Positions 1 to 64,000 of a DNA stretch of 64,000 bases are shown in pieces (positions within the stretch are counted from its first letter, which is position 1; every line of letters starts with the position of its first letter). Both the position numbers and the translations under genes were made by a program. This stretch comes from Octopus vulgaris (taxonomy: Eukaryota). Where the stretch lies: NCBI GenBank assembly GCA_951406725.2, contig OX597838.1, positions 30,442,001-30,506,000 on the forward strand. The letters run 5' to 3'. The notes under the pieces are model-generated. The model searched no databases and was not told the origin of the DNA. It saw only the letters and a list, made by a program, of their open reading frames with translations.

Positions 1-13
1 TTCTACTTTTCAG

Positions 14-151
14 AATCCAGTGGATTCTAGAAATTTTATCACGTTAAGATTCAACGGGGAATACAATTTATCGAATGAAATCATCCATTTCCTTAGTCTG
101 TGTCTTACATTAGACTACAAACAGAGACCTTCAACAACGGAATTGCTAAAG
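14..151 (+). CDS. Internal coding exon of a Ser/Thr protein kinase (C-lobe, subdomains X-XI)
   Basis: Acceptor ctttt cag|A at 13/14 and donor AAG|gtaatg at 151/152 give a 138-bp phase-0 exon. It translates to NPVDSRNFITLRFNGEYNLSNEIIHFLSLCLTLDYKQRPSTTELLK, matching the kinase subdomain XI pattern CL..D...RP...ELL. Confidence 0.72.
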
Positions 152-169
152 GTAATGAAAAAGTTTCTA

Positions 170-189
170 TATTATCGTCATCATCATCA

Positions 190-232
<43 letters not shown>

Positions 233-333
233 CATCCTCATCATCATTATCATGATTATTATTATTATCATCATCATTATTATTATTATTATGATTATCA
301 TTATCATCATCACCATTATCATTATCATCATCC

Positions 334-370
<37 letters not shown>

Positions 371-555
371 CATCATTATTATTATTATGATTATCATTAT
401 CATCATCACCATTATCATCATCCTCATTATCATTATTATTATCATCATCATTATTATTATGATTATCATTATCATCATCACCATTATCATTATCATCATC
501 CTCATTATCATTATCATCATCCTCATTATCATTATTATTATTATCATTATTATCA

Positions 556-586
<31 letters not shown>

Positions 587-696
587 GATTATCATCATCA
601 CCATTATCATTATCATCATCCTCATTATTATTATTATTATTATCATCATTATTATTATTATTATTATGATTATGATTATCATTATTATCATCACCA

Positions 697-737
<41 letters not shown>
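170..737. repeat. Compound (TAT/CAT)n trinucleotide microsatellite with higher-order units (intronic)
   Basis: Continuous tat/cat triplets with recurring variant blocks (catcctcattat, gattatcattatcatcatcaccat). Confidence 0.95.
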
Positions 738-913
738 GAGGAAACGTGCTGTTAGATTCGTTATCACGCTGGACAGAATACTAAGCGGCATTTCGTCTAG
801 ACATCACGAGTTCAAATGCCACCGAGGTCGGCTTTGCTCTCCATCCTTTCGGGGTCGATGTGATCCCTTCCACACAAATTTCAGGCATGTGCCTTCAGTA
901 GAAAGGATAAAAG

Positions 914-1125
914 CGGCGAGCTGGCAGAATCGTTAGCACGCCGGGCAAAATGCTTGACGGCGTTTCGTCTGCCGTTACGTTCTGAGTTCAAATTCCACCG
1001 TGGTCGACTTTGCCTTTCATCCTTTCGGGGTCGATAAATTAAGTACCAGCTGCAAACTGGGGGCCGATCTGATTGACTGTCCCCCTCCCCCAAAATTTCA
1101 GGTCTTGTGTCCAGAGTAGAAAGGT
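914..1125 (+). mobile_element. SINE family B (tRNA-like head plus Meta-domain-like core); a partial copy lies at ~770-860
   Basis: ggcgagctggcagaatcgttagc...gagttcaaattcc...gtcgactttgcctttcatcctttcggggtcgataaattaagtaccag. The same core recurs about 10 times in the window. Confidence 0.8.
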
Positions 1126-1442
1126 TTGTTATTATTATTTGTTATATTATTTGATTGTTACACTGTTTTTACACGATTTTTTCACAAAAGGACAAAACCC
1201 TTTGTAACCTTTTCGTCCTGTTTTGTCCCTTTATGTTTTCTAATCATGTGTGTCAGCCCTTGTGGCCAATAAAAAGAATTAATTATTATAATAACTATTA
1301 TTATTATTAGTGGTAGTAGTAGTAGTAGGTGGAGGAGGAGGAGGAGGAGGAGGAGGAGGAGGAGGAGGAGGAGGAGGAGGAGAAGGAGTGTAGTAGATTG
1401 GAAGACTCATTAGATTTTAAATTTAGGTATGTAGTCAGGAGT

Positions 1443-1870
1443 GGCGCAGGAGTGGCTGTGTGGTAAGTAGCTTGCTAACCAACCACATGGTTCCGGGTTC
1501 AGTCCCACTGCGTGGCATCTTGGGCAAGTGTCTTCTGCTATAGCCCCGGGCCGACCAATGCCTTGTGAGTGGATTTGGTAGACGGAAACTGAAAGAAGCC
1601 TGTCGTATATATGTATATATATATATATGTGTGTGTGTTTGTGTGTCTGTGTTTGTCCCCCTAGCATTGCTTGACAACCGATGCTGGTGTGTTTACGTCC
1701 TCGTCACTTAGCGGTTCGGCAAAAAAGAGACCGATAGAATAAGTACTGGGCTTACAAAGAATAAGTCCCGGGGTCGATTTGCTCGACTAAAGGTGGTGCT
1801 CCAGCATGGCCGCAGTCAAATGACTGAAACAAGTAAAAGAGTAAAGAGTAAAAGAGAGTAAAGAGTAAAG
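1443..1870 (+). mobile_element. SINE family A, full length (tRNA-derived, CORE-like)
   Basis: A box tggctgtgtgg, B box ggttcagtccc, CORE-like cttgggcaagt, internal (TA)n(TG)n tract, and 3' tail tgaaacaag(taaaagag)n. About 20 copies or fragments occur in the window. Confidence 0.9.
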
Positions 1871-2176
1871 TCAGGGAGAAGGTAAACATAATCGCCCATA
1901 TCTGTTGCCACCCACCCTTAATACCCGTAGGCTATGCAATAAATTATTTATTTACTCATTTTTTGCTCCCTTTTTTACCTTTTCAGGATAAATTTATTTC
2001 TAGTTTCAACCGATTCCGTTCGTTACAATACGTGGAGTACCTCATTGTAAGACTGGTGAGTAAAAGTGAGTACCAGAAAGATTTACATTCGTCAGATGAA
2101 GCTTAGCAACAACACTTACACACGCACATCCACACACACACGTGCGCGCGCACACACACACACACACACATGGTGT

Positions 2177-2566
2177 GGAGGCGCAATGGCCCAGTGGTTA
2201 GGGCAGCAGACTCATGGTCATAGGATCACAGTTTCGATTCTCAGACCGGGCGTTGTGAGTGTTTATTGAGCAAAAACACCCAAAGCTCCACGAGGCTCCG
2301 ACACAGGGGGTGTTGGCAAACCCTGCTGCACTCTTTCACCACAAGTTTCTCTCACTCTTTCTTCCTGTTTCTGTTGTGCCTGTACTTCAAAGGGGCCAGC
2401 CTTTTCGCACTCTGTGTCACACTGAATCTCCCCAAGAACTATGCTAAGGGTACACGTGTCTGTGGGGTGCTCAGCCACTTGCACGTTAAATATCACGAGC
2501 AGGCTGTTCCATTGATCGGATCAACTGGGACCGTCATCGTCGAAAACGACGGAGTGCCACAACAAT
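2177..2566 (+). mobile_element. SINE family C (tRNA-derived head)
   Basis: tggcccagtggttagggc...gtttcgattctcagacc A/B boxes; the head is shared with 28065-28372 and 40306-40583. Confidence 0.75.
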
Positions 2567-2570
2567 AATC

Positions 2571-2813
2571 TTTACTCTTTTACTTGTTTCAGTCATTTGA
2601 CTGTGGCCATGCTGGAGCACCGCCTTTAGTCAAGCACATCAACCCCAAGACTTATTCTTTGTGAGCCTAGTACTTACTCTATCGGTCATTTTTGCCAAAC
2701 CGCTAAGTTACAGGGACGTAAACACACCAGCATCGGTTTTCAAGTGATGTTGGAGGGACAAACACAGACACACAAACATATGCATACACACACACACACA
2801 TATATATATATAT
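2571..2813 (-). mobile_element. SINE family A, 3' half
   Basis: Reverse complement of the family A tail (tttacttgtttcagtcatttgactg...), ending at the internal microsatellite. Confidence 0.85.
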
Positions 2814-3385
2814 ATTTAACGTCCGCTTTCCATGCTAGCATGGGTTGGACGATTTGACTGAGGTCTGGTGAACCAGACTCCAGTCTGATCTGGCAGTTTC
2901 TACAGCTGGATGCGCTTCCTAACGCCAACCACTCCAAGAGGGTAGAGGGTGCTTTTATGTGCCACCGGCACGAGAGCCAATTTGGTGGTATTGGCAACGG
3001 CTATGTCCAAATGGTACTTTTTACGTGCCACCTGCACAGGAGCCAGTCCAGCGGCACTGGCGACGTCCTCGCTCGAATATTTCACATGCCACCAGCACAA
3101 GTGCTAGTGAGGCAACACGGTAACGATCACGCTCGAATGGTGTGCTTAACGTGCCACTGGCACGAAGGCCAGTATGTTGCTCTAGTAACGAACTCACTCG
3201 TACGGTACTCTTAGCGCTCCACTAGCAACAGATGCCAGTCACCGAATTTGATTTCGACTTCAATTTCACTTGCCTCAATTGGTCTTCGCAAGCAGAGTTT
3301 AGTGTCCAATGAAGAAAAGGCATGCATAAGTGGACTGGTTACCCCCTAGCATAGGCCACAAGGTTATGGTCACACTTGCGCTTGC
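2814..3385 (-). mobile_element. SINE-like family D (RTE-type 3' tail, internal ~62-bp repeats)
   Basis: tttaacgtccgctttccatgctagcatgggttggac tail, followed by repeated tttacgtgccac units. Confidence 0.75.
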
Positions 3386-3664
3386 CATATACATATATAT
3401 ACAACAGGCTTCTTTCAGTTTCTGTCTACCAAATCCACTCACAAGGCTTTGGTTGGACCGTAGCTATAGCAGAAGACACTTGCCCAGACACTCTTATAGT
3501 AAATTTCATAGTAGTGGAATCACAAATGAAAACAATTAACTCAATAGATTTTTTTTAAAGAAAATTTTATTATAATTAATGAATTCATTTTTTTTTTTTT
3601 AATATTATTTTCATTTTTATTTCAAATATTTTGTTACACTTTTAATTTTTTTTTCCTTCTGCAG

Positions 3665-3679
3665 TTTGGATTATGTTAA
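3665..3679 (+). CDS. Candidate terminal coding exon of the kinase (FGLC-stop)
   Basis: Long polypyrimidine tract ending ttttccttctgcag|TTT GGA TTA TGT TAA. Phase 0 fits the donor at 152. Confidence 0.4.
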   Translation, partial: FGLC

Positions 3680-3869
3680 AATATTCAATATCACGTCTGC
3701 TATCAAATATTGATTTGTTGTATAATCACAAGGTCATAACATTTGCTTCAGATCAGATATAATCAATTGCATGCACCTCAGTATATAACTGGTACATATT
3801 TTTTTTCTTCTTCTTTAACGATCTTCAGAGACAAACATTGACCAGCAACAGAATTTGGATTTAGTAATT

Positions 3870-4590
3870 ACGTCAGTCCTCGTTTATTGCTGATTCACTA
3901 ATCACTAATCTGGGATAACATGGTCCACTCAGTTAAGAACCATGTTGTGCTTATCATGGATTATCATGGATTATCACAAATTGATTTGTGATAACATGGT
4001 TCGGTGATCAGCCAAAGAGTCTGCTTATACCACAAAAACCCACCCCAGCAAGCACCCATGATGTTCAGCTACCCAGAATACACTGTGTCACTTGGGTTTG
4101 TGATAACATGGTTCGGTGATCAGCCAAAGAGTTTGCTTATACCACAAAAACCCACCCCAGCAAGCACCCATGACGTTCAGCTACCCAGAATACACTGTCT
4201 GTCGCTTGGGTTTACATGTCTAAGCTGTGAGGCTGCATACTTTTTATATACGGATTTACGTACTTGTGGCCATCAACATGGCACCAGTGAAGAGAGAAAA
4301 GTATGAAGATGCTTTTTCCTAACAAACGACAGACAAGTGTATTCTCTACAGGGAGAGGTAAATCAAGCTTCACTGCTATGGGCCGCAAGTTTGGTGTCAA
4401 GGAATCAACCCTCCGTTCTATTTACAAACTGTATGGTGAGGGTTCATTTATCATCTTTCTTTTTTCAGAACCAGAGCCCTCTGTGATAAACGACAAAGGG
4501 ATGTATATACAGCAAAACCTTCAGGACTGTCACCTTAAAGCCTCAGCCAAAATCCGCTGCTCAAGTATTTAATATCAAATGAGGATTACA
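3870..4590 (+). mobile_element. Decayed pogo/Tigger-like DNA transposon remnant
   Basis: Peptide GKSSFTAMGRKFGVKESTLRSIYK (~4355-4428) resembles the Tigger/CENP-B N-terminal HTH. Possible weak TIRs: cagtcctcgttta and aaatgaggattac. A 112-bp tandem duplication lies at 3985-4213. Confidence 0.5.
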
Positions 4591-5420
4591 GATTTGAAAA
4601 TAACTTTTTTTTTTTTTTTGAATTTATACAAAAACTAAAAATAAAAATATGGAAGTTATTAAATTCATTTTTTTTTTTACTGAGTATTTTGTCCATAAAA
4701 AAAGAACCAACAGAAAAATGGAATTCCGTTTGAATTAAACTGGGAAAAAAACAAAAAAAAAACTTAAATAATGAAATATTTTTAATTAAGTTTAAAGCTT
4801 TCAAGTTGGTGGGAAGCAAAGAAGAGAAACAAGAAGTTCACCAAAGAAAACGATAACCGTCTTTGAGTTTGCGTTCTTTCCAAGAACATTAATTAGTGCA
4901 TTGAATAAAGTTTTTCTTTCTGGACAGGAATCGAAACCAGAAAGCCAAGAATGTCACATCTAAATCTTTAAACGTGGAAAAGTCATCAAGGGGGAGTAAG
5001 TCAGTATGTTGTAATGAAGGAGCTCAAGAATTCGAATGAAGGGCCCAGCATTTCATCCGTCTTTACATTCAGGGTTCAGATTCTACCAAGGTCAACTTCA
5101 CCTTTCGTCCTTTCGGGGTCGATAAATTAAGGACTAGTCAAGCACTTGGGTTGATGTAATCTACAAGACCCTTCCCTAAAAATTTCAGCCCTTGTTCCTA
5201 AAGCAGAAATGAATATTATTATTGTTATTGCTGTTGTTGTTTGCGTATTGTTAGTGCTGCGTTTAGTCATCCAACACTCCTTGTAAAGTGGTCGGCGTTA
5301 GGAAGGACTAAATTGGCAAATATTTTAAGGACCACTGAAAGGCCAATCTCAGCAGGAATCAAACTCCCTATAGAGAAGTATGTAACTCAATAAGGAAACA
5401 TATTTTACCCAAAGCTTTAC

Positions 5421-5757
5421 CATCATCATCATCACCATCATCATTTAGCGTCCGCTTTCCATGCTAGCATGGGTTGGACGGTTCAACTGGGGTCTGGGAA
5501 GCCAGAAGGCTGCATCAGGCTCCAGTCTGATCTGGCAATGTTTCTACGGCTGGATGCCCTTCCTAACGCCAACCACTCCGTGAGTGTAGTAGGTGGTTTT
5601 TACATGCCACTGGCACGGGTACCAGGGAAGGCTGGCAGTGGCCACGATTGGTTGGTGCTTTTTACGTGCCACTGGCACAGCTGCCAGACAGCCACGGTCG
5701 GATGGTGCTTTTTTCGTGCCGCCAGCACAGGGGCAAGGCGAGGCTGGCAACAGCCAT
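5421..5757 (-). mobile_element. SINE-like family D
   Basis: (CAT)n tail followed by tttagcgtccgctttccatgctagcatggg and internal repeats. Confidence 0.8.
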
Positions 5758-6959
5758 TTAACCAAAAATAATAATAACAACAATAATCCTTTTTACAATA
5801 GACACAAGGCCTGAAACTTTGGAGGAGAGAGAAAGTCGATCACATCGGCCTCCAGTATTTAACAGGTACTTATATTATTGATCCTGAAGGATGAAGAGTA
5901 AAGTTGACTTTGGCAGAATTTGAACTCAGGGTGGTAAAACCTTATATTGGACTAGAAAGAAGGCAGGGAAAAAAAAATAATAATAATTGGCCTTAGCAGG
6001 ATTTGATCTTGAGATATCACACACAACAGATTTTTTTTTACCTGGTACTCTACTAACCATCATCCACCTCATTGTGTTTCTCTTTGAAATAATACTGAAA
6101 GGATTAGTTAATAAATATCAACCAGCCAGAATTGATATTCGATAAACTGGTGTAAGGATTTTGACTAGAACATCCACTGTTGGGGTAATTAGCATTTAAA
6201 CCAGCCATAACTGGCTTAAATACCTGTTTTATGTTCACACCGACTAAATCTGGCCTCTCACACATATCCTACATTGTCACTCTGAAAATAAACAATCACA
6301 TCACTGAAGTCTCAAAGCTACAAGATAATGCATGATTAATTCAAAACCATGTGAATAAATGAGATAACATTTGACAGGGTAAGCCGAATGCTATGGGTTT
6401 AAGTAATTGACAGTAAGGACATAGATGAAATCCTCTTCAAAGTTCAGAGTGTTTTGTAGAAGTAACTGAAAGTTTCTTCAGTGTTAGCAACCGAATGAGC
6501 AATGAAGGAGACTATTTTGTGAGTGTAGTAGCCAGAGAAAGAACATGATAGAAAAGAAAAAGCTCAGAGAGCTGCTACCTCTGCAGGCAACAAAACAAAC
6601 CTCTCACCAAATGAAAGGTAGAGAGTATGATACTTTGGTGGTGGAAGCATGGATACTGAATGCAGATGATGCGTAAAGCTGAAAAGAAATGAGGTAATTA
6701 TACTTTGCTGGGTATATAATATTAATGTGTATGGATGACAGAGTACAAATAAGGTGAGAACAAGAAATGGACATAAGAGGAATCACATGTCATGGGAGAG
6801 AAGCCTCAGCTGGTAAGGACATGACGATATATAATTGGTTGGGTTAATTAGCAGTTTGGGTACTCACAAGTTCTCTCAAATGCTCAATGGGTCCCTTATA
6901 AAAAATACGATACATTTTGTTATCTAGGATACCAGATAAAAAGAGAAAAACTGCAAATA

Positions 6960-7215
6960 AAGGGAATCAGATGTAGTGGGATAGGAATGGACATGTGATG
7001 TGTATGGAAGAATGTGATTGGCTAAAAGTGTCATGTGATACAAATGGAAGAACCTGTGGAGGGGGAAGACGATGGAAGACAAGGGAAGAAATGGTGAAGG
7101 GCAATCTCAGGATGTTTGGACCTTAGAAGGGAGATGACAAAGCTCAGCAACAAGTGGTAAGGAGCTGTGGTAAGGAAGACCTGGCCAACCCACGTAAACG
7201 GTGGAAAATGAATGG
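6960..7215 (+). mobile_element. Degenerate RTE LINE 3' end
   Basis: Remnants of GHV.RM and G.CG.GR.WKT, ending in a ccaacccacg...ggaaaatg tail similar to family D. Confidence 0.45.
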
Positions 7216-7319
7216 GGAAAAAAATAAAGATTATGGTGAACATAATGATATTTATAGAGGGTGGTCAGCAAATGGTCTTACATTTTACACACACTCACAT
7301 GTATACATATGTACATACG

Positions 7320-7365
<46 letters not shown>

Positions 7366-7371
<6 letters not shown>

Positions 7372-7572
7372 TAATCCAAACATGAAAGCACAAAAAAACA
7401 CGTGAGGATGTGGAACAAATATAGTATTATTGGATGCTCAGGAAAGAAGCAAAGAAGGAGGGTTTAACGTTTCGAGTGGAGCTCTTCGTCGGAAACATAG
7501 AAGGAAAGATCCAGAGAAGGGAAGACAGAGGAAAAAAAATCGCCAACGGTACACACGAGGTCACATTTTGAA
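7366..7572 (-). mobile_element. Penelope-like mini-element with minimal hammerhead motif (7462-7496), inserted in (TA)n
   Basis: Minus strand reads gttt-CCGACGA-A-gagctccactc-GAAA-cg-TT-aaac. Flanked by (TA)n; a second copy lies at 61262-61458. Confidence 0.6.
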
Positions 7573-8267
7573 TATATATATATATATACATACAAAAGTA
7601 TGTATGCATATATAAACATATGTATGCAAATATATATATGAATGAATGAATGTATGCATGTGTGTGTATGTGCGTGGCTTAGTGGTCAGGGCATTTGGTT
7701 GACAACCATAAGGCTGTGAGTTCAATCCTCAGTAACACATTGTGTCTTTGAGTAAGATGCTTTATTTCATGTGTGTCCAGTGCACTCATTAAATTCAGCT
7801 GGTGTTTGGAACATAAATTGGCATTAAAAACAAGAAGGTTGTATCTTAGGACCAGAAACAGTCCTAGGCATGTTGGTATCAAAAGGGTGAACCCTTTAAT
7901 TACCATGTTTCTATTGAAAAACACTTTGTTTCAATTAATTAATTAACTTAATTAAGTGTTTGGAAGATAAATTAATTGGAATTTTTGATGGAAGTTTTTA
8001 ATTTACGTCACTTGAAAAAGAAGTTTGTATCACAGAAGCAGGGATGGTCTAAAACAGTTTGATATCAAAAGGGACAAAGATTTAAATAAAAACCTTCCAG
8101 CATTTTTGGAAGAATTTATAAAACCTGGTCATTTTCTGCAACCGTTCAAACGACAGAGGTTAACTGGTCATTGACCATTTTAATACCAACACCTCTGCCG
8201 CTCAAGAGATTGAATCAGAGAACCAGGTGGGTCAGTACCAAAAGAGCTAAATGCCTTTTCAACTCTG

Positions 8268-8658
8268 TACCATAAAACTTAGATCGCTAGCCACTACACA
8301 TTCTTTATTTTCTTTCTGTGTTCCTTTCTGGTGAAGAGCGTAGGCTCGAAACGTTAAAGACTTTTTCATTTTACCCGAGCGTTATACTAATACATCTGTT
8401 TGTTGTCTACACCACATGTCTTCATCTTTTGTTTTTTAAAGAATTCTCCCTATATATATATATATATGGTTCAAATTTGCCATGATAGATCGCTAACCAC
8501 TACACATTCTTTATTTTCTCTCCTTGTTCCTTTCTGCTGAAGAGCGTAGGCTCGAAACGTTAAAGATTTTTTCCCTTCCTGAGCATTATACTAATACATC
8601 TGTTTGTTGTCTACACCACCTGTCTTTGTCTTTTGGTTTTTTTGTGAATTCCCCCTAT
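8268..8658 (+). mobile_element. Two tandem Penelope-like mini-elements with minimal hammerhead motifs (8324-8359, 8530-8565)
   Basis: cttt-CTGNTGA-A-gagc-gtag-gctc-GAAA-cg-TT-aaag occurs twice, and each copy ends in (TA)n. Confidence 0.6.
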
Positions 8659-8949
8659 ATATATATAGTGTTGTGAATTCCTAGAGAGATGCAAGGTTGC
8701 AGGTTTGTTAAAGAGCATAAATGCCATGCTGTGGCATCGATGTCTTTGTCAAGGGACTCTATAACAAGAGAACAGCAGAGACATTTGAAGAGAAATAGAA
8801 GGGAGATAACTGAGGTATGACAACCAGCCCTTGTTGAGTCAGCTTAATGTCTAAACGCGTCGAGATGGATTTCTTCTCAAAAAAAGAGAAAAAAGCAAAA
8901 AGAATTTCAAATTCTTATGAAATAGTAACCTCCATCTTTAGAGATGATG

Positions 8950-9000
<51 letters not shown>

Positions 9001-9229
9001 TCGTAACACAGTGCAGGTAAAAATGCATGGGAGACTTTGGGCATCTGTCAAGTAACAAGGACCTCAGACAGACAATACTTTCCTTATTATTATTATTATT
9101 ATCATTATTATCATTATTTATTTTTTTTCGTCTCAATATTTCTGTCTTCTTTATGTTTTGATCAGTTTGATATTTATTCATCATTGGGTGTCTTATGACC
9201 AGCAACACACATCTGTACACACATTGATG

Positions 9230-9284
<55 letters not shown>

Positions 9285-9426
9285 TTACACACCCACCCAC
9301 ACATATATATATAGTTAGACACACACACATATATATACATGCACACACTTATATATGCGTTATATATATGTGTGTGTGCATGTGTATGCATAAATAATAT
9401 ATATATATATATATGTATGTATACAA

Positions 9427-9457
<31 letters not shown>

Positions 9458-9700
9458 ATCATCATCGTTTAACGTCCACTTTCCATGCTGGCATGGGTTG
9501 GACGGTTTGACTGAGGGCTGCACCAGGCTCCAATCTGATCTGGCAAGGTTTCTACAGCTGGATGCCTTTCCCAATGCCAATCACCCTGAGAGTGTAGTGG
9601 GTGCTTTTTATGTGCCACCGGCATGGGAGCCAGTCAGGTGGCACTGGTAATGACCATGCTCAAATGGTGCTTTTTACATACCACTGGCACAGGACCAGTC
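9458..9700 (-). mobile_element. SINE-like family D
   Basis: catcatcgtttaacgtccactttccatgctggcatggg... Confidence 0.75.
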
Positions 9701-9721
9701 ATATGTATGTATATATATGTA

Positions 9722-9763
<42 letters not shown>

Positions 9764-9825
9764 TACATATATATACACACAAACATATATATATGTGTAT
9801 GCATGAATGTATGTGTATGTGTATT

Positions 9826-9907
<82 letters not shown>

Positions 9908-10185
9908 CAGTGGCTGTGTGTTACTTTGAAATCAATGTATTTGAACCGTGAATCCAGCAAAGCCACCTAGCCAAGCAGCAATGCTGTGTTGGTCAAGGGC
10001 AATGACCCTGGAACTAGTCCACAAAGGTTTTGCGCTGAGTGGGGATGCTGAATTCCTGGTTTGAAAATATAAGGACACAGATAATGTGTTGTATAGCCAG
10101 CTAGAAATGATGTTTCTTGGGGCTAATAAGCAGTAACAACATCCCTTCCAGAACACCCATATTATGTTGGCAATTAAATTTTAGC

Positions 10186-10330
10186 TCCTTGTTTTTTCTG
10201 TGTCCCTTTCTGTAGAAGAGCGTAGGCTCGAAACGTAAAAGACTTTTTCTATTCCTGAGCGTTATATTAATACATCTGTTTGTTTGAACTCCACCTGTCT
10301 TCGTCTTATGTTTATTTTCATAAACTTTCC

Positions 10331-10334
<4 letters not shown>
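10186..10334 (+). mobile_element. Penelope-like mini-element with minimal hammerhead motif (10206-10241)
   Basis: cttt-CTGTAGA-A-gagc-gtag-gctc-GAAA-cg-TA-aaag, followed by (TA)n. Confidence 0.6.
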
Positions 10335-10381
<47 letters not shown>

Positions 10382-10672
10382 AGAATGTATGTTTGTATAC
10401 ATGTACGTACGTATGTATGTAAGCTCTATTTTGTGTTTGTGCCTCTCACAGCTTGACAACCAGTGCTGGTTTGTTGATGGCGCCATAACTTAGTGGTTCA
10501 CCAAACAAAAGAAATTGATATATAAAAAAAGGACCCAATGTATAATAAGTTGATGAGCTGATTTGATTTAACTAAAAATAAAAAAAAAAGTTTTAATAGC
10601 ACCCCAGCATATATATATATATACGTGTGTATATATACATGTATGTACATGTAATATGTATATACATATATA

Positions 10673-10715
<43 letters not shown>

Positions 10716-10848
10716 GTGTATACATACATATATATATACACACACACACACATATATATATTCTATATGCATTTGTCTAGGTGTGTATATGTATATATAT
10801 ATACACACACACGTATTCATATATACATATAAATATATACATATGTAC

Positions 10849-10913
<65 letters not shown>

Positions 10914-11109
10914 TATTAGATTACATATACAAAAAATACTATAAATAAAAAAATGATAAAATAAATAATAATAAAAAATATACTCCATTATCTGAGGAAT
11001 GACAGTTCTTACGTTTTCTTTCCCTTCTTACCGTTCTTCAATTCTCTGCTTTCCCTCTTACCATTATTATTATAATTATTATTGTTGTTGCTGTTGTTGT
11101 TGTTTGCTA

Positions 11110-12090
11110 TTATTCGGCATCTGAACCGAGTCTGTCCAGCATGTGGTAGTTGAAATGGACTCGGTTTTCGAGGAAGACTTCGTTGGTTTTCTCCAGACTG
11201 ACCGGTAAGCAACAACATCGGTCAGTGAGCGCCAGTTTGTATGTGATGAGCCAGATGATGAAGATGACTATGAAATTGGCCATGCCATGGGCCGCAAAGT
11301 ACGTGGACAGAATGCTGATGTTGTAGTCCGTGATGTCCCACTTGTACGGGGAGCAGATGATCGTGCCGTAGTGGCACAGCCACGTGCCCTGCACGAGTGT
11401 GACGAACGAGCGAACGAACGGGAAGACCACCTGGTTGCGATAGTGGAACTCCAGTATGGTCACCACGACGGTCATAATGGCACAGTAAGTGACCAAGTTC
11501 TCACCGATCGAAGCCAGGCTGTCGTCTCGTTCATCGTCCATGACATAGTGACCGAACAGAATCGCCTCGACGCCGAACGCGAATATGAAGATGCAGTAGT
11601 CGAGGCCCTGCGGCAGGCTATAAGTGCACGTCTGTGACCCGATGTTCACCAAACACGAGAGTCCGAAAGCCACAAGGATTATACAGGACCGCAATTTCAA
11701 CATACTATTTTTAGCGTCGTTCAGTTCAGCACCCGATCCAGCGCCACCACCGGCCCAGTTGATTCCAGGCACATGTCGGTAATTTGTGACGAGTAAAAGG
11801 CCACAGATGATGAGGCAGATCTCGATGAAACTCTGTATCAGCTGCTTCCAGCGTTGCTTGCTGCAGGGGTAGACGAGCGACGAATGAAACTCGACGTGTT
11901 TCCACCTCATGAAGAAGAAGATGCGGGTCGTTTGCACGGTCCACCATAACGAGTACAGGATGAACATGACCCCGAGGATGAGGAAGTCAATGTAAGCACA
12001 AGCGAGTTCGGTATTGCTGTTGTTGCTGCTGCCGCTGCCACTGGCCGGTGCATCGCTGCCTCCTTGACTTACGTTTGCACTGTGCACCAT
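11110..12090 (-). CDS. TMEM45/DUF716-family multipass membrane protein, 326 aa, single coding exon
   Basis: Open 981-bp ORF with about 7 hydrophobic segments and family-like motifs LWWTV, FGVEAILFGH, RSFVTLVQGTW, WD and YFAAH. Splice acceptor (tttatttcag, AG at 12098-12099) lies 7 nt before the ATG. Confidence 0.85.
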   Translation of the reverse strand: MVHSANVSQGGSDAPASGSGSSNNSNTELACAYIDFLILGVMFILYSLWWTVQTTRIFFFMRWKHVEFHSSLVYPCSKQRWKQLIQSFIEICLIICGLLLVTNYRHVPGINWAGGGAGSGAELNDAKNSMLKLRSCIILVAFGLSCLVNIGSQTCTYSLPQGLDYCIFIFAFGVEAILFGHYVMDDERDDSLASIGENLVTYCAIMTVVVTILEFHYRNQVVFPFVRSFVTLVQGTWLCHYGTIICSPYKWDITDYNISILSTYFAAHGMANFIVIFIIWLITYKLALTDRCCCLPVSLEKTNEVFLENRVHFNYHMLDRLGSDAE

Positions 12091-12157
12091 CCTTTAACTG
12101 AAATAAACAAACAGAAGAAAATTATCCATCATCATCATCATCATCGTTAATATTATC

Positions 12158-12934
12158 TATTTCTTTACTACCCACAAGGGGCTAAACACAGAGGGGACAA
12201 ACAAGGACAGACAAAGGGATTAAGTCGATTACATCGACACCAGTGCGTAACTGGTACTTAATTTATCGACCCCGAAAGGATGAAAGGCAAAGTCGACCTC
12301 GGTGAAATTTGAACTCAGAACGTAACGGCAGATTAAATACCTATTTCTTTACTACCCACAAGGGGCTAAACATAGAGGGGACAAACAAGGACAGACAAAG
12401 GGATTAAGTCGATTACATCGACACCAGTGCGTAACTGGTACTTATTTAATCGACCCCGAAAGGATGAAAGGCAAAGTCGACCTCGGTGAAATTTGAACTC
12501 TGAACGTAACGGCAGATTAAATACCTATTTCTTTACTACCCACAAGGGGCTAAACATAGAGGGGACAAACAAGGACAGACAAAGGGATTAAGTCGATTAC
12601 ATCGACACCAGTGCGTAACTGGTACTTATTTAATCGACCCCGAAAGGATGAAAGGCAAAGTCGACCTCGGTGAAATTTGAACTCAGAACGTAACGGCAGA
12701 TTAAATACCTATTTCTTTACTACCCACAAGGGGCTAAACATAGAGGGGACAAACAAGGACAGACAAAGGGATTAAGTCGATTACATCGACACCAGTGCGT
12801 AACTGGTACTTATTTAATCGACCCCAAAAGGATGAAAGGCAAAGTCGACCTCGGCGGAATTTGAACTCAGAACGTAGCGGCAGACGAAATACCGCTTAGC
12901 ATTTCGACCGGCGTGCTAACGGTTCTGCCAGCTC
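12158..12934 (-). repeat. Head-to-tail tetramer of SINE family B (4 x 184 bp; the last unit carries the tRNA head)
   Basis: Units start at 12158, 12342, 12526 and 12710, with identical junctions aaatacc|tatttctttac. Confidence 0.9.
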
Positions 12935-12959
12935 AATGCCTTAATATTATCGTTAATAT

Positions 12960-13600
12960 TATCATTATCACCACAACTGTCATTATGGCTACGAATGCCA
13001 CAACGACCACTGACGCTGCCACCACAACAACAACCGCAACCACCAACACTACCACTATCATCAATACCGCCATCACCACCAACACCACCGTCACCACCAC
13101 CAGCAGCATCAATAGCAGCACCAACACCACTGTCACTACCACCACCACCACCACCACCAACATGACCAACACTGCCATTGTCATCTCCCCTAGCACTACC
13201 ACCACTACCAGCGTTAATAGCGGCACTAACACCACTGTCACCACCACCACCATCACCAACACTGTCATCGTCAACTCCACTAGCACCACATCCACCACCA
13301 CTACTATCACTGCTATCATCAACACTGCCATCACCATCACCACCACCACCACCAACACCACTGTCACCACCAACACCACCACCACCACTACCAGCATTAA
13401 TAGCGGCACTAACACCACTGTCACCACTATCACCACCACCACCACCACTACCAGCATCAATAGCAGCACCAACACCACTACCACCACCATCACCACTACC
13501 ACCACTACTATCACTGCTATCATCAACACTGCCATCACCACCACCAACAACAACAACAACATTACCAGCATCAATGGCAGCACCAACACCACTGCTACAA
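12960..13600. repeat. Degenerate (ACC)n trinucleotide array with higher-order repeats
   Basis: acc/act triplets with recurring blocks agcatcaatagcagcaccaacacc and aatagcggcactaacaccactgtc. Confidence 0.85.
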
Positions 13601-13624
13601 CCACTTTCTCTTCTACAGTCACAA

Positions 13625-14114
13625 ATTGGATTTCGTAGGCGTAAACTGAAACAAGCCCTTTGTATCTCTGCTCAATACCACAGACTTGCTTGTCAGTTGT
13701 TTGACTTTAACCAGTTGAGCATGTCCCTTAGTGGCTGACGATATGTGCATCTCTGATCACGAGCAGAAGTAATGGGGGAGCATCATAGCCATGTGTTGAG
13801 AGGAATTCTTTGGGGTTTGGATAATTCACCTCTGGAAACATGGGTGTTTCGTTCAACATCCTTAAACAACCCTTATTCAGGGACCTTTTGAGCGGGATGG
13901 GCTACTCGACCAGAAGAAAATTCTAACTGGGCCCCACCTGCAAGGTCATGCACTGTTTATCTTGACATGATATCACCATGTTGCGCACATATGATTGTGA
14001 TGCATGTGCCTGGTGTACCCTTATCAGACAGGTAGACACGATGGGTATACTGGGCTTCGTGTATTTTACCCCAGTGTCACTTTGATGGCATACACTGCTC
14101 TCTCACTCAATAAT
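13625..14114 (+). mobile_element. Interspersed repeat family E (ends ctctcactcaataat)
   Basis: Reverse-complement match to 45112-45690; a third copy starts at the window end (~63990). Confidence 0.7.
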
Positions 14115-14280
14115 CCTTTCTACTGTAGGCACAAGCCCTAAAATTTGGTGAGGAGGGGAGTAGTCAATTACATCGACCCCAGTGTGTACCTGGTACTTAA
14201 TTCATCGACCTCGAAAAGATAAAAGGCAAAATGAACCTTTGTGGGATTTGAAGCCAAAACATAAAGATGGATGAAATACT

Positions 14281-14682
14281 CTTTTACTCTTTTACTTGTT
14301 TCAGTCATTTGACTGCGGCCATGCTGGAGCACCGCCTTTTTAGTCGAGCAAATCGACCCCGGGACTTATTCTTTTGTAAGCCCAGTACTTATTCTATCGG
14401 TCTCTTTTGCCGAACCGCTAAGTAACGGGGACGTAAACACACCAGCATCGGTTGTCAAGCAATGCTAGGGGGACAAACACAGACACACAAACATACACAT
14501 ATATATATATACATATATATGATGGGCTTCTTTCAGTTTCCGTCTACCAAATCCACTCACAAGGCATTGGTTGGCCCGGGGCTATAGCAGAAGACACTTG
14601 CCCAAGGTGCCACGCAGTGGGACTGAACCCGGAACCATGTGGTTGGTTAGCAAGCTACTTACCACACAGCCACACCTGCGCC
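14281..14682 (-). mobile_element. SINE family A, full length, nested in a family B SINE
   Basis: Complete A copy. Family B sequence continues on both sides (14113-14280 and 14687-14730), and tact is duplicated at 14277-14280 and 14683-14686. Confidence 0.88.
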
Positions 14683-15029
14683 TACTACTAAGCATTTTTT
14701 ACCCAGCATGCTAACGAATCTGCCAGCTCAAAGCCTCTAATTTATAATTAATATTGGAAACGAGAATTTAAGCAGAAAAAGAAAATGATGTTATTTACAG
14801 GTTTCGTTGGTTTCTAAGAAACATTTTTGGTTTTTGGTTGCTAAGGTATTTTTTTGCTGAATGGTCCATCAACAAGATTCTTGTTTGAGTCTCAAGACAA
14901 TAGTCTCAAACATTTTGAAGAAAATGGATCTGGAATGAGAGAAGAAAAAAATAAATAAATAAAATGCAAATAAAAAAAAAAGAAACATTTCAGTTAAAAA
15001 TTACAGACCATGTTCTGGTGTGGACACGT

Positions 15030-15705
15030 ACACACACAGACATACATGCATGCATACACACACTTACATACATGCATACGTATACACATACATATACATA
15101 CATACACAAACGCATTCATACACACACACACACACCTATATGCACACATACACACAAACATACACACACATGCATATATACACAGAGATACACATGCATA
15201 CACACACACATACATACAAACATACGTACACACACACATACACACACATGCATACATATACACACATACATAAACACATTCATACATACACACCCACACC
15301 CACATGCACACATGCATACATACATACACGCATACATACACACACATACATAAACACATTCACACACACACACACACCCATACGCACACATGCATACATA
15401 CACACACATGCATACACATAGAGATACACATGCATACACATATACATACAAACATACGTACACACATACATGCACACACATGCATACATACACACACACA
15501 CACCCATAAGCACACATGCATATGTACATGTACACACACACACAGATATACACACACAGATATACACACATATGTATACATACATACACATGCATACAAA
15601 TACACAGATACATACATACACACATATACATACATATATACATACATACATACACACACATGCAGACACCCAGACACAGACACACATACATACACACACA
15701 CACAC
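15030..15705. repeat. (CA/CATA)n compound microsatellite
   Basis: Visible directly in the sequence. Confidence 0.9.
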
Positions 15706-15912
15706 CCTGTGGAAAAGAATATAAAGAACAGTTATCACATGACTGATTCTCTAGCAGTGGTTGTTGTTGTTGTTGCTGTTGTTGTTATTGCCAGGCTGAG
15801 GTCTTCCTTTATCAACAGAACAGTTTGATCTGACGTTGATGAATGGGTGTGTGGTTAACGAGTTTTCTTCCCAAACCGAGTGGCTTTGGGATTCACTCCC
15901 ACAGCTTGGCCC

Positions 15913-16390
15913 ATCATCATCATCATCATCGTCGTCGTTTAAGGTCCGCTTTCCATGCTATCATGGGTTGGACGATTTTGACTGAGGTCTGGCGAACCAG
16001 ATGACTGCACCAGGCACCAATCTGATCTGGTAGAGTTTCTACAGCTGGATGCCCTTCCTAATGCCAACCACTCCGAGAGTGTAGTGGGTGCTTTTACGTG
16101 CCACCGGCACGGGGGCCAGTCAGGCAGTACTGACAACGACCTCGCTCGAATCTTTTTACACATGCCACTGGCACAAGTGCCAGTAAGGTGATGCTGGTAA
16201 GATCATGCTCGAATGGTGCCTTTTATGTGCCACTGACACAGAAGCCAGTTAGCCGCTCTGGCAACAATCATGCTCGGATGGTGCTCTTAGCACCTTACTA
16301 GCACGGGGCACTAGTGCCAGTAAGGCGACGCTGGTAATGATCACACTCAAATGGTGCCTTTTATGTGTCACTGGCATGGAAGCCGGTTGG
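15913..16390 (-). mobile_element. SINE-like family D
   Basis: (CAT)n tail plus several ~60-bp tgccac/tggcac units. Confidence 0.8.
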
Positions 16391-16454
16391 CCCTCAGATA
16401 ATAATACAGTCTGGGGTCACCAGAAGCCTTGCAAGTGGATTTTTAAAAAAAAAA

Positions 16455-16712
16455 GGGTCAAAGGTCCATCGTGAATCATATAGATAGACTCATAAGGCTG
16501 GTTTCCCTGATTTTGCGGTGTATATTATCCTCCTGGATGGGAAGATGGTCTGTTGCAAGGTGACTCACTTTTGCAGATGAGTGGATTGGAGCAACATGAA
16601 ATGAAGAAATGTTTTGTTCAAGAACACAACACACTGCCCAGTGAAGGGACTGAACCCACACTCTTATGATCATGAGTCCAACACCGTAACCACTGAGCCA
16701 TGTGCTTCCACC
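16455..16712 (-). mobile_element. tRNA-derived SINE with V/Ceph-like central domain (related pieces at 7675-7810 and 51990-52045)
   Basis: Minus strand reads tggctcagtggtta...gggttcagtccc...gttgtgttcttgaacaaaacatttc...gttgctccaatccactca. Confidence 0.6.
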
Positions 16713-16773
16713 TGAGTGGAATTTGGTAGACTGAAACTGAAAGAAGCACAACCCACATATATGTGTGTGTGTG

Positions 16774-16813
<40 letters not shown>

Positions 16814-16931
16814 AGAGAGAGAATGTGCATGTGTATATGTGTGTGTGCAAGAGTGTGTGCGTGTGAGTGAGAGAGTGTGTATGTGTGCGAGTTTGTGAGA
16901 GGGAGAGAAATAGTGTATGTGTGTGTGTGAG

Positions 16932-16974
<43 letters not shown>

Positions 16975-17290
16975 ATGTGTGAGAAAGAGAGAGTGTGTAT
17001 GTGTGTATGAGAGAGAAACATATACACACATATAGAAACACAAACACACACACACAAACACACACTCCTATACCACATACACACACAGGAAGCCAATCAG
17101 CTAAATTCCTTATCAACATCTCTCAGTTCTAAAGACTAAAGTATGAAACAATAACCTTTAAACTATTAAATAATAATAACAATGTAAAACACTTTCAATA
17201 TAGCAACCATCAGAGCATCACAACAAACCACAGCACATACCCAAAGCACACAGGGCTGCGCTTGGTAGTGCGGTAGAAGCACGTGATAAA

Positions 17291-17321
<31 letters not shown>

Positions 17322-18354
17322 TTAATAATAATCTTTTCTGCTATAGGCACAAGACCTGGAATTTGTGGGGAGGGAGATCCAAGTAGTTAACTGGTACTTA
17401 ATTTATTGACCTTGAAAGGATGAAAGGCAAAGTCGACCTCAGTGGAATTTGAACCCAGAACATGAAGATGCCGCTAAACATTTTGCTCAGCATGCTAACA
17501 GCTCTGCCAGCTCATCACCTTACAATAGCCACAGCATGGCCAGGGAAACATGTATGGCAGTGGTTAAGAAGTTCGTTTTCTATCTACACGGTTTTGAGTT
17601 CAGAACGGTTCCTTGGGCAAATGTCACTTTCTATAGCTTGAGGCTGATCAAAGCCTTGTGTGGATTTGCTGGGGGGAAACTGAAAGAATCCCATCCTATA
17701 TATATATATATATATATATATATACTCTTAACTCTTTTACTTGTTTCAGTCATTTGACTGTGGCCATGCTGGAGCACCGCCTTTAGTCAAGCAAATCAAC
17801 CCCAGGACTTATTCTTTGTAAGCCTAGTACTTAATCTATCGGTCTCTTTTGCTGAACCACTAACGGACGTTAGTGATGATGATATATGTATATGTGTGCA
17901 TGTGTGTGTGTGTGTGTGTGTGCGTTTGTGTGTGCCCTTGTCTAGACAAGACGTGATGGTGGCAAAATGAGCATCATCATCATCATCATGCAAGTAAAGT
18001 TGTTCATTTCCAGTGTTCCGTGAAAAACATGTCTGCTTTATGGGGAAATATTTACCTTGCTTGGAAACCTATGAAGTTTGGCAATAGGAAAGGCATCTAG
18101 CCGTAGAAAACTTTTCCTCAACAAAATCCGTCAGCTCTATGCAAACATGGAAAAGTGGACGTCAAAAAGAAAAAAATGATGATGATGATGATGATCACAT
18201 ACTTATCAACATTGAACTTTTTTTTTTTTTTTCAATGTTACGCCACTTGATATCATCTGCTTCTTCCTTTCTGATTATTATCGTTGTGAGAGGAGTGGTT
18301 TGGTGCACTAATTAATTATTGATATATTAATAATGACAAAAGGTGAAAGTTCAA

Positions 18355-18835
18355 GCCTGCTGTTACTGGGTCAAGCAGGTGAGGAAGGTCAGCACGAAAT
18401 GTCATTCAAATAAAACATCAGAGACCCAACAAGTAGAGATCCAGTTTAGTTTTAAAGAAACCCACATCCACACCATGCAAGTCTCTCAGGCATTTAGGGA
18501 GGATGTTGAAGAGCTGCGATCCTCTGAACCCCAAGCTGTTGCAGTATCTGGTCCTGTATTTTGATGGTGATGTTGGAATCCTTGGCACCATGCAGTGGCG
18601 CCCCGTTCTGCGGTTGGGGTAACTTTGAATGCCAAAGTTTGGGACAAGACGCTCCAGGATTTTCCAGTTGTATATCACCGCATATCTCTCCTGCCTTCGC
18701 TCTAGGGAGAAGAGTTTTGATATTTTCAGTCTTTCCCAGTAGCTGATATGTTGTATTGAGACGATCTTCTTAGTGTAGCTTCTTTGAATTGCTTCAAGTT
18801 CTGCTGTTAGCTTTATATTGTGTGGTGACTATAGT
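18355..18835 (-). mobile_element. CR1-clade LINE ORF2 C-terminal fragment
   Basis: SLERRQERYAVIYNWKILE...NSLGFRGSQLFNILPKCLRDL...FKTKLD; homologous to 41282-41575. Confidence 0.75.
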
Positions 18836-18856
18836 TGGGAGCAGTATATATATATG

Positions 18857-18892
<36 letters not shown>

Positions 18893-19360
18893 ATCAAAAT
18901 CAAAATCAAACCAAATCAAATCAGATATTAGAAAGCAGAACCAAAATCGAAGCCGATCAACATCAATGGAAATTGCAGCTGTGATACCAGTGCCGGTGAC
19001 AAGTAAGCGAACCATCCGATCGTGGCCGTTGCCAGTGCCGCCCCGACTGGCCTCCGTGCCGGTGGCACGTAAAAAGCACCATCCGTTCGTGGCCATTGCC
19101 AGCCTCGCCTGACCCCTGTGCTGGGCATGTAAAAGGCACCATCCGTTCATGGCCGTCTGCCAGCTCCGTCTGGCACCTGTGCGGGTGGCACATAAAAAGC
19201 ACCCACTACACTCTCGGAGTGGTTGGCGTTAGGAAGGGCATCTAGCTGTAGAAACACTGCCAGATCAGACTGGGCCTGAAGCAGCCTTCTGGCTTCACAG
19301 ATCCCAGTTGAACAGTCCAACCCATGCTAGCATGGAAAGCGGACGTTAAATGATGATGAT
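18893..19360 (+). mobile_element. SINE-like family D
   Basis: ~62-bp internal repeats, gttggcgttaggaagggcatc, and tail ccaacccatgctagcatggaaagcggacgttaaa(tga)n. Confidence 0.85.
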
Positions 19361-19466
19361 ATACATATACATACACATACATATACAGACATATATATAC
19401 ATACATATACATACATATATATATACATATATATATATACACACACACACACATACATATATATAC

Positions 19467-19501
<35 letters not shown>

Positions 19502-19861
19502 TAGAGAGACAGACAGACAGACAAATATAATAACTATCATTATTTTAATGCCCAATTTTCCATGCTTGCACCAGTTATATGGTGCTTCCTTGAAGCAGGT
19601 TTTCTACAGTTAGACGCTCTTTCCGTCACTAACCCTCACCCGTTTCCATATAAGGTACTAGTTTCCCCCACCCACCCACCCATCCTGCCCTATCAGTCCT
19701 TCACACACAAACAGCCCAATAGCCAGCTATGATTTCACAGAGGTCTGCAAATGAGTAACCCCACTTGTATAATGGAGACATACACTTACAATTAGCACAG
19801 GATGTTGACATAATGAGGCTCTCACACTTACACACATACATTTATTCATACGTCTCTTTCT

Positions 19862-19996
19862 GATAATCTATCTGTCTGTCTATCTATCTATCTATCTGTC
19901 TGTCTGTCTGTTTGTCAATTTATCTGTGTCTATCTACCCATCTATCTGCTTGTCTATCTACCTACCTACCTATCTATCTATCTATCTATCCATCTG

Positions 19997-20031
<35 letters not shown>

Positions 20032-20270
20032 GTCTGTCTGTTTGTCAATTTATCTGTGTCTATCTATCCATCTATCTGCTTGTCTATCTACCTATCTATC
20101 CATCTGTCTATTTGTCTGTCTGTCTGTCCATCCATCCATCAGTTCATCCATCTGTCTAACAATCTATCTATCTGTCTATCTATCTATTTGTTTGTCTATC
20201 TATCTGTCTATCCATCCATCCATCTACGTATCTATCTATCTATCCATCTATCTATCTATCTATCTATCTA

Positions 20271-20319
<49 letters not shown>

Positions 20320-20710
20320 GTCTGTCTGTCTATCTGTCTATCCATCCATCCATCTACATATCTATCTATCTATCCATCCATCATCTATCTATCTATCCAT
20401 CTATCTACGTATCTATCTATCTATCTATCCATCAATCTGTCTATTTGTCTGTCTGTCTGTCCATCCATCCATCCGTTCGTCCATCTGTCCGTCTGTCTAA
20501 CAATCTATCTATCTATTTGTCTATCTCTCTGTTTGGTTTGTCTATCTATCAGGCTATCCATCCATCCATCTACATATCTATCTATCTGCTTGTCTATCTA
20601 TCTATCGATTTTTCTATCTATCTATCCATCCTTCCATTCATCTACTTGTCTGTCTGTCTGTCTGTCCATCCATCCATCCATCCATCCACCTGTCTAGCAA
20701 TCTATCTACC
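19862..20710. repeat. Compound (TATC/TGTC/CATC)n tetranucleotide array
   Basis: Visible directly; contains duplicated higher-order blocks (tttgtcaatttatctgtgtc). Confidence 0.95.
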
Positions 20711-21577
20711 TGTATGTATGTCTGTATGTATGTACATGTATGAGAATGTGTGTGTTTGTCTTCACATCATGTCTGTAAAGTCTTTTCTCTTCTTATCTTT
20801 TACTTGTTTCAGTCATTTGACTGTGGCCATGCTGGGGCACCGCCTTAAAGGGTTTTAATCCAATGAATTGATCCCAGTAGTCTTGTTTCCTTTTTCAAAG
20901 TCTGGTACTTGTTCCACTAATCTCTTAGGCTGAAGTGCTATGTTACCGGGATGTAAACAAACCAACACCAGTTGTCAAGCATGGCAGGGTGAGAAAGACA
21001 GACACAATGTGACACTCACATACACACACAAGTATATACACACACACATATATATACACACACACATATATATACACACACACATATATATACACACATA
21101 CACACATATATATATACACACACATATATATCTACACACACATATATATACACACACACACATATATATACAAACACACATATATATATATATATATACA
21201 TACATACACACATATACACACACACACACATATATACACACACACATATATATACACACACACATATATATATATACACACATATATATATACACACACA
21301 TATATATATACACACACACAAATATATATATACACATATACATACACACACACATATATTGCTGTTGTGTGGAAGGGCAGTTCTTATCAGTCTCTTCCAC
21401 TTAGCGGTCACTGACACGGATATGTGCCTCTCGACCCTTCAAGGCTGATGGGTCCTTGATGAGCTACTGACATGTCCTTCTCCATAAAAAAATTAAATCA
21501 ATGGCAGTGCCCCAGCATGACCACAACTTTCAAGCAGGAACTAGTTAAAGAGTATATAAATATATATATATATATAT

Positions 21578-22063
21578 CAAAATCGAAATCAAACAACATC
21601 AATGGAAATTGTAGCTGTGATACCAGCACCAGTGGCACGTAAGAGGACCATCCGAACGTGGCCGTTGCCAGCGCTGCCCCGACAGGCCTCTGTGCCGGTG
21701 GCACTTAAAAAGCACCATCCAATTGTGGCCATTGCCAGCCTCACCTGGCCTCCATGCCGGTGGCACTGAAGAAGCACCATCCGATCATGGCCATTGCCAG
21801 CCTCACCTGGCCTCCGTGCCGGTGGCACGTAAAAAGCACCATCCGATCGTGGCCGTTTGCCAGCCTCGTCTGGCACCTGTGCCGGTGGCACGTAAAAAGC
21901 ACCCACTACACTCATGGAGTGGTTGGTGTTAGGAAGGGCATCCATCCGTAGAAACATTGCCAGATCAGACTGGGCCTGGTGCAGCCTTCTGGCTTCCCAG
22001 ACCCCAGTTGAACCATCCAACCCATGCCAGCATGGAAAGCAGACGCTAAATGATGATGATGAT
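21578..22063 (+). mobile_element. SINE-like family D with four ~62-bp internal units
   Basis: Units start near 21661, 21728, 21790 and 21852; (TGA)n tail. Confidence 0.85.
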
Positions 22064-22534
22064 TCTTTTATTTGTTTCAGTCATTTGACTGTGTCCATGC
22101 TGGAGCACCACTTTAGTTGAACAAATTCACCCCAGGTCTTATTCTTTTGTAAGCCTAGTACTGATCCTATCGGTCTCTTTTGCCAAACTGCTAAGTTACA
22201 GGGGGCGTAAACACACCAGCATTGGTGGTCAAGCAATGGTGGGGGGGGGGGACAAATACAGACACACAAACAGGTCAGCCCAAGGCTATAGTTGAAGAGA
22301 CACTAGCCCAAGGTGCCACGCAGTGGGACTGAACCTGGAACCATGTGGTTGGTAAGTAAGCTATTTACCATACAAGGAAAACTGCATTAAATACTACAAA
22401 ATGTACATGTAGAACAGACAAAGGAGGACCCTAATCCTTCTTCAGTTATCAAGGTTTTTAATGCCTTTTTTATTTATGGAATAATGGAAGGCCATGCATC
22501 CTGACTTTTGTTAACAGTAAGTTTGTGTCTGTGT

Positions 22535-22570
<36 letters not shown>

Positions 22571-22586
22571 CATATATATAAATATA

Positions 22587-22980
22587 GGCGCAGGAGTGGC
22601 TGTGTGGTAAGTAGCTTGCTTACCAGCCACATGGTTCCAGGTTCAGTCCCACTGCGTGGAACCTTGGGCAAGTGTGTTCTGCTATAGCCTCGGGCCGACC
22701 AAAGCCTTGTGAGTGAATTTGGTAGACGGAAACTGAAAGAAGCCCGTTGTATATATGTATATATATATACGTGTGTATGTTTGTGTATCTGTGTTTGTCC
22801 CCCTAGCATTGCTTGACAATCGATGCTGGCGTGTTTACGTCGCCGTCACTTAGCGGTTCGGCAAAAGAGACCGATAGAGGGCTTACAAAGAATAAGTCCC
22901 GGGGTCGATTTGCTCGATTAAAGGCGGTGCTCCAGCATGGCCGCAGTCAAATGACTGAAACAAGTAAAAGAGAGTAAACA
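22587..22980 (+). mobile_element. SINE family A, full length
   Basis: Runs from ggcgcaggagtggctgtgtgg to tgaaacaagtaaaagagagt. Confidence 0.9.
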
Positions 22981-23150
22981 AGTATATATATGCGCAGGCA
23001 TGGCTGTGTGGTAAGAAGCTTGCTTTCCAACCACATGGTTCTGGGTTCAGTTCCACTGCATGGTACCTTGGGCAAGCGACAAAAGCCTTGTGAGTGAATT
23101 TGGTAGATGGAAACTGGATAAGCATGTCATATATATATATATATATATAT

Positions 23151-23302
23151 AAGTTCATTAAAATTTAGATTCAGTTGTATACGGTACTTAAGTATAGGCA
23201 CCAGAATTTGGTATGGTATTATCCATATAAGCAACAAGAATATCTAGAGGTAATGAAACGATCGTAGTGCATTACCTCTGGATATCCTTGTTGCTTATTT
23301 TG

Positions 23303-23306
<4 letters not shown>
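23151..23306. mobile_element. Penelope-like fragment with fold-back end, in (TA)n
   Basis: 29-bp inverted repeat (23227-23255 / 23270-23298, 2 mismatches) around gaaacgatcgta; homologous to 26943-27150. Confidence 0.55.
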
Positions 23307-23336
<30 letters not shown>

Positions 23337-23340
<4 letters not shown>

Positions 23341-23601
23341 CTCAGTCGAAGTCGACTCTCGGTTACTCGTTGGATCAGTGTCCTCCATTCAGTTCTATCC
23401 TGGGCCGCTTCTTTCAGACTGGCTATGTCCATTCCGATATCACTCTTGATGGTGTCAAGCCAGCGGGTTCTTGGTCGGCCTCTTCCTCTCTTGCCACTGA
23501 CCATTCCGAGCATGATGTCCTTCTCCAGGGATTTTCTCCACATAATATGACCGAAATATGCCAATCTATGCTTGGTGATCCCAGCTTCTAGCGACATTTT
23601 C

Positions 23602-23603
<2 letters not shown>
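23337..23603 (-). mobile_element. RTE-clade LINE 3' end
   Basis: RLAYFGHIMWRKSLEKDIMLGMVSGKRGRGRPRTRWLDTIK...AAQDRTEWR is a typical RTE C-terminus. Confidence 0.85.
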
Positions 23604-23640
<37 letters not shown>

Positions 23641-23910
23641 ATATATATTTGTGTGTATGGGTCTGTGTTTGTCGCTCTACCATCACTTGACAACCGGTGT
23701 TGGTGTGTTTATGTCCTGGTAACTTAGCAGTCCGGCAAAAGGGACCAATAGAATAAGTATTAGGCTTAGAAAGAATAAGTGGTGGGGGTCGATTTCTTCT
23801 AATAACACCAGTACTTCAGCATGGCTGCAGTCAAAATGACAGAAAAAAAGTTAAAGAAAAAAGAATAGAAGAACACACACATATATATATATATATAATC
23901 TTTTTTTTTT

Positions 23911-24308
23911 CTCTTTTTACTTGTTTCAGTCATTTGACCATGCTGGAGCACCGCCTTTAATCGAGCAACTCAACCCCGGGACTTATTCTTTGTAAGCCCA
24001 GTACTTATTCTATCGGTCTCTTTTGCCGAACCGCTAAGTGACAGGGACACAAACACACCAGCATCGGTTGTCAAGCAATGCTAGGGGGACAAACACAGAC
24101 ACACAAACATACACACACACATATATATATATATATACATATATACGACAGGCTTCTTTCAGTTTCCGTCAACCAAATCCACTCACAAGGCTTTGGTCGG
24201 CCTGAGGCTATAGCAGAAGGCACTTGCCCAAGTTGCCACGCAGTGGGACTGAACCCAGAACCATGTGGTTGGTAAACAAGCTACTTACCACACAGCCACT
24301 CCTGCGCC
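23911..24308 (-). mobile_element. SINE family A, full length
   Basis: Complete reverse-complement copy. Confidence 0.9.
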
Positions 24309-24498
24309 TATATATATAATATATAACTTGAGAAACAAGTAGAGGGGTTAGTGACGGGAAGAGCATCAATGCCTTCTATGAAGAAACAGATGTAAACACA
24401 AATAAGAACAAACTTGTGTATATATATATTACATAATCTATTATAGATGATATATATACGTGCATATATATGTATACATACAGACAGACAGAAGAAAA

Positions 24499-24544
<46 letters not shown>

Positions 24545-24569
24545 GAGTGGGTGTGCATACATATGTGTG

Positions 24570-24601
<32 letters not shown>

Positions 24602-25061
24602 CGCTTATATATGCATCTATATTTATGTATGTTTATTTACATACATATAATTATATTTGTATGTATTTGTGACCATATATGTATACGCTAACAAATATAC
24701 ACACGTTTATATTAGCGTCTCTCTCTCACTCTCGCTATATATATATATACATATATATACACACACACACACACACGAACACACGGCCATACAATGTGCG
24801 AATACACACACACATACACATATGGATAAATGTATATGACTGTTCCACCATCAACTTATTCGTCATCTCTGAATAATACAAACACAAAAACTCATCATCA
24901 TCACCATCATCATCTCTAGCAAGCCTGACCTAACGGTTCTTATATATACACATATATATTTATATATATATATATATACGTGTGTGTATATGAACACGCT
25001 ATGTTATATACATAGATCGCCATATATACAGTACATGTCAAACAATAATGAAATAACTTAC

Positions 25062-25530
25062 GGAAAGTGGAGCAATCTTGCCGAAGAGACATGAGAGAAG
25101 ATAAAGAAAGAATCGGGACGATTGCTAGACACGAGAAATGAAGACAACCGGTGTTAGGCGAAAAACGGCCACCCTGTAAGAAAAATCCGACCGACCAGTG
25201 TGGCTTTTGTTTCGGTTTTTGTTTTGAGAATATTAAATTGGTGTGTTTGTTGTTGCTGTTTAAGGTCTGTCTGATTAGTTTTCATCGATTGAAGATATGC
25301 CCTCCGTTTCTTATCGGAAGGCATATCTAGGAATTTATCATCCTCTATCTCTCACTTTTTTCTTTTGTTTTTGAGGGAAATTTAGCTGCTGTTTCTGGCA
25401 AGTAAAGCGATCACGTAGATGCTCCTTGGTTCACTTGTGTTCTTAGAGGAGGTGGTGGCGCTGTATATGTGGTGGAGGTGAGGGAGAGGTTGATGTACAT
25501 ACACATACACACACACACATCCATAGACAT
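25062..25530 (-). promoter_or_regulatory. Candidate first (5'UTR) exon and promoter of the TMEM45-like gene
   Basis: Unique, relatively CpG-rich sequence ending in the minus-strand donor ctttcc|gtaagt at 25061. The CDS exon needs an upstream exon because of the acceptor at 12098. Confidence 0.35.
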
Positions 25531-25570
25531 GTGCATTCACGGGGTCTCTGGGATGTACTTCATCAGCACA

Positions 25571-25646
<76 letters not shown>

Positions 25647-25874
25647 GCGTGAATGTGTGTTGAGGGTATATTTTTTCGCTTGCGTGTATGTGTGTGTGTG
25701 CGCGCGGGTGTGAATTTGTGTCCATCCATCCATCCATCAATCCATGTATTCATCTATCTTACTCTCTCTCCATCTATATATCTATCTACCTGTCTATCTA
25801 TCTTCCTTTTTCCTTTTTCCATCTTCGAAAAGAAAAGCTCTACATTTGTATTTGTCTCCTCTGTGTTCAGCCCT

Positions 25875-26132
25875 GTGTGACCAATAAAGAAAGTTATCTG
25901 TGCCGGGCCGGAGCATCCATGACAACCTCCATCTGATGCGCTACATCATAGACAGAGTAGTTAAGGAACCAGGTATGGGTGGGGCCCTGATCAACTTGGA
26001 TCAATCGAAAGCCTTCGATAGGGTAGACCATCGATACTTGGAGGCAGTTCTGAGAGCGGCTGGTTTCGGTCCCGTCTTCCGCGGCTGGATAGCTGTACAG
26101 AGGCATCCGTTCGGTAATTCGCGTAAATGGAC
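25875..26132 (+). mobile_element. L1/Tx1-clade reverse transcriptase fragment
   Basis: PGRSIHDNLHLMR...ALINLDQSKAFDRVDHRYLEAVLRAAGFGPVFRGWI (RT motifs 2-3); truncated by a SINE. Confidence 0.85.
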
Positions 26133-26133
26133 A

Positions 26134-26317
26134 TCATTTTGACTGCGGCCATGCTGGAGCACCGCCTTTAGTCGAGCATATCGACCCCGGGACTTATTCT
26201 TTGTAAGCCCAGTACTTATTCTATCGGTCTCTTTTGCCGAACCGCTATGTGACGGTGACGTAAACACACCAGCATCGGTTGTCAAGCAATGCCAGGGGAA
26301 CAAACACAGACACACAA

Positions 26318-26394
<77 letters not shown>

Positions 26395-26541
26395 CGACGG
26401 GCTTCTTTCAGTTTCCGTCTACCAAAACCACTCACAAGGCTTTGGTCGGTCCGAGGCTATAGTAGAAGACACTTGCCCAAGGTGCCACGCAGTGGGACTG
26501 AACCCGGAACCATGTGGTTGGTAAGCAAGCTACTTACCACA
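26134..26541 (-). mobile_element. SINE family A
   Basis: Reverse-complement copy with an expanded internal (CA)n tract. Confidence 0.85.
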
Positions 26542-26756
26542 CATGTATGTATGTATGTATGTATGTATGTATGTATGTATGTATGTATGTATGTATGTAT
26601 GTACATAAAAAGTTTTTATCAGCCATTTCTTTCCCCGGTCTGTGTATCTTAATATTCAATAAACACATTTTTCTAAGAAAAACATTTTTCAATAAACATT
26701 TTTCTAACAAACAAAAGTATTCTCTGGAACCAAATTCGACGCTCTCTCTCTCTCTC

Positions 26757-26811
<55 letters not shown>

Positions 26812-26816
<5 letters not shown>

Positions 26817-27149
26817 AAAAAAGCAACAAGAATGGATTAAAATCTCGGTACGATCGTTTCGTACGAGGACATCTTTAATAAGCTACAAAAAATGCAGTGA
26901 ATACAGATGGCTCGTACTCGTCAGCCGAAAAAACATCAGAGAATTCACTGCATTTTTTGTAGCTTATTAAAGATGTCCTCGTACGAAACGATCGTACCGA
27001 GATTTTAATCCATTCTTGTTGCTTTTTTCCTATTTGTAATCACCCCACTTGTCGTATGGTTAACACCATATAGATTTCCGGTGCATCCTAGTTAAGGACC
27101 ATATTCATGTGAATTCTTTAGAATTCACTTGAATCTCAATTACTTAACC

Positions 27150-27150
<1 letters not shown>
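26812..27150. mobile_element. Penelope-like element end with 91-bp perfect inverted repeat, in (TA)n
   Basis: Arms at 26812-26902 and 26943-27033 with a 40-bp spacer. Contains a hammerhead and has (TA)n on both sides. Confidence 0.7.
26845..26928 (-). ncRNA. Type I hammerhead ribozyme, canonical core
   Basis: tcgg-CTGACGA-gtacgag...ctcgtac-GAAA-cgatcg-TA-ccga: stem I 4 bp, stem II 7 bp, palindromic stem III ACGATCGT, GUA cleavage triplet. Confidence 0.8.
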
Positions 27151-27216
<66 letters not shown>

Positions 27217-27222
<6 letters not shown>

Positions 27223-27598
27223 CACTTAAAGCATGCAGAATCCATGCTCCATACATCTGAACCTTTCCCATCGAGTGAAGATGTTTTTCTATAGCAGTGT
27301 GGGAGCATTCCATTTTCTCTGCCAGTTCCTTTGTCGTTTGACGAGAATTTTCGTGTAAAAGTTGGTTTAATCGCTCTGCATCGAACTCAACTGGACGGCC
27401 AGAACGTGGTGCGACTTTAAGGTCAAAATTCTCATTTTTGAACTTGGCATACCAATCACGAGCAGTTCTTTCGGCTATGGCACTCTCTCCATACACAGCA
27501 CAAATGTCCCGAGCAGGTTTTGCGACCTCAGAACCTTGATTAAAAGCAAAAAGAAGGAGGTGTCGAAAATGCTCGTTTTCCTTAACTTGACATTCCAT
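27217..27598 (-). pseudogene. Mariner transposase N-terminal fragment (mellifera-like), truncated at (TA)n
   Basis: EHFRHLLLFAFNQG...ICAVYG...WYAKFK...PRSGRP...GAWILHALS (decayed WVPHEL motif). Confidence 0.85.
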
Positions 27599-28008
27599 TT
27601 TAATGACCTGAAAATAAACAGAAATTAACAAAAATTAACTAGAAAAATGCAAAAAAAAACCCAAAATATATTCCAAAATGATACAAAAATAGAATGTGAT
27701 GTGCAAGTTGTGATTCTTCGATGCGGTTGGTGAAGCTGGTTGAAGGGAAGGCCGCAATTCGTTGACGGGGTCACCAAATGTAGAGGTTATGTGTGTGTAT
27801 CAGGTGAAGAGATCCAAAAGGAATGTGTATGTCTTTCAAGTAAACAAATGAGTGAATAGATTCATAGTTAAAAATAATTTATTCACTGGACTTAATTTGT
27901 CGTTGGTACACAATTCTTCACTACATGCAAAATGTTGACAACTGCTACGAGTTGCTAGAAATAGAGAAATAGAGACAGGGTACATCTGTGGAAGTGAGGT
28001 GTCAGAAA

Positions 28009-28050
<42 letters not shown>

Positions 28051-28064
28051 CATATGTACGTACA

Positions 28065-28372
28065 TTGTTGTTGTTTGTTCCTTCTCGAGCCATGCCTGGC
28101 TCATAAGGGCCGGTTTCCCGGTTTCTTGGCGTATAGGTTCCCCACCTGGACGCGACGCCGGTCCGTCGCAGGTGAGCTGCAAGATGCAGGAGGAAAGAGG
28201 GAGAGAAAGTGGTGGCGAAAGAGTCAGCAGACGTTTCGTCATTACCTTCTGCCGGAGCCGCGTGGAGGCTAGGTGTTTCGCTCATAAACACACACATCGC
28301 CCGATCTGAGATTCGAACCCACGATCCCTCGACCGCGAGTCCGTTGCTCTAACCACTAGGCCATGTGCCCCC
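28065..28372 (-). mobile_element. SINE family C (tRNA-Arg-like head) with (AAC)n tail
   Basis: Minus strand reads ggcctagtggttagagcaacggactcgcggtcgagggatcgtgggttcgaatc. Confidence 0.8.
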
Positions 28373-29476
28373 ACACACGTACGTACGTACGTACATACAT
28401 ACATACATACATACATACATACATACATACATACATACATACATACGTACGTACATATGTATATACCTTTGCATATTCCCTTCATCAGCTGTTGACTAAA
28501 CATCATAACGATTTCGACACCTTCTGATAGTACCGGTCCATCCAGTGGGGATAAGTAGCATTAAACCCTACCAGGAAATATTCGGTTTGTTTGGGTCCAT
28601 ACTGCAGCACATTACACCTTTCTCGTTGCTTTTTCCTCCTCCCCATCCCCACTAGACTGGATGCAGCTGTGTCCACTCCAACCAGCCAGGCAACACCCAC
28701 AACGTTTTGCTATCCACAGATGAGTGTTTTTGCTCTTAACTTTGGCCGTCCTCTTACATAAGCTTATCATATTCAGGATGAAGCACCACGTACTTTCCTC
28801 AACAGTTTACGGATCGTCGCTTCCGCAAAAGGAATCACTGTACACTGCCAGCTTCTTTCATTTACACGATACCCTAAAACCTTTATATTTACAGTTCCAT
28901 TTTTTTAATGATCCGACTCCAGGTAACCTTCCCAAAAAGGTAACACGGAGTCGGACCATTTCGTCAAATAACTTGCCATGCCATAAAGCCAGATCGCTGT
29001 GTTTTCTTTTTTATTGAAATTATAACTTGGAACCGAAGCTCGTTCTTCAAATCTATTCGGATCTCCCAGTCATTAGCACCATGTAAAAGTCTTGGGTCTA
29101 GGAATTCTTTAATTTATTCCCTCTCTCTCTCTCTCTCTCTCTCTCTCCTTGTAGAACAGGACAAGGTACAACTTGGTGTAGATTCTTATTAAATTATTGC
29201 GTTGTTTTCACCAGTGATATTGCAGACATTGATAATCCTTTTTATTATAAGTACAAGGCTTGACCTTTTGAGGGGCGGGGCTAGCCGATTACATCGACCG
29301 CGGTGCTTAAATAGAACCTTATTTTATCGACCCCAGAGGATGAAAAGCAAAGTTAACCTCGAACTTAGTCCGCAAAGAGTCAAAAGAAATACAGTTTATC
29401 CAACGTGCAAGCGGTTCTGTTCGTAATCTGGTCGGAGACTTTACGCTTCCAGAAATATTCTTCAAGACATGCTTTA

Positions 29477-29678
29477 GCCGTCCAAGAATTTGGACCTGGA
29501 GATCTCCATTTCCAGCGACTTCGAGGGCAACCTTCCAGTGGTGTCGGGCGTCAACGGAGAGCCCTCGACTACAACAAGGCGACCAAAGTTTCTTTTTTTT
29601 TTTTTCCTAGGTCTGGGGTCTCCCACCCCTAAGCCCTAGACCATCACCTAATCACTTTTACCCATCTTGTTGCTTAAT

Positions 29679-29718
<40 letters not shown>

Positions 29719-30020
29719 GCAACGACAACAACAACTGCAGCAGCCACAACACCAACCACTACTACCATCACCATCACCACCACCAACAACAGCAGCATCT
29801 GTTCAAGAATTTGGACCTGGAGATCTCCATTTCCAGCGACTTCGAGGGCCACCTCCCAGTGGTGCCGGGCGTCAACGAAGAGCCCTCAACTACAACAAGA
29901 CGACCAAAGTTTCTTTTTTTTTTTTTTCCTAGGTCTGGGGTTTCCCGCCTCTAAGCCCTAGACCATCACCTAATCATCCTTACCCGTCTTGTTGCTTAAC
30001 AGCAACAACAACAACAACAA
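29477..30020 (+). repeat. Two tandem copies of a structured ~200-bp GC-rich repeat, each ending in (AAC)n
   Basis: caagaatttggacctggagatctcc...gagccctc...ccctagacc at ~29480 and ~29803; a third partial copy lies at 63845-63933. Confidence 0.8.
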
Positions 30021-30244
30021 GACCTGCTTTACATGCTACAGGGACATTCTCTATGGATGCGCATAACCTCCACACCTCTGACATTCAGCTGTGTGACTTC
30101 ACCCCATCCTACTGTCTAACGTTGGCATCAAATTTAGACGCAAGGACAGTAATTTGCGGGGACGAGTTAAGTCGATTTCATCCACCCCAGTCCTCAACTG
30201 GTACTTTTTTTTATCAACTTCGAAAGGATGAAAAGCTAAGTCCA

Positions 30245-30797
30245 CCTCAATCGTCTGGAAGCCGTTCAGCGATGTGCAACTAAAAGAATACCCTCCATCA
30301 GGCATTTGCCATATTCTAAACGCCTTACTTCCCTGGGCATGGACACATTGAAACTCCGACGTCTGGCAGCTGACTTGGCAGACACCCATAAAATTATTAA
30401 CCACCTTACAAACAATAACTCTGAGCACCTTTTCAAACTCCACCCGTCTAACACCCGTGGACATATTTACAAAGTCAGAAAACAGCACAGCTCCCATGAC
30501 TTTCGGATACATTTTTTTACGCTGAGAGTTGCTGAAGCATGGAACAAACTGCCGGCATCAGTTGTTACTTGTCGGAGCACTGCATCCTTCAAAACTTCCA
30601 TGCTTCCTGAGATTCGCCAACACTACACCTGATTTTCTCCTCCCCTCCATACACACGCAAGCATGTATCTAACTAAAAAACTGTTCGCTTTCCAGGCATT
30701 TGTACATTACTACGTATACTTTATACGCACTTTCTGACAAGTTGTGGTGCACCTGAGCACTGTACACAATAATTTCATTATTATTATTATTATTATA
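30245..30797 (+). mobile_element. CR1-clade LINE 3' end
   Basis: PYSKRLTSLGMDTLKLRR...TRGHIYK...FFTLRVAEAWNKLP, then a 3' UTR and (ATT)n tail. Confidence 0.85.
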
Positions 30798-31967
30798 AAT
30801 GCTGCTGTGCATTTTGAGAGATATGCTAACTCGCCACTTCCCATTGCCTATTATTAACTGGCGAGTGGGGCATAGAGCACATCTTACTCTATTCGCAGCA
30901 AGAATAGCAAGAACCCCACTGGTTCCATTTACCATAACAATATTCTACTGCAGTGGAATTGATTGGTTGAAATTGCCGAAATGCAAGAAATTAAATAACA
31001 AATAGCTTACAAACAACAGCAGAAATTGTATTCACCTCAATAGACGTCATTGATTGGTTGAAATTGCCGAAATGCAAGAAATTAAACAACAAATAGCTTA
31101 CAAACTATAGAATTTTCTCAAGAACACAAAGAGAAAAAGATGTTTTATGTGACACATTCTACCAGTATTCGAAGTTTAAAAGTGTTTAGTTACAAAGAAA
31201 TTATTTTTAAAATCTGCCGGTCAAAGTGAAAAGATCCCCCATATAACCCTTGGGATCTATATAAGAAAAAAAATTTTAACAATTTTATTGTGTCTGGGGA
31301 GAGTCATTATGTTTTAATACTTTATTACTTAACACACGCACTGGTTCGATTTCCACTCATTTCCTTATGTATTTTTTTCTAAAATTTCCGTTGCTTCTTG
31401 CATCCTCTTCAATAGACGTTGATTCTGTCCGTTATCAGAGCTGCGTTCTTTTTGTTTGTTTGTTTGTACGTATGTGTGTGCGTCAGCACTGAAAGTTTAT
31501 GAGGGGTCCACCCGAATAAAACAGGAATCAAAAGGGTCCACCAAAAGGGTCCACAGACGAAAAATGGTTGGGAAACCTCGTTTTGCAGTTTTTCTTTTAC
31601 TCAGTTCTCTCCCCTGCTTCTTCCCAATTCTCCTGGTTTTGACGAACATTTCTCTTCTTCAATCAGGAGAATGATTTCATTCGCCTCCTCTTGCCTGCCG
31701 ATATTATTCAGCCAGAATATAATTTGTTCCATGTCTACCCAAGTCCCAAATAGACGTCGTTGATTGGTTGAAATTGCCGAAATACGAGAAATTTAACAAC
31801 AAATAGCTTACAAACTACAGAATTTTCTGAAGAACGCCAAGAGAAAAAGATGTTTTATAAACACGTTCTACCAGTATACGAAGTTTAAAATTTTTTAGTA
31901 ACAAAGAAATTATTTCTAAAATTATTTCACTTTGACTGGCAGATTAACTACCATTAGATGAAGTGGA

Positions 31968-32392
31968 GGATCTTTTCGGTTTGACCGGCAGTTTTTTAAC
32001 ATAATTTCTAGGTAACTAAGCACTTTTAAACTTCGTATACTGGTAGAACGTGTTTATAAAACATCTTTTTCTCTTGGCTTTATTGAGAAAATTCTATAGT
32101 TTGTAAGATATTTGTGGGGTTTTTTTTCTTCAATTTCTGCAATTTCAACCAATCAATGACGTGTATTGAGTTAAAAAACATTCTGTGTCGTATGAATATG
32201 TCCCTCGTTTAAGAAACATTGGGTTTATTTACATTTGTGAAGAAAAAAAGATACCCTTTCCCCCACCCCTAACCCTAACCCTAACCCTAAAATAGATTGA
32301 AATGCAATAGATCGATTCTAGGGTCATAATTATGGGTGACAATTTCATATGACACCGCTAGAAAAAAACTGCCGTTCAAACCGAAAAGATCC
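31968..32392. mobile_element. MITE with ~30-bp TIRs and internal (CCCTAA)3; partial copies at 30958-31236, 31750-31945 and 33790-33855
   Basis: ggatcttttcggtttgaccggcagttttt ... aaaaactgccgttcaaaccgaaaagatcc (1 mismatch). Confidence 0.8.
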
Positions 32393-32734
32393 CAAAATTC
32401 TATCACGGAAAGGAACAATCATTCACTTCTTTGCTCCTTTTCCATAAGTTAATGATCGCTATTCTGAAAGCCCAGAGATAAGCTATTACACATAAAACTC
32501 AGGCAGGAATGATTCTGATCATAACTCTGTTCAATCAGTTCTAACCTGTAGCACAAGAATAATAACAACTTTAGAAAACCAACCAAGATCCGTTCTAAAG
32601 GTTAAACTCTTTCAATTTACTCTAAGAGGGAAGTAACTCAAAGAAAGAACCACGTAGTTGTCTCCCTTGTAAAAAATTTTTTTATTTTATTTCTTTTTTT
32701 CTCTCCCCTTTTTACATTTTAACAAAATTTCATC

Positions 32735-32989
32735 GTCTCGGGAGAGTCATTCTCTTTTGGAGCCTTATAATGTAACACAGTCACCGGTAAAATTTCCACT
32801 TATCACTTCAAAATTTTTTTTATCCTTCTAAAATTTTCGTTGCGTCTTGCAACCTTTTTGATAGTTTTGAGTCAAAACTATTGAAAGACGCAACGAATAT
32901 TTTAGAAGAATAAAAAAGAAATAAGTAGAAATTTTATCGGTGAGTTTGTTAAATTATAAGGCATAAAAAAAAAATGACTCTCCCCAGAC
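32735..32989. mobile_element. Fold-back (palindromic) MITE; a half copy lies at ~31290-31415
   Basis: Imperfect palindrome centred on atagttttga-g-tcaaaactat (32871), with outer arms gggagagtcatt / aatgactctccc. Confidence 0.7.
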
Positions 32990-33280
32990 ACAACAAAATA
33001 TGTTTCAACGCACGAACTCACATAAAGAATCCTGCAAACCAAATCCAAAAACGAAATAAAAGTTCATTGGATTAAGAGATGCAGTTGAAAGCTGGATACA
33101 ACGTTTTGCAGAATTTAATAGTGAATATCCGTATGCTATGTTCAAATCTCAGTGATGTCGACTTCAGCTTACATTAGCTTGAAATCTATAATCTAATTCG
33201 GTTTAATATCAATCCAAATATACAAGTTAATATTATCGACAATTAACCCTTTCAGCCGAAGCTAACATCCCTTATCAAGT

Positions 33281-33672
33281 TGTGGTAAGTAGCTTGCTAA
33301 CCAACCACATGGTTCCGGGTTCAGTCCCACTGCGTGGCACCTTGGGCAAGTGTCTTCTGCTATAGCCCCGGGCCGACCAATGCCTTGTGAGTGGATTTGG
33401 TAGACGGAAACTTAAAGAAGCCTGTCGTATATATGTATATATATATGTATGTGTGTGTGTGTTTGTGTGTCTGTGTTTGTCCCTCTAGCATTGCTTGACA
33501 ACCGATGCTGGTGTGTTTATGTCCCCGTCACTTAGCGGTTCGGCAAAAGAGACCGATAGAATAAGTACTGGGATTACAAAGAATAAGTCCCAGGGTCGAT
33601 TTCCTCGACTAAAGGCGGTGCTCCAGCATGGCCACGGTCAAATGACTGAAACAAGTAAAAGAGTAAAAGAGT
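33281..33672 (+). mobile_element. SINE family A, slightly 5'-truncated
   Basis: Runs from tgtggtaagtagcttgc to the taaaagag tail. Confidence 0.88.
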
Positions 33673-34489
33673 GGATTCATAGAATCGGCAGAGCACCGTA
33701 TAACATGCCTTGAGTGAATTAGCTACGAATCCTTACGTTCTAAGTTCAAAGCTCGACGACGTCAACTATTTAAAAAATTTTTATTAATTACCAGTATACG
33801 AAGTTTCAAATTGTTTAGTTAACTAGAAATTCCGTCCATCAAACGGAAAAGATCCATATTATTACTTCTTCCAGATTTGATAAGAATTAAATATCAATTA
33901 ATGCACAGGGATGTGCGTCGATATATTATCGATTATTAATTGTGAGACATTGTGTTAACCTGAGAAATCGATATTTATCCGACTCATAAATTTCGGGAGG
34001 ATTTATATGAAAAATATTCTTAACACAATATCGATTACGGGACGACACACAGACAAAATAAAAAGTCATCTCACTTGAACATTACCTATAGGTTCGTATA
34101 CAAACTGCGTGGAGTGAGAACACACACACACACACATAGATATACAAACATACATATATATATATGTGTGTGTGTGTGTGTGTATATATATATACACATA
34201 AATACATGTATGTATATATATATATACATACATATGTATGTGTGTGTGGGTATACACACATGCATCTATATATACATAGAATATATACACAAACATATAT
34301 ATATATCTAAAATTAAATAATAAGGGTAGAAATTGAATTAAAACCAGTGGCTTAGCATATTTAAAAAATCCGAAGATTAAAAATTGTGTGTATATATATA
34401 TATGTATGTATGTATGTATATATATATATATATATACACACATATTATTTTATATATATATACATATACATATATATATGTATATATAT

Positions 34490-34682
34490 TCGCCATGATA
34501 GAACGTTAGCTACTTCACACATTTTTTTCTCCTTGTTTTTTTTCTGTGTCCCTTTCTGTAGAAGAGCGTAGGCTCGAAACATAAAAGACATTTTCTATTC
34601 CTGAGCGTTATACTAATACATCTGTTTGTTTTATACACCACCTGTCTTCGTCTTTTTTTTTTTTCGTAAACTCTCCCTATGT
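34490..34682 (+). mobile_element. Penelope-like mini-element with minimal hammerhead motif (34552-34587), in (TA)n
   Basis: cttt-CTGTAGA-A-gagc-gtag-gctc-GAAA-ca-TA-aaag, with TA repeats on both sides. Confidence 0.6.
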
Positions 34683-34688
34683 ATACAA

Positions 34689-34755
<67 letters not shown>

Positions 34756-35140
34756 ATAAATGAAAAAGTGTATTGTAAATAAACAACAACGGTAGAAAAC
34801 GTATAGCGTATAGTAAGTGTACAATTGGAATGGGGGACAGACACAGACTGTCCCTAATTCTTCATCGGTTATCGGCCAGATGATATTACTCAGTTTCGCA
34901 CCTTCGATGATAAGGACTTTCCATGCTGATAAGGACTTCTCGAGGAAGTTGCGGAGAATATAGGGCCGAGAGCAACCAAAATAGTACAGAGTGGACACAC
35001 GACAGTGAATAAATGTAATTTAAGACAATGGTCAAAGACGAAACAATCAAGAAACGAGTAAACACACACACACACATATATATACCTGTGTGTGTGTATG
35101 TGTGTATATATATATATACCTGTATATATATATATGTACC

Positions 35141-35199
<59 letters not shown>

Positions 35200-35975
35200 A
35201 TATATATATATATATATATACTTGTATATATAAATAGATGTGTGTATTTTTCCCTTGTTAACAATTAACCTGTACATACATACATACACACACACACATA
35301 TATACATACACACACATAAACAAATGTCTGTATGGATGTTTTAAGTAAAGATTACGAAAGAAAAATAACTCAGAGTCTAGTGGCATCTATGTGATCAATA
35401 TAAACAAGTATATATATATATATATGTATATATATGTGTGTGTGTGTGTGTGTTTCTTTATATATAATTTTTATACCTATATTATTGCGGCGTACGTACA
35501 CCTCGTTCCCTTATGTATGCTTACATTCTATCCATTTGTACGACTTCTAAAAACTTTCTCTATACCTCACTTTCTGTCTTTCTCTTTCTCGCCTTGATTC
35601 TTTGGTCCCCCTCTTCCCCCACGAATGAACAAAACCAACATACCAGGTTTTGTTCATTCATGATATATTTTGAATTCGTTTCACTGAAGAGCAAGAGACG
35701 TAGATAATACGTTAATTGCGAAATCACAGGTGATCTGGAACTAAATTCTGTTTTTAAATGTCTTGCTTCGAGAGCTGCATTCGGTACGATTTGTTTATTT
35801 TTGGTAGTTATGACTTTAAAAGTCCGTCCTAGCGTGTGGCATTTATGTGTAATAATGCCCTCTATATAATATAAATAAATATTTTCAAGTTAAAAAATTT
35901 ACAGATTTTTTCTCTTATGAGGTTTTTCACGCTAACTACCTGATAATTTCTTATTAAGATTTTATCCTATTTTTA

Positions 35976-36023
<48 letters not shown>

Positions 36024-36046
36024 GAAATTTAGAGAAACATATATAA

Positions 36047-36340
36047 TCATCATCACTTAACGTCCGCTTTCCATGCTGGCATGGGTTGGACGATTTGACT
36101 GAGGGCTGGCGAACCAGATGGCTGCACCAGGCTCCAATCTTGATCTGGCAGAGTTTCTACAGCTGAATGCCCTTCCTAACGCCAACCACTCCGAGAGTGT
36201 AGTGGATGCTTTTACGTGCCACCAGCACGGGTGTCAGTCAGGCGGTACTGGCAACGACTTCGCTCGAATGTTTTTACCCGTACCAGTAAGGCGATGCTGG
36301 TAACGATCACGCTCGAATGGTGCCTTTTACATGCCACCGG
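36047..36340 (-). mobile_element. SINE-like family D
   Basis: catcacttaacgtccgctttccatgctggcatggg... Confidence 0.75.
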
Positions 36341-37604
36341 ACGTCACATATTTAACACCCCTCCTCCCTTAACACACACCATTTTCTGGTATTTTTCAAA
36401 TGATTGGTCGCCTTGAGCTCTTGTCATTTTGGCCCGACACTCAACTAGTCTTGAAATGTGTTGTCATTCAGAAAACATGGGTTCAGCTTAAACGAAGGTT
36501 TGCTTCTTGGAGCAAAAAGACAAAGGAAACACTTTGAAGGTAATGGCAATAGAATTTAACGAGTTTTAGGCCAAATTTTATGCTGGTAATTTGTTAGGGT
36601 TCGTCAACCATCATAAAAAAATGCTTAGCTGTTGTAATACAACTTTACAGAACCCTATATTGTAATTGATCACAAGCGGATGCTATAATGTCTATTTGGG
36701 GACTGATTCAAGAAGATGGCTTCTAATGATTGTCTGCTTCACGCGCCTTTGCATTGAGCAGTACATTAACAACATGTGCGATCTTAGTGCTTCCTTAGAA
36801 TCTTCTATGTTTGGCTGCCACTTTTCTTCCAATTGATTTCATATTTGGTGTATCGATGTAGTTTTGTATGGTAATCATTGACATGAAATTCATTTCTGCC
36901 ATAAATCAATAAATAAAGAGTTAATAGCTTTTAAAATTTCCAAATTTGTGTACTTTTTAGCCAATCGAAAGCCACAGACATGTAGGTGCCTGTTTCCATA
37001 GTAACAATCCAAACTGTAAATAAGTTGCTTATTAAATGCTTAAAACATGATGTATGAGGTAGTCGGGAGATGTGCAAAAAATGATTGCTAAATAGGCCTT
37101 AAATTACGAACCCCAATTTTTTGTGCATAATCGTATAAATTCCAGCGTAAAATACAAATTCGCAAACATTTTTCTGAAAATTCAAAACATTTTTTAAAGT
37201 TACAAGTTTTTATATGATGTGCATATAGCAGAATCCCGTCAATATTTCACTTGTTTACAGTTGACAACACGTAATGACAGCTTCCAAATCCTATTTTCTG
37301 ACTGGGTAAAAACGATCAAACTTTTAACTTCTTTTTAAAAAATGCTTCCGGAAAAAGTGAGATTCAGCATGGAAAATTACCCCAATACACCAGATTTCAA
37401 AATTTTCACTAAACTTTGAAATTTCCACAGGTGCAACCAGACAGAAAAAGTCCCTTATTGACAACTTATGCATTGCATATGTATGTATGCAATGCATATA
37501 TGTGTATATGCATGTAAGCTGCGTTCATATGCTTTGTGTCTATGTATGAGTTTATGCTTGAATCTGTTTATACGGATACATATATAATAGTATATCTGAT
37601 TGTA

Positions 37605-38865
37605 CGAGGGGCGTTCAATAAGTAATGCCCCCTGACCCACTTGCAGTTGTTTGATCTATGTGAAATTTTGCATGTGCGCTTATTTATACCTCTATAGATT
37701 AAGTGGCGAATTACAGCTCTGAACTAATTGTGGTTTCTGATTTACAGGTGTTTGAACTGAGTCAAGTGTGAAATGGAGCCTGTTGAGTGTCGAGCAGTGA
37801 TCTGGTTTTTGTATTTGAAAGGACGCACACCACGGGAGACTTTTGATGAAATGAAAGTAACTTATGGTGATGATGCCCCATCATATGACCTTGTAAAACG
37901 CTGGCATTGTGAATTCAAACATAGTCGGAACTCTGTGGAAACAGCTCCCAGATCTGGTCGCCCCCTTCTGCCGTTGATGAGACGTCTGTCCGTCAAGTTG
38001 AGGCTGCCATTTTGGAAGGTCAACGCATAACTATTCGCCAAATAGCCCATAAGGTCAAGATTAGTACCGGGTCTTTGGAAACTATCATTCATGACCATTT
38101 GCATATGCAAAAGGTGTCTGCCAGATGGATTCACAGGTTGCTCACACCTTTCCAGAAGCAAGAACGCGTTGAGTGCTCGAGGATGAATTTGGAGATGTGC
38201 CAAGAAGATGAGTCAAAATTTTTCAAAAGACTGATCACACAGGATAAAACCTGGGTCCATCACTATGATCCATAGACCAAAGTCCAGTCAATGCAGTGAA
38301 AGCACCGTGACTCACCTCCTCCAAAGAAGGCAAGGGTGCAGCCCTCCGCTGACAAGGTTATGCTCACAGTCTTCTGGGACCAGGACGGAGTAGTGATGAC
38401 AGATTTCCTGGCAAAGGGTACCACAATTACAGGAGCCTATTATTATGCTTCACTTTTGAGGAAATTAAGAGAAGGAGGCGGGACAAGATCAGCAAAGGCA
38501 TCCTCCTCCTGCAGGACAACGCTCCGGTTCACCTCTCGCGTGTCGCCAGATCAGAAGTACAGGCGTGCAGCTATGAACTCCTCCCCTTGCACCCTCTGAT
38601 TTTCACCTCTTCCCAGTCATGAAGTTGATTTTGAAAGGAAAGCGATTCCCAGATGATGCAGCCTTGATTTCTGAAGTCACGTCGTGGTTGGAGGACCAAG
38701 CTGGGGTCTTCTACAAAAACGGTCTCCAGAGCTGTATCAAACGATGGGAGAAATGCATAACTCTGGGTAGTTCCTATGTAGGAAAAGACTAATAACTGTG
38801 TCAAGTGTCGTTGCTCTACTGCTATGGGAAGTGGGTCAGGGGCATTACTTATTGAACGCCCCTCG
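37605..38865 (+). mobile_element. Full-length (1261 bp) mariner, irritans-like, with pseudogenised transposase
   Basis: ~37-bp TIRs cgaggggcgttcaataagtaatgcccc(c)tgacccactt and TA TSDs at 37603-37604 and 38866-38867. ORF pieces RAVIWFL, PRSGRP, ARWIHRLL, TQDKTWVHHYDP, VMLTVFWD and LQDNAPVH are broken by frameshifts and stops. Confidence 0.95.
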
Positions 38866-39028
38866 TACGTATATGAGCAAGCACGTATCTAACTTATGTG
38901 TACAAGTGCACTAATAGGCTAAAAGCCTTATTCTAAAGAAAATAAACCAAACATGCCATCGAGTGAATGTGGGACAGGAAGCCGAATTCTTTGAAGTCGA
39001 CAAATTCGTATTTGGGACTCTCTCTCTC

Positions 39029-39780
39029 TTTTACTTGTTTCAGTCATTTGACTGTGGCCATGCTGGAGCGCCGCCTTTAGTCGAGCAAATCGACCCCGGG
39101 ACTTATTCTTTGTAAGCCCAGTACTTATTCTATCGGTCTCTTTTTTGCCGAACCGCTATGTGACGGGGACGTAAACACACCAGCATCGGTTGTCAAGCAA
39201 TGCTAGGGGGACAAACACAGACACACAAACACACACGGTATTTCGTCTGCCGTTACGTTCTGAGTTCAAATTCCGCCGAGGTCGACTTTGCCTTTCATCC
39301 TTTCGGGGTCGATAAATTAAGTACCAGTTACGCACTGTGGTCGATGTAATCGACTTAATCCCTTTGTCTGTCCTTGTTTGTTCCCTCTATGTTTAGCCCC
39401 TTGTGGGCAATAAAGAAATAATTACTCTTTACTCTCTTTTACTTGTTTCAGTCATTTGACTGCGGCCATGCTGGAGCACGGCCTTTAGTCGAGCAAATCG
39501 ACCCCGGGACTTACCCTTTGTAAGCCCAGTACTTATTCTATCGGTCCTTGTGCCGAACCGCTAAGTGACGGGGACGTAAACACACCAGCATCGGTTCTCA
39601 AGGAATGCTAGGGGGACAAACACACACACATATATATATGTATATACATATATACGACAGGCTTCTTTCAGTTTCCGTCTACCAAATCCACTCACAAGGC
39701 ATTCGTCGGCCCGGGGCTATAGCAGAAGAAACTTGCCCAAGATGCCACGCAGTGGGACTGAACCCGGAACCATGTGGTTG
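39029..39780. mobile_element. Composite: SINE A 3' half (-), exact 184-bp SINE B module (+, 39237-39420), SINE A (-)
   Basis: Direct sequence matches to families A and B. Confidence 0.85.
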
Positions 39781-40221
39781 CGGAATTTTATCCATCAATT
39801 TCCTAACTACGAGAGACTAAAAGAAATGGAAGTGATTTTGACGTTTAAAGCTGAAGCTTTTCTCCAAAAACAGGACAAAGGTGTATAGACAGAAGGAAGA
39901 GGTATAGAGGAAGGGAAAAATAGGTCCACAGAACTATAAAACGATCTGCATCAAACTTATATGAGTCTGAGACGTTTTAGCACAACTGATTCGATGCTGA
40001 CTTCCTTGACATCAGACAGTCAAATGTTTCTCCCATTCTCTCTGTTTATGCATATGAGCATCTAGTTATGTTTGTATGTGTGATGTCTCTCTCTCTCTCT
40101 CTCTCTACCTATCTATCTCTGTATGTGTATGTTTATTTGCCTTCAGTGCCAAAACAGGTTGAATGTCCAATCAACCTCGCCAGTATCCAAAGAGCCACAC
40201 ACATACGCATATATGTGTGTC

Positions 40222-40295
<74 letters not shown>

Positions 40296-40305
40296 TATAT
40301 AAATA

Positions 40306-40583
40306 TGGCCCAGTGGTTAGGGCAGCAGACTCGCGGTTTCGATTCCCAGACCGGGCGTTGTGAGTGTTTATTGAGCGAAAACACCTAAAGCTCCACGAGG
40401 CTTCGGCAGGGTGGTAGTGGCGATCCCTGCTGTACTCTTTCGCCACTCTTCTTCTCACTCTTTCTTCTGTTGGCCTGCTCGCTTAGCCAGCGGGGTGGCG
40501 TCATTTGAAGGCTAAAACAATGTGAAGCGCATTGTGACCGGTGATGTGTAGCAACATCTGATAGCCTGGTCGGTCACGGTGAT
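40306..40583 (+). mobile_element. SINE family C with a third type of 3' tail
   Basis: tggcccagtggttagggcagcagactcgcgg head; tail cctggtcggtcacggtga. Confidence 0.75.
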
Positions 40584-41281
40584 ATATATATACACACACA
40601 TATATAAATAAATAAATGAGTGTATGCGTCTCTCCCTCTGTATCTTAATCTCTAAGTCTCTCTTTTTCTCCTAGGGTATCCTTGTATCTTTCTTACAGCA
40701 AGACACCTATCTCTACTATTCTTTTTAACCTCTCATCAACTGGAGCAGGGCCACGTCCCTCAATACTATTTCTTCCCAGTCGAGAGGTCTTTTATGTTAC
40801 TTGGTGACCCTGATGGTGCTGGTGCCACGAAAAAAAAAAAGCATGCAGTACACTCTTTAAAGAGGTTGGCATTATGAAGGTTATCCAGCCATAGGAACCC
40901 TGCCAAAATAAACAAACAGAGCCCAGAACAGTTCCTTGGCTTGCCAGCCCCTATCAAACCATCCAACCCATGCCAGAATGGAAAACGGGCGCTAAATGGT
41001 GATGTAAGGGTGTGTGCATGTGTATAAATTTCCCCAGTCTTCTCATCTGTAAATGAATACCACTTCAGTGCTCATGCAGTCCTCTCCAACCCCAGTTGCC
41101 ATATCCTTGATGTTAAGCTGGACCCAGGGTGGGAAGGCGAAGAGGAGATTTATCTCTGCTCAGAATAACAGACATCAGCATCACATACAAAAATCATCAC
41201 AAGTCATGGCTGTGGTTACTGTTTATATTTGAGGACTTGCAAGTAGATGAGTGTGGGGGGGAGTTTATTTATTTTTTAAAT

Positions 41282-41575
41282 TTATCTAGTTTCAGCTCAT
41301 GAGCTGTGGCCATGCTGGGGCACCGCCATTTGGTGTTGCTGCATGATTTTACTTCACGAATGCTTTTTAGCAATTGCCATTTGGTGCATGAGAGAGTTTG
41401 ATGCAGCTGCCCTCATCTGCCCCTCCTGCCGTGAAGTTGGTTCATCTGGGATACCTGACAGGAAGAGATCCAGTTTTATTTTAAAGACATCAGCATCCAC
41501 CCCATGCAGGTCTCTCAGGTTCTTCGGGAGGATATTGAAGAGCTGTGGGCCTCTGAAGCCCAGGCTCTGGTGGAT
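41282..41575 (-). mobile_element. CR1-clade LINE extreme 3' end, including 3' UTR stem-loop
   Basis: SLGFRGPQLFNILPKNLRDLHGVDADVFKIKLDLFLSGIPDEP..., then ggcggtgccccagcatggccacagctcatgagctgaaactag. Confidence 0.8.
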
Positions 41576-41654
41576 TGCTTATGCTTGCACATGTAGGGGA
41601 ACAAGGATTGGCAAATTTCACATATTTAAATAATATTCTTTTATCTTTTTATTC

Positions 41655-42045
41655 TTTTACTTCTTTCAGTCATTTGACTGCAGCCATGCTGGAGCACCAC
41701 CTTGAAGGATTTTAGTAGAAGAAATGAACTCAAGGACTTATTCTTCGTCAGCCTAGTACTTACTTTATCAATCCCTTCTGCCAAACTGCTAAGTTACAGG
41801 GATGTAAACATACGAACATTGGTTGCCAAGCGATGGTGGAGGGACAAACACAGACACATAGGCATACATAAATACATTTATATAACGAGCTTCTTTCAGT
41901 TTCCCCCAAATCCAGTCACAAGGCTTTGGTCAGCCTGAGGCTAGAGGAGAAGACACTTGCCTAACATGCCATGCAGTGGGACTGAACCTGGAACCATGTT
42001 ATTGGGAAGCAAGCTTCTTACCACACAGTCACATACCTGTGCCTA
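41655..42045 (-). mobile_element. SINE family A, older diverged copy
   Basis: Diverged reverse-complement copy. Confidence 0.75.
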
Positions 42046-42529
42046 TACATTTATTTTTGTCCCATTCCTCCCCGTCCCCCAATTTTTTTCCCGTTCTCAT
42101 CACCATAGTAAACAATACCCACACACACAAAGAAAAAAAAAATCAACAAATAAAATATTTATTATTATTATTATTATTATTCTTAATATTATTACATATT
42201 CTCATACAAACCAGCAAAAAAAAAAAAAGAATGAAAAAATTTAAAAAAAAAAACAACAAAACAGATCAATCATTATAATAACAATAACAACAATAATAAT
42301 AATATTAGCATCATCATCATCATCATCATTATTATTATTATTATTATTCATTTTGAGTACCCATTCATTAACAGGAGGTATTGATGGAGTCTTTTATAAT
42401 GTTTTTTTACAGATTCTTTTTCAAGTGTTCCTTTTTTTTTTTTATAATTGTTTTCTTTTTTAATTACACAAATATTCTAGTGGTTGCACCAACTCTTTCT
42501 CCGAAAACAAATTAGAAAGAATATCATCA

Positions 42530-42572
<43 letters not shown>

Positions 42573-42891
42573 CATTATTATTACCATCATTATTATAATT
42601 ATTATTAATATTATTATATACATATATATATATATATTATATTTATTATTATAATTATTAACTTGAAATAATTAATTAAAAAAAAAAACAAAAAAAAAAA
42701 CAACATGATAATGATAGTGACCACCATCATCATCATCATCATCATCATTATCAATCACCATCATTATCATCATCATTAGTTTGATCATCAAAATGACCAA
42801 CAGTTTTATTTATTTTTTTATTCATATACGGGCACTCTGGACAGAACTGCCCATGTTTATAGTTTTCTTTATATATATGGGTCTGTCTGTA

Positions 42892-42932
<41 letters not shown>

Positions 42933-43889
42933 TAGATATATATATATATATATATATATTAGATATATATATATATATGTGGGTGTATATGTATACATAT
43001 ATATCAATATAATTATATATACATGTAACTTAAAATAATTAATTAAAAAAAAATAGTCATCCACCATCATCATCATTTGCTCAATAAAAGTTCAATCCTC
43101 TACAGGTATATCTGTACAGACAAAGATCAGTTTTAAATTGTTTTTTTTTTCAAATAGTTTGTGTTGTGTTTTTTGCTTGAAATTAAAATTTTTTTTTTTT
43201 CTCTCTCCCTGTTTCCGCACTCCGTTTTTGTTTTGATTTTTTTTCTTTTTTTGGTTTTATAGTAATAATAATTATTATTATTAAAATTATTATGCTAAGA
43301 GATCATGAATACAATTTATTTTTCTGTCCTCCCTGGATTTTTTACATCACCAACACCACCATCATCATCATCAACATCATATTTGTTATTATTGTCATAT
43401 TATCCAATTTTTTTTTTTTTTTTTTTACATACATGTCTACTTCCTCTCTCTCTCTCTCTTTTTCTCAACATGTATACACACAGGCACACATCTACTGCAA
43501 AAACCACACTTTTCAAATCCGTGTGCAATCTTGCACAGTAAACCAATGCAATTTGAAAGTGAAGAAAGTCAGTCATCAAAGTAGGAGTCGAGGTTTCAAT
43601 ACTTCGTTTTGGCTATCGATTCCCCGACTCATGGGAAATATTTATGATATATGAGTGCATATATATATATATATATATGCACACACACACACACAGGTGT
43701 GTGTGTTTGCGTGTTACTTTTAGATTGCATTGTATTGCTCACAAATGCACACTGAAGAATATTGTTCAATATATATAGAGAGAAACAAAGCTTATATATA
43801 CATATATATACATGTATATATGCATATATATACCTGTATATATACATATATATACACACACACAAATGTATATATACACATATATATAT

Positions 43890-43950
<61 letters not shown>

Positions 43951-45111
43951 TATACACATGTATATGTGGGTGTGTTTGTATATACATATATAATGTATGT
44001 ATATATATGGACGATTTTGGCACATTCTCATCCCACCATCTTGCTTATTTTACTTGTTTTTTTTTTATATACACACGCACACGTGTGCATGTGCATATAT
44101 ACACACACACACACGCACACATACATGTAAACTACAAATAGGAGTGTGCATGTGTGTGTGTGTGTGTGAGTTTATTATATGTGAGCATGCCCCTTCAGGG
44201 ATAATATTTGCCCTTAATAATCTTCCCTACCCCCCCAAAATAATCTTCTTTTAATACCACCCTCCCAACCACCACCACCACTCTCCTTCCTTCTCTTCAC
44301 CAACCCCCCTCTCTCTCTCTCTCCCTCTTTCATACCTTCCACTTCTTGCATACCCTGCCCCTTTTTCTTTCTTTCCCAAATCTCCTACCTGTGTTCTGCC
44401 TCAAAATTCTTACCTGTTCCTCATTCAAAACTATTATTTTTATTACTGGTATAATCAATTAAATTAGGCCTCCATAATCAAAAATACCAGTTAAATACCG
44501 GGGGGATAATTTCCAGCACTCAAACATCAGTGGCCTTGTGACAGTGTAATTATAATTATTATCATTAAAATTGTGAGCTGGCAGAATTAACTCACCAGAC
44601 GAGATTCTGAGCAACAGCATTCCATATATTTTAATGTTCAACAGTTTATATATATATGGCCGAGATCGACTTTGCCTTCCTCCTTTTTGGGTCAATAAAT
44701 TAAGTAGCAGTCAAGCAGAGCAGAGAAGCTTATTATTCTGAGTTCAAATCTCACAAAGGCTGACTTTACCTTTTAACTTACCCCCTGAGTTCAAGTTTTT
44801 GGGGTTCACCTAACCCTTACCACACAAACCTATGGCCTTTTATGCATGTTTAAATATAAATATCATTATTAACTATGAGCATTATTATCATTTGAAATTT
44901 TAAGAATTTTCTAAGTAAACAACAAAATAAATAAATAAATATGTTTATTCTAAGCATTTTACCTCTTATTTCTTAATTTCAAACACAAACTTCTAATCCC
45001 ACCAAATATTATGCAGAAATGATTATCTCCCTTACAATAACTGCCTGTTAGGAGACACCATGTATTTTCCCCCTCATCCTTCGCCCTGGAGGCGAATAAA
45101 AGAAACCATTA

Positions 45112-45690
45112 TTATCATTATTGAGTGAGAGAGCGGTGCTTGCCATCAAAGTGAAGTTGGGGTGTAAATATACAAAGCCCAATATACCCCTCATGACTAC
45201 CCGTCTGGTAAGGGGTGCACTACGCACATGCATCACAATCATATGTATGCATCATGGTGACCTCATATCAACACATGACCTTGCAGGTGGGGGCTCAGAA
45301 TTTTCTTCAGGTCAGGTTAGCCCATCTCTCTTAAAAACAATCCTTATTCAGTGACCTTAAAAGGTCCCTAAATAAGGGTTGTTTAAGGATGATGAACGAA
45401 ACACCCTAAGCTTCCAGTGGTAAAATTATTCAAACCCCAAAGAATTCCTCTCAACGAGATTCTTAGCTATGATGCTCCCCCACTATTTCTGCTCATCATC
45501 AGAGATGCACATATCGGCCCCTAAGGGACATGCTCAACCACTTACGGTCAAACAACTGATAAGCAAATCTGTGGCATTGAGCAGAATATTTGCTGTAGGC
45601 CATCTTTGACCCCGAGACAAAATATGCACACGTGAACACTTCCAGTCAGTTAAGATCAGAAGCCATGAGAGCCACAGCCTGGTTTTGCAT
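45112..45690 (-). mobile_element. Interspersed repeat family E, embedded in (ATT)n
   Basis: Matches 13625-14114 in reverse; att repeats at both ends. Confidence 0.7.
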
Positions 45691-45694
45691 TATT

Positions 45695-45738
<44 letters not shown>

Positions 45739-46134
45739 TACTATTATCATTATTATTATCATCATTATTATTATTATCATTATTATTATTATTACTACTA
45801 CTACTACTACTACAACTACTATTTTAGATCTTTCCTCCCACCCACTCTTAAAACAAAACAGAACCCCACCCCCACATCCCCTTTCTCTCTCTTTCCTTTA
45901 GTTCTGCCATCTTCAATGAAGCATCTTTCATTCTCTCACTTCTCCCATCCCCACTGCCCCTTGCGCATTCACTCCCTTTCTCTCTATCGGTCTCTCTCTC
46001 TCTCTCTCTCTCTGTCTCAGTCTTGCCCAGCAGAACCCTTTCCACTCATCCCTCTCACTCCCTACCTCCCCCCTCCACTTCACTCTCTCTCCTCCTCCTC
46101 CTCCACCCCCCCTCTATCTCTCTTTCTCTTTCTC

Positions 46135-48112
46135 TCAGCCTTGCACAGTGAAACTCTTTTCAATCTGGAGTTCAATCAAGTCCATGAAGCAGATCTTCGT
46201 CTCTCCACTGTCGAGAAGTTCACGGATTTTTCTGTTACATGGTTTATAAGGGACGTCCACATTCTGCACAAGGTACTTCGAGATGAGATAGTCGAGGGCG
46301 TTGATCTTCGTCACGCCGCTCTGGTGGTCTTTGCTGTTCTTCACCTGCTGAGCGGCCGACAAGCACTTCTCCACGAAGGCCGGGTCCTTCGCCGACACCG
46401 GCGACACGTTCTCCTTGCTGCTGCTACTGCTGTGGCGCTTATGACCCGCTGCTGCTGCCGCCTCTTCGTCCTTGCCGTTTTTCGCGGCGCGCCCCACCTC
46501 TTCGCTCTCGTCGAGGCTCGGCTCCTTCTTCTTCCTCCGTTTGTTATTACAATCACTCTCCTCCGACTCCCCTTCATCATCAGCATCATCATCACTACTG
46601 CCTTCACCTTTACTCTTAGTCCCGCCTCCTCCTCCTGAGGCCCCTCTCTTTTTGCTGGTGACGTCTGTGGTGAGCATACTTTCCGAGTGACTAGATTCCT
46701 CCCTGTTCGTTCTATTTTCACTAGCGTTATGGTTCCGACTCTGACTTGTATCTTCTTTATTTTCTACTTCATCGCTTTTGTTGTCTCCGCTGTCACCATC
46801 ACTGCTCTGGCTGTTATTACTACTGCTGTTAATACTACTACTATTATTATTATTATTAATATTATCGTTATCATCATCATCATCATCATTATTATTATTA
46901 TTATTATTATTACTATTACTACCACCACCGTTGCCAGTAGAAACGCTGTCACCATCACCGCATCCTTCACCAGAGCTATCCTCTCTCTCGCTATTTTGTC
47001 CTCTAGTTGTTGTGGTTGTTGTTGTTGTTGTCACTGGTGTTGTCGTCGTTAGTGAATTTGGTGTTGTTGATGCTGATGTTGTTGTTGTTGTTGTTGCTGC
47101 TGCTGCTGCCTGGTTGCCATCATGTTGCTGCTGCTGCTGGTGATGCTGGCTGTTGTTGTGATGCAAACTTCTGCTCGACAGACTCGTTTCGCTTGTCGCC
47201 TGCGAACAGCCGTTCAGGAGATGATGCATAAGATTTAGATAATTCTCTGGGGCCCTGTTTACCGAGCTGGGCGGCTCCCACCGGTCGTTGAGGACATCTT
47301 TACTCGAATCGTCGACATCGATGTCCACTTCCATGTCGGCTGCTTCGTCCTCAGTTCCACCCTTGTGGTCAATATCTGTGACGCCAATATCTTTCCGCTT
47401 GGCCGCTGTTGCCGTGGACAACGGCAGCGAGGACAACGATGATGATGATTCCATGGGCTCCTCCTCTTTGTTTTCTTCCTCCCCATCTTCCCCGTACCTT
47501 CGGCGCTGACGTTGTTGTTGTTGTTCGGAGATGGCAGACGAGCAGGTTGTCTTTGATGGGGTTTCCTCATCAATTGTGATACAGTTGCTAGCGTTGTAGC
47601 TGTTGATCATGTCTGGGGCTAATCTCGAGGAAGGGGCCACTCGCTTCCCGTAACAAGGACCATTCGAAGATGTGATGTTGTTACTGCTGTTGTTGTTGTT
47701 GTTGTTGTTGCTGTGGCTGCTTGTGAGGTCCGTAGTGTTACTTGGGCAGTTCATTACTCGGGGCCAGCTGAGGGTTGAAGACGCGATGGGGCATGACTGG
47801 GGCCGACTCAGCAGTCTGATTTCATCAGAAGGGGGCACATCCCTTGTGCGACATGTCATGGCAATGTCTGGTTGTAGGCGGGCATATTTAAGTTGGTCGT
47901 CAAATCGCCACTGGTAGCAACCGTCGACAGCGACGATGGGTGGTGGTGGAGGGGGCAACGGCGGCACCACGGTCATCATTGTGGCCTGTCGCATCTGGTG
48001 CTTTTGTCTGAGGAGTTGGCGCAAATGTGACGGCGCTCTTTGGCACTCGCAGGACTTGATCAAGCATAAGGGCCGTTCTTGAAAGCCGCAGTTTTGTGGT
48101 TGCTGCTGCTGA

Positions 48113-48174
<62 letters not shown>

Positions 48175-48276
48175 TTCCTTGGGGTTGCGTTTTGTTGAGT
48201 GTACGCTGAGGTCCAGAGGTTCCATGGCTTCGTCTTCTTCAATCGGATTCATGTAATTTGTGATGTGAGATTCCAT
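46135..48276 (-). CDS. 713-aa mostly disordered protein with PLDLS (CtBP-type) and LxxLL motifs and a short ordered C-terminal domain; single coding exon
   Basis: 2142-bp ORF stays in frame through many triplet repeats and has GC-richer coding composition. Acceptor tattttcag (AG at 48348-48349) lies 71 nt upstream, and in-frame stops precede the ATG. Motifs: EPLDLS, RPLCL, LRQLL, and C-terminal ALDYLISKYL...IRELL...CFMDLIELQIEKSF. Confidence 0.85.
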
Positions 48277-48629
48277 TTCACTGGTTCTCTGTGGCTTCTT
48301 GGTGCTGCCAGGTGGGTTTAATTAACAAATTCTTCACCCATTCAAAACTGAAAATATACAAAAAATAAAAAAAAAGAGAAAAAATATTAGTCACAATTCA
48401 AAAAAAATTCTTGAGATCAAAAAGTATAATTTTTTCACTTTTTATATATAAAAAAAACTAACAAAAAAAAAAGCAAAAAAGATTCAAAATATCTGTTTCA
48501 TGTCCATTTTTCTATGTCAGCATGAGTTCATTGGATATTTATTTGCAGTGATGGGATGCTTCTCCTGTCATCAACTCTTAATTCTTTTACAAATAAGAGG
48601 TTGTCTTATTCTTTTATCATCATCATCAT

Positions 48630-48810
48630 TTAACCCTTTCATGACCAACCAGGCTGAAACCGGCTCTGGCTCTGAGTACAAATGTCTTGTTTTCAAAAGT
48701 TCTGAATTAAAATCTTCCACCAAACCTTAGTCACAATTTATGTTCCTAACACTAGCTCAATGATAACTAAGTTATCTTACTAAATTCTTTGTTATATTTA
48801 AAATTGGTTG
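48630..48810 (+). mobile_element. piggyBac-like MITE end (related pieces at ~6185-6402 and ~7870-8075)
   Basis: ttaa-ccctttcatgaccaacc terminus; matching gttggtatcaaaaggg ends occur elsewhere. Confidence 0.45.
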
Positions 48811-48844
48811 GGGAACAAATACAGATACACAAACACACACACAC

Positions 48845-49117
48845 CATCATCATCATCATCATCATCATCTTCGTTTAACGTCCGTTCTCCATGCTAGCAT
48901 GGGTTGGACGGTTTGACCGAGGATCTGGGAAGCTAGAAGGCTGCACCAGGCTCCAGTCTGATCTGGCAGTGTTTCTACAGCTGGATGCCCTTCCTAACGC
49001 CAACCACCCTGTGAGTGTAGTGGGTGCTTTTTACGTGCCACCGGCACAGGTACCAGGCGATCGGATTGGTGCTTTTTACGTGTGACCGGCACAGAAACCA
49101 GTTGAGGCGGCGCTGGC

Positions 49118-49120
<3 letters not shown>
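48845..49120 (-). mobile_element. SINE-like family D
   Basis: (CAT)n followed by gtttaacgtccgttctccatgctagcatggg. Confidence 0.8.
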
Positions 49121-49154
<34 letters not shown>

Positions 49155-49828
49155 GAGAATTCACAAAAAAAACACAAGACGAAGACAGATGGTGTAACAG
49201 GCTTCTTTCAGTTTCCGTCTAGCAAATCCACTCACAAGGCCTTGGTTGGCCCAAGGGATAAGTAGAAGACACTTACCCAAGATGCCATGCAGTGGGACCG
49301 AACCTAGATCCATGAGGCTGGGAAGTAAGATTCTTACCACACAGCCATGCCCGCATCACTACATACATGCACCCCGGTACACCTTTCTTAAGAAAAGACT
49401 TTATGATTTGAGGGAGCTGTGGCTACTATTTCCATCTTTATGTGGCTGGTCCAGTGACTGTACAGACTGGCAGTGGAAATGGTGGTGTTGGTGGTAGTGA
49501 TTAAGACAAATTTTTAGTAAAAGACAAAAAAAAAAACCCCAACAATACAGTCAGACAGGCAGACACATACACAAAGCCACACACACTTCTAATGGGCATA
49601 CATACATACATATACAAACATAATAGATATAGATATGCACACACAAATATATGTATACACAAAGCTAGGTTGGCCTAAATACTGGAAGAAAGAATTATAC
49701 CAAGTTAATAAAAGAGGGCAATACACATACACATACACATATATGTGTGTGTGAATCTATCTATCTATATGTATATGTGTGTGTGTATGTATCTCTCTAT
49801 CTATCATGTGTGTCTACCTATCTATATG

Positions 49829-49869
<41 letters not shown>

Positions 49870-50002
49870 CTATCTATCTATATATATATATACACATACA
49901 CATGTGTGTATGTGTGTGTATATATATATATACATACACATATATGTGTATGTGTGTGTATATATCTATATATATATATATATACATACACATATATGTG
50001 TA

Positions 50003-50036
<34 letters not shown>

Positions 50037-50075
50037 GGCCAACCTTTTCTACCCCACTTACTGTATGTACGTGTG

Positions 50076-50106
<31 letters not shown>

Positions 50107-50406
50107 AAATATATATATGTGTGTGTGTATGTATATAGAGGCCAATCTCTTCTATCTCTCCATGCTCCACTTATTGTATGTATGTGTGTGTGTATGTGTG
50201 TGTACATAAACACAAATGTCCCTCAACTCCACACATTCATTCATACACACATACATTCATACATACATACAGACAGACATACATAGTAAAATTCTCTCAC
50301 ACACATGTACGCAAACACACACACACACATCATCTCACACGTACACATTCTCACTCTTACTCACATGGACATACAGGGTCTATCTGTCTGTCCGGCTCTC
50401 TCTTTC

Positions 50407-50438
<32 letters not shown>

Positions 50439-51089
50439 ATAGACATACAAAGACACCTCTCTCACTCCCACTCTTGTTCCCTTTTTCTCTTCCTTTTCTT
50501 TATCTTGCCAGCACACACATAAAATCCTTCTCTTTCTCCCCACTTCTTTCACTCTCTCTCTATCTCTCTCTCTCTCTCTCTCATTCTGTCTTTGCCTCTC
50601 TCTTCCTCTCTTATAGTCTATCTACACCTCCCCCCCACACACACAACAACCCTTCTCTCTGTTCCCCTCTCTTGTATATACACAATTTCTCCTCTTTATT
50701 CCCTCTTTCAGTCTATCTCTCCAACACACATATAATTTCTCTCCTTCTCTCTCTCTCTCTCTCTTTCTCTGCTTCCCCCTCACCACCACCACCACCACCG
50801 CCACCACACAATCAGACCTACATAAGGAATGCTGTGTGCTCAAATGTAGGCCTTCCTTGATTTCTTGAGTAAGAAGTAGAAGTAGAAGTAGAAGAAGAAG
50901 AAGAAGAAGAAGAAGAAGAAGAAGAAGAAGAAGAAGAAGATGTCTAGGTCTATTACAAGTGTAGAAGACAGGAGGAGGGGAAATGGACAGAGGGATGGGA
51001 AACAGGTAAGGAGCGGGTGGGTGGGTGGGTGGAATACAGAAATGTCCACCTCCCTCCATTCACACATACAGACAGAGAGGCGCCCATCA

Positions 51090-51123
<34 letters not shown>

Positions 51124-51271
51124 GTGTGTGTGTAAACTTATAGTCACATCAATATATATATACATATATAAATATGCTTATACATATTAGCACATATACA
51201 CAACATACACACTTTTACACAATATAATGTATATATATATATATAGATGTGTGAGTGAGAGTATGTAGTGT

Positions 51272-51312
<41 letters not shown>

Positions 51313-51479
51313 GACACACACACATATATATGTATACACATACACAAATACATGTATGTGTATGTTCTCTTTCTCTTTTTAATTTAGAATAAATATTGGC
51401 TGGCCACCACCTCCTTGGTTTGCAAAGTTGCGAAGGAAAGCATCTTGTTCCGCTCACCATCCTTTAAACCCTAAGAAAG

Positions 51480-52310
51480 TCTTACAGATTTTTACATTCC
51501 CAGATATCCCGGTCATTTGTAGAGTGTGAATTAAGGATTTGCGTTCTCTCCCCCAAGATCCCAAGATCAACCCTACTTTGCTCCAGACTGGTCAGTATGT
51601 ACCCCGTTGCTCCAATAATGATGGGTATGAAACTGAAGGTGTATCTTGGGTACTGGATTTGCAAACTCCTTATCAATGGGCCATAAATGACCTCTTTCTC
51701 TGATATTTCGCTGACCACATCGGTGTGACCAAAGGATAGCTGATTTCCTCTACGCCTGCATGCATGTATCCAAATAAAAAGGGTAAAGACCCTGTTCGGT
51801 CATGAATGACCATGAGATTGCATCTAGAAAGTTACTCTCCGAGGTACAAGTCCGAGCAAGTTTGTTTTGTACAAGACCAGCACTCGCCCATGCATACCAA
51901 CCTCCCCTCTCCAGGCAACCAATGTTACCCAAGGGAAAGGCAAAGGGGCCGATACAGCTTGGCACCAGTGACATCACAACTCACTTCTAAAGCTGAGTGA
52001 ACTGGAGCAATGTGAAATAAAGTGTCTTGCTCAAGAACGCAACACATGTGTGAATAAAAGATGTGCATTCTCTCCATGGGAATCTAAGTTCCATCATATA
52101 GGACAGCATGTATTCTGTTGCACCAATTGTAATAGGTATAAAGCTGAAAGTGTATTTTGCTGACCAGATTGGAAAACTCCTTATCAATGGTCTATTCTTT
52201 CTCCTTCTCTTGCATTTTTCTAGTCATGCTTGGTGTCTAGAGGACAGCTGATTCCCACTGCGTGTGCATGTGTCTATAGTTCCTCAAATATCAGGTTCCT
52301 TGGGCAAGAC
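51480..52310 (-). mobile_element. Two fragments of a restriction-like-endonuclease (R4/NeSL-type) non-LTR retrotransposon C-terminus, separated by a SINE
   Basis: EKEVIYGPLIRSLQIQYPRYTFSFIPIIIGATG at 51480-51750, and ISCPLDT...KYTFSFIPITIGATE at 52050-52310. Confidence 0.6.
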
Positions 52311-52321
52311 AGTCCACCAAT

Positions 52322-52620
52322 GGCCTCTTCACTCCTGCTCCAGAGCGTCGGCTGCGGGGTCACTCCGAAAAGCTCTATCTGAGACGATTTCATCTCAATC
52401 GAAGGAGAGGGGCTTTCTCCGTCCGGGTTGCGGATCCGTGGAATAAGCTGCCGGACGAGATAGTGAAGTTGCCGATGACCGCTCGGTTCAAAGTCTCTCT
52501 TGACCAGAAATGGCCTGAACTCTTTGCATGAACACCCTCCCTGTACATAACTCCATGTACCCCTACATGGCCTTCCCTTTTGCTTTTGAGCCAAAAAATT
52601 AACTTAACTTAACTTAACTA
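52322..52620 (+). mobile_element. CR1-clade LINE 3' end with (AACTT)n tail
   Basis: TPAPERRLRGHSEKLYLRRFHLNRRRGAFSVRVADPWNKLP. Confidence 0.85.
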
Positions 52621-53484
52621 TTTGATGATAGTTAACTTACAATTAAGATGAGGACCAAAACAGCAGAGTACCCCACCCCCCACCCAGCTCTCTAACGAGT
52701 GCCAGTTTGTCTTTAGGTCAAGAACAGAACCAACACCATTTGCCCTTTCAATACCATTAAAGCTGAGACAACCACTCCCCCATTTCTATAATAAAAATAC
52801 CTTGTTTCAAACTGATCTAAAATATTTCTTTGAGGTATCGGCCTGAAATTTTGTGGGAGTGGGCAGGGGGGGGGTAAGTCAATTACATTGACCCCCAGTG
52901 TTTAACTGGTATTTATTTCATCAACTCTAAAAGAATAAAAAGCAAAGTCGACCTTGGCAGAATTTGACCCCAGAATGTAGAGACAGAATGTACCAGACGG
53001 TGAGATTGAACCTAAAGGCCATTATTTGGCTGTGAAATGATTGTCTTAGTCGCAAAGCCATGTCCAAATTTATGGTCAATTCTGGCCATTACAGGTTGAA
53101 AAGTCAGAAGTTTCAAATCATCATCATTTAACATCTGTTTTCCCTGCCGGCATGGGTCAGACAGTTTGACAGGAGCAGGCAAAATCAGGAGTTGTCCAGG
53201 TTCCATTGGTTTCTACAACTGGAATACCCTTCCTAATGCCAACCATTTTACAAAGCGGACTGGGTGTCTTTTTTTGTGGCACCATCACCGTTGCTTTTAT
53301 ATGGCACCAGCACCAGTGCTTTTTATGTGACACCAGAACCAGGGCTCTTTGTGTGGCCCCATCACCATTGCTTTTATGTGGCACCAGCACCAGTGCTTTT
53401 TATGTGGCACCAGCACCAGTGCCTGTTACGTGGCACCAGCACCGGGGCTCTTTGTGTGGCACCATCACCATTGCTTTGGGAGCA

Positions 53485-53695
53485 AAATCTTGTTCTTTAT
53501 GCAGGGTTTGTTGATCTCATGAAAGCACTCGATCCAGTCGGTTGCAAAGGACCTTGTTAATGCCTTTCAAAATCAGGATGTCTGTGAGGAAAGGTGGCCA
53601 ACATTGATTCAATCATTTCACGATGGCATGAAGACATGTCTTGCAGGTCTTGAAGACACGTCACATACATTCTTGGTCTCAAATGGAACCAAACA
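53485..53695 (+). mobile_element. RTE-clade RT fragment
   Basis: LYAGFVDLMKALDPV...IQSFHDGM...FLVSNGTKQ. Confidence 0.65.
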
Positions 53696-54102
53696 GAGAC
53701 ATGAAGAAAGGTTGAAGACACCCGACCTTTATTCTCTAGAAAAACGCCGACGACGTGGTGATCTCATTCTTGCTCACAACATCATAAGCGGAAAGTGTAA
53801 CCTCTCGAAAGAGCTGTTCTTCACTCCTACTCCAGAGCGTCGGCTGCGGGGTCACTCCGAAAAGCTCTATCTGCGATGATTTCATCTCAATCGAAGGAGA
53901 GGGGCTTTCTCCGTCTGGGTTGCAGATCCGTGGAATAAGCTGCAGGACGAGATAGTGAAGATGCCGACGACCGTTCGGTTCAAAGTCTCCCTTGACCACA
54001 AGTGGCCTAAGCTCTTTACATGAACACCACCCTGTACATAACTCCATGTCCCCCTACATGGCCTTGCTTTTTGCTTTTTGAGCCAAAAAATTAACTAACT
54101 AA
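53696..54102 (+). mobile_element. CR1-clade LINE 3' end, same family as 52322
   Basis: EERLKTPDLYSLEKRRRRGDLI...LRGHSEKL; (AACT)n tail. Confidence 0.85.
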
Positions 54103-55647
54103 CATCATGACATTTTAAAGAAATATTGGCAAGGATGTGTAGTAACAAGTTTGCTTCCCAACCACATGGTTCGGGGTTCAGTCCCACAGCGTGGCACCTT
54201 AGGCAAGTATCTTCTACTCTTGCCTCATGCCAACCAAAGCCTTGTGAGTGGATTTGGTAGGTGGAAACTGAAAGAAGCCTGTTGTGTGTGTGTATCTCTG
54301 TGTCCGTGTTTGTTTCCCCACCACCATTTGACAACCGATGTTGGTTTGTTTATGTCCCCTGCAATTTGGTGGGGTTCAGCAAAAAAGGTGTACCAGACTT
54401 AAAAACGAAACAAAAAAAATGCACCAGGGTCGATTCATTCAACTAAAAGTTCCACAAAGCAGTGCCCCAGTATGGCCACAGACTAATGACTGAAACAAGT
54501 AAAAGAATGATAAAAGATAACTAACCATTCAACACATATTGGCCACAAATGGACCCAAGTTGGGCAAGATTTGGCTGGCATTTCTAGCAGATTAATAGAC
54601 CATGCATAGGCTCAGAAGAGCCTGAGTTGCCTCTTCATTTATTTAATTAAGCCAGAGGTCAATCAAGAGGTCAGTAGTGACCTCTTGAAATTGTACTTTG
54701 CTATCTTAAAAAGGAAAGAGGACCCTTCAATAATGTATTCCTAGGTATACTATGCCGGGGAAATAATAAAAAGGGAAGAAGATGGGGAGGTCACAGTTGG
54801 AAAGCCAGCTTAACCTAGGCTGACCATGGGCTAAACACCAACAATAACCATCATAACAGTTAATATCACTTCATCCAACACCACCACTACTACCGCCACG
54901 ACCACCATACCTTCTACTACTACTACTACTACTACAATGACTACCACTACCACCACTACTACTACTACTACTACAATGACTACCACCACCACCACCACTA
55001 CTACTACTACCATCACTACTACTACTACTACTATTACTACTACCACCACCATCACCACCTTCATTACAGGTTACACTCTTCTTGCACGGACGCATGCCCT
55101 TTCCAGAAACAGCAGCTAAATATCCCTCAGAAAGTCCCACACTCTACCGTATAAAAAAAAAGACAAAGAAAGAAACGATACACTGGGGGCTCTGCCACGG
55201 TAAATCTAGTGCTCCCTGACAACACACACACCACACACACACACACACACAGGATGGTCACGGCTGGAATGCCGCCTTGCTCGATCAAGGAACATCTAAC
55301 GGATGGGACCAACCGCGACGACTACGACGGCGACGACGAGAGCTTCCACCATTACTGTTTGTCTATTGATTCCAGCTCCCTACTATTACTACTACAACAA
55401 CAACTACTACTACTACTACTACTACAAGGGGGGCCCCTTTATAACAACGAGCTCGCTCCCTTCCTATCAACTGAAACCCCAGCTCTATAACCCTCCCCTC
55501 CACCACGCACACACTCCATCGCTTGCTCCTATTTTTCTATCTTCTAAATATAGTACAGAAGGAGTTGGAAGGCGAGGCGAGCCCAGACAGACATAGACAC
55601 ACAGACAGAGAAAGAGAGAGAGAGAGAGGGAGAGAGAGAGACAAGGA

Positions 55648-55686
<39 letters not shown>

Positions 55687-55923
55687 CACACACACACACA
55701 GAGGCATTTTTCCAGCCCCTACCATCTCCCCGGAGCGCAGACATCGTCGCCGACGCTACCGTCGTACCGCCGCCACCGCCACCGACATCACACTTCCTCT
55801 CTTCACGCTTGCACACTTGTAACTTTCACCACCGCCGCCACCACCACTACCAACGCCGCCGCCGCCGCCACCGTTCAAGGAAGAAGCCTCTCTCTAAGGC
55901 AGAGTCACTTGGAAACTCGTATC

Positions 55924-56109
55924 AGAAATAGCAGCTAAAATACCAATCAAATGATTCTCTACCGACCTGAAGGGAAAAGGCTTTGAACAACAATAACAAC
56001 AACAACAACAAGTGCATCCATTACACTTGTTACAACACCTTCAAAACTTAGAAATAGCAGCTAAATACCTCTCAAATGATTCTCTACCGACCTGAGGTAG
56101 GGAAGGCTC

Positions 56110-56140
<31 letters not shown>

Positions 56141-56385
56141 ATAATAATAATAACAACAAATGCATCCATTACACTTGTTACAACACCTTCAAACCTAGAA
56201 ATAGCAGCTAAATACCTCTCAAATAACCTATTAATCCTTTAAAAAAATGTAAAATAGGAGGGATATTTTGACAGACGGGGGGGGGGGGAGGTTTCAGGAA
56301 CAATAACAACAATAACAAACGCATAATTATAATAAGGCTTGTTACAACACCTCTGCTAGAAATAGCAGCTAAATCTCCCTCAGAT
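55924..56385. repeat. Imperfect tandem repeat (units ~126-161 bp) built on agaaatagcagctaaat plus (AAC)n
   Basis: Motif starts at 55924, 56050, 56197 and 56358. Confidence 0.75.
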
Positions 56386-56544
56386 CATAGAATAAGAATA
56401 AGAATAAACAAGGGGGAAAGGAAAAACACAGTAGACGATTTAGTTTTGGGGGCATAAGAAATAAATAAATAAATAAATATGACTGGATGGTCGCGTGTGG
56501 AACGGTAAGTTGGTTCAGGTTTTATGACCTGGGGTTCAACAATA

Positions 56545-57002
56545 AAACTACCACCACAACTACTACTACTACCACAACTACCACTACCACCACTACTACT
56601 ACTACTCCCACCACCACAACTACTACTACCACCATCACCACTACTACTACTACTACTACCACCATCACCACTACTACTACTACCACCATCACCACTACTA
56701 CTACTACTACCACCATCACTACTACTACTACCAATATTACTACTACTACTACTACAACAATTACTACTAATGATCTCTACCACCACCACCACCACTACTA
56801 CCAGTAGAACCACCACCACTACTACTATTACCACCACCATCGCCACCAGCACCACCACTACTACTTGTACGACCGACATCATCTCTACCACTACTACCAC
56901 CACCACCATCACCACTACTACTACTAGCATGACCACTCTCACCACCACTACGGCTACTACCACCATCACCACTACTACTACTACTATTACTACTACCACC
57001 GT

Positions 57003-57039
<37 letters not shown>

Positions 57040-57080
57040 GTCACTACTACTACTACTACTATTACTACTACCACCGTCAC

Positions 57081-57111
<31 letters not shown>

Positions 57112-57132
57112 GTCACTACTACTACTACTACT
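56545..57132. repeat. (ACT/ACC)n trinucleotide array
   Basis: Visible directly; a similar array lies at 54880-55060. Confidence 0.9.
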
Positions 57133-57931
57133 AGATTCAGTCTGATCCCTACTTGGGGCCCTGTTTCCTTTCCCCCCAAATCAAGTTTATGCAACATCAA
57201 ACCCCCACCCCACCCCAACACCCATCCATCACCACCAATTACAATAACAACAACTAGAACACCCACTGCTTACTTCCTCCCCTGTATTGGTGGTGGTGGT
57301 GGTGGTGGTAGTAGTACAGTAAGAGAGAGAGAGAGAGGGAGGAAAAGAGAAGGGGGAGAGAGAGAGAGAAAGAAAGAAGAAAAAAAAAACAGGGGGTCTA
57401 TGCCCACCAACCAACCAACCAACCGGCCGGCCGGCCGGCCAACCAGGCACTCCCACCTTCACTTCCGCCACTACTACCACCACCGCCGCCGCCGCCATCA
57501 TATTTACACATATCTGGAGTACAGCTGCACTGTAAGACAACAAACATCACCACCACCACCAACACCAACGCCACTACTACTACTACTACTACGACTACTA
57601 CTACCACCATCACTGTGGCTGCTGTTGCTGGCAAACACACACACACCACCGACCCAACCTAGCACCGGCTTCCTTCCCCCCACCCCGGCCTGCCTACTCC
57701 AACGCCGCCGACCTCCCCCCTGCTTCTACAGTCAACAGTCACTATGACCACCACCACCACTACAACCCCCTCCACACACACACACACACACACTATGTAT
57801 GTGCATTGTTGCTTTAGTTACCACCACACATGCATGTCAATACACCATCAAAGCGAGGTGTGTGCGTGAGGTTGCACATATAAACATGCCTGTTTACGAG
57901 TATGCGAGCGCGTGTGTATATGTACAAATGC

Positions 57932-57967
<36 letters not shown>

Positions 57968-57978
57968 ATATATATATA

Positions 57979-58390
57979 CAGGAGTGGCTGTGTGGTAAGT
58001 AGCTTGCTAACCAACCACATGGTTCCGGGTTCAGTCCCACTGCGTGGCATCTTGGGCAAGTGTCTTCTGCTATAGCCCTGGGCCGACCAATGCCTTGTGA
58101 GTGGATTTGGTAGACGGAAACTGAAAGAAGCCTGTCGTATATATGTATGTATATAAGTGTGTGTGAATATGTTTGTGTGTCTGTGTTTGTTTCCCTAGCA
58201 TTGCTTGACAACCGATGCTGGTGTGTTTACGTCCCCGTCAGCGGTTCGGCAAAAGAGAGCGATAGAATAAGTACTGGGCTTACAAAAGAATAAGTCCCGG
58301 GGTCGATTTGCTCGACTAAAGGCGGTGCTCCAGCATGGCCGCAGTCAAATGACTGAAACAAGTAGAAAGAGAAAAAAAAGAGTAAAGAGT
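57979..58390 (+). mobile_element. SINE family A, full length
   Basis: Runs from caggagtggctgtgtgg to the tail. Confidence 0.9.
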
Positions 58391-58547
58391 ATATATATAT
58401 ATATATGTGTCGGTGCCCCAGCATGGCCACAGCTCATAAGCTGAAACTAGAATCAATCAATCATATATGTAGAGAGAGGGGGAAGGAGAAAGAGAAATGT
58501 CCACAAGCATGGGTGATACAACATAACAGTTTATCCAAGCACATATT

Positions 58548-58864
58548 ACTCTCTTTTACTCTTTTACTTGTTTCAGTCATTTGACTGTGGCCATGCTGGA
58601 GCACCGCCTTTTTAATCGAGCTACTCGACCCCGGGACTTATTCTTTTTCTGTAAGCCCAGTACTTATGCTATCGGTCTCTTTTTTTGCCGAACCGGTAAG
58701 TAACGGGGACATAAACACACCAGCATCGGTTGTCAAGCAATGCTAGGGGGACAAACACAGACACGCATATATATACATATACATGACGGGCTTCTTTTCA
58801 GTTTCCGTCTACCAAATCCACTCACAAGGCTTTGGTTGGCCCGAGGCTATAGTAGAAGACACTT
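58548..58864 (-). mobile_element. SINE family A, 5'-truncated, inverted relative to 57979
   Basis: Reverse-complement copy. Confidence 0.88.
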
Positions 58865-58889
58865 ATGGTAGGCTATAGTAGAAGACACT

Positions 58890-58916
58890 TATATATATAT
58901 ATATATATATTTATAT

Positions 58917-58947
<31 letters not shown>

Positions 58948-58960
58948 CACATACATATAT

Positions 58961-59006
<46 letters not shown>

Positions 59007-59236
59007 ATATACACATACATATATATATATGTATACACATACATATATACATACATATATATATATATACACATACATATATACATACATATATATATAT
59101 ATATACATACATATATATATACATATATATATATATACACACACATATATACATACATATATATATGTATGTATATATATATATACACATACATATATAC
59201 ATACATATATATATATACATATATACATACATATAC

Positions 59237-59270
<34 letters not shown>

Positions 59271-59300
59271 ACATATACACATATACATATATACATATAC

Positions 59301-59349
<49 letters not shown>

Positions 59350-59365
59350 TACATATATATATGTA
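58890..59365. repeat. (TA/CA)n microsatellite
   Basis: Visible directly in the sequence. Confidence 0.95.
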
Positions 59366-60216
59366 CATGTGCGTGTATGTACATAAGCAGCCATGTTTAT
59401 ATGTGCGACAAGCTCATGCATTCTTTATTTGAATTGTGGATAATCCTCCAGTCTTTGGAATAAGCGGCTCTTTTTAATCATACATAATAAATCTTTTATC
59501 TTTTACCGGTTTCACTAAGCGGACCACGCCCACGCTGGGGCACTGCCTCGAAAAGCTTAATGGAACACATTAACTCCCAGTACTAATGTTTGATTTTTAT
59601 TTCGTTAACGTCTGACACCTATTCTATTACTCTCTGTTGCTGGACTGCTAAGTTATGGGGATGTAAACAGACCGACACCGGTTGCCGAGTGGTGAGGGAG
59701 GGAGAAACGCAAACGTACACATATACACAAACACTCACATTTATACTTAAGCAACAGGCTTCCACACAGTTTCCATCAACCCAAATTCACCCACAAGATA
59801 CTGGTTGGCCCAGGGTTATGGTATAAAATACTTGACCAGAGGAGGCAAGTGTGACTGAACCACAAACCACATGGTTTGTAGGTATATATATACATATACA
59901 CACACACACACATATATATATATATCCTTGTGAGTGGATTTGGTAGATGGAAACTGAAAGAAGCCTATCGTATATATGTATATTTATATATATGTGTGTG
60001 TGTATATATGTTGTGTATCTGTGTTTGTCCCCCAAAAAATTTCTTTGACAACCGATGCTGGTGTGTTTAGGTCCCCATAACTTAGCGGTTTGGCAAAAGA
60101 GACTCATAGAATAAGTACTAGGCTGACAAAGAATAAGTCCTGGGGTTGATTTGATTCGACTAAAGGCGGTGCTCCAGCATGGCCACAGTCAAATGACTGA
60201 AACAAATAAAAGAATA

Positions 60217-60450
60217 TCTATTATATAAAATCCTTTCTGTCTGTCTGTGTGTGTGTCTTCTAGGATCTCGGGCATCCTCCATCCGATTGTGCTCAAAGTT
60301 GATATGTAGATACCAACGGTATTAGGGCGTCTATAAGTCTTGAAAAAATTGCAAAAATCGATTCCAGGTGAGAATGCGATCGATAAAGCCGTGGGAACGT
60401 GCATTTGTAAAATCGTTTTTCTTGGAATAGAAAAAAAGGCTATCTTTATT
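60217..60450 (+). mobile_element. Non-autonomous Helitron-like 5' end
   Basis: a|TCtattatataaaa start, (ctgt)n tract, and ccgattgtgctcaaagttg motif typical of Helitron-N/HINE elements. Confidence 0.45.
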
Positions 60451-60665
60451 TCTTCTTTTGCTGGTGTCTCAAATTTAGGTTAAATCAGTGTTTCTGAAAG
60501 GGGAGGCCTATGGGACGGTCAGACAAGTTGTTTTGAGAAAATTTGGTTTAAATGTTTGACAACTCAGCGCCCTCCATTGGACAGGGAGGGGCGTTTTGCT
60601 TGTGTATATATATATATATGGCAAATGAAAGACGGAAGATGGAATATATGAGAATTTATTATCTA

Positions 60666-60771
60666 ATCACGACAATTGTTTCGACACATTTAGCATCGAT
60701 CCCTCATGCGTGGAACACTCCACAACTGGTTCAGGATCATCTGGTGGAGCAGGTGTGTCTCATCAGGTGAT
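60666..60771 (-). ncRNA. Type I hammerhead ribozyme, canonical core, with branched stem II insertion
   Basis: atcac-CTGATGA-gacaca...tgtgtc-GAAA-caattg-TC-gtgat: stem I 5 bp, stem II 6 bp, palindromic stem III ACAATTGT, GUC site. AATAAA follows shortly after (60655-60660). The host element ~60619-60840 is flanked by (TA)n. Confidence 0.82.
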
Positions 60772-61261
60772 AGATAGACAGTACCACAATGTAACTTCTC
60801 ATTAAGCTACCAGGTGTAAACCATTCATTTCATTATCCAATATACATATATATATATATTTGATTTTTTGATTTTTCCAGTTTCAGCTAATGAGCTGTGG
60901 CCATGCTGGGGCACCGCCATATATATATATATATAAACTGTACTTGGAGAAGAAGAAACGAAACGAAACGAATTGAATCGAATCGACGTGAGGGCGCTCA
61001 GTCATACAATAGTGTAATGAATAAAATATATGCATACATACATACATATATGTACGTACCTACATCTACATGTATATATACATGCATATATAAATATATA
61101 TACGTGAGTACAGGACACCACAAATAGACGTAGAACTCAACGAGAAACGAAAACGTAAAAACAAGCATGGAACGGACCATTTTTTTTTACAACGAAAAAA
61201 CAGAGTACGAGACAAACTAAACAAGGAAAAAACCCCTTCATCAGCTGTCCCTAGTTCAACT

Positions 61262-61458
61262 CCAAACAAGAAAGCACAAAAAAATCACAACGCGAGGACA
61301 TGGAACAAATATAGTATTATTGGACGCTCAGGAAAGAAGGAAAGAGCGAGGGTTTAACGTTTCAAGCGGAGCTATTCGTCGGAAACATAGGAGAAGGAAA
61401 GATCCAGAGAAGGGAAGACAGAGGAAGAAAAATCACCAACGGTACACACGAGGTCACA
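61262..61458 (-). mobile_element. Penelope-like mini-element with decayed minimal hammerhead (61352-61386)
   Basis: Second copy of 7366-7572: gttt-CCGACGA-A-tagctccgctt-GAAA-cg-TT-aaac. Confidence 0.55.
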
Positions 61459-61596
61459 TATATATATATATCATCATCATCGTTTAACATCTGCCTTCCA
61501 TGCTGGCATGGGTTGGACGGTTTGACTGGAGCCAGCCAGATAGAAGACTACACCAGGCTACTGAGTCCGTTTTAGCTAGATGCACTTCCTAACACC

Positions 61597-61641
<45 letters not shown>

Positions 61642-61874
61642 ATGCATGTGTCGGCTTGTATCTCCTTGCCTTGACATGATGTGACAGTTGTAAACAAGTG
61701 TCACTGTTATATAAGCAGTGTCTCTCGTTTCCGATATTCATGGGGGAAATACTGTCTTGCTTGGAAACAGGGGAGGATTAATGAGAGGAAGGGCATTGAG
61801 CCAAAGAAAACCTTACCACACTAAATGACTCCATCCAAACCAGAAAGGCATAGCAGACGGGGAAGTAAAACAAT

Positions 61875-61988
61875 GGTGACGGTCATGATGATGATGATGA
61901 TGATGGTCATCATGATGATAATGTTGATGATGATGATGCCTATGTTGACGATGATGATGATGATGATGGTGATGATGTCTATGCTGAC

Positions 61989-62021
<33 letters not shown>

Positions 62022-62392
62022 AATGATGGTCATCATGATGATAATGTTGATGATGATGATGCCTATGCTGACGATGATGATGATGATGTCTATGCTGACT
62101 ATGATGATGATGATGATGATGATGATGATAATGATGGTCATCATGATGATAATGTTGATGATGATGATGATGATGATGCCTATGCTGACGATGATGATGA
62201 TGATGATGTCTATGCTGACTATGATGATGATGATAATGATGGTCATCATGATGATAATGTTGATGATGATGATGATGATGCCTATGCTGACGATGATGAT
62301 GATGATGTCTATGCTGACTATGATGATGATGATGATGATAATGATGATGCCTATGCTGACTATGATGATGCTGACTATGATGATGATGATGT
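61875..62392. repeat. (ATG)n array with higher-order repeats
   Basis: Recurring blocks ggtcatcatgatgataatgttg and cctatgctgacg. Confidence 0.95.
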
Positions 62393-62482
62393 ACACACAT
62401 GGATGCAACAGGTTTCAGCACACTTTCCTTCTACCAAATTCCATTCGTAATCCTGAGTTTACAGTAACAGACACTTGTCCGG

Positions 62483-62660
62483 TGTGGCTGTGTGGCAACA
62501 AGCTTGCTCCCCAGCCACGTGGCTCTGGGTTCAGTCCCACTGCATGGTACTTTGGCCAACTGTCGTCTACTAAAGCCTCGGGCCAACCAAAGCTTTGTGA
62601 GTGGATTTGGTAGAGGGAAACTGAAAGAAGCCTGTCGTATATATATATATATATATAGAT

Positions 62661-62691
<31 letters not shown>

Positions 62692-62880
62692 AATTCATGT
62701 CTGTGTGTCTGTGTGTCTGTGTTTGTCCCCCCCACCATCGCTTGACAACCGATGTTGGTGTGTTTACATCCCCGAAACTTAGCGGTTTAGCAAAAGAGAC
62801 TGATAGAATAAGTACTAGCCTAGAGTTGATTAGTTTGACTAAAGTTGGTGCTCCAGCATGGCTACAGTCAAATGACAAAC
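62483..62880 (+). mobile_element. SINE family A; an inverted 5' half follows at 62925-63072
   Basis: Runs from gtggctgtgtggcaacaagc to cagtcaaatgac. Confidence 0.8.
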
Positions 62881-63280
62881 AAACAAAATATGTGTGTGTG
62901 CATGTGTGTGTATGTATAAATATGGGCTTCTTTCAGTTTCCACCTACCAAATCCACTCACAAGGCTTTGGTTTGCTCAAGGCTATAGCAGAAGACACTTG
63001 CCCAAGGTGCCACGCAGTAGGACTGAACCTGGAACCACGTGGTTGGGAAGCAAGCTTCTTACCACACAGCCATAATCCTCATCTCTGCTGATGTGATGAT
63101 GTGGTGTTTTTGGTATGTAGTGTGTGTGTGTGTGTGTAATTAGTTGAATGTTGTCATTTAAGGGTGTGTCACTAATTAACCAATCATTAATTTGTCTCTC
63201 CCACCTGCTTTCTCTAGCCTCCCCCCCCACCATCACTACCTTCACAATTTCATTTCTCTCTAATTATCTCCTGTACCAGC

Positions 63281-63314
<34 letters not shown>

Positions 63315-64000
63315 TTCCCTCTCTTTCTTTCTCTTTCTCTCTCTTTCTCTCTCTCTTTCTTTCTCTCTCTCTCCCCAGTGTCTCTACCTCTGATCTGACT
63401 CTCCCTTTGCATTTAACCTTTCACAATCCAACCTCTTTCTCATCCTCTCTCTCTATCTCTCTCTCAAACACACACACACACACACACACACACATCAAAT
63501 ACACAGTTGCCTCTTTTCATTCTCATTGTCTTTCTCTCCCTCCTTCTTTCTCTCCTTCCTTCTCTTACATTACAAACCATCATAGCTATGACTACAATAA
63601 GCCTATTGTCCTATCAAACCACCACCACCACCACCACCACCATTACCACAACAACAATGGAACCAGAATGAAAGTCTGAGATTTAGGTGACATGCCTCCT
63701 CCACTCCCCATCCATCTTTTACATTCACACTTTCACCAAGCCAACCAGACAAATCTCTATGTAGTCACTTAGTCTGCTAGAAATAGTAGCCAAATTTCCC
63801 TAACAACTCATTAGATACACACAACATTCGCATACACACACACAGCCGTTCAAGAATTTGGACCTGGAGATCTCCAATTCCAGCGACTTCGAGGGCCTCC
63901 TCCCAGTGGTGTCGGGCGTCAACAAAGAGCCCTAAATTTGAAATCATTATTATTATTATTATTATCATTATTATCATTATTATTATTATTATTGAGTGAG

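Follow-up and report, generated by a model that had tools for sequence, protein, structure and literature searches.

The 64-kb stretch of Octopus vulgaris DNA analysed here (the window) carries short hammerhead-bearing elements next to (TA)n repeats, and the question is what these elements are. The initial annotation regarded them as an abundant class of non-autonomous, ribozyme-processed retroelements of four sequence families, mobilised by PLEs and targeting or seeding (TA)n tracts. Alternatively, they are pieces of protein-coding PLEs.

Hammerhead motifs in the window and in the genome

All nine motifs of the initial annotation were found in the window, two of them decayed and one a half motif. 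A hammerhead descriptor that tolerates one core mismatch gave 8 matches as compared to 0.25 per shuffle (20 shuffles, maximum 2). It had been adjusted after the window was inspected and was hence repeated on 80 random 10-kb stretches, where 11 matches were found vs 0, 1 and 0 in three shuffles, i.e. motif frequency is above that of shuffled sequence in the random sample as well. Note that these stretches were drawn with lower-bound chromosome lengths, which under-samples distal chromosome ends. Six of the eight matches in the window are annotated motifs (cores at 7492−, 8328+, 8534+, 10210+, 26924− and 60766−); the match at 35684+ is a motif overlooked earlier, and that at 16574+ looks like chance. 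The motifs at 34552(+) and 61352(−) are homologous copies which fail the descriptor because stem III or stem II has decayed, and 23255 is a half motif inside an inverted pair.

The four families proposed earlier are all real, but at least seven hammerhead families can be distinguished (A1, A2, B, B2, C, D and E). Similarly, the estimate of about one motif per 8 kb holds for a dense window but not for the genome sample: the window contains 11 family copies in 64 kb, while a homology search of an 800-kb random sample found about 40, one per 20 kb, and therefore the window is about three times denser than average. At gathering scores Rfam recognises none of the hammerheads in the window and reports just the tRNA-like head of a SINE. 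Single-strand folding supports the B (z −3.6) and D (z −2.1) motifs only; the z values of the six others (+0.5 to −1.3) are expected for minimal motifs and are evidence neither way.

Protein-coding parents of the listed families

A2 is present in the window as two solo pLTRs of a putative Neptune-type PLE. That at 7369..7572 (−) has a minimal type I hammerhead with the core CCGACGA at 7492; its 5' end lies at the wall described below, and TA flanks it on both sides. In the other, at 61261..61459 (−), the core is CCGACGA at 61382, stem II has decayed and family E adjoins the 3' end directly. A1 pLTR ends lie at 8280..8450 (+; core decayed to CTGGTGA at 8328, TA at the 3' end) and at 8475..8655 (+; core CTGCTGA at 8534), with a TA run between the two. 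The A1b subfamily is represented by pLTR ends at 10178..10332 (+; core CTGTAGA at 10210, TA at the 3' end) and 34488..34679 (+; a point change breaks stem III, 5' end at the wall) and by a 46-nt 3' fragment without hammerhead at 49151..49196 (−).

Elsewhere in the genome, A1 lies downstream on the same strand at 20/25 loci found with an endonuclease fragment (19/24 without the seed). Among 13 long A2 loci, chosen from 30 for their longest 5' reach, A2 is downstream in 10, upstream in 6 and on both sides in 5; direct hammerhead-bearing pLTRs flank the ORF in 5/13. For A1 only the downstream pLTR copy and a read-through leader were seen. Locus L260 has an 816-codon stop-free frame between two A2 copies, in which RT (DKG, YxDD), linker and C-terminal GIY-YIG follow each other; its Pfam matches (RVT_1, E 0.0016; GIY-YIG, E 0.0079) are both below curated cut-offs. 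Endonuclease frames were found for A1 too, and a CX2-5CxxC linker precedes the endonuclease both in L260 and in A1 loci, e.g. L046 and L054. By these motifs A1 and A2 can be assigned as terminal repeats (pLTRs) of Neptune-type protein-coding PLEs.

Family B, which is very young, has a 3' end at 26812..26946 (−) whose hammerhead is complete, with the canonical core CTGACGA at 26924 and a long stem II. Its inverted 5'-truncated partner at 26943..27149 (+) has a 117-nt tail with TA at the end and a half hammerhead at 26984 that was missing from the initial annotation. B2 forms a head-to-head inverted pair at 23142..23308, in which one member consists of the tail and 3' end and the other of a 3' end that is truncated; TA lies on both sides. 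Of the hammerhead, the pair retains just the half with GAAA and the cut site. The 3' end of C is at 60620..60845 (−; core CTGATGA at 60766, long stem II), and an inverted fragment of the C tail lies in front of it. RT and endonuclease frames lie upstream of B and C at L146, L147, L275, L273 and L274. The CxCX5C linker is seen in L275, L147 and L274 and is absent in L273; CxxC and CxH around conserved E and N are present in all four of these. Such motifs mark the Hydra clade according to Craig et al. (2021, PMC8557442, in the text covered), and the B and C parents show the combination of CxCX5C linker and CxxC/CxH with no CCHH. Pfam matches of the parent frames are below curated cut-offs (two L275 pieces have no match at all), and the fetched parent copies stop short of the N-terminal RT region holding DKT and RWK. 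A first reading of B and C as Nematis-type was dropped after the published motifs had been tested. Judged by motifs, B and C are assigned to the ends of Hydra-type protein-coding PLEs.

The overlooked family D at 35646..35990 (+) is young and has a canonical type I hammerhead (core CTGAAGA at 35684). Its relatives include inversions and two 3' ends at TA. The endonuclease frame of L398 was considered as the D parent; this was not established, as a TA run separates the frame from D.

The proposed link to PLEs is borne out by RT or endonuclease frames upstream in all four originally listed families. The idea of a non-autonomous class is not: longer copies of all four continue 5' into an endonuclease or RT frame, and ORF-linked A2 repeats are intermixed with short copies in the tree.

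The canonical CUGANGA core is found in B (30/30 copies) and D (11/12) and mostly not in A1, A2 and C. A1 has U at position 6 in nearly all readable copies (28/29 A1b copies are CTGTAGA), while in A2 and C position 4 is mostly a C (CCGACGA in 20/29 A2 copies and, as the commonest form, in 16/30 C copies). A1 and A2 hammerheads have the extra base 9/10.1, the G10.1-C11.1 pair and a palindromic stem III; B and C have the latter two without the extra base. The listed motifs share these three features, type I order and opposite-strand pairs with the min-HHR of metazoan PLEs, thousands of mostly single copies of which Cervera and de la Pena (2014, PMC4209133, text covered) ascribed to truncated PLEs. 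The U6 of A1, the C4 of A2 and C and the long stem II inserts of B and C are different. With the Neptune and Hydra PLEs of Craig et al. (PMC8557442, text covered) the elements share pLTRs, 5' truncation, inverted 5' copies, tails and (TA)n insertion, a preference recorded there for Hydra-1_Obim and three octopus Naiads. Tails of up to 75–117 nt as compared to 30–40 nt, and 3' UTRs of up to 1.2–2.5 kb, set the present elements apart from those PLEs.

Insertion into (TA)n, the 5' wall and leader junctions

TA adjacency was scored in the random sample as (TA)4 within 10 nt of the 3' end, the SINEs' own tails being stripped. It was found at 10/12 A1, 7/9 A2 and 2/3 C ends, together 19/24, vs 12/72, 11/94 and 10/49 for three SINE ends, together 33/215 (Fisher p = 2.5e-10); two more control ends (0/48, 0/60) were excluded because their boundaries are poorly defined. 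Random positions have (TA)4 nearby in 3.8% of cases. Adjacency to TA above that of SINE ends is thus confirmed in general, but not for every element, since the 3' end of the 61352 copy runs into family E. B 3' ends lie directly in TA in 14/30 copies; the other 16/30 have a tail, and the six tails inspected all end in TA. The variable 5' ends adjoin TA too (19/28 A2 and 16/27 A1b copies), and because of this targeting of existing (TA)n fits better than seeding, the other half of the earlier proposal. The fixed 3' ends themselves sit at short encoded TA runs: sequence that reads through past them begins with TTATATA (A2), TAT (B), ATATA (C) and ATATAT (A1).

The 5' ends behave differently in the two groups. 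In A2, 27/29 fall at 0..+17, an 18-nt interval that we call the wall (one is at +55 and one beyond), and 26/29 A1b 5' ends lie either at a site of this kind or 3' of it; by contrast, any 18-nt window holds at most 3/26 B and 4/27 C 5' ends. Ordinary 5' truncation describes the B and C copies. For A2 and A1b the sets consist of top matches to one window copy each and so represent one subfamily, and in the random sample only 5/12 A2 copies have the modal length. Full-length A2 does not start at the wall, as the upstream repeats of 12 ORF-linked loci begin at scattered places. Out of 30 loci anchored in the leader, 12 continue into the ORF and 18 are ORF-less. All 18 of the latter rejoin a second pLTR at −48..+36 after 232–510 nt of leader, the junctions differing. 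Reading these loci as long tails was rejected, since the sequences show leader-to-pLTR junctions. No description of the wall was found in the text covered of PMC4209133, nor of encoded TA microhomology or run-off copies in that of PMC8557442.

Contigs of five runs that we guessed to be RNA contain pieces of E and A2 and leader-to-pLTR joints, while starts, strand and level cannot be read from contigs. No GT-AG joint in the A2 5' region was present in these contigs. Summed contig depth drops steeply at the wall; it is not a copy number and is not counted as evidence. The hexamer at the wall resembles what we take to be the initiator consensus, imperfectly: it is TCTTTC in most ORF-linked A2, GCATTC in A1a and TCAGTC in a few A1b.

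Directly observed are the parent frames of four families, the fixed 3' end, TA at both ends, inversions, tails, the A1/A2 wall, leader-pLTR junctions and encoded TA runs. The best explanation, to which we give a probability of about 0.8, is that the listed elements are hammerhead-bearing pLTRs of the genome's own protein-coding PLEs, likely put into existing (TA)n by target-primed reverse transcription of uncut RNA, that short Neptune-type copies are likely run-off products, and that family E is an ORF-less exception. The GIY-YIG endonuclease would nick (TA)n, and the nicked strand would anneal to the encoded UA run and prime copying of the uncut PLE RNA. In short Neptune-type copies reverse transcription would begin at the 3' boundary of the upstream repeat before running off the RNA 5' end, the wall being the presumed transcription start. 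At the leader junctions the template would have been switched, copying having jumped from the 5' end of the RNA to the AC-rich leader close to the start codon. Both run-off copying and these jumps are suggested because 27/29 5' ends lie at the wall and 18/18 leader copies rejoin the pLTR near it. A comparable behaviour was described in vitro for Poseidon PAc (Frangieh et al. 2024, PMC11167929, text covered), where reverse transcription begins internally at the pLTR-ORF junction and two sites define the tail; the internal start, AT-rich targets and uncut RNA substrate resemble what is proposed for the octopus. The PAc start site is not homologous to the target, unlike the octopus 3' ends with their encoded TA.

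The wall and the leader junctions could alternatively have arisen at the DNA level, when a structure causes stalling, when ends are joined to TA-like letters through microhomology, or when full-length elements are later deleted. Many 5' ends indeed lie on TA-like letters at +8 or +9, and rotifer solo pLTRs were attributed to recombination or deletion (PMC3846280). However, overlaps at leader junctions are mostly 0–3 nt (three are 9–21 nt), 5' ends seldom fall on TA-like letters upstream of the wall, and random deletions would not all end inside 85 nt of a 5-kb element. We regard this alternative as unlikely; the wall does sit at TA-like letters, and microhomology joining to them may sharpen it.

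It is also possible, though doubtful, that short A1/A2 copies are true non-autonomous elements, solo pLTRs transcribed from their own promoter into flanking TA and copied in trans like SINEs. The wall defines a discrete unit of about 190–220 nt, the Penelope pLTR contains a promoter (PMC2377424), and two variants are commoner in short copies (21/49 vs 1/17; 18/52 vs 0/23), counts that are affected by a copy search favouring the alleles of the window copy. Both variants are, however, visible in leader- or ORF-linked loci (L365, L368), ORF-linked pLTRs do not separate from short copies in the tree, and the 18 leader-containing junction copies require a leader-bearing template. Such a route may still add to run-off copying from the parent PLEs.

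The processing model of the initial annotation, in which hammerheads release retrozyme-like units that are copied from circular RNA, appears highly improbable for the listed elements. They are ORF-less, pLTR-related and hammerhead-bearing like animal non-LTR retrozymes (PMC7229834; bioRxiv 10.64898/2026.07.22.740005; text covered), which derive from pLTRs (bioRxiv 10.64898/2026.07.22.740005) and have type I hammerheads and units of 170–400 nt (Cervera and de la Pena 2020, PMC7229834), up to 972 in Li et al. 2026. The cores of B and D are intact, and the tail on 16/30 B copies needs a tandem or circular template. Unlike retrozymes, however, the listed copies are monomers with ends away from the cut, the 8280/8475 pair being split by a TA run. 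The copies retain the whole hammerhead and about 80–110 nt upstream with no pile-up of 5' ends at the cut, the A1, A2 and C cores mostly deviate at position 6 or 4, and the hammerhead is dispensable for insertion in vitro (PMC11167929, text covered).

Family E and implications for PLEs

Family E, overlooked earlier, is the case which the description "non-autonomous, ribozyme-processed" does fit. The window copy at 60926..61264 (−) corresponds to the 3' half of a roughly 800-nt unit that has no ORF and whose tail ends in TA; this copy contains only the CUGAUGA block (61244–61238) of the hammerhead. The unit occurs in partial tandem with an identical wrap-around junction in L406, L415 and L420, and its longest ATG frame has 76 codons. 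The fetched flanks upstream of E-type copies contained no Naiad-like frame, and E is likely moved in trans by PLE proteins. As a tandem-permuted ORF-less unit E resembles retrozymes, but its hammerhead blocks follow in the order S, G, C (non-circularly permuted) and not in type I order.

Stems I and III show two-sided changes in 4/5 pairs each, and the covariation score was reached by 0/500 shuffles, in a set of 11 related sequences from about five subfamilies from which the structure itself was derived. Direct pairing of stem II between the G and C blocks holds in 90.9% of cells, but two of the four pairs are G-U. If an upstream strand forms stem II instead, every pair is Watson-Crick in E1, and L145 shows compensatory changes; an extra hairpin located upstream can pair with both strands of stem II, and 17/26 of these pairs have two-sided changes. 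The linker between the stem I and stem II strands is 3 nt in E1. Among 39 E 5' ends, 10 lie at +1..+26 past the predicted cut, whereas the three windows before that hold 1, 0 and 3 (p = 0.006). An SGC descriptor gave 1 match, likely chance, in the random sample vs 0, 0, 0 in shuffles.

Taken together, E RNA is predicted to be cut by an SGC-order hammerhead. A chance or dead arrangement without ribozyme activity seems quite improbable: the two G-U pairs of direct stem II speak for it, and nested folding does not yield the hammerhead fold, although pseudoknots are beyond such folding. Against it stand compensatory changes across diverged subfamilies with the core blocks kept, the pile-up of 5' ends after the predicted cut and the same block order and stems, read by eye, at the end of a published octopus Naiad consensus. 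S-G-C order, short linker and covarying stems I and III are shared with the type-SGC hammerhead HRIMA-1 (Eckert et al. 2023, PMC10085705, text covered), a type known there from metatranscriptomes only and from no genome of a known organism. Unlike HRIMA-1, E is chromosomal, has thousands of copies and has stem II strands that can pair with the extra upstream hairpin.

The listed pattern of truncated PLE ends with hammerheads and (TA)n preference is already in print and is known biology. Beyond it go the 5' wall with leader-to-pLTR rejoining, the encoded TA at fixed 3' ends and the SGC-order hammerhead of E, no description of which in an animal genome was found in the open-access PMC and bioRxiv literature; our statements of absence from print apply to that literature. 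We see about even odds for a wider picture, in which thousands of ORF-less, circle-forming E copies are cut by a wiring undescribed in animal genomes (S-G-C, with an additional hairpin upstream that completes stem II), this fold is also the missing ribozyme of Naiads, and Neptune run-off copies and leader jumps record the strong-stop-and-transfer step that regenerates pLTRs. Regeneration of the pLTR has been called unexplained (PMC2377424, discussion); the wall, the encoded TA priming sites and the 18 leader-to-pLTR junctions make a run-off-and-jump model of it testable. With family E, non-circularly permuted hammerheads would no longer be confined to environmental RNA but would occur on animal chromosomes too, and its fold would account for the "half core" noted in Naiad elements, from which hammerheads were reported missing (PMC8557442, text covered).

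Hammerhead motifs and their protein-coding parents

The hammerhead-like motifs described by the initial annotation are real features of the window. The Rfam search of the 64-kb window gave zero hammerheads. A descriptor that tolerated one core mismatch, an optional extra base and a palindromic stem III gave eight matches, as compared to 0.25 per shuffled sequence. Six of these are previously listed sites; of the other two, that at 35684 had been missed and the last is probably due to chance. The sites at 34552 and 61352 are decayed homologues, and 23255 is a half motif. An excess over shuffled sequence is also seen in 80 random 10-kb stretches of the same genome, where a similar descriptor gave 11 matches versus 0, 1 and 0 in shuffles. 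By homology, about 40 family copies were counted in these 800 kb, which extrapolates to about 140 000 copies in the 2.8-Gb genome; copy density in the window is about three times the random-sample average. First-look genome candidates number at least 3288 (A1), 2224 (A2), 1037 (B), 1549 (B2), 2590 (C), 1276 (D) and 2252 (E). Two more type I hammerhead families, unrelated to those of the window, are present in the random sample (L174 plus strand 8760 and L182 plus strand 2971; L157 minus strand 4122).

Families B and D retain the CUGANGA core and A1 has a U at position 6. In A2 and C the core is mostly CCGACGA, so CpG decay probably produced the canonical core found in the C copy of the window.

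Four of the families can be placed behind protein-coding frames of Penelope-like elements (PLEs), in which the hammerhead lies in the terminal repeat (pLTR). A1 copies have a common fixed 3′ end; 7 of 30 extend 5′, and one of these enters a GIY-YIG frame at its end. When this endonuclease fragment was used as a query, A1 lay downstream of it in 20 of the 25 loci recovered. A2 stands as a direct repeat on both sides of an RT–linker–endonuclease frame in 5 of 13 long loci, with 816 stop-free codons in L260. Both parents contain the CX2-5CxxC linker of Neptune-type elements. B and C sit after RT and endonuclease frames with Hydra motifs, using criteria taken from PMC8557442, whose supplement lists an octopus Hydra element with (TA)n preference. 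All 40 scored matches of family B are 100% identical, and the family is very young. Its frame (L275 2183–4965; L146; L147) contains long asparagine-rich stretches and is broken in every fetched case, and a 1.2-kb 3′ UTR with internal repeats is present at the same loci.

Judged by their motifs, the listed elements are new members of known PLE clades. The proposed link to PLEs stands; a separate non-autonomous class is not supported for these elements, given the same parent frames. Inverted pairs occur in the window at 23142–23308, 26812–27149 and 60620–60845; such pairs and optional tails are among the PLE features described in PMC8557442, and single minimal hammerheads are attributed to truncated PLEs in PMC4209133. 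All of this, PLE parentage included, is known biology.

Family D (35646–35990; loci L391–L401) is young, its top matches being 98–99% identical. Its type I hammerhead is canonical, with 5 bp in stem III; inversions are frequent and there are two 3′ ends. No parent element was found among these loci. Regarding other features of the window, a 327-codon stop-free frame on the minus strand (11110–12093; DUF716 match, E 1.4e-7) is likely a single-exon membrane-protein gene. The tRNA-like Rfam match at 7669–7740 on the plus strand (31.8 bits, several broken pairs) probably represents a SINE head. At 12157–12893 a 184-bp unit is repeated four times in tandem with 98% identity; the unit belongs to a common dispersed repeat with 48 ends in the random sample.

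The 5′ wall and leader junctions of Neptune-type copies

Short A1 and A2 copies share a sharp 5′ edge, the wall. With queries restricted to the hammerhead and 3′ end, and in sets that are subfamily-biased, the starts of 27 of 29 A2 copies fall within a span of 18 nt, some 215 nt before the 3′ end. In subfamily A1b this edge recurs, falling off more gradually on the 3′ side, and 3 of 29 copies reach past it. There is no comparable peak among B and C 5′ ends. Since the hammerhead cut lies roughly 100 nt further downstream, the wall is not a cleavage product; the description of these short copies as ribozyme-processed is not upheld. An initiator-like hexamer stands at the wall, with ATG three bases after it; the match to the initiator consensus is weak. 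In A1 and A2 pLTRs a long polypyrimidine tract followed by AG lies just 5′ of the hammerhead and resembles a splice acceptor such as that of the Penelope 5′ intron. Assembled contigs showed no spliced joint.

Anchoring 30 loci on the A2 leader, the AC-rich stretch near the start codon, we found that 12 run on into the ORF and 18 join a second pLTR. In the latter the leader is 232–510 nt long (248–310 in 15), and the second pLTR starts at −48 to +36 and mostly ends in TA. Overlap at the junctions is mostly 0–3 nt. ORF-linked and short A2 repeats intermingle in a tree of 79 sequences. We infer that solo pLTRs and leader junctions both arise by run-off: RT would prime at the 3′ boundary of the upstream pLTR and run off the 5′ end of the RNA, and the product would be inserted as a solo pLTR or, alternatively, jump to the leader. 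Full-length A2 copies do not start at the wall, which counts against run-off. Penelope transcription begins inside the pLTR (PMC2377424) and a Poseidon RT initiates internally at the pLTR–ORF junction on uncut RNA (PMC11167929).

TA tracts as probable insertion targets

Of 24 A1, A2 and C copies in the random sample, 19 have a (TA)4 starting no more than 10 nt from the 3′ end; the corresponding figures are 33 of 215 for control SINE ends and 3.8% for random positions. SINE ends are TA-enriched as well, though much less, so that the reported TA adjacency does exceed that of the control SINEs. It had been left undecided whether the elements target or seed (TA)n. Variable 5′ ends also adjoin TA (19 of 28 A2 and 16 of 27 A1b copies), which favours targeting of pre-existing tracts over seeding. 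Different PLE-end families are often neighbours within a single tract (L093, L097, L119, L133, L186, L377, L411, and window 60620–61459), suggesting that the same tracts are hit repeatedly.

Beyond the fixed 3′ end, read-through copies of A1, A2, B, C, D and E continue with a short TA run. A nicked (TA)n strand could anneal to this encoded run and prime copying. If this is true, the fixed 3′ end and the target choice would be accounted for together. Such priming would depart from the Poseidon result (PMC11167929).

Family E and a predicted hammerhead of SGC order

Family E is represented in the window by its 3′ half only (60926–61264, minus strand). In longer copies the unit spans about 800 nt and has no ORF; three loci share one wrap-around junction. 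An inverted 5′ copy also occurs, the 3′ end takes either of two positions, and the copies are flanked by TA. In the predicted hammerhead the blocks follow the order cut site, GAAA, CUGAUGA, as in type SGC, which Eckert et al. 2023 (PMC10085705) report solely from metatranscriptomes, whereas family E is chromosomal. A complete motif, as in L403 or L281, spans about 130 nt. Across the 1.98 Mb of fetched loci, an SGC descriptor matched 16 times. Twelve matches come from the E search, three are diverged subfamilies, and one is probably due to chance.

Covariation is consistent with this fold. Among 11 aligned copies, four of five pairs in each of stems I and III are changed on both sides, and 94.1% of pairing cells are paired versus 83.2% in shuffled and 27–55% in slid controls. 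Both stem II strands can instead pair with an upstream hairpin (all Watson–Crick in E1, compensatory in L145), 17 of these 26 pairs being changed on both sides; alternatively, stem II may form directly. Just after the predicted cut lie 10 of 39 5′ ends, versus 1, 0 and 3 in the three preceding windows. A purine-rich internal loop with tandem GA is conserved between stem III and a distal helix (L281, L356, L221, L142).

Craig et al. (PMC8557442) label two cephalopod Naiads 'HHR_half_core'. Read by eye, the end of the Naiad_Obim consensus shows the block order of family E; stem I there has 6 bp and stem III 5 bp, and a strand further upstream pairs with the G block. Our search of open-access PMC and bioRxiv found no literature on an SGC-order hammerhead in animals.

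Overall, the motifs and TA adjacency first noticed hold, and their interpretation is partly supported. What goes beyond known PLE biology is the evidence for run-off and jump, together with family E.

Follow-up and report, generated by a model that had tools for sequence, protein, structure and literature searches.

Head-to-head ends of a Hydra-clade Penelope-like element with a putative hammerhead in Octopus vulgaris, and the pairing of long and short ends in its family

Positions 26815 to 27150 of the 64,000-nucleotide stretch of Octopus vulgaris DNA that we analysed (hereafter the window) almost certainly represent two 5'-truncated 3' ends of one Hydra-clade Penelope-like element (PLE), lying head to head with their 3' ends outward. 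We explain the locus as an ORF-less stump of a young PLE of this clade, likely made by two-ended priming on one uncleaved RNA, and give this explanation as a whole a probability of about 0.8. The locus itself is ordinary transposon debris of a known kind.

The insertion and its surroundings

The insertion is made up of the following parts.

26815-27150, no strand assigned: whole insertion, 336 bases; its arms match the pLTR of two ORF-bearing copies, L101 and L102, and its ends match the two fixed ends of the family
26815-26946, minus strand: short-end arm with the complete hammerhead; 3' end 34-37 nt past the predicted cut
26943-27150, plus strand: long-end arm; 3' end 154 nt past the predicted cut, 5'-truncated inside loop II and without CUGACGA
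26943-26946, no strand assigned: microhomology of 4 nt at the inversion junction, common to both arms (overlap 4; junction found at three genome places)
27034-27150, plus strand: one-sided tail of 117-120 bp, equal to the 5' leader in full-length copies and ending 55 nt before the ATG
26812-26902, plus strand: left arm of the exact 91-bp inverted repeat
26943-27033, plus strand: right arm of the exact 91-bp inverted repeat
26761-26814, no strand assigned: left (TA)n target microsatellite, from the sequence
27151-27217, no strand assigned: right (TA)n target microsatellite, from the sequence

The earlier note on this DNA had described a perfect 91-bp inverted repeat with a 40-bp spacer, and recomputing the arms returned exactly that: 26812-26902 and 26943-27033, each of 91 nt, are reverse complements without a mismatch, separated by 40 nt and extendable neither inward nor outward. 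The outermost three bases (ATA, 26812-26814) are indistinguishable from the flanking (TA)n, and because (TA)n lies on both sides of the insert a target-site duplication is unreadable. Both arms are 98.6-100% identical to the pLTR of L101 and L102 (L-numbers are labels of the genome loci compared in this analysis), the long arm at 99.0% over 208 nt directly before the ATG and the short arm at 99.2% over 133 nt. The insert itself has no ORF. The previous reading of a PLE end with a partial inverted pLTR thus stands as far as the PLE end is concerned, but the locus is a stump of two truncated ends rather than an ORF with a partial inverted pLTR.

A Mariner transposase fragment (27143-27634, minus strand; Pfam HTH_48, E 7.9e-18) ends at the right (TA)n. 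No host gene adjoining the insert was identified among the 50 of 138 open stretches of the window that were scanned. Elsewhere in the window, a 327-codon open stretch at 11113-12093 (minus strand) matches DUF716 (E 1.4e-07) and is probably a host gene or exon, and a 728-codon open stretch at 46138-48321 (minus strand) gave zero Pfam matches at E 1e-4. Microsatellites dominate the repeat search of the whole window, which also holds two dispersed repeats that are SINE-like in size, one of 213 bp (D19; 26347-26559 and six other places) and one of 250 bp (D20; 1459-1708 and five other places). The Rfam matches over the whole window (150 listed of 335) were miRNA-type, driven by microsatellites and below gathering score, and were discarded; so were the miRNA matches on the hairpin, which merely reflect the inverted repeat.

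The parent element and its age

We searched the genome assembly (2.8 Gb, 227 contigs) with a 24-nt ribozyme core and obtained 352 exact matches, as against 0 for the reversed control. Copies joined to a PLE RT/GIY-YIG ORF, which the earlier note had proposed to look for, were found in L101 and L102, both with end sequence directly before the ATG and L102 with it again after the 3' UTR. Their frames, 1090 and 1091 codons from stop to stop, are uninterrupted and 99.2% identical in DNA, with 1071 aa from the ATG in L102. The element has a repeat unit of 4722 bp and a 3' UTR of about 1.3 kb. In both copies, an RT motif (YRDD) and a GIY-YIG motif (IIYKC..SYVG) lie in a single frame. The L102 protein has RWR at 37, DKT at 124, CNCRIKSKC (CxCX5C) at 932, CQLC (CxxC) at 1029 and CIH (CxH) at 1060; it has no GxK[FY] and, by eye, no CxxC between the GIY and YIG halves. 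Pfam GIY-YIG matched the C-terminal piece of another copy (L053) at 23.0 bits, with a cut-off of 22.6, and a Pfam search of the two whole ORFs gave zero matches at E 0.01. Among 23 database relatives, 22 are 33-40% identical and 633-769 aa long, many of them with PF26215, and the one exception, from Octopus sinensis, aligns with 19% of the query at 66% identity. The ORF owes its extra length to Asn-rich inserts, which lie behind the thumb and within the linker.

A sister Hydra family (L114-L118, L176-L225) has 988 exact core matches, frames of 976-984 codons (proteins of about 980 aa), a unit of 4650 bp and an imperfect palindrome, ACGAUUGU; three of its loci (L114, L117, L118) are arranged pLTR-ORF-pLTR. 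The window family has these features of an EN+ PLE: a single RT/GIY-YIG ORF, a hammerhead pLTR by partial tandem, an inverted 5'-truncated copy and a one-sided tail.

The available text of Craig et al. (2021, PMC8557442) describes the Hydra clade as having an RWK motif, no GxKF/Y, DKT in place of DKG, a CxCX5C linker, CxxC and CxH, an endonuclease without CCHH and a length generally <3 kb; its Octopus bimaculoides member, Hydra-1_Obim, is 2507 bp long and associated with (TA)n. As far as that text goes, the window family shares the C-terminal GIY-YIG, the RWK-type motif (as RWR), DKT, CxCX5C, the lack of GxKF/Y, CxxC and CxH around the E and N, the canonical hammerhead, insertion in (TA)n (nearly all of 111 scored ends adjoin TA-rich repeats), the inverted 5'-truncated copy and the tail at one end. 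It differs in its size (4722 bp and 1071 aa, against <3 kb for the clade, 2507 bp for Hydra-1_Obim and 633-769 aa for the relatives), in a tail of about 120 bp, where the tails given there are 30-40 bp, and in its Asn-rich inserts and 3' UTR. The length in the clade description is descriptive and non-diagnostic, and the window family exceeds it because of the Asn-rich inserts and the long 3' UTR. As judged from its motifs, and from a comparison by eye with named Hydra sequences taken from supplement text, the element is a new Hydra-clade family; its hammerhead and N-terminus are unlike those of Hydra-1_Obim by eye, which argues for another family.

Each ORF-bearing copy is at most a candidate working source, since the 3' UTR of L101 is interrupted by an assembly gap and L102 has a complex inverted flank. 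At L102:104-8980 (G000:C9:84.175-84.184 Mb) the full-length copy belongs to a 2857-bp inverted duplication, 99.0% identical, which takes in about 1 kb of host flank, with a long-end arm as its cap; it is either captured flanking DNA or an assembly problem.

The identity of the arms had previously been taken to imply a recent insertion and a possibly active lineage. The youth of the lineage holds, given the 99.2% identical ORFs and near-identical copies, but the argument from arm identity does not: 0 differences in 91 positions are compatible with up to 3.2% divergence, and between unrelated insertions the expected difference of the arms is itself just 0.18 bases in 83 compared positions, so that arm identity is a weak clock and was rejected as such for the window copy. 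Longer arms at L052 and L053 have 0/873 and 0/775 differences. Six of 49 tails are identical to that of the window, with a median of 2 differences in 120 nt. At a rate of 0.0036 per million years, taken from the available text of PMC13282606, 0.5% between arms would correspond to about 0.7 million years, in a sample biased towards young copies. The lineage is young, and its ongoing activity is plausible. An Octopus vulgaris repeat library contains 31 recently active Penelope-like families, and the words "Hydra" and "hammerhead" are absent from the available text of that paper (PMC13282606); the library may already include this family.

The hammerhead and its predicted behaviour

The short-end arm contains these ribozyme features, all on the minus strand.

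26843-26930, minus strand: type I hammerhead (descriptor scan, Rfam, fold, compensatory changes in sister families)
26930-26925/26848-26843, minus strand: stem I, UUUCGG/CCGAGA, 6 pairs including one G-U
26924-26918, minus strand: CUGACGA core
26917-26911/26867-26861, minus strand: stem II, GUACGAG/CUCGUAC, 7 bp with a loop of 43 nt
26860-26857, minus strand: GAAA
26850-26857, minus strand: stem III palindrome ACGAUCGU, with predicted pairing between two ribozymes
26849, minus strand: A17, with the cut predicted 3' of this base from the hammerhead consensus

Read along the minus strand, the order is UUUCGG, CUGACGA, GUACGAG, the 43-nt loop, CUCGUAC, GAAA, CGAUCGUA and CCGAGA, with a GUA whose A is at 26849. 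Three candidates in the window fitted a hammerhead descriptor: 26930-26843 (minus), 60771-60666 (minus) and a weak one at 35678 (plus). At 26843-26930 (minus), Rfam Hammerhead_1 scored 21.4 bits (E 0.0084), which is below the gathering score of 34. The isolated motif folds with a z of about -2.7 to -2.9 (200 shuffles), and it has the CUGANGA, GAAA, NUH and three helices closed by stem I that define type I. Across six related motifs of the same genome, 98% of 102 cells are paired and 4/17 pairs are changed on both sides, one of them within the palindrome (G-C, A-U and G-U across motifs); these motifs are few and related, and their compensatory changes are therefore supportive and yield no probability.

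The earlier call of a minus-strand hammerhead is borne out, with a stem I of 6 pairs in place of the inner 4 given before, and the hammerhead consensus likewise predicts the cut after the A at 26849. Its description as perfect applies to the core letters but not to stem III, in which only 2 pairs close over GAUC, and only the minus arm of the inverted repeat carries a ribozyme, since the plus arm lacks CUGACGA. Like published type I hammerheads, the motif has a long stem II (7 bp), a short stem I and a palindromic stem III thought to be dimeric, and such motifs occur in pairs 100-700 bp apart on opposite strands; unlike them, it has a loop II of 43 nt and no unpaired base at the 5' end of stem II.

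The 2-pair monomer hairpin of stem III has a predicted energy of +2.4 kcal/mol, against -10.0 kcal/mol for an 8-pair intermolecular duplex, and the window ribozyme is predicted to need a second copy through its palindrome. Dimer-dependent hammerheads of this type cleaved poorly in vitro (PMC4209133). The lack of CUGACGA in the plus arm means that there is no ribozyme partner in cis. When a minus-strand read-through transcript (27151-26812) was folded, the pairing probability of stems I and II was 0.000 and the hammerhead-compatible ensemble was 75.8 kcal/mol worse, against 4-5 in an isolated or natural context. If transcribed from outside, the ribozyme in the stump is thus predicted to be sequestered by the 91-bp hairpin, which would make it a likely passenger here.

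We found that 508 of 525 genome matches to the 22 nt after the cut retain the family base 3 nt before it, which points to templates that were mostly uncut. Truncated arms starting at the cut number 11 (9 insertions) among 17 matches, and those starting 3-5 nt downstream number 11 among 26; the script had labelled 13 and 13 as truncated, and L226, L240, L274 and L275 were removed by eye as small indels or point changes. In upstream windows the counts were 3/6, 0/0 and 4/7, a step without a sharp peak, and the pools at the cut and upstream differ because the upstream search patterns exclude an older subfamily. The sister family has 5/7 truncated arms at the cut and 5/9 upstream, without an excess at the cut. 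We draw no conclusion on cleavage in vivo from these start positions. Two insertions (L229/L230 and L233/L234) have both arms starting <=2 nt from the predicted cut. At L143:5004-5247 (G000:C3:69.907 Mb), the predicted cut marks the start of an arm, to which a short 18S rRNA-like piece is joined (Rfam SSU_rRNA_eukarya, 21.8 bits, E 0.00025, below gathering); this junction is either a template switch or an rRNA fragment ligated to cut RNA.

The motif at 60666-60771 has the same topology with other stems and another palindrome, ACAAUUGU, and the descriptor scan agrees with the previous statement that it is the same fold with different stems. It belongs to a stump at 60620-60845 of an older PLE family whose other copies are 81-89% identical. 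By eye, this stump comprises a ribozyme-bearing short-end arm on the minus strand and about 50 bp of long end on the plus strand, in (TA)n, and GIY-YIG-like matches to the Hydra ORF lie upstream of the ribozyme in 3/12 loci. Further unrelated type I hammerheads with palindromic stem III were seen in the flanks of L027, L067, L106 and L172.

Pairing of long and short ends and the origin of the inversion

We scored the 73 loci in which the first 100 of the 352 24-mer places lie, and located their 3' ends by BLAST relative to the predicted cut. There are two fixed end sites, at 34-42 nt (short) and about 154-161 nt (long) after the cut, that is, 175 and 55 nt before the ATG; they are about 120 bp apart and both abut TAT-like bases. 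Both ends fall at these sites in 37 two-armed loci, every one of which is head to head and pairs a long with a short end; long+long and short+short were each seen 0 times. L157 and L158 (G000:C1:67.416 and 67.464 Mb) are the same insertion in an inverted segmental duplication, 48 kb apart, in opposite orientation and with a shared 382-codon frame nearby, and merging them gives 36/36. In the sister family, the first 30 listed pairs are likewise 30/30 long+short, with ends at +36 to +41 and +161 to +162. Under free choice, the chance of these pairings would be 0.5^36 and 0.5^30; both samples were chosen by an exact 24-mer and lean to young copies. Single arms account for 34/73 loci (16 long, 18 short), and L105 retains nearly the full length and has a short end. 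Tiny second arms consistent with long+short are seen by eye at L121 and L135. The misfits are L147, in which one arm ends inside the tail, L138 and L148, in which inverted pieces start at internal sites, and L116 of the sister family, in which one arm ends 16 nt past the cut.

The two arms of an insertion resemble each other more than they resemble arms elsewhere. Mismatches between arms of the same insertion were 38/7550, where 169 would be expected from other insertions (33 loci), and in the sister family 68/10342, against 174 expected (28 pairs; 54 of the 68 come from two loci). Both arms thus appear to derive from one source copy, a result that fits one RNA molecule and two transcripts of one locus alike. 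The 5' ends vary: the short-end arm reaches further 5' in 19/36 insertions and in 11/28 of the sister family, the long-end arm in 15 and 13, with 2 and 4 ties. Both arms stop <=15 nt apart in 8/36 and 9/28 insertions, where 1.4 and 1.2 are expected (0/20000 permutations), although BLAST arm ends are fuzzy at palindromic junctions and ties are possibly inflated. Eight loci (L044, L060, L065, L066, L070, L102, L129, L147) have 5' ends within about 10 nt of the truncation point of the window copy (26943, in loop II), possibly an RT pause or a microhomology hot spot.

Twin priming is, in our judgement, the probable origin of the stump. The GIY-YIG domain would nick both strands of a (TA)n target, each cut 3' end would use one of the fixed sites, which are separated by about 120 nt, to prime reverse transcription on a single uncleaved molecule of element RNA, and the two short cDNAs would join via 4 complementary bases. 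Arms stopping at the same place would be expected if both RTs reach the same RNA end. In LINE-1 twin priming, two primers use one RNA and leave an inverted 5' part joined by microhomology; there the second primer anneals internally at positions that vary, with hardly any overlap between the two parts, whereas the window family has a fixed second site and overlapping cDNAs.

The closest biochemical parallel comes from Poseidon, a PLE of Anolis (Frangieh et al., 2024, PMC11167929). According to the available text of that study, the protein, for which a dimer is predicted, cleaves both strands in vitro, extends them and starts at two internal, tail-bounding sites on uncleaved RNA. The window family resembles it in having two fixed tail-bounding 3' ends downstream of the ribozyme, a template that would be uncleaved and an AT-rich target; it differs in that its ends lie 175 and 55 nt upstream of the ATG, 120 nt apart and beside TAT-like bases, one per side. 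Against our mechanism, the same text reports that the start site in vitro did not differ between strands and finds no homology of the cut DNA to the start site, whereas both ends of the window family adjoin TAT-like bases.

An origin by self-priming or fold-back, in which one cDNA or antisense RNA folds on itself and is copied, has been proposed for Penelope elements of Adineta vaga (Arkhipova et al., 2013, PMC3846280), and the available text of that paper argues for self-priming on an antisense template from palindromic junctions. Those elements are similar in their head-to-head inverted pLTRs with an optional tail on one, microhomology junctions and Asn-rich inserts between RT and EN, and dissimilar in their low copy number and in the antisense self-priming model, where we propose twin priming. 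Self-priming would account for arms that share one source and for our own palindromic junctions at which both arms end at the same base (L146, L221). Nevertheless, we regard it as unlikely. Had a cDNA from the long site folded back, the short-end arm could never be the longer one 5', yet it is so in 30/64 pairs and in the window; a cDNA from the short site would have no tail to copy. That either arm may reach further 5' excludes fold-back of one cDNA as a general route, and antisense self-priming alone leaves the two fixed ends, one per side, unexplained. Equally doubtful, to our mind, is an origin in which a single locus supplies two transcripts, possibly held together by the palindrome, each serving one RT of a dimer. 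The compensatory change that keeps the palindrome, its -10.0 kcal/mol duplex, the dimer predicted for PLE protein in the available text of PMC11167929 and locus L143, in which one arm stops at the cut and the other runs through the ribozyme, all speak for it; two free RNAs, however, offer no obvious cause for the constant long+short start or for the excess of co-terminating arms.

The same junction occurs at exactly three genome places (window, L002, L009), as it would if the hairpin were a non-autonomous mobile unit of retrozyme or MITE type. L002 lies 306 kb from the window insert, differs from it by one base, has other flanks and may be its daughter or parent copy. This is nonetheless a very improbable account of the locus: L009 has its tail on the opposite arm and variants of its own (its long arm shows three diagnostic differences), almost every other two-armed locus has a different junction, and non-LTR retrozymes consist of tandem non-coding monomers, each with a type I hammerhead (10.64898/2026.07.22.740005), whereas here there are no tandem ribozyme monomers and one ribozyme lies in an inverted layout continuous with a coding element. 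Least probable of all is an assembly artefact from a fold-back read. Among the contigs listed from 4 public runs (32/137 records), both arms are covered and none spans the junction, although contigs cannot show absence, and the inverted repeat at L102 extends into about 1 kb of flank. The flanks of the window insert, however, are not inverted, its arms end at the two biologically fixed sites, two further loci have its junction, and the long+short rule is followed by 66 other insertions.

Beyond the stump, we consider it an even chance that two-ended priming is how Hydra PLEs normally integrate, with an RT dimer priming from both ends at two hard-wired sites on the same RNA; one cDNA would then be displaced by the other. 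In the literature searched (subscription papers and bioRxiv supplements were outside its scope), we found no count of long/short pairing and no application of twin priming to PLEs. The literature already describes inverted ends, one-sided tails, pLTR hammerheads and Hydra elements of octopus, and how inverted ends of PLEs form is called an open question in the available texts of PMC8557442 and PMC11167929. What our analysis may add is the counted long+short rule, with comparisons of sequences favouring priming on one RNA. Two young families with 66/66 long+short insertions, same-source arms and independent truncation points narrow the models for inverted-end formation, and the Hydra clade is extended to a 4.7-kb, Asn-expanded, high-copy form in an octopus genome. 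If two-ended priming is indeed the normal route, the "optional tail" of all PLEs would record, as a fixed signature, where each end had primed, and a copy with a single arm would reflect an event in which one primer failed. With a spacing of 120 nt, an ORF that is intact and young copies in the hundreds, this family would then be the cleanest one in which to demonstrate that route.

Follow-up and report, generated by a model that had tools for sequence, protein, structure and literature searches.

The window analysed here, a 64,000-nucleotide stretch of Octopus vulgaris DNA, carries on its minus strand a type I hammerhead ribozyme motif of the kind found in Penelope-like elements (PLEs); its stem III is palindromic and its stem II domain very large (Table 1). 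A preliminary description of this DNA had reported such a motif, and sequence reading located every part it had named, along with the (TA)n flanks on both sides and the AATAAA just downstream (60660-60655). The core is complete in this copy (C3 U4 G5 A6 N7 G8 A9 / G12 A13 A14 A15.1 / U16.1 H17), and the arrangement is that of a three-stem junction open at stem I. Stem II is indeed big, with one adjustment to the figure of about 70 enclosed nucleotides: 65 nt lie inside the 6-bp stem originally named, and the whole domain spans 77 nt. Stem III can form 2 bp closed by a 4-nt loop in a monomer and 8 bp in a dimer, with a duplex energy of -6.4 kcal/mol. A relaxed hammerhead descriptor recovers the site and matches 3 places in the window, and only 1 of 300 shuffled windows had at least one match; thus, the motif is not a chance arrangement. 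The Rfam hammerhead models gave no match to it at the gathering score or at E values up to 10, probably because the long arm defeats them. The minimum-energy fold of the whole window copy is not a hammerhead (z -1.45).

Table 1. Features of the hammerhead-bearing element and its flanks, in minus-strand order
Feature	Position	Strand	Basis
(TA)n microsatellite (insertion target), 5′ side	60841..60859	.	sequence
Inverted copy of the element tail, joined to the truncation point	60800..60842	+	88-92% match to the unit start of L064, L065
Element 3′ UTR remnant with short internal deletion; 5′ truncation near 60803	60772..60803	-	comparison with other copies
Hammerhead stem I, 5′ strand, ATCAC	60767..60771	-	sequence; 88.8% of cells paired, 41 copies
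Core strand C3-A9, CTGATGA; U4 = 60765, likely CpG reversion of subfamily C4	60760..60766	-	copy comparison
77-nt stem II domain; GACACA from 60759 pairs with TGTGTC ending at 60683	60683..60759	-	sequence, family consensuses
GAAA core strand (60682-60679) and palindromic stem III	60672..60682	-	sequence
Stem III palindrome ACAATTGT	60679-60672	-	sequence
C17, predicted cleavage site (GUC)	60671	-	sequence; established hammerhead numbering
Hammerhead stem I, 3′ strand, GTGAT	60666..60670	-	sequence
AATAAA, possible poly(A) signal; also in D, C, A, B consensuses	60655..60660	-	
Fixed 3′ end of element, ~50 nt beyond the cut site	60620..60654	-	comparison of copies
(TA)n microsatellite, 3′ side	60605..60619	.	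sequence

Judged by its sequence and that of its relatives, the element is the decayed, 5′-truncated 3′ end of a Hydra-clade PLE joined to an inverted copy of the element's tail. Searching the animal's own genome (2.8 Gb) produced 2635 first-look candidates, and scoring 40 of them yielded 43 matches; among these 40 the best relatives of the window copy are 81-89% identical to it, and none of those sampled exceeds 89%. The copies have a common fixed 3′ end followed by (TA)n, and their 5′ ends are free, lying from ~165 to 1850 nt upstream of it. The tail, made up of the initial bases that the following unit has upstream of its ORF, stands directly 3′ of the element end in L003, L005, L010 and L017 and in 3 of the 60 rows sampled for the cut site below; in L064 the 3′ end is followed by the tail and then by the start of the ORF, and L065 is a near-complete unit of ~3.06 kb, compared with one intact ORF and a length generally below 3 kb for the Hydra clade. 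The fixed 3′ end, the free 5′ ends, the coding long copies and the inverted tail together identify the 220 bp as a truncation product, so that what had been described as a non-coding mini-element is instead a 5′-truncated stub of a coding element. Its first 40 nt were considered as a GIY-YIG C-terminus, a candidate we rejected as these nucleotides are the inverted tail.

The longer copies carry a decayed RT plus GIY-YIG frame, broken in every coding copy read, in which Hydra motifs are still visible. RWK is readable in L077 and decayed to RMPWK or RMQWK in L064 and L065, PADKT (DKT replacing DKG) occurs in L063-L065, and a CxCX5C linker and, at the C-terminus, a GIY-YIG domain with CxxC..E..N..CxH and no CCHH were recognised by eye in the broken copies. 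This set fits the definition of the Hydra clade by RWK, DKT, the CxCX5C linker and a GIY-YIG domain lacking CCHH, as given in the relevant part of Craig et al. (2021; PMC8557442). The preference for (TA)n, the 5′ truncation, the tail and the inverted segments are all present, as in other Hydra-clade PLEs. Pfam gave no match at its cut-off for the coding frame, and a search for homologous proteins found none for the RT and three unnamed proteins for the linker-EN. No metagenome loci were found by search, and none of the sequencing runs listed is on record as RNA. A piece spanning the insertion junction is present unchanged (0 differences) in contigs of the organisms designated B and C and with 2 differences in those of D, showing that the insertion is common to several organisms; nothing suggests a host function for it. 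Two further observations concern the surroundings. An 11-nt stretch of the tail (60800-60842) also occurs in the 3′ sequence that Craig et al. give (File S2) for Penelope-16_HM of Hydra, possibly as a conserved RT start signal or possibly by chance, and a very high-copy repeat with more than 10 times the read depth of the hammerhead family adjoins the element at 60250-60595.

The core had been described as perfect, which holds for its letters; the U at position 4 is very probably a post-insertion CpG reversion, because the subfamily to which the window copy belongs has C there. An exact hammerhead pattern left free at two CpG sites has 333 matches in the genome, with TG at positions 4-5 in 73, CA in 53 and CG in ~207, and TA was not seen among the first 100 matches listed (hand count). 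When copies were picked only by their upstream UTR, 24 of 30 could be aligned and showed 15 CG, 5 TG, 1 CA and 3 other. The TG copies are scattered over the tree; in two subfamilies their decay at other CpG sites is about twice that of the CG copies (0.585 versus 0.291, and 0.464 versus 0.242). The oldest subfamily, D, is a true U4 group (27 TG, 2 CG and 0 CA among 31), the consensuses of D, E, G and F2 have a canonical core, and those of C, A and B have U4C; in the A and B samples TG and CA copies were over-represented by design, and some loci occur more than once among the 8 C rows. Since D has U4, as do all Hydra rows in File S2 (PMC8557442), the U4C change is later than D and was carried along as C, A and B multiplied. 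According to the portion of PMC3088659 that deals with this change, U4C lowers activity in vitro and yet occurs in an infectious viroid. The window copy clusters with subfamily A.

The feature that appears to be new here is the arm on stem II. The domain measures exactly 77 nt in the consensuses of eight families and subfamilies (B, A, C, D, G, E, F and F2), and is 68-69 nt long in two H copies. The distant families were found with a free-spacer pattern (140 matches, 100 of them listed) and are represented by 23 copies for E, 4 for G (L336 left out), 14 older copies for F (11 cargo copies left out) and 7 for F2. Without gaps, the E, F and F2 arms are 36-47% identical to those of A-D, and F is 32% identical to G. 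Non-CpG divergence is 8.6% in D, 7.8% in C, 7.4% in A and 6.1% in B, and 11 of 77 arm columns vary among these four compared with 55 of 190 in the flanks (p 0.012). Short stem II domains (8-38 nt spacer) appeared in only 4 matches, all of which look like single deletions. In 12 of 24 loci the F-type hammerhead follows a second Hydra endonuclease that is 33-45% identical to that of the window family; for E, G and H, no coding frame could be tied to the hammerhead among the loci examined. A young F subfamily with G12C was considered as an active lineage with a dead core and rejected, as the similarity of its 11 copies extends into the flanks outside the PLE piece, which makes them the cargo of a composite repeat. 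This young repeat (L341-L344, L347, L348, L353, L354, L357, L358 and L363), is 1.2% diverged, and its copies agree in both flanks; the F-family hammerhead fragment inside it is dead, G12 being changed.

The arms of D, C, A and B fold alike into a rod of 15-16 bp capped by two hairpins, the larger a 7-bp helix closed by a 16-nt loop and the smaller a 3-bp helix closed by a 4-nt loop. In B, both the small hairpin and the rod's outer end show erosion. Using the 16-pair register derived from D, E pairs at 16/16 positions, with 8/8 double-sided changes pairing, G at 13/16, and F at 11/16 with a shifted bulge and 4/5 double-sided changes pairing; F2 pairs at 15/16 in a shifted register, and slid control registers pair at only 1-9. 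Across 41 single copies, 80.1% of cells pair versus 24.6-45.4% when slid, and 43 cells are changed on both sides, a number reached in 0/500 shuffles; counted by pair, however, 10 have a double-sided change, which does not exceed the shuffles (444/500 reach it). The covariation anticipated in the preliminary description is seen in the stem II rod, whereas in stems I and III changes are confined to one side and RNAalifold gave no consensus structure on the 41 decayed copies. The apical part has two hairpins in A-D and G and one in E, F and F2, and an AA..UU apical motif lies at position 29 in 8/8 consensuses. By comparison, the window arm folds differently from its family (z -0.63), differing from the A consensus at 11 positions with 7/24 family pairs broken. 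The two inner hairpins proposed earlier can be drawn on the window copy and are products of its private mutations: the first is complete in 1/53 copies, the window copy alone, and reads from organism D show the ancestral family base at position 60748 of this hairpin. Other structures were tried as well. A kissing homodimer of the apical loop had self-duplex energies no better than shuffles in 7/8 consensuses, and in G, the exception, we rejected it in favour of an internal hairpin; hand-drawn SECIS and k-turn registers in the arm do not pair, and a hidden second cleavage site or intramolecular double hammerhead failed as no stem I or II could be drawn by hand.

Neither of the samples of genomic copies contains one that ends at the predicted cut site. 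Among 30 rows chosen by UTR, 26 extend beyond it and 4 end before it, and among 30 chosen by endonuclease the corresponding numbers are 21 and 9 (the two sets have at least one copy in common, and three copies are near-identical). The RNA that was integrated was thus uncut. The nearest parallel is PAc, a Poseidon element of the green anole, in which, as presented in the pertinent text of PMC11167929, the hammerhead needs protein to cut, and insertion in vitro does not depend on it; PAc shares the tail signature and copies from uncleaved RNA and provides a precedent for a protein-assisted hammerhead. PAc belongs to a different clade, its ORF starts inside stem II and not after the tail as in the window family, and that text describes no long arm for it.

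The predicted cost of the active monomer fold is 0.7 kcal/mol in D, 1.6 in C, 3.9 in A and 5.2 in B, and the G10.1-C11.1 pair is lost (A-G) in 9/14 older F copies. The arm has thus outlived damage to the core in two lineages, C/A/B with U4C and F, and because it stayed while the core weakened, a role in protein binding or RNA folding is favoured. This pattern suggests that the arm serves as a platform for the element's protein. Our reading of the locus as a whole, to which we assign a probability of roughly 0.55, is that a decayed and truncated Hydra-clade PLE end carries a conserved 77-nt arm that would be a platform for the element's RT-endonuclease and not part of the catalytic site. The parent hammerhead would have been a slow cutter of tandem or read-through transcripts, acting as a dimer formed through the stem III palindrome or with the help of protein, and the arm would assist the RT-endonuclease of the element in binding or folding the RNA. 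Cleavage would have been partly dispensable, such that the lineage could keep multiplying after U4C; the window copy would then have decayed neutrally and regained U4 by CpG deamination.

Several other accounts of the arm were weighed against this platform reading. Its apical loop could pair with A14-G16.2 of stem III and lock the ribozyme in an off state, leaving uncut RNA for transposition. In D, C, A and B the loop and stem III form an 8-bp duplex of -7.6 kcal/mol, compared with -6.4 for the palindrome homodimer; this pairing is reached by 5/2000 shuffled loops and is the best site in 300 nt, and F gives -6.8 (46/1000) with a 9/11 match to the core strand at the same position. However, the pairing was found post hoc, is absent in E (-1.5), weak in G (-4.7, 166/1000) and lost in F2 (-3.4), where stem III and the loop changed without compensation, and an old duplication of the palindrome would give it free of charge, which makes a lock quite unlikely. 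Stem II of hammerheads tolerates insertions, and the arm might be such an insertion, with any stable stem II letting the core fold and the length being inherited from a common ancestor of the lineages and not selected. The many domain lengths in other repeat families agree with this, but a length of exactly 77 nt in arms only 32-47% identical, covariation at a distance of 11-16 bp from the core and the scarcity of short domains, all of them deletion-like, render it very unlikely. Alternatively, the apical loop could dock on stem I or its flank in place of the loop I-loop II contact, so that D, E and F2 would cleave well as monomers. The fixed length suggests a defined geometry, the AA..UU motif is present throughout, the active D monomer lies only 0.7 kcal/mol above the minimum, and pseudoknots between stems I and II are common (PMC3088659); against this, the loop pairs weakly with both flanks (-1.2 to -5.1), the arm was retained once the core was damaged and the copies derive from uncut RNA, leaving an activating contact distinctly unlikely.

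We also considered the interpretation offered in the preliminary description, an active, non-coding, self-cleaving and retrozyme-like mini-element selected for its perfect core and having its own two hairpins. A 220-bp length, the lack of an ORF and the presence of all core letters speak for it, as do the 9 of 111 aligned copies with a perfect U4 core; in the window subfamily TG exceeds CA (26 vs 11, hand count, p 0.02), so a small true U4 sub-lineage is possible. Nevertheless, the free 5′ ends run into the ORF, the window holds no tandem copy, no sampled relative is closer than 89%, the TG copies have twice the CpG decay of CG copies, and the first hairpin is private to this copy, with one of its bases still ancestral in organism D. 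Non-LTR retrozymes (PMC7229834; bioRxiv 10.64898/2026.07.22.740005) are similar in having a type I motif and a relationship to PLEs, and the window element is of comparable compactness at ~200 bp, but as characterised in the relevant passages of these sources they are tandem non-coding units of fixed size (150-450 bp) with canonical tertiary contacts, whereas the window element is a single truncation product of a coding element. An active mini-element is accordingly extremely unlikely.

Hammerheads in PLE ends are already known, as is the Hydra clade. The closest described relatives of the window family are the Hydra-clade PLEs, including Hydra-1_Obim, in the portions of PMC8557442 devoted to them; they are alike in RWK, DKT, CxCX5C and GIY-YIG without CCHH, and in their (TA)n target, 3′-end hammerhead and palindromic stem III. 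All hammerheads listed there for Hydra have U4 and loops II of 3-10 nt, in contrast to the 77-nt domain of the window family and the U4C of its younger subfamilies, and Hydra-1_Obim has a different hammerhead and a protein that, by eye, is homologous to but distinct from that of the window family. The metazoan PLE hammerheads of Cervera and de la Pena (2014) resemble it in being type I, lying in the pLTR, having a weak or palindromic helix III, and occurring mostly as single, truncated copies of low expected activity, but the 'larger than usual' helix II in the corresponding section of PMC4209133 measures 7-8 bp, compared with a 15-16-bp rod plus apical domain here. A fixed-length, covarying 77-nt arm was found neither in the literature searched nor in the Craig supplement and appears to be a new feature, with the reservation that Lunse et al. 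(2017), cited for PLE hammerhead dimers in PMC6765202, may list long stem II variants.

Long arms are not confined to this family. Other repeat families have stem II domains of 13-70 nt, and 34 of 73 descriptor matches, from 388 loci chosen for the 77-nt families, differ from 77 nt, so the arm is the long end of a continuum and not a one-off. In the window itself, a second type I hammerhead with a full core lies at 26846-26929 (-), with a 57-nt stem II domain, a GUA site (z -2.89) and a different palindromic stem III; it sits between (TA)n runs, has an inverted partial copy at ~26940-27030 and one 79% relative in L368, and likely represents another PLE family. A third, at 35678-35741 (+), likewise has a full core; its stem II domain measures 29 nt and its stem III 5 bp. 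A (TA)n run follows ~245 nt further on, and the downstream part is an 85% match to L057 and L076. Hammerhead-like motifs with domains of 30-70 nt were also seen in other repeats, several as homologous pairs (L008/L091, L019/L163, L005/L137, L094/L231, L100, L255, L315). These could include cases of the 'half cores' of Naiads; six stem III motifs searched for in the Craig supplement were not found there, so we make no link to Naiads. Among the unrelated repeats of the window, a tRNA-like match at 7669-7740 (+), 31.8 bits with many non-standard pairs, is probably the head of a tRNA-derived SINE, and 12157-12893 holds four tandem copies, 98% alike, of a 184-bp unit that we take to be part of a common octopus SINE.

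A broader and rather unlikely extension is that the 77-nt arm is a module making the hammerhead a switch set by the element's protein, which would stay locked or idle while the RNA must remain whole for reverse transcription and be released later. Long-armed hammerheads (25-77 nt), common in this genome, evade standard descriptors, and under this proposal PLE groups reported without hammerheads, such as the Naiads, whose 'half cores' are separated by 35-50 nt, may have them. For the annotation of such elements, CpG decay can by itself give a single genomic copy a "perfect" core, and a sizeable class of animal hammerheads escapes Rfam and short-spacer descriptors. The families form a natural series, with canonical cores in D, E and F2, a successful U4C lineage in C, A and B and a common arm of fixed length, on which the importance of cleavage, of the arm or of the two together in PLE hammerheads can be tested directly.
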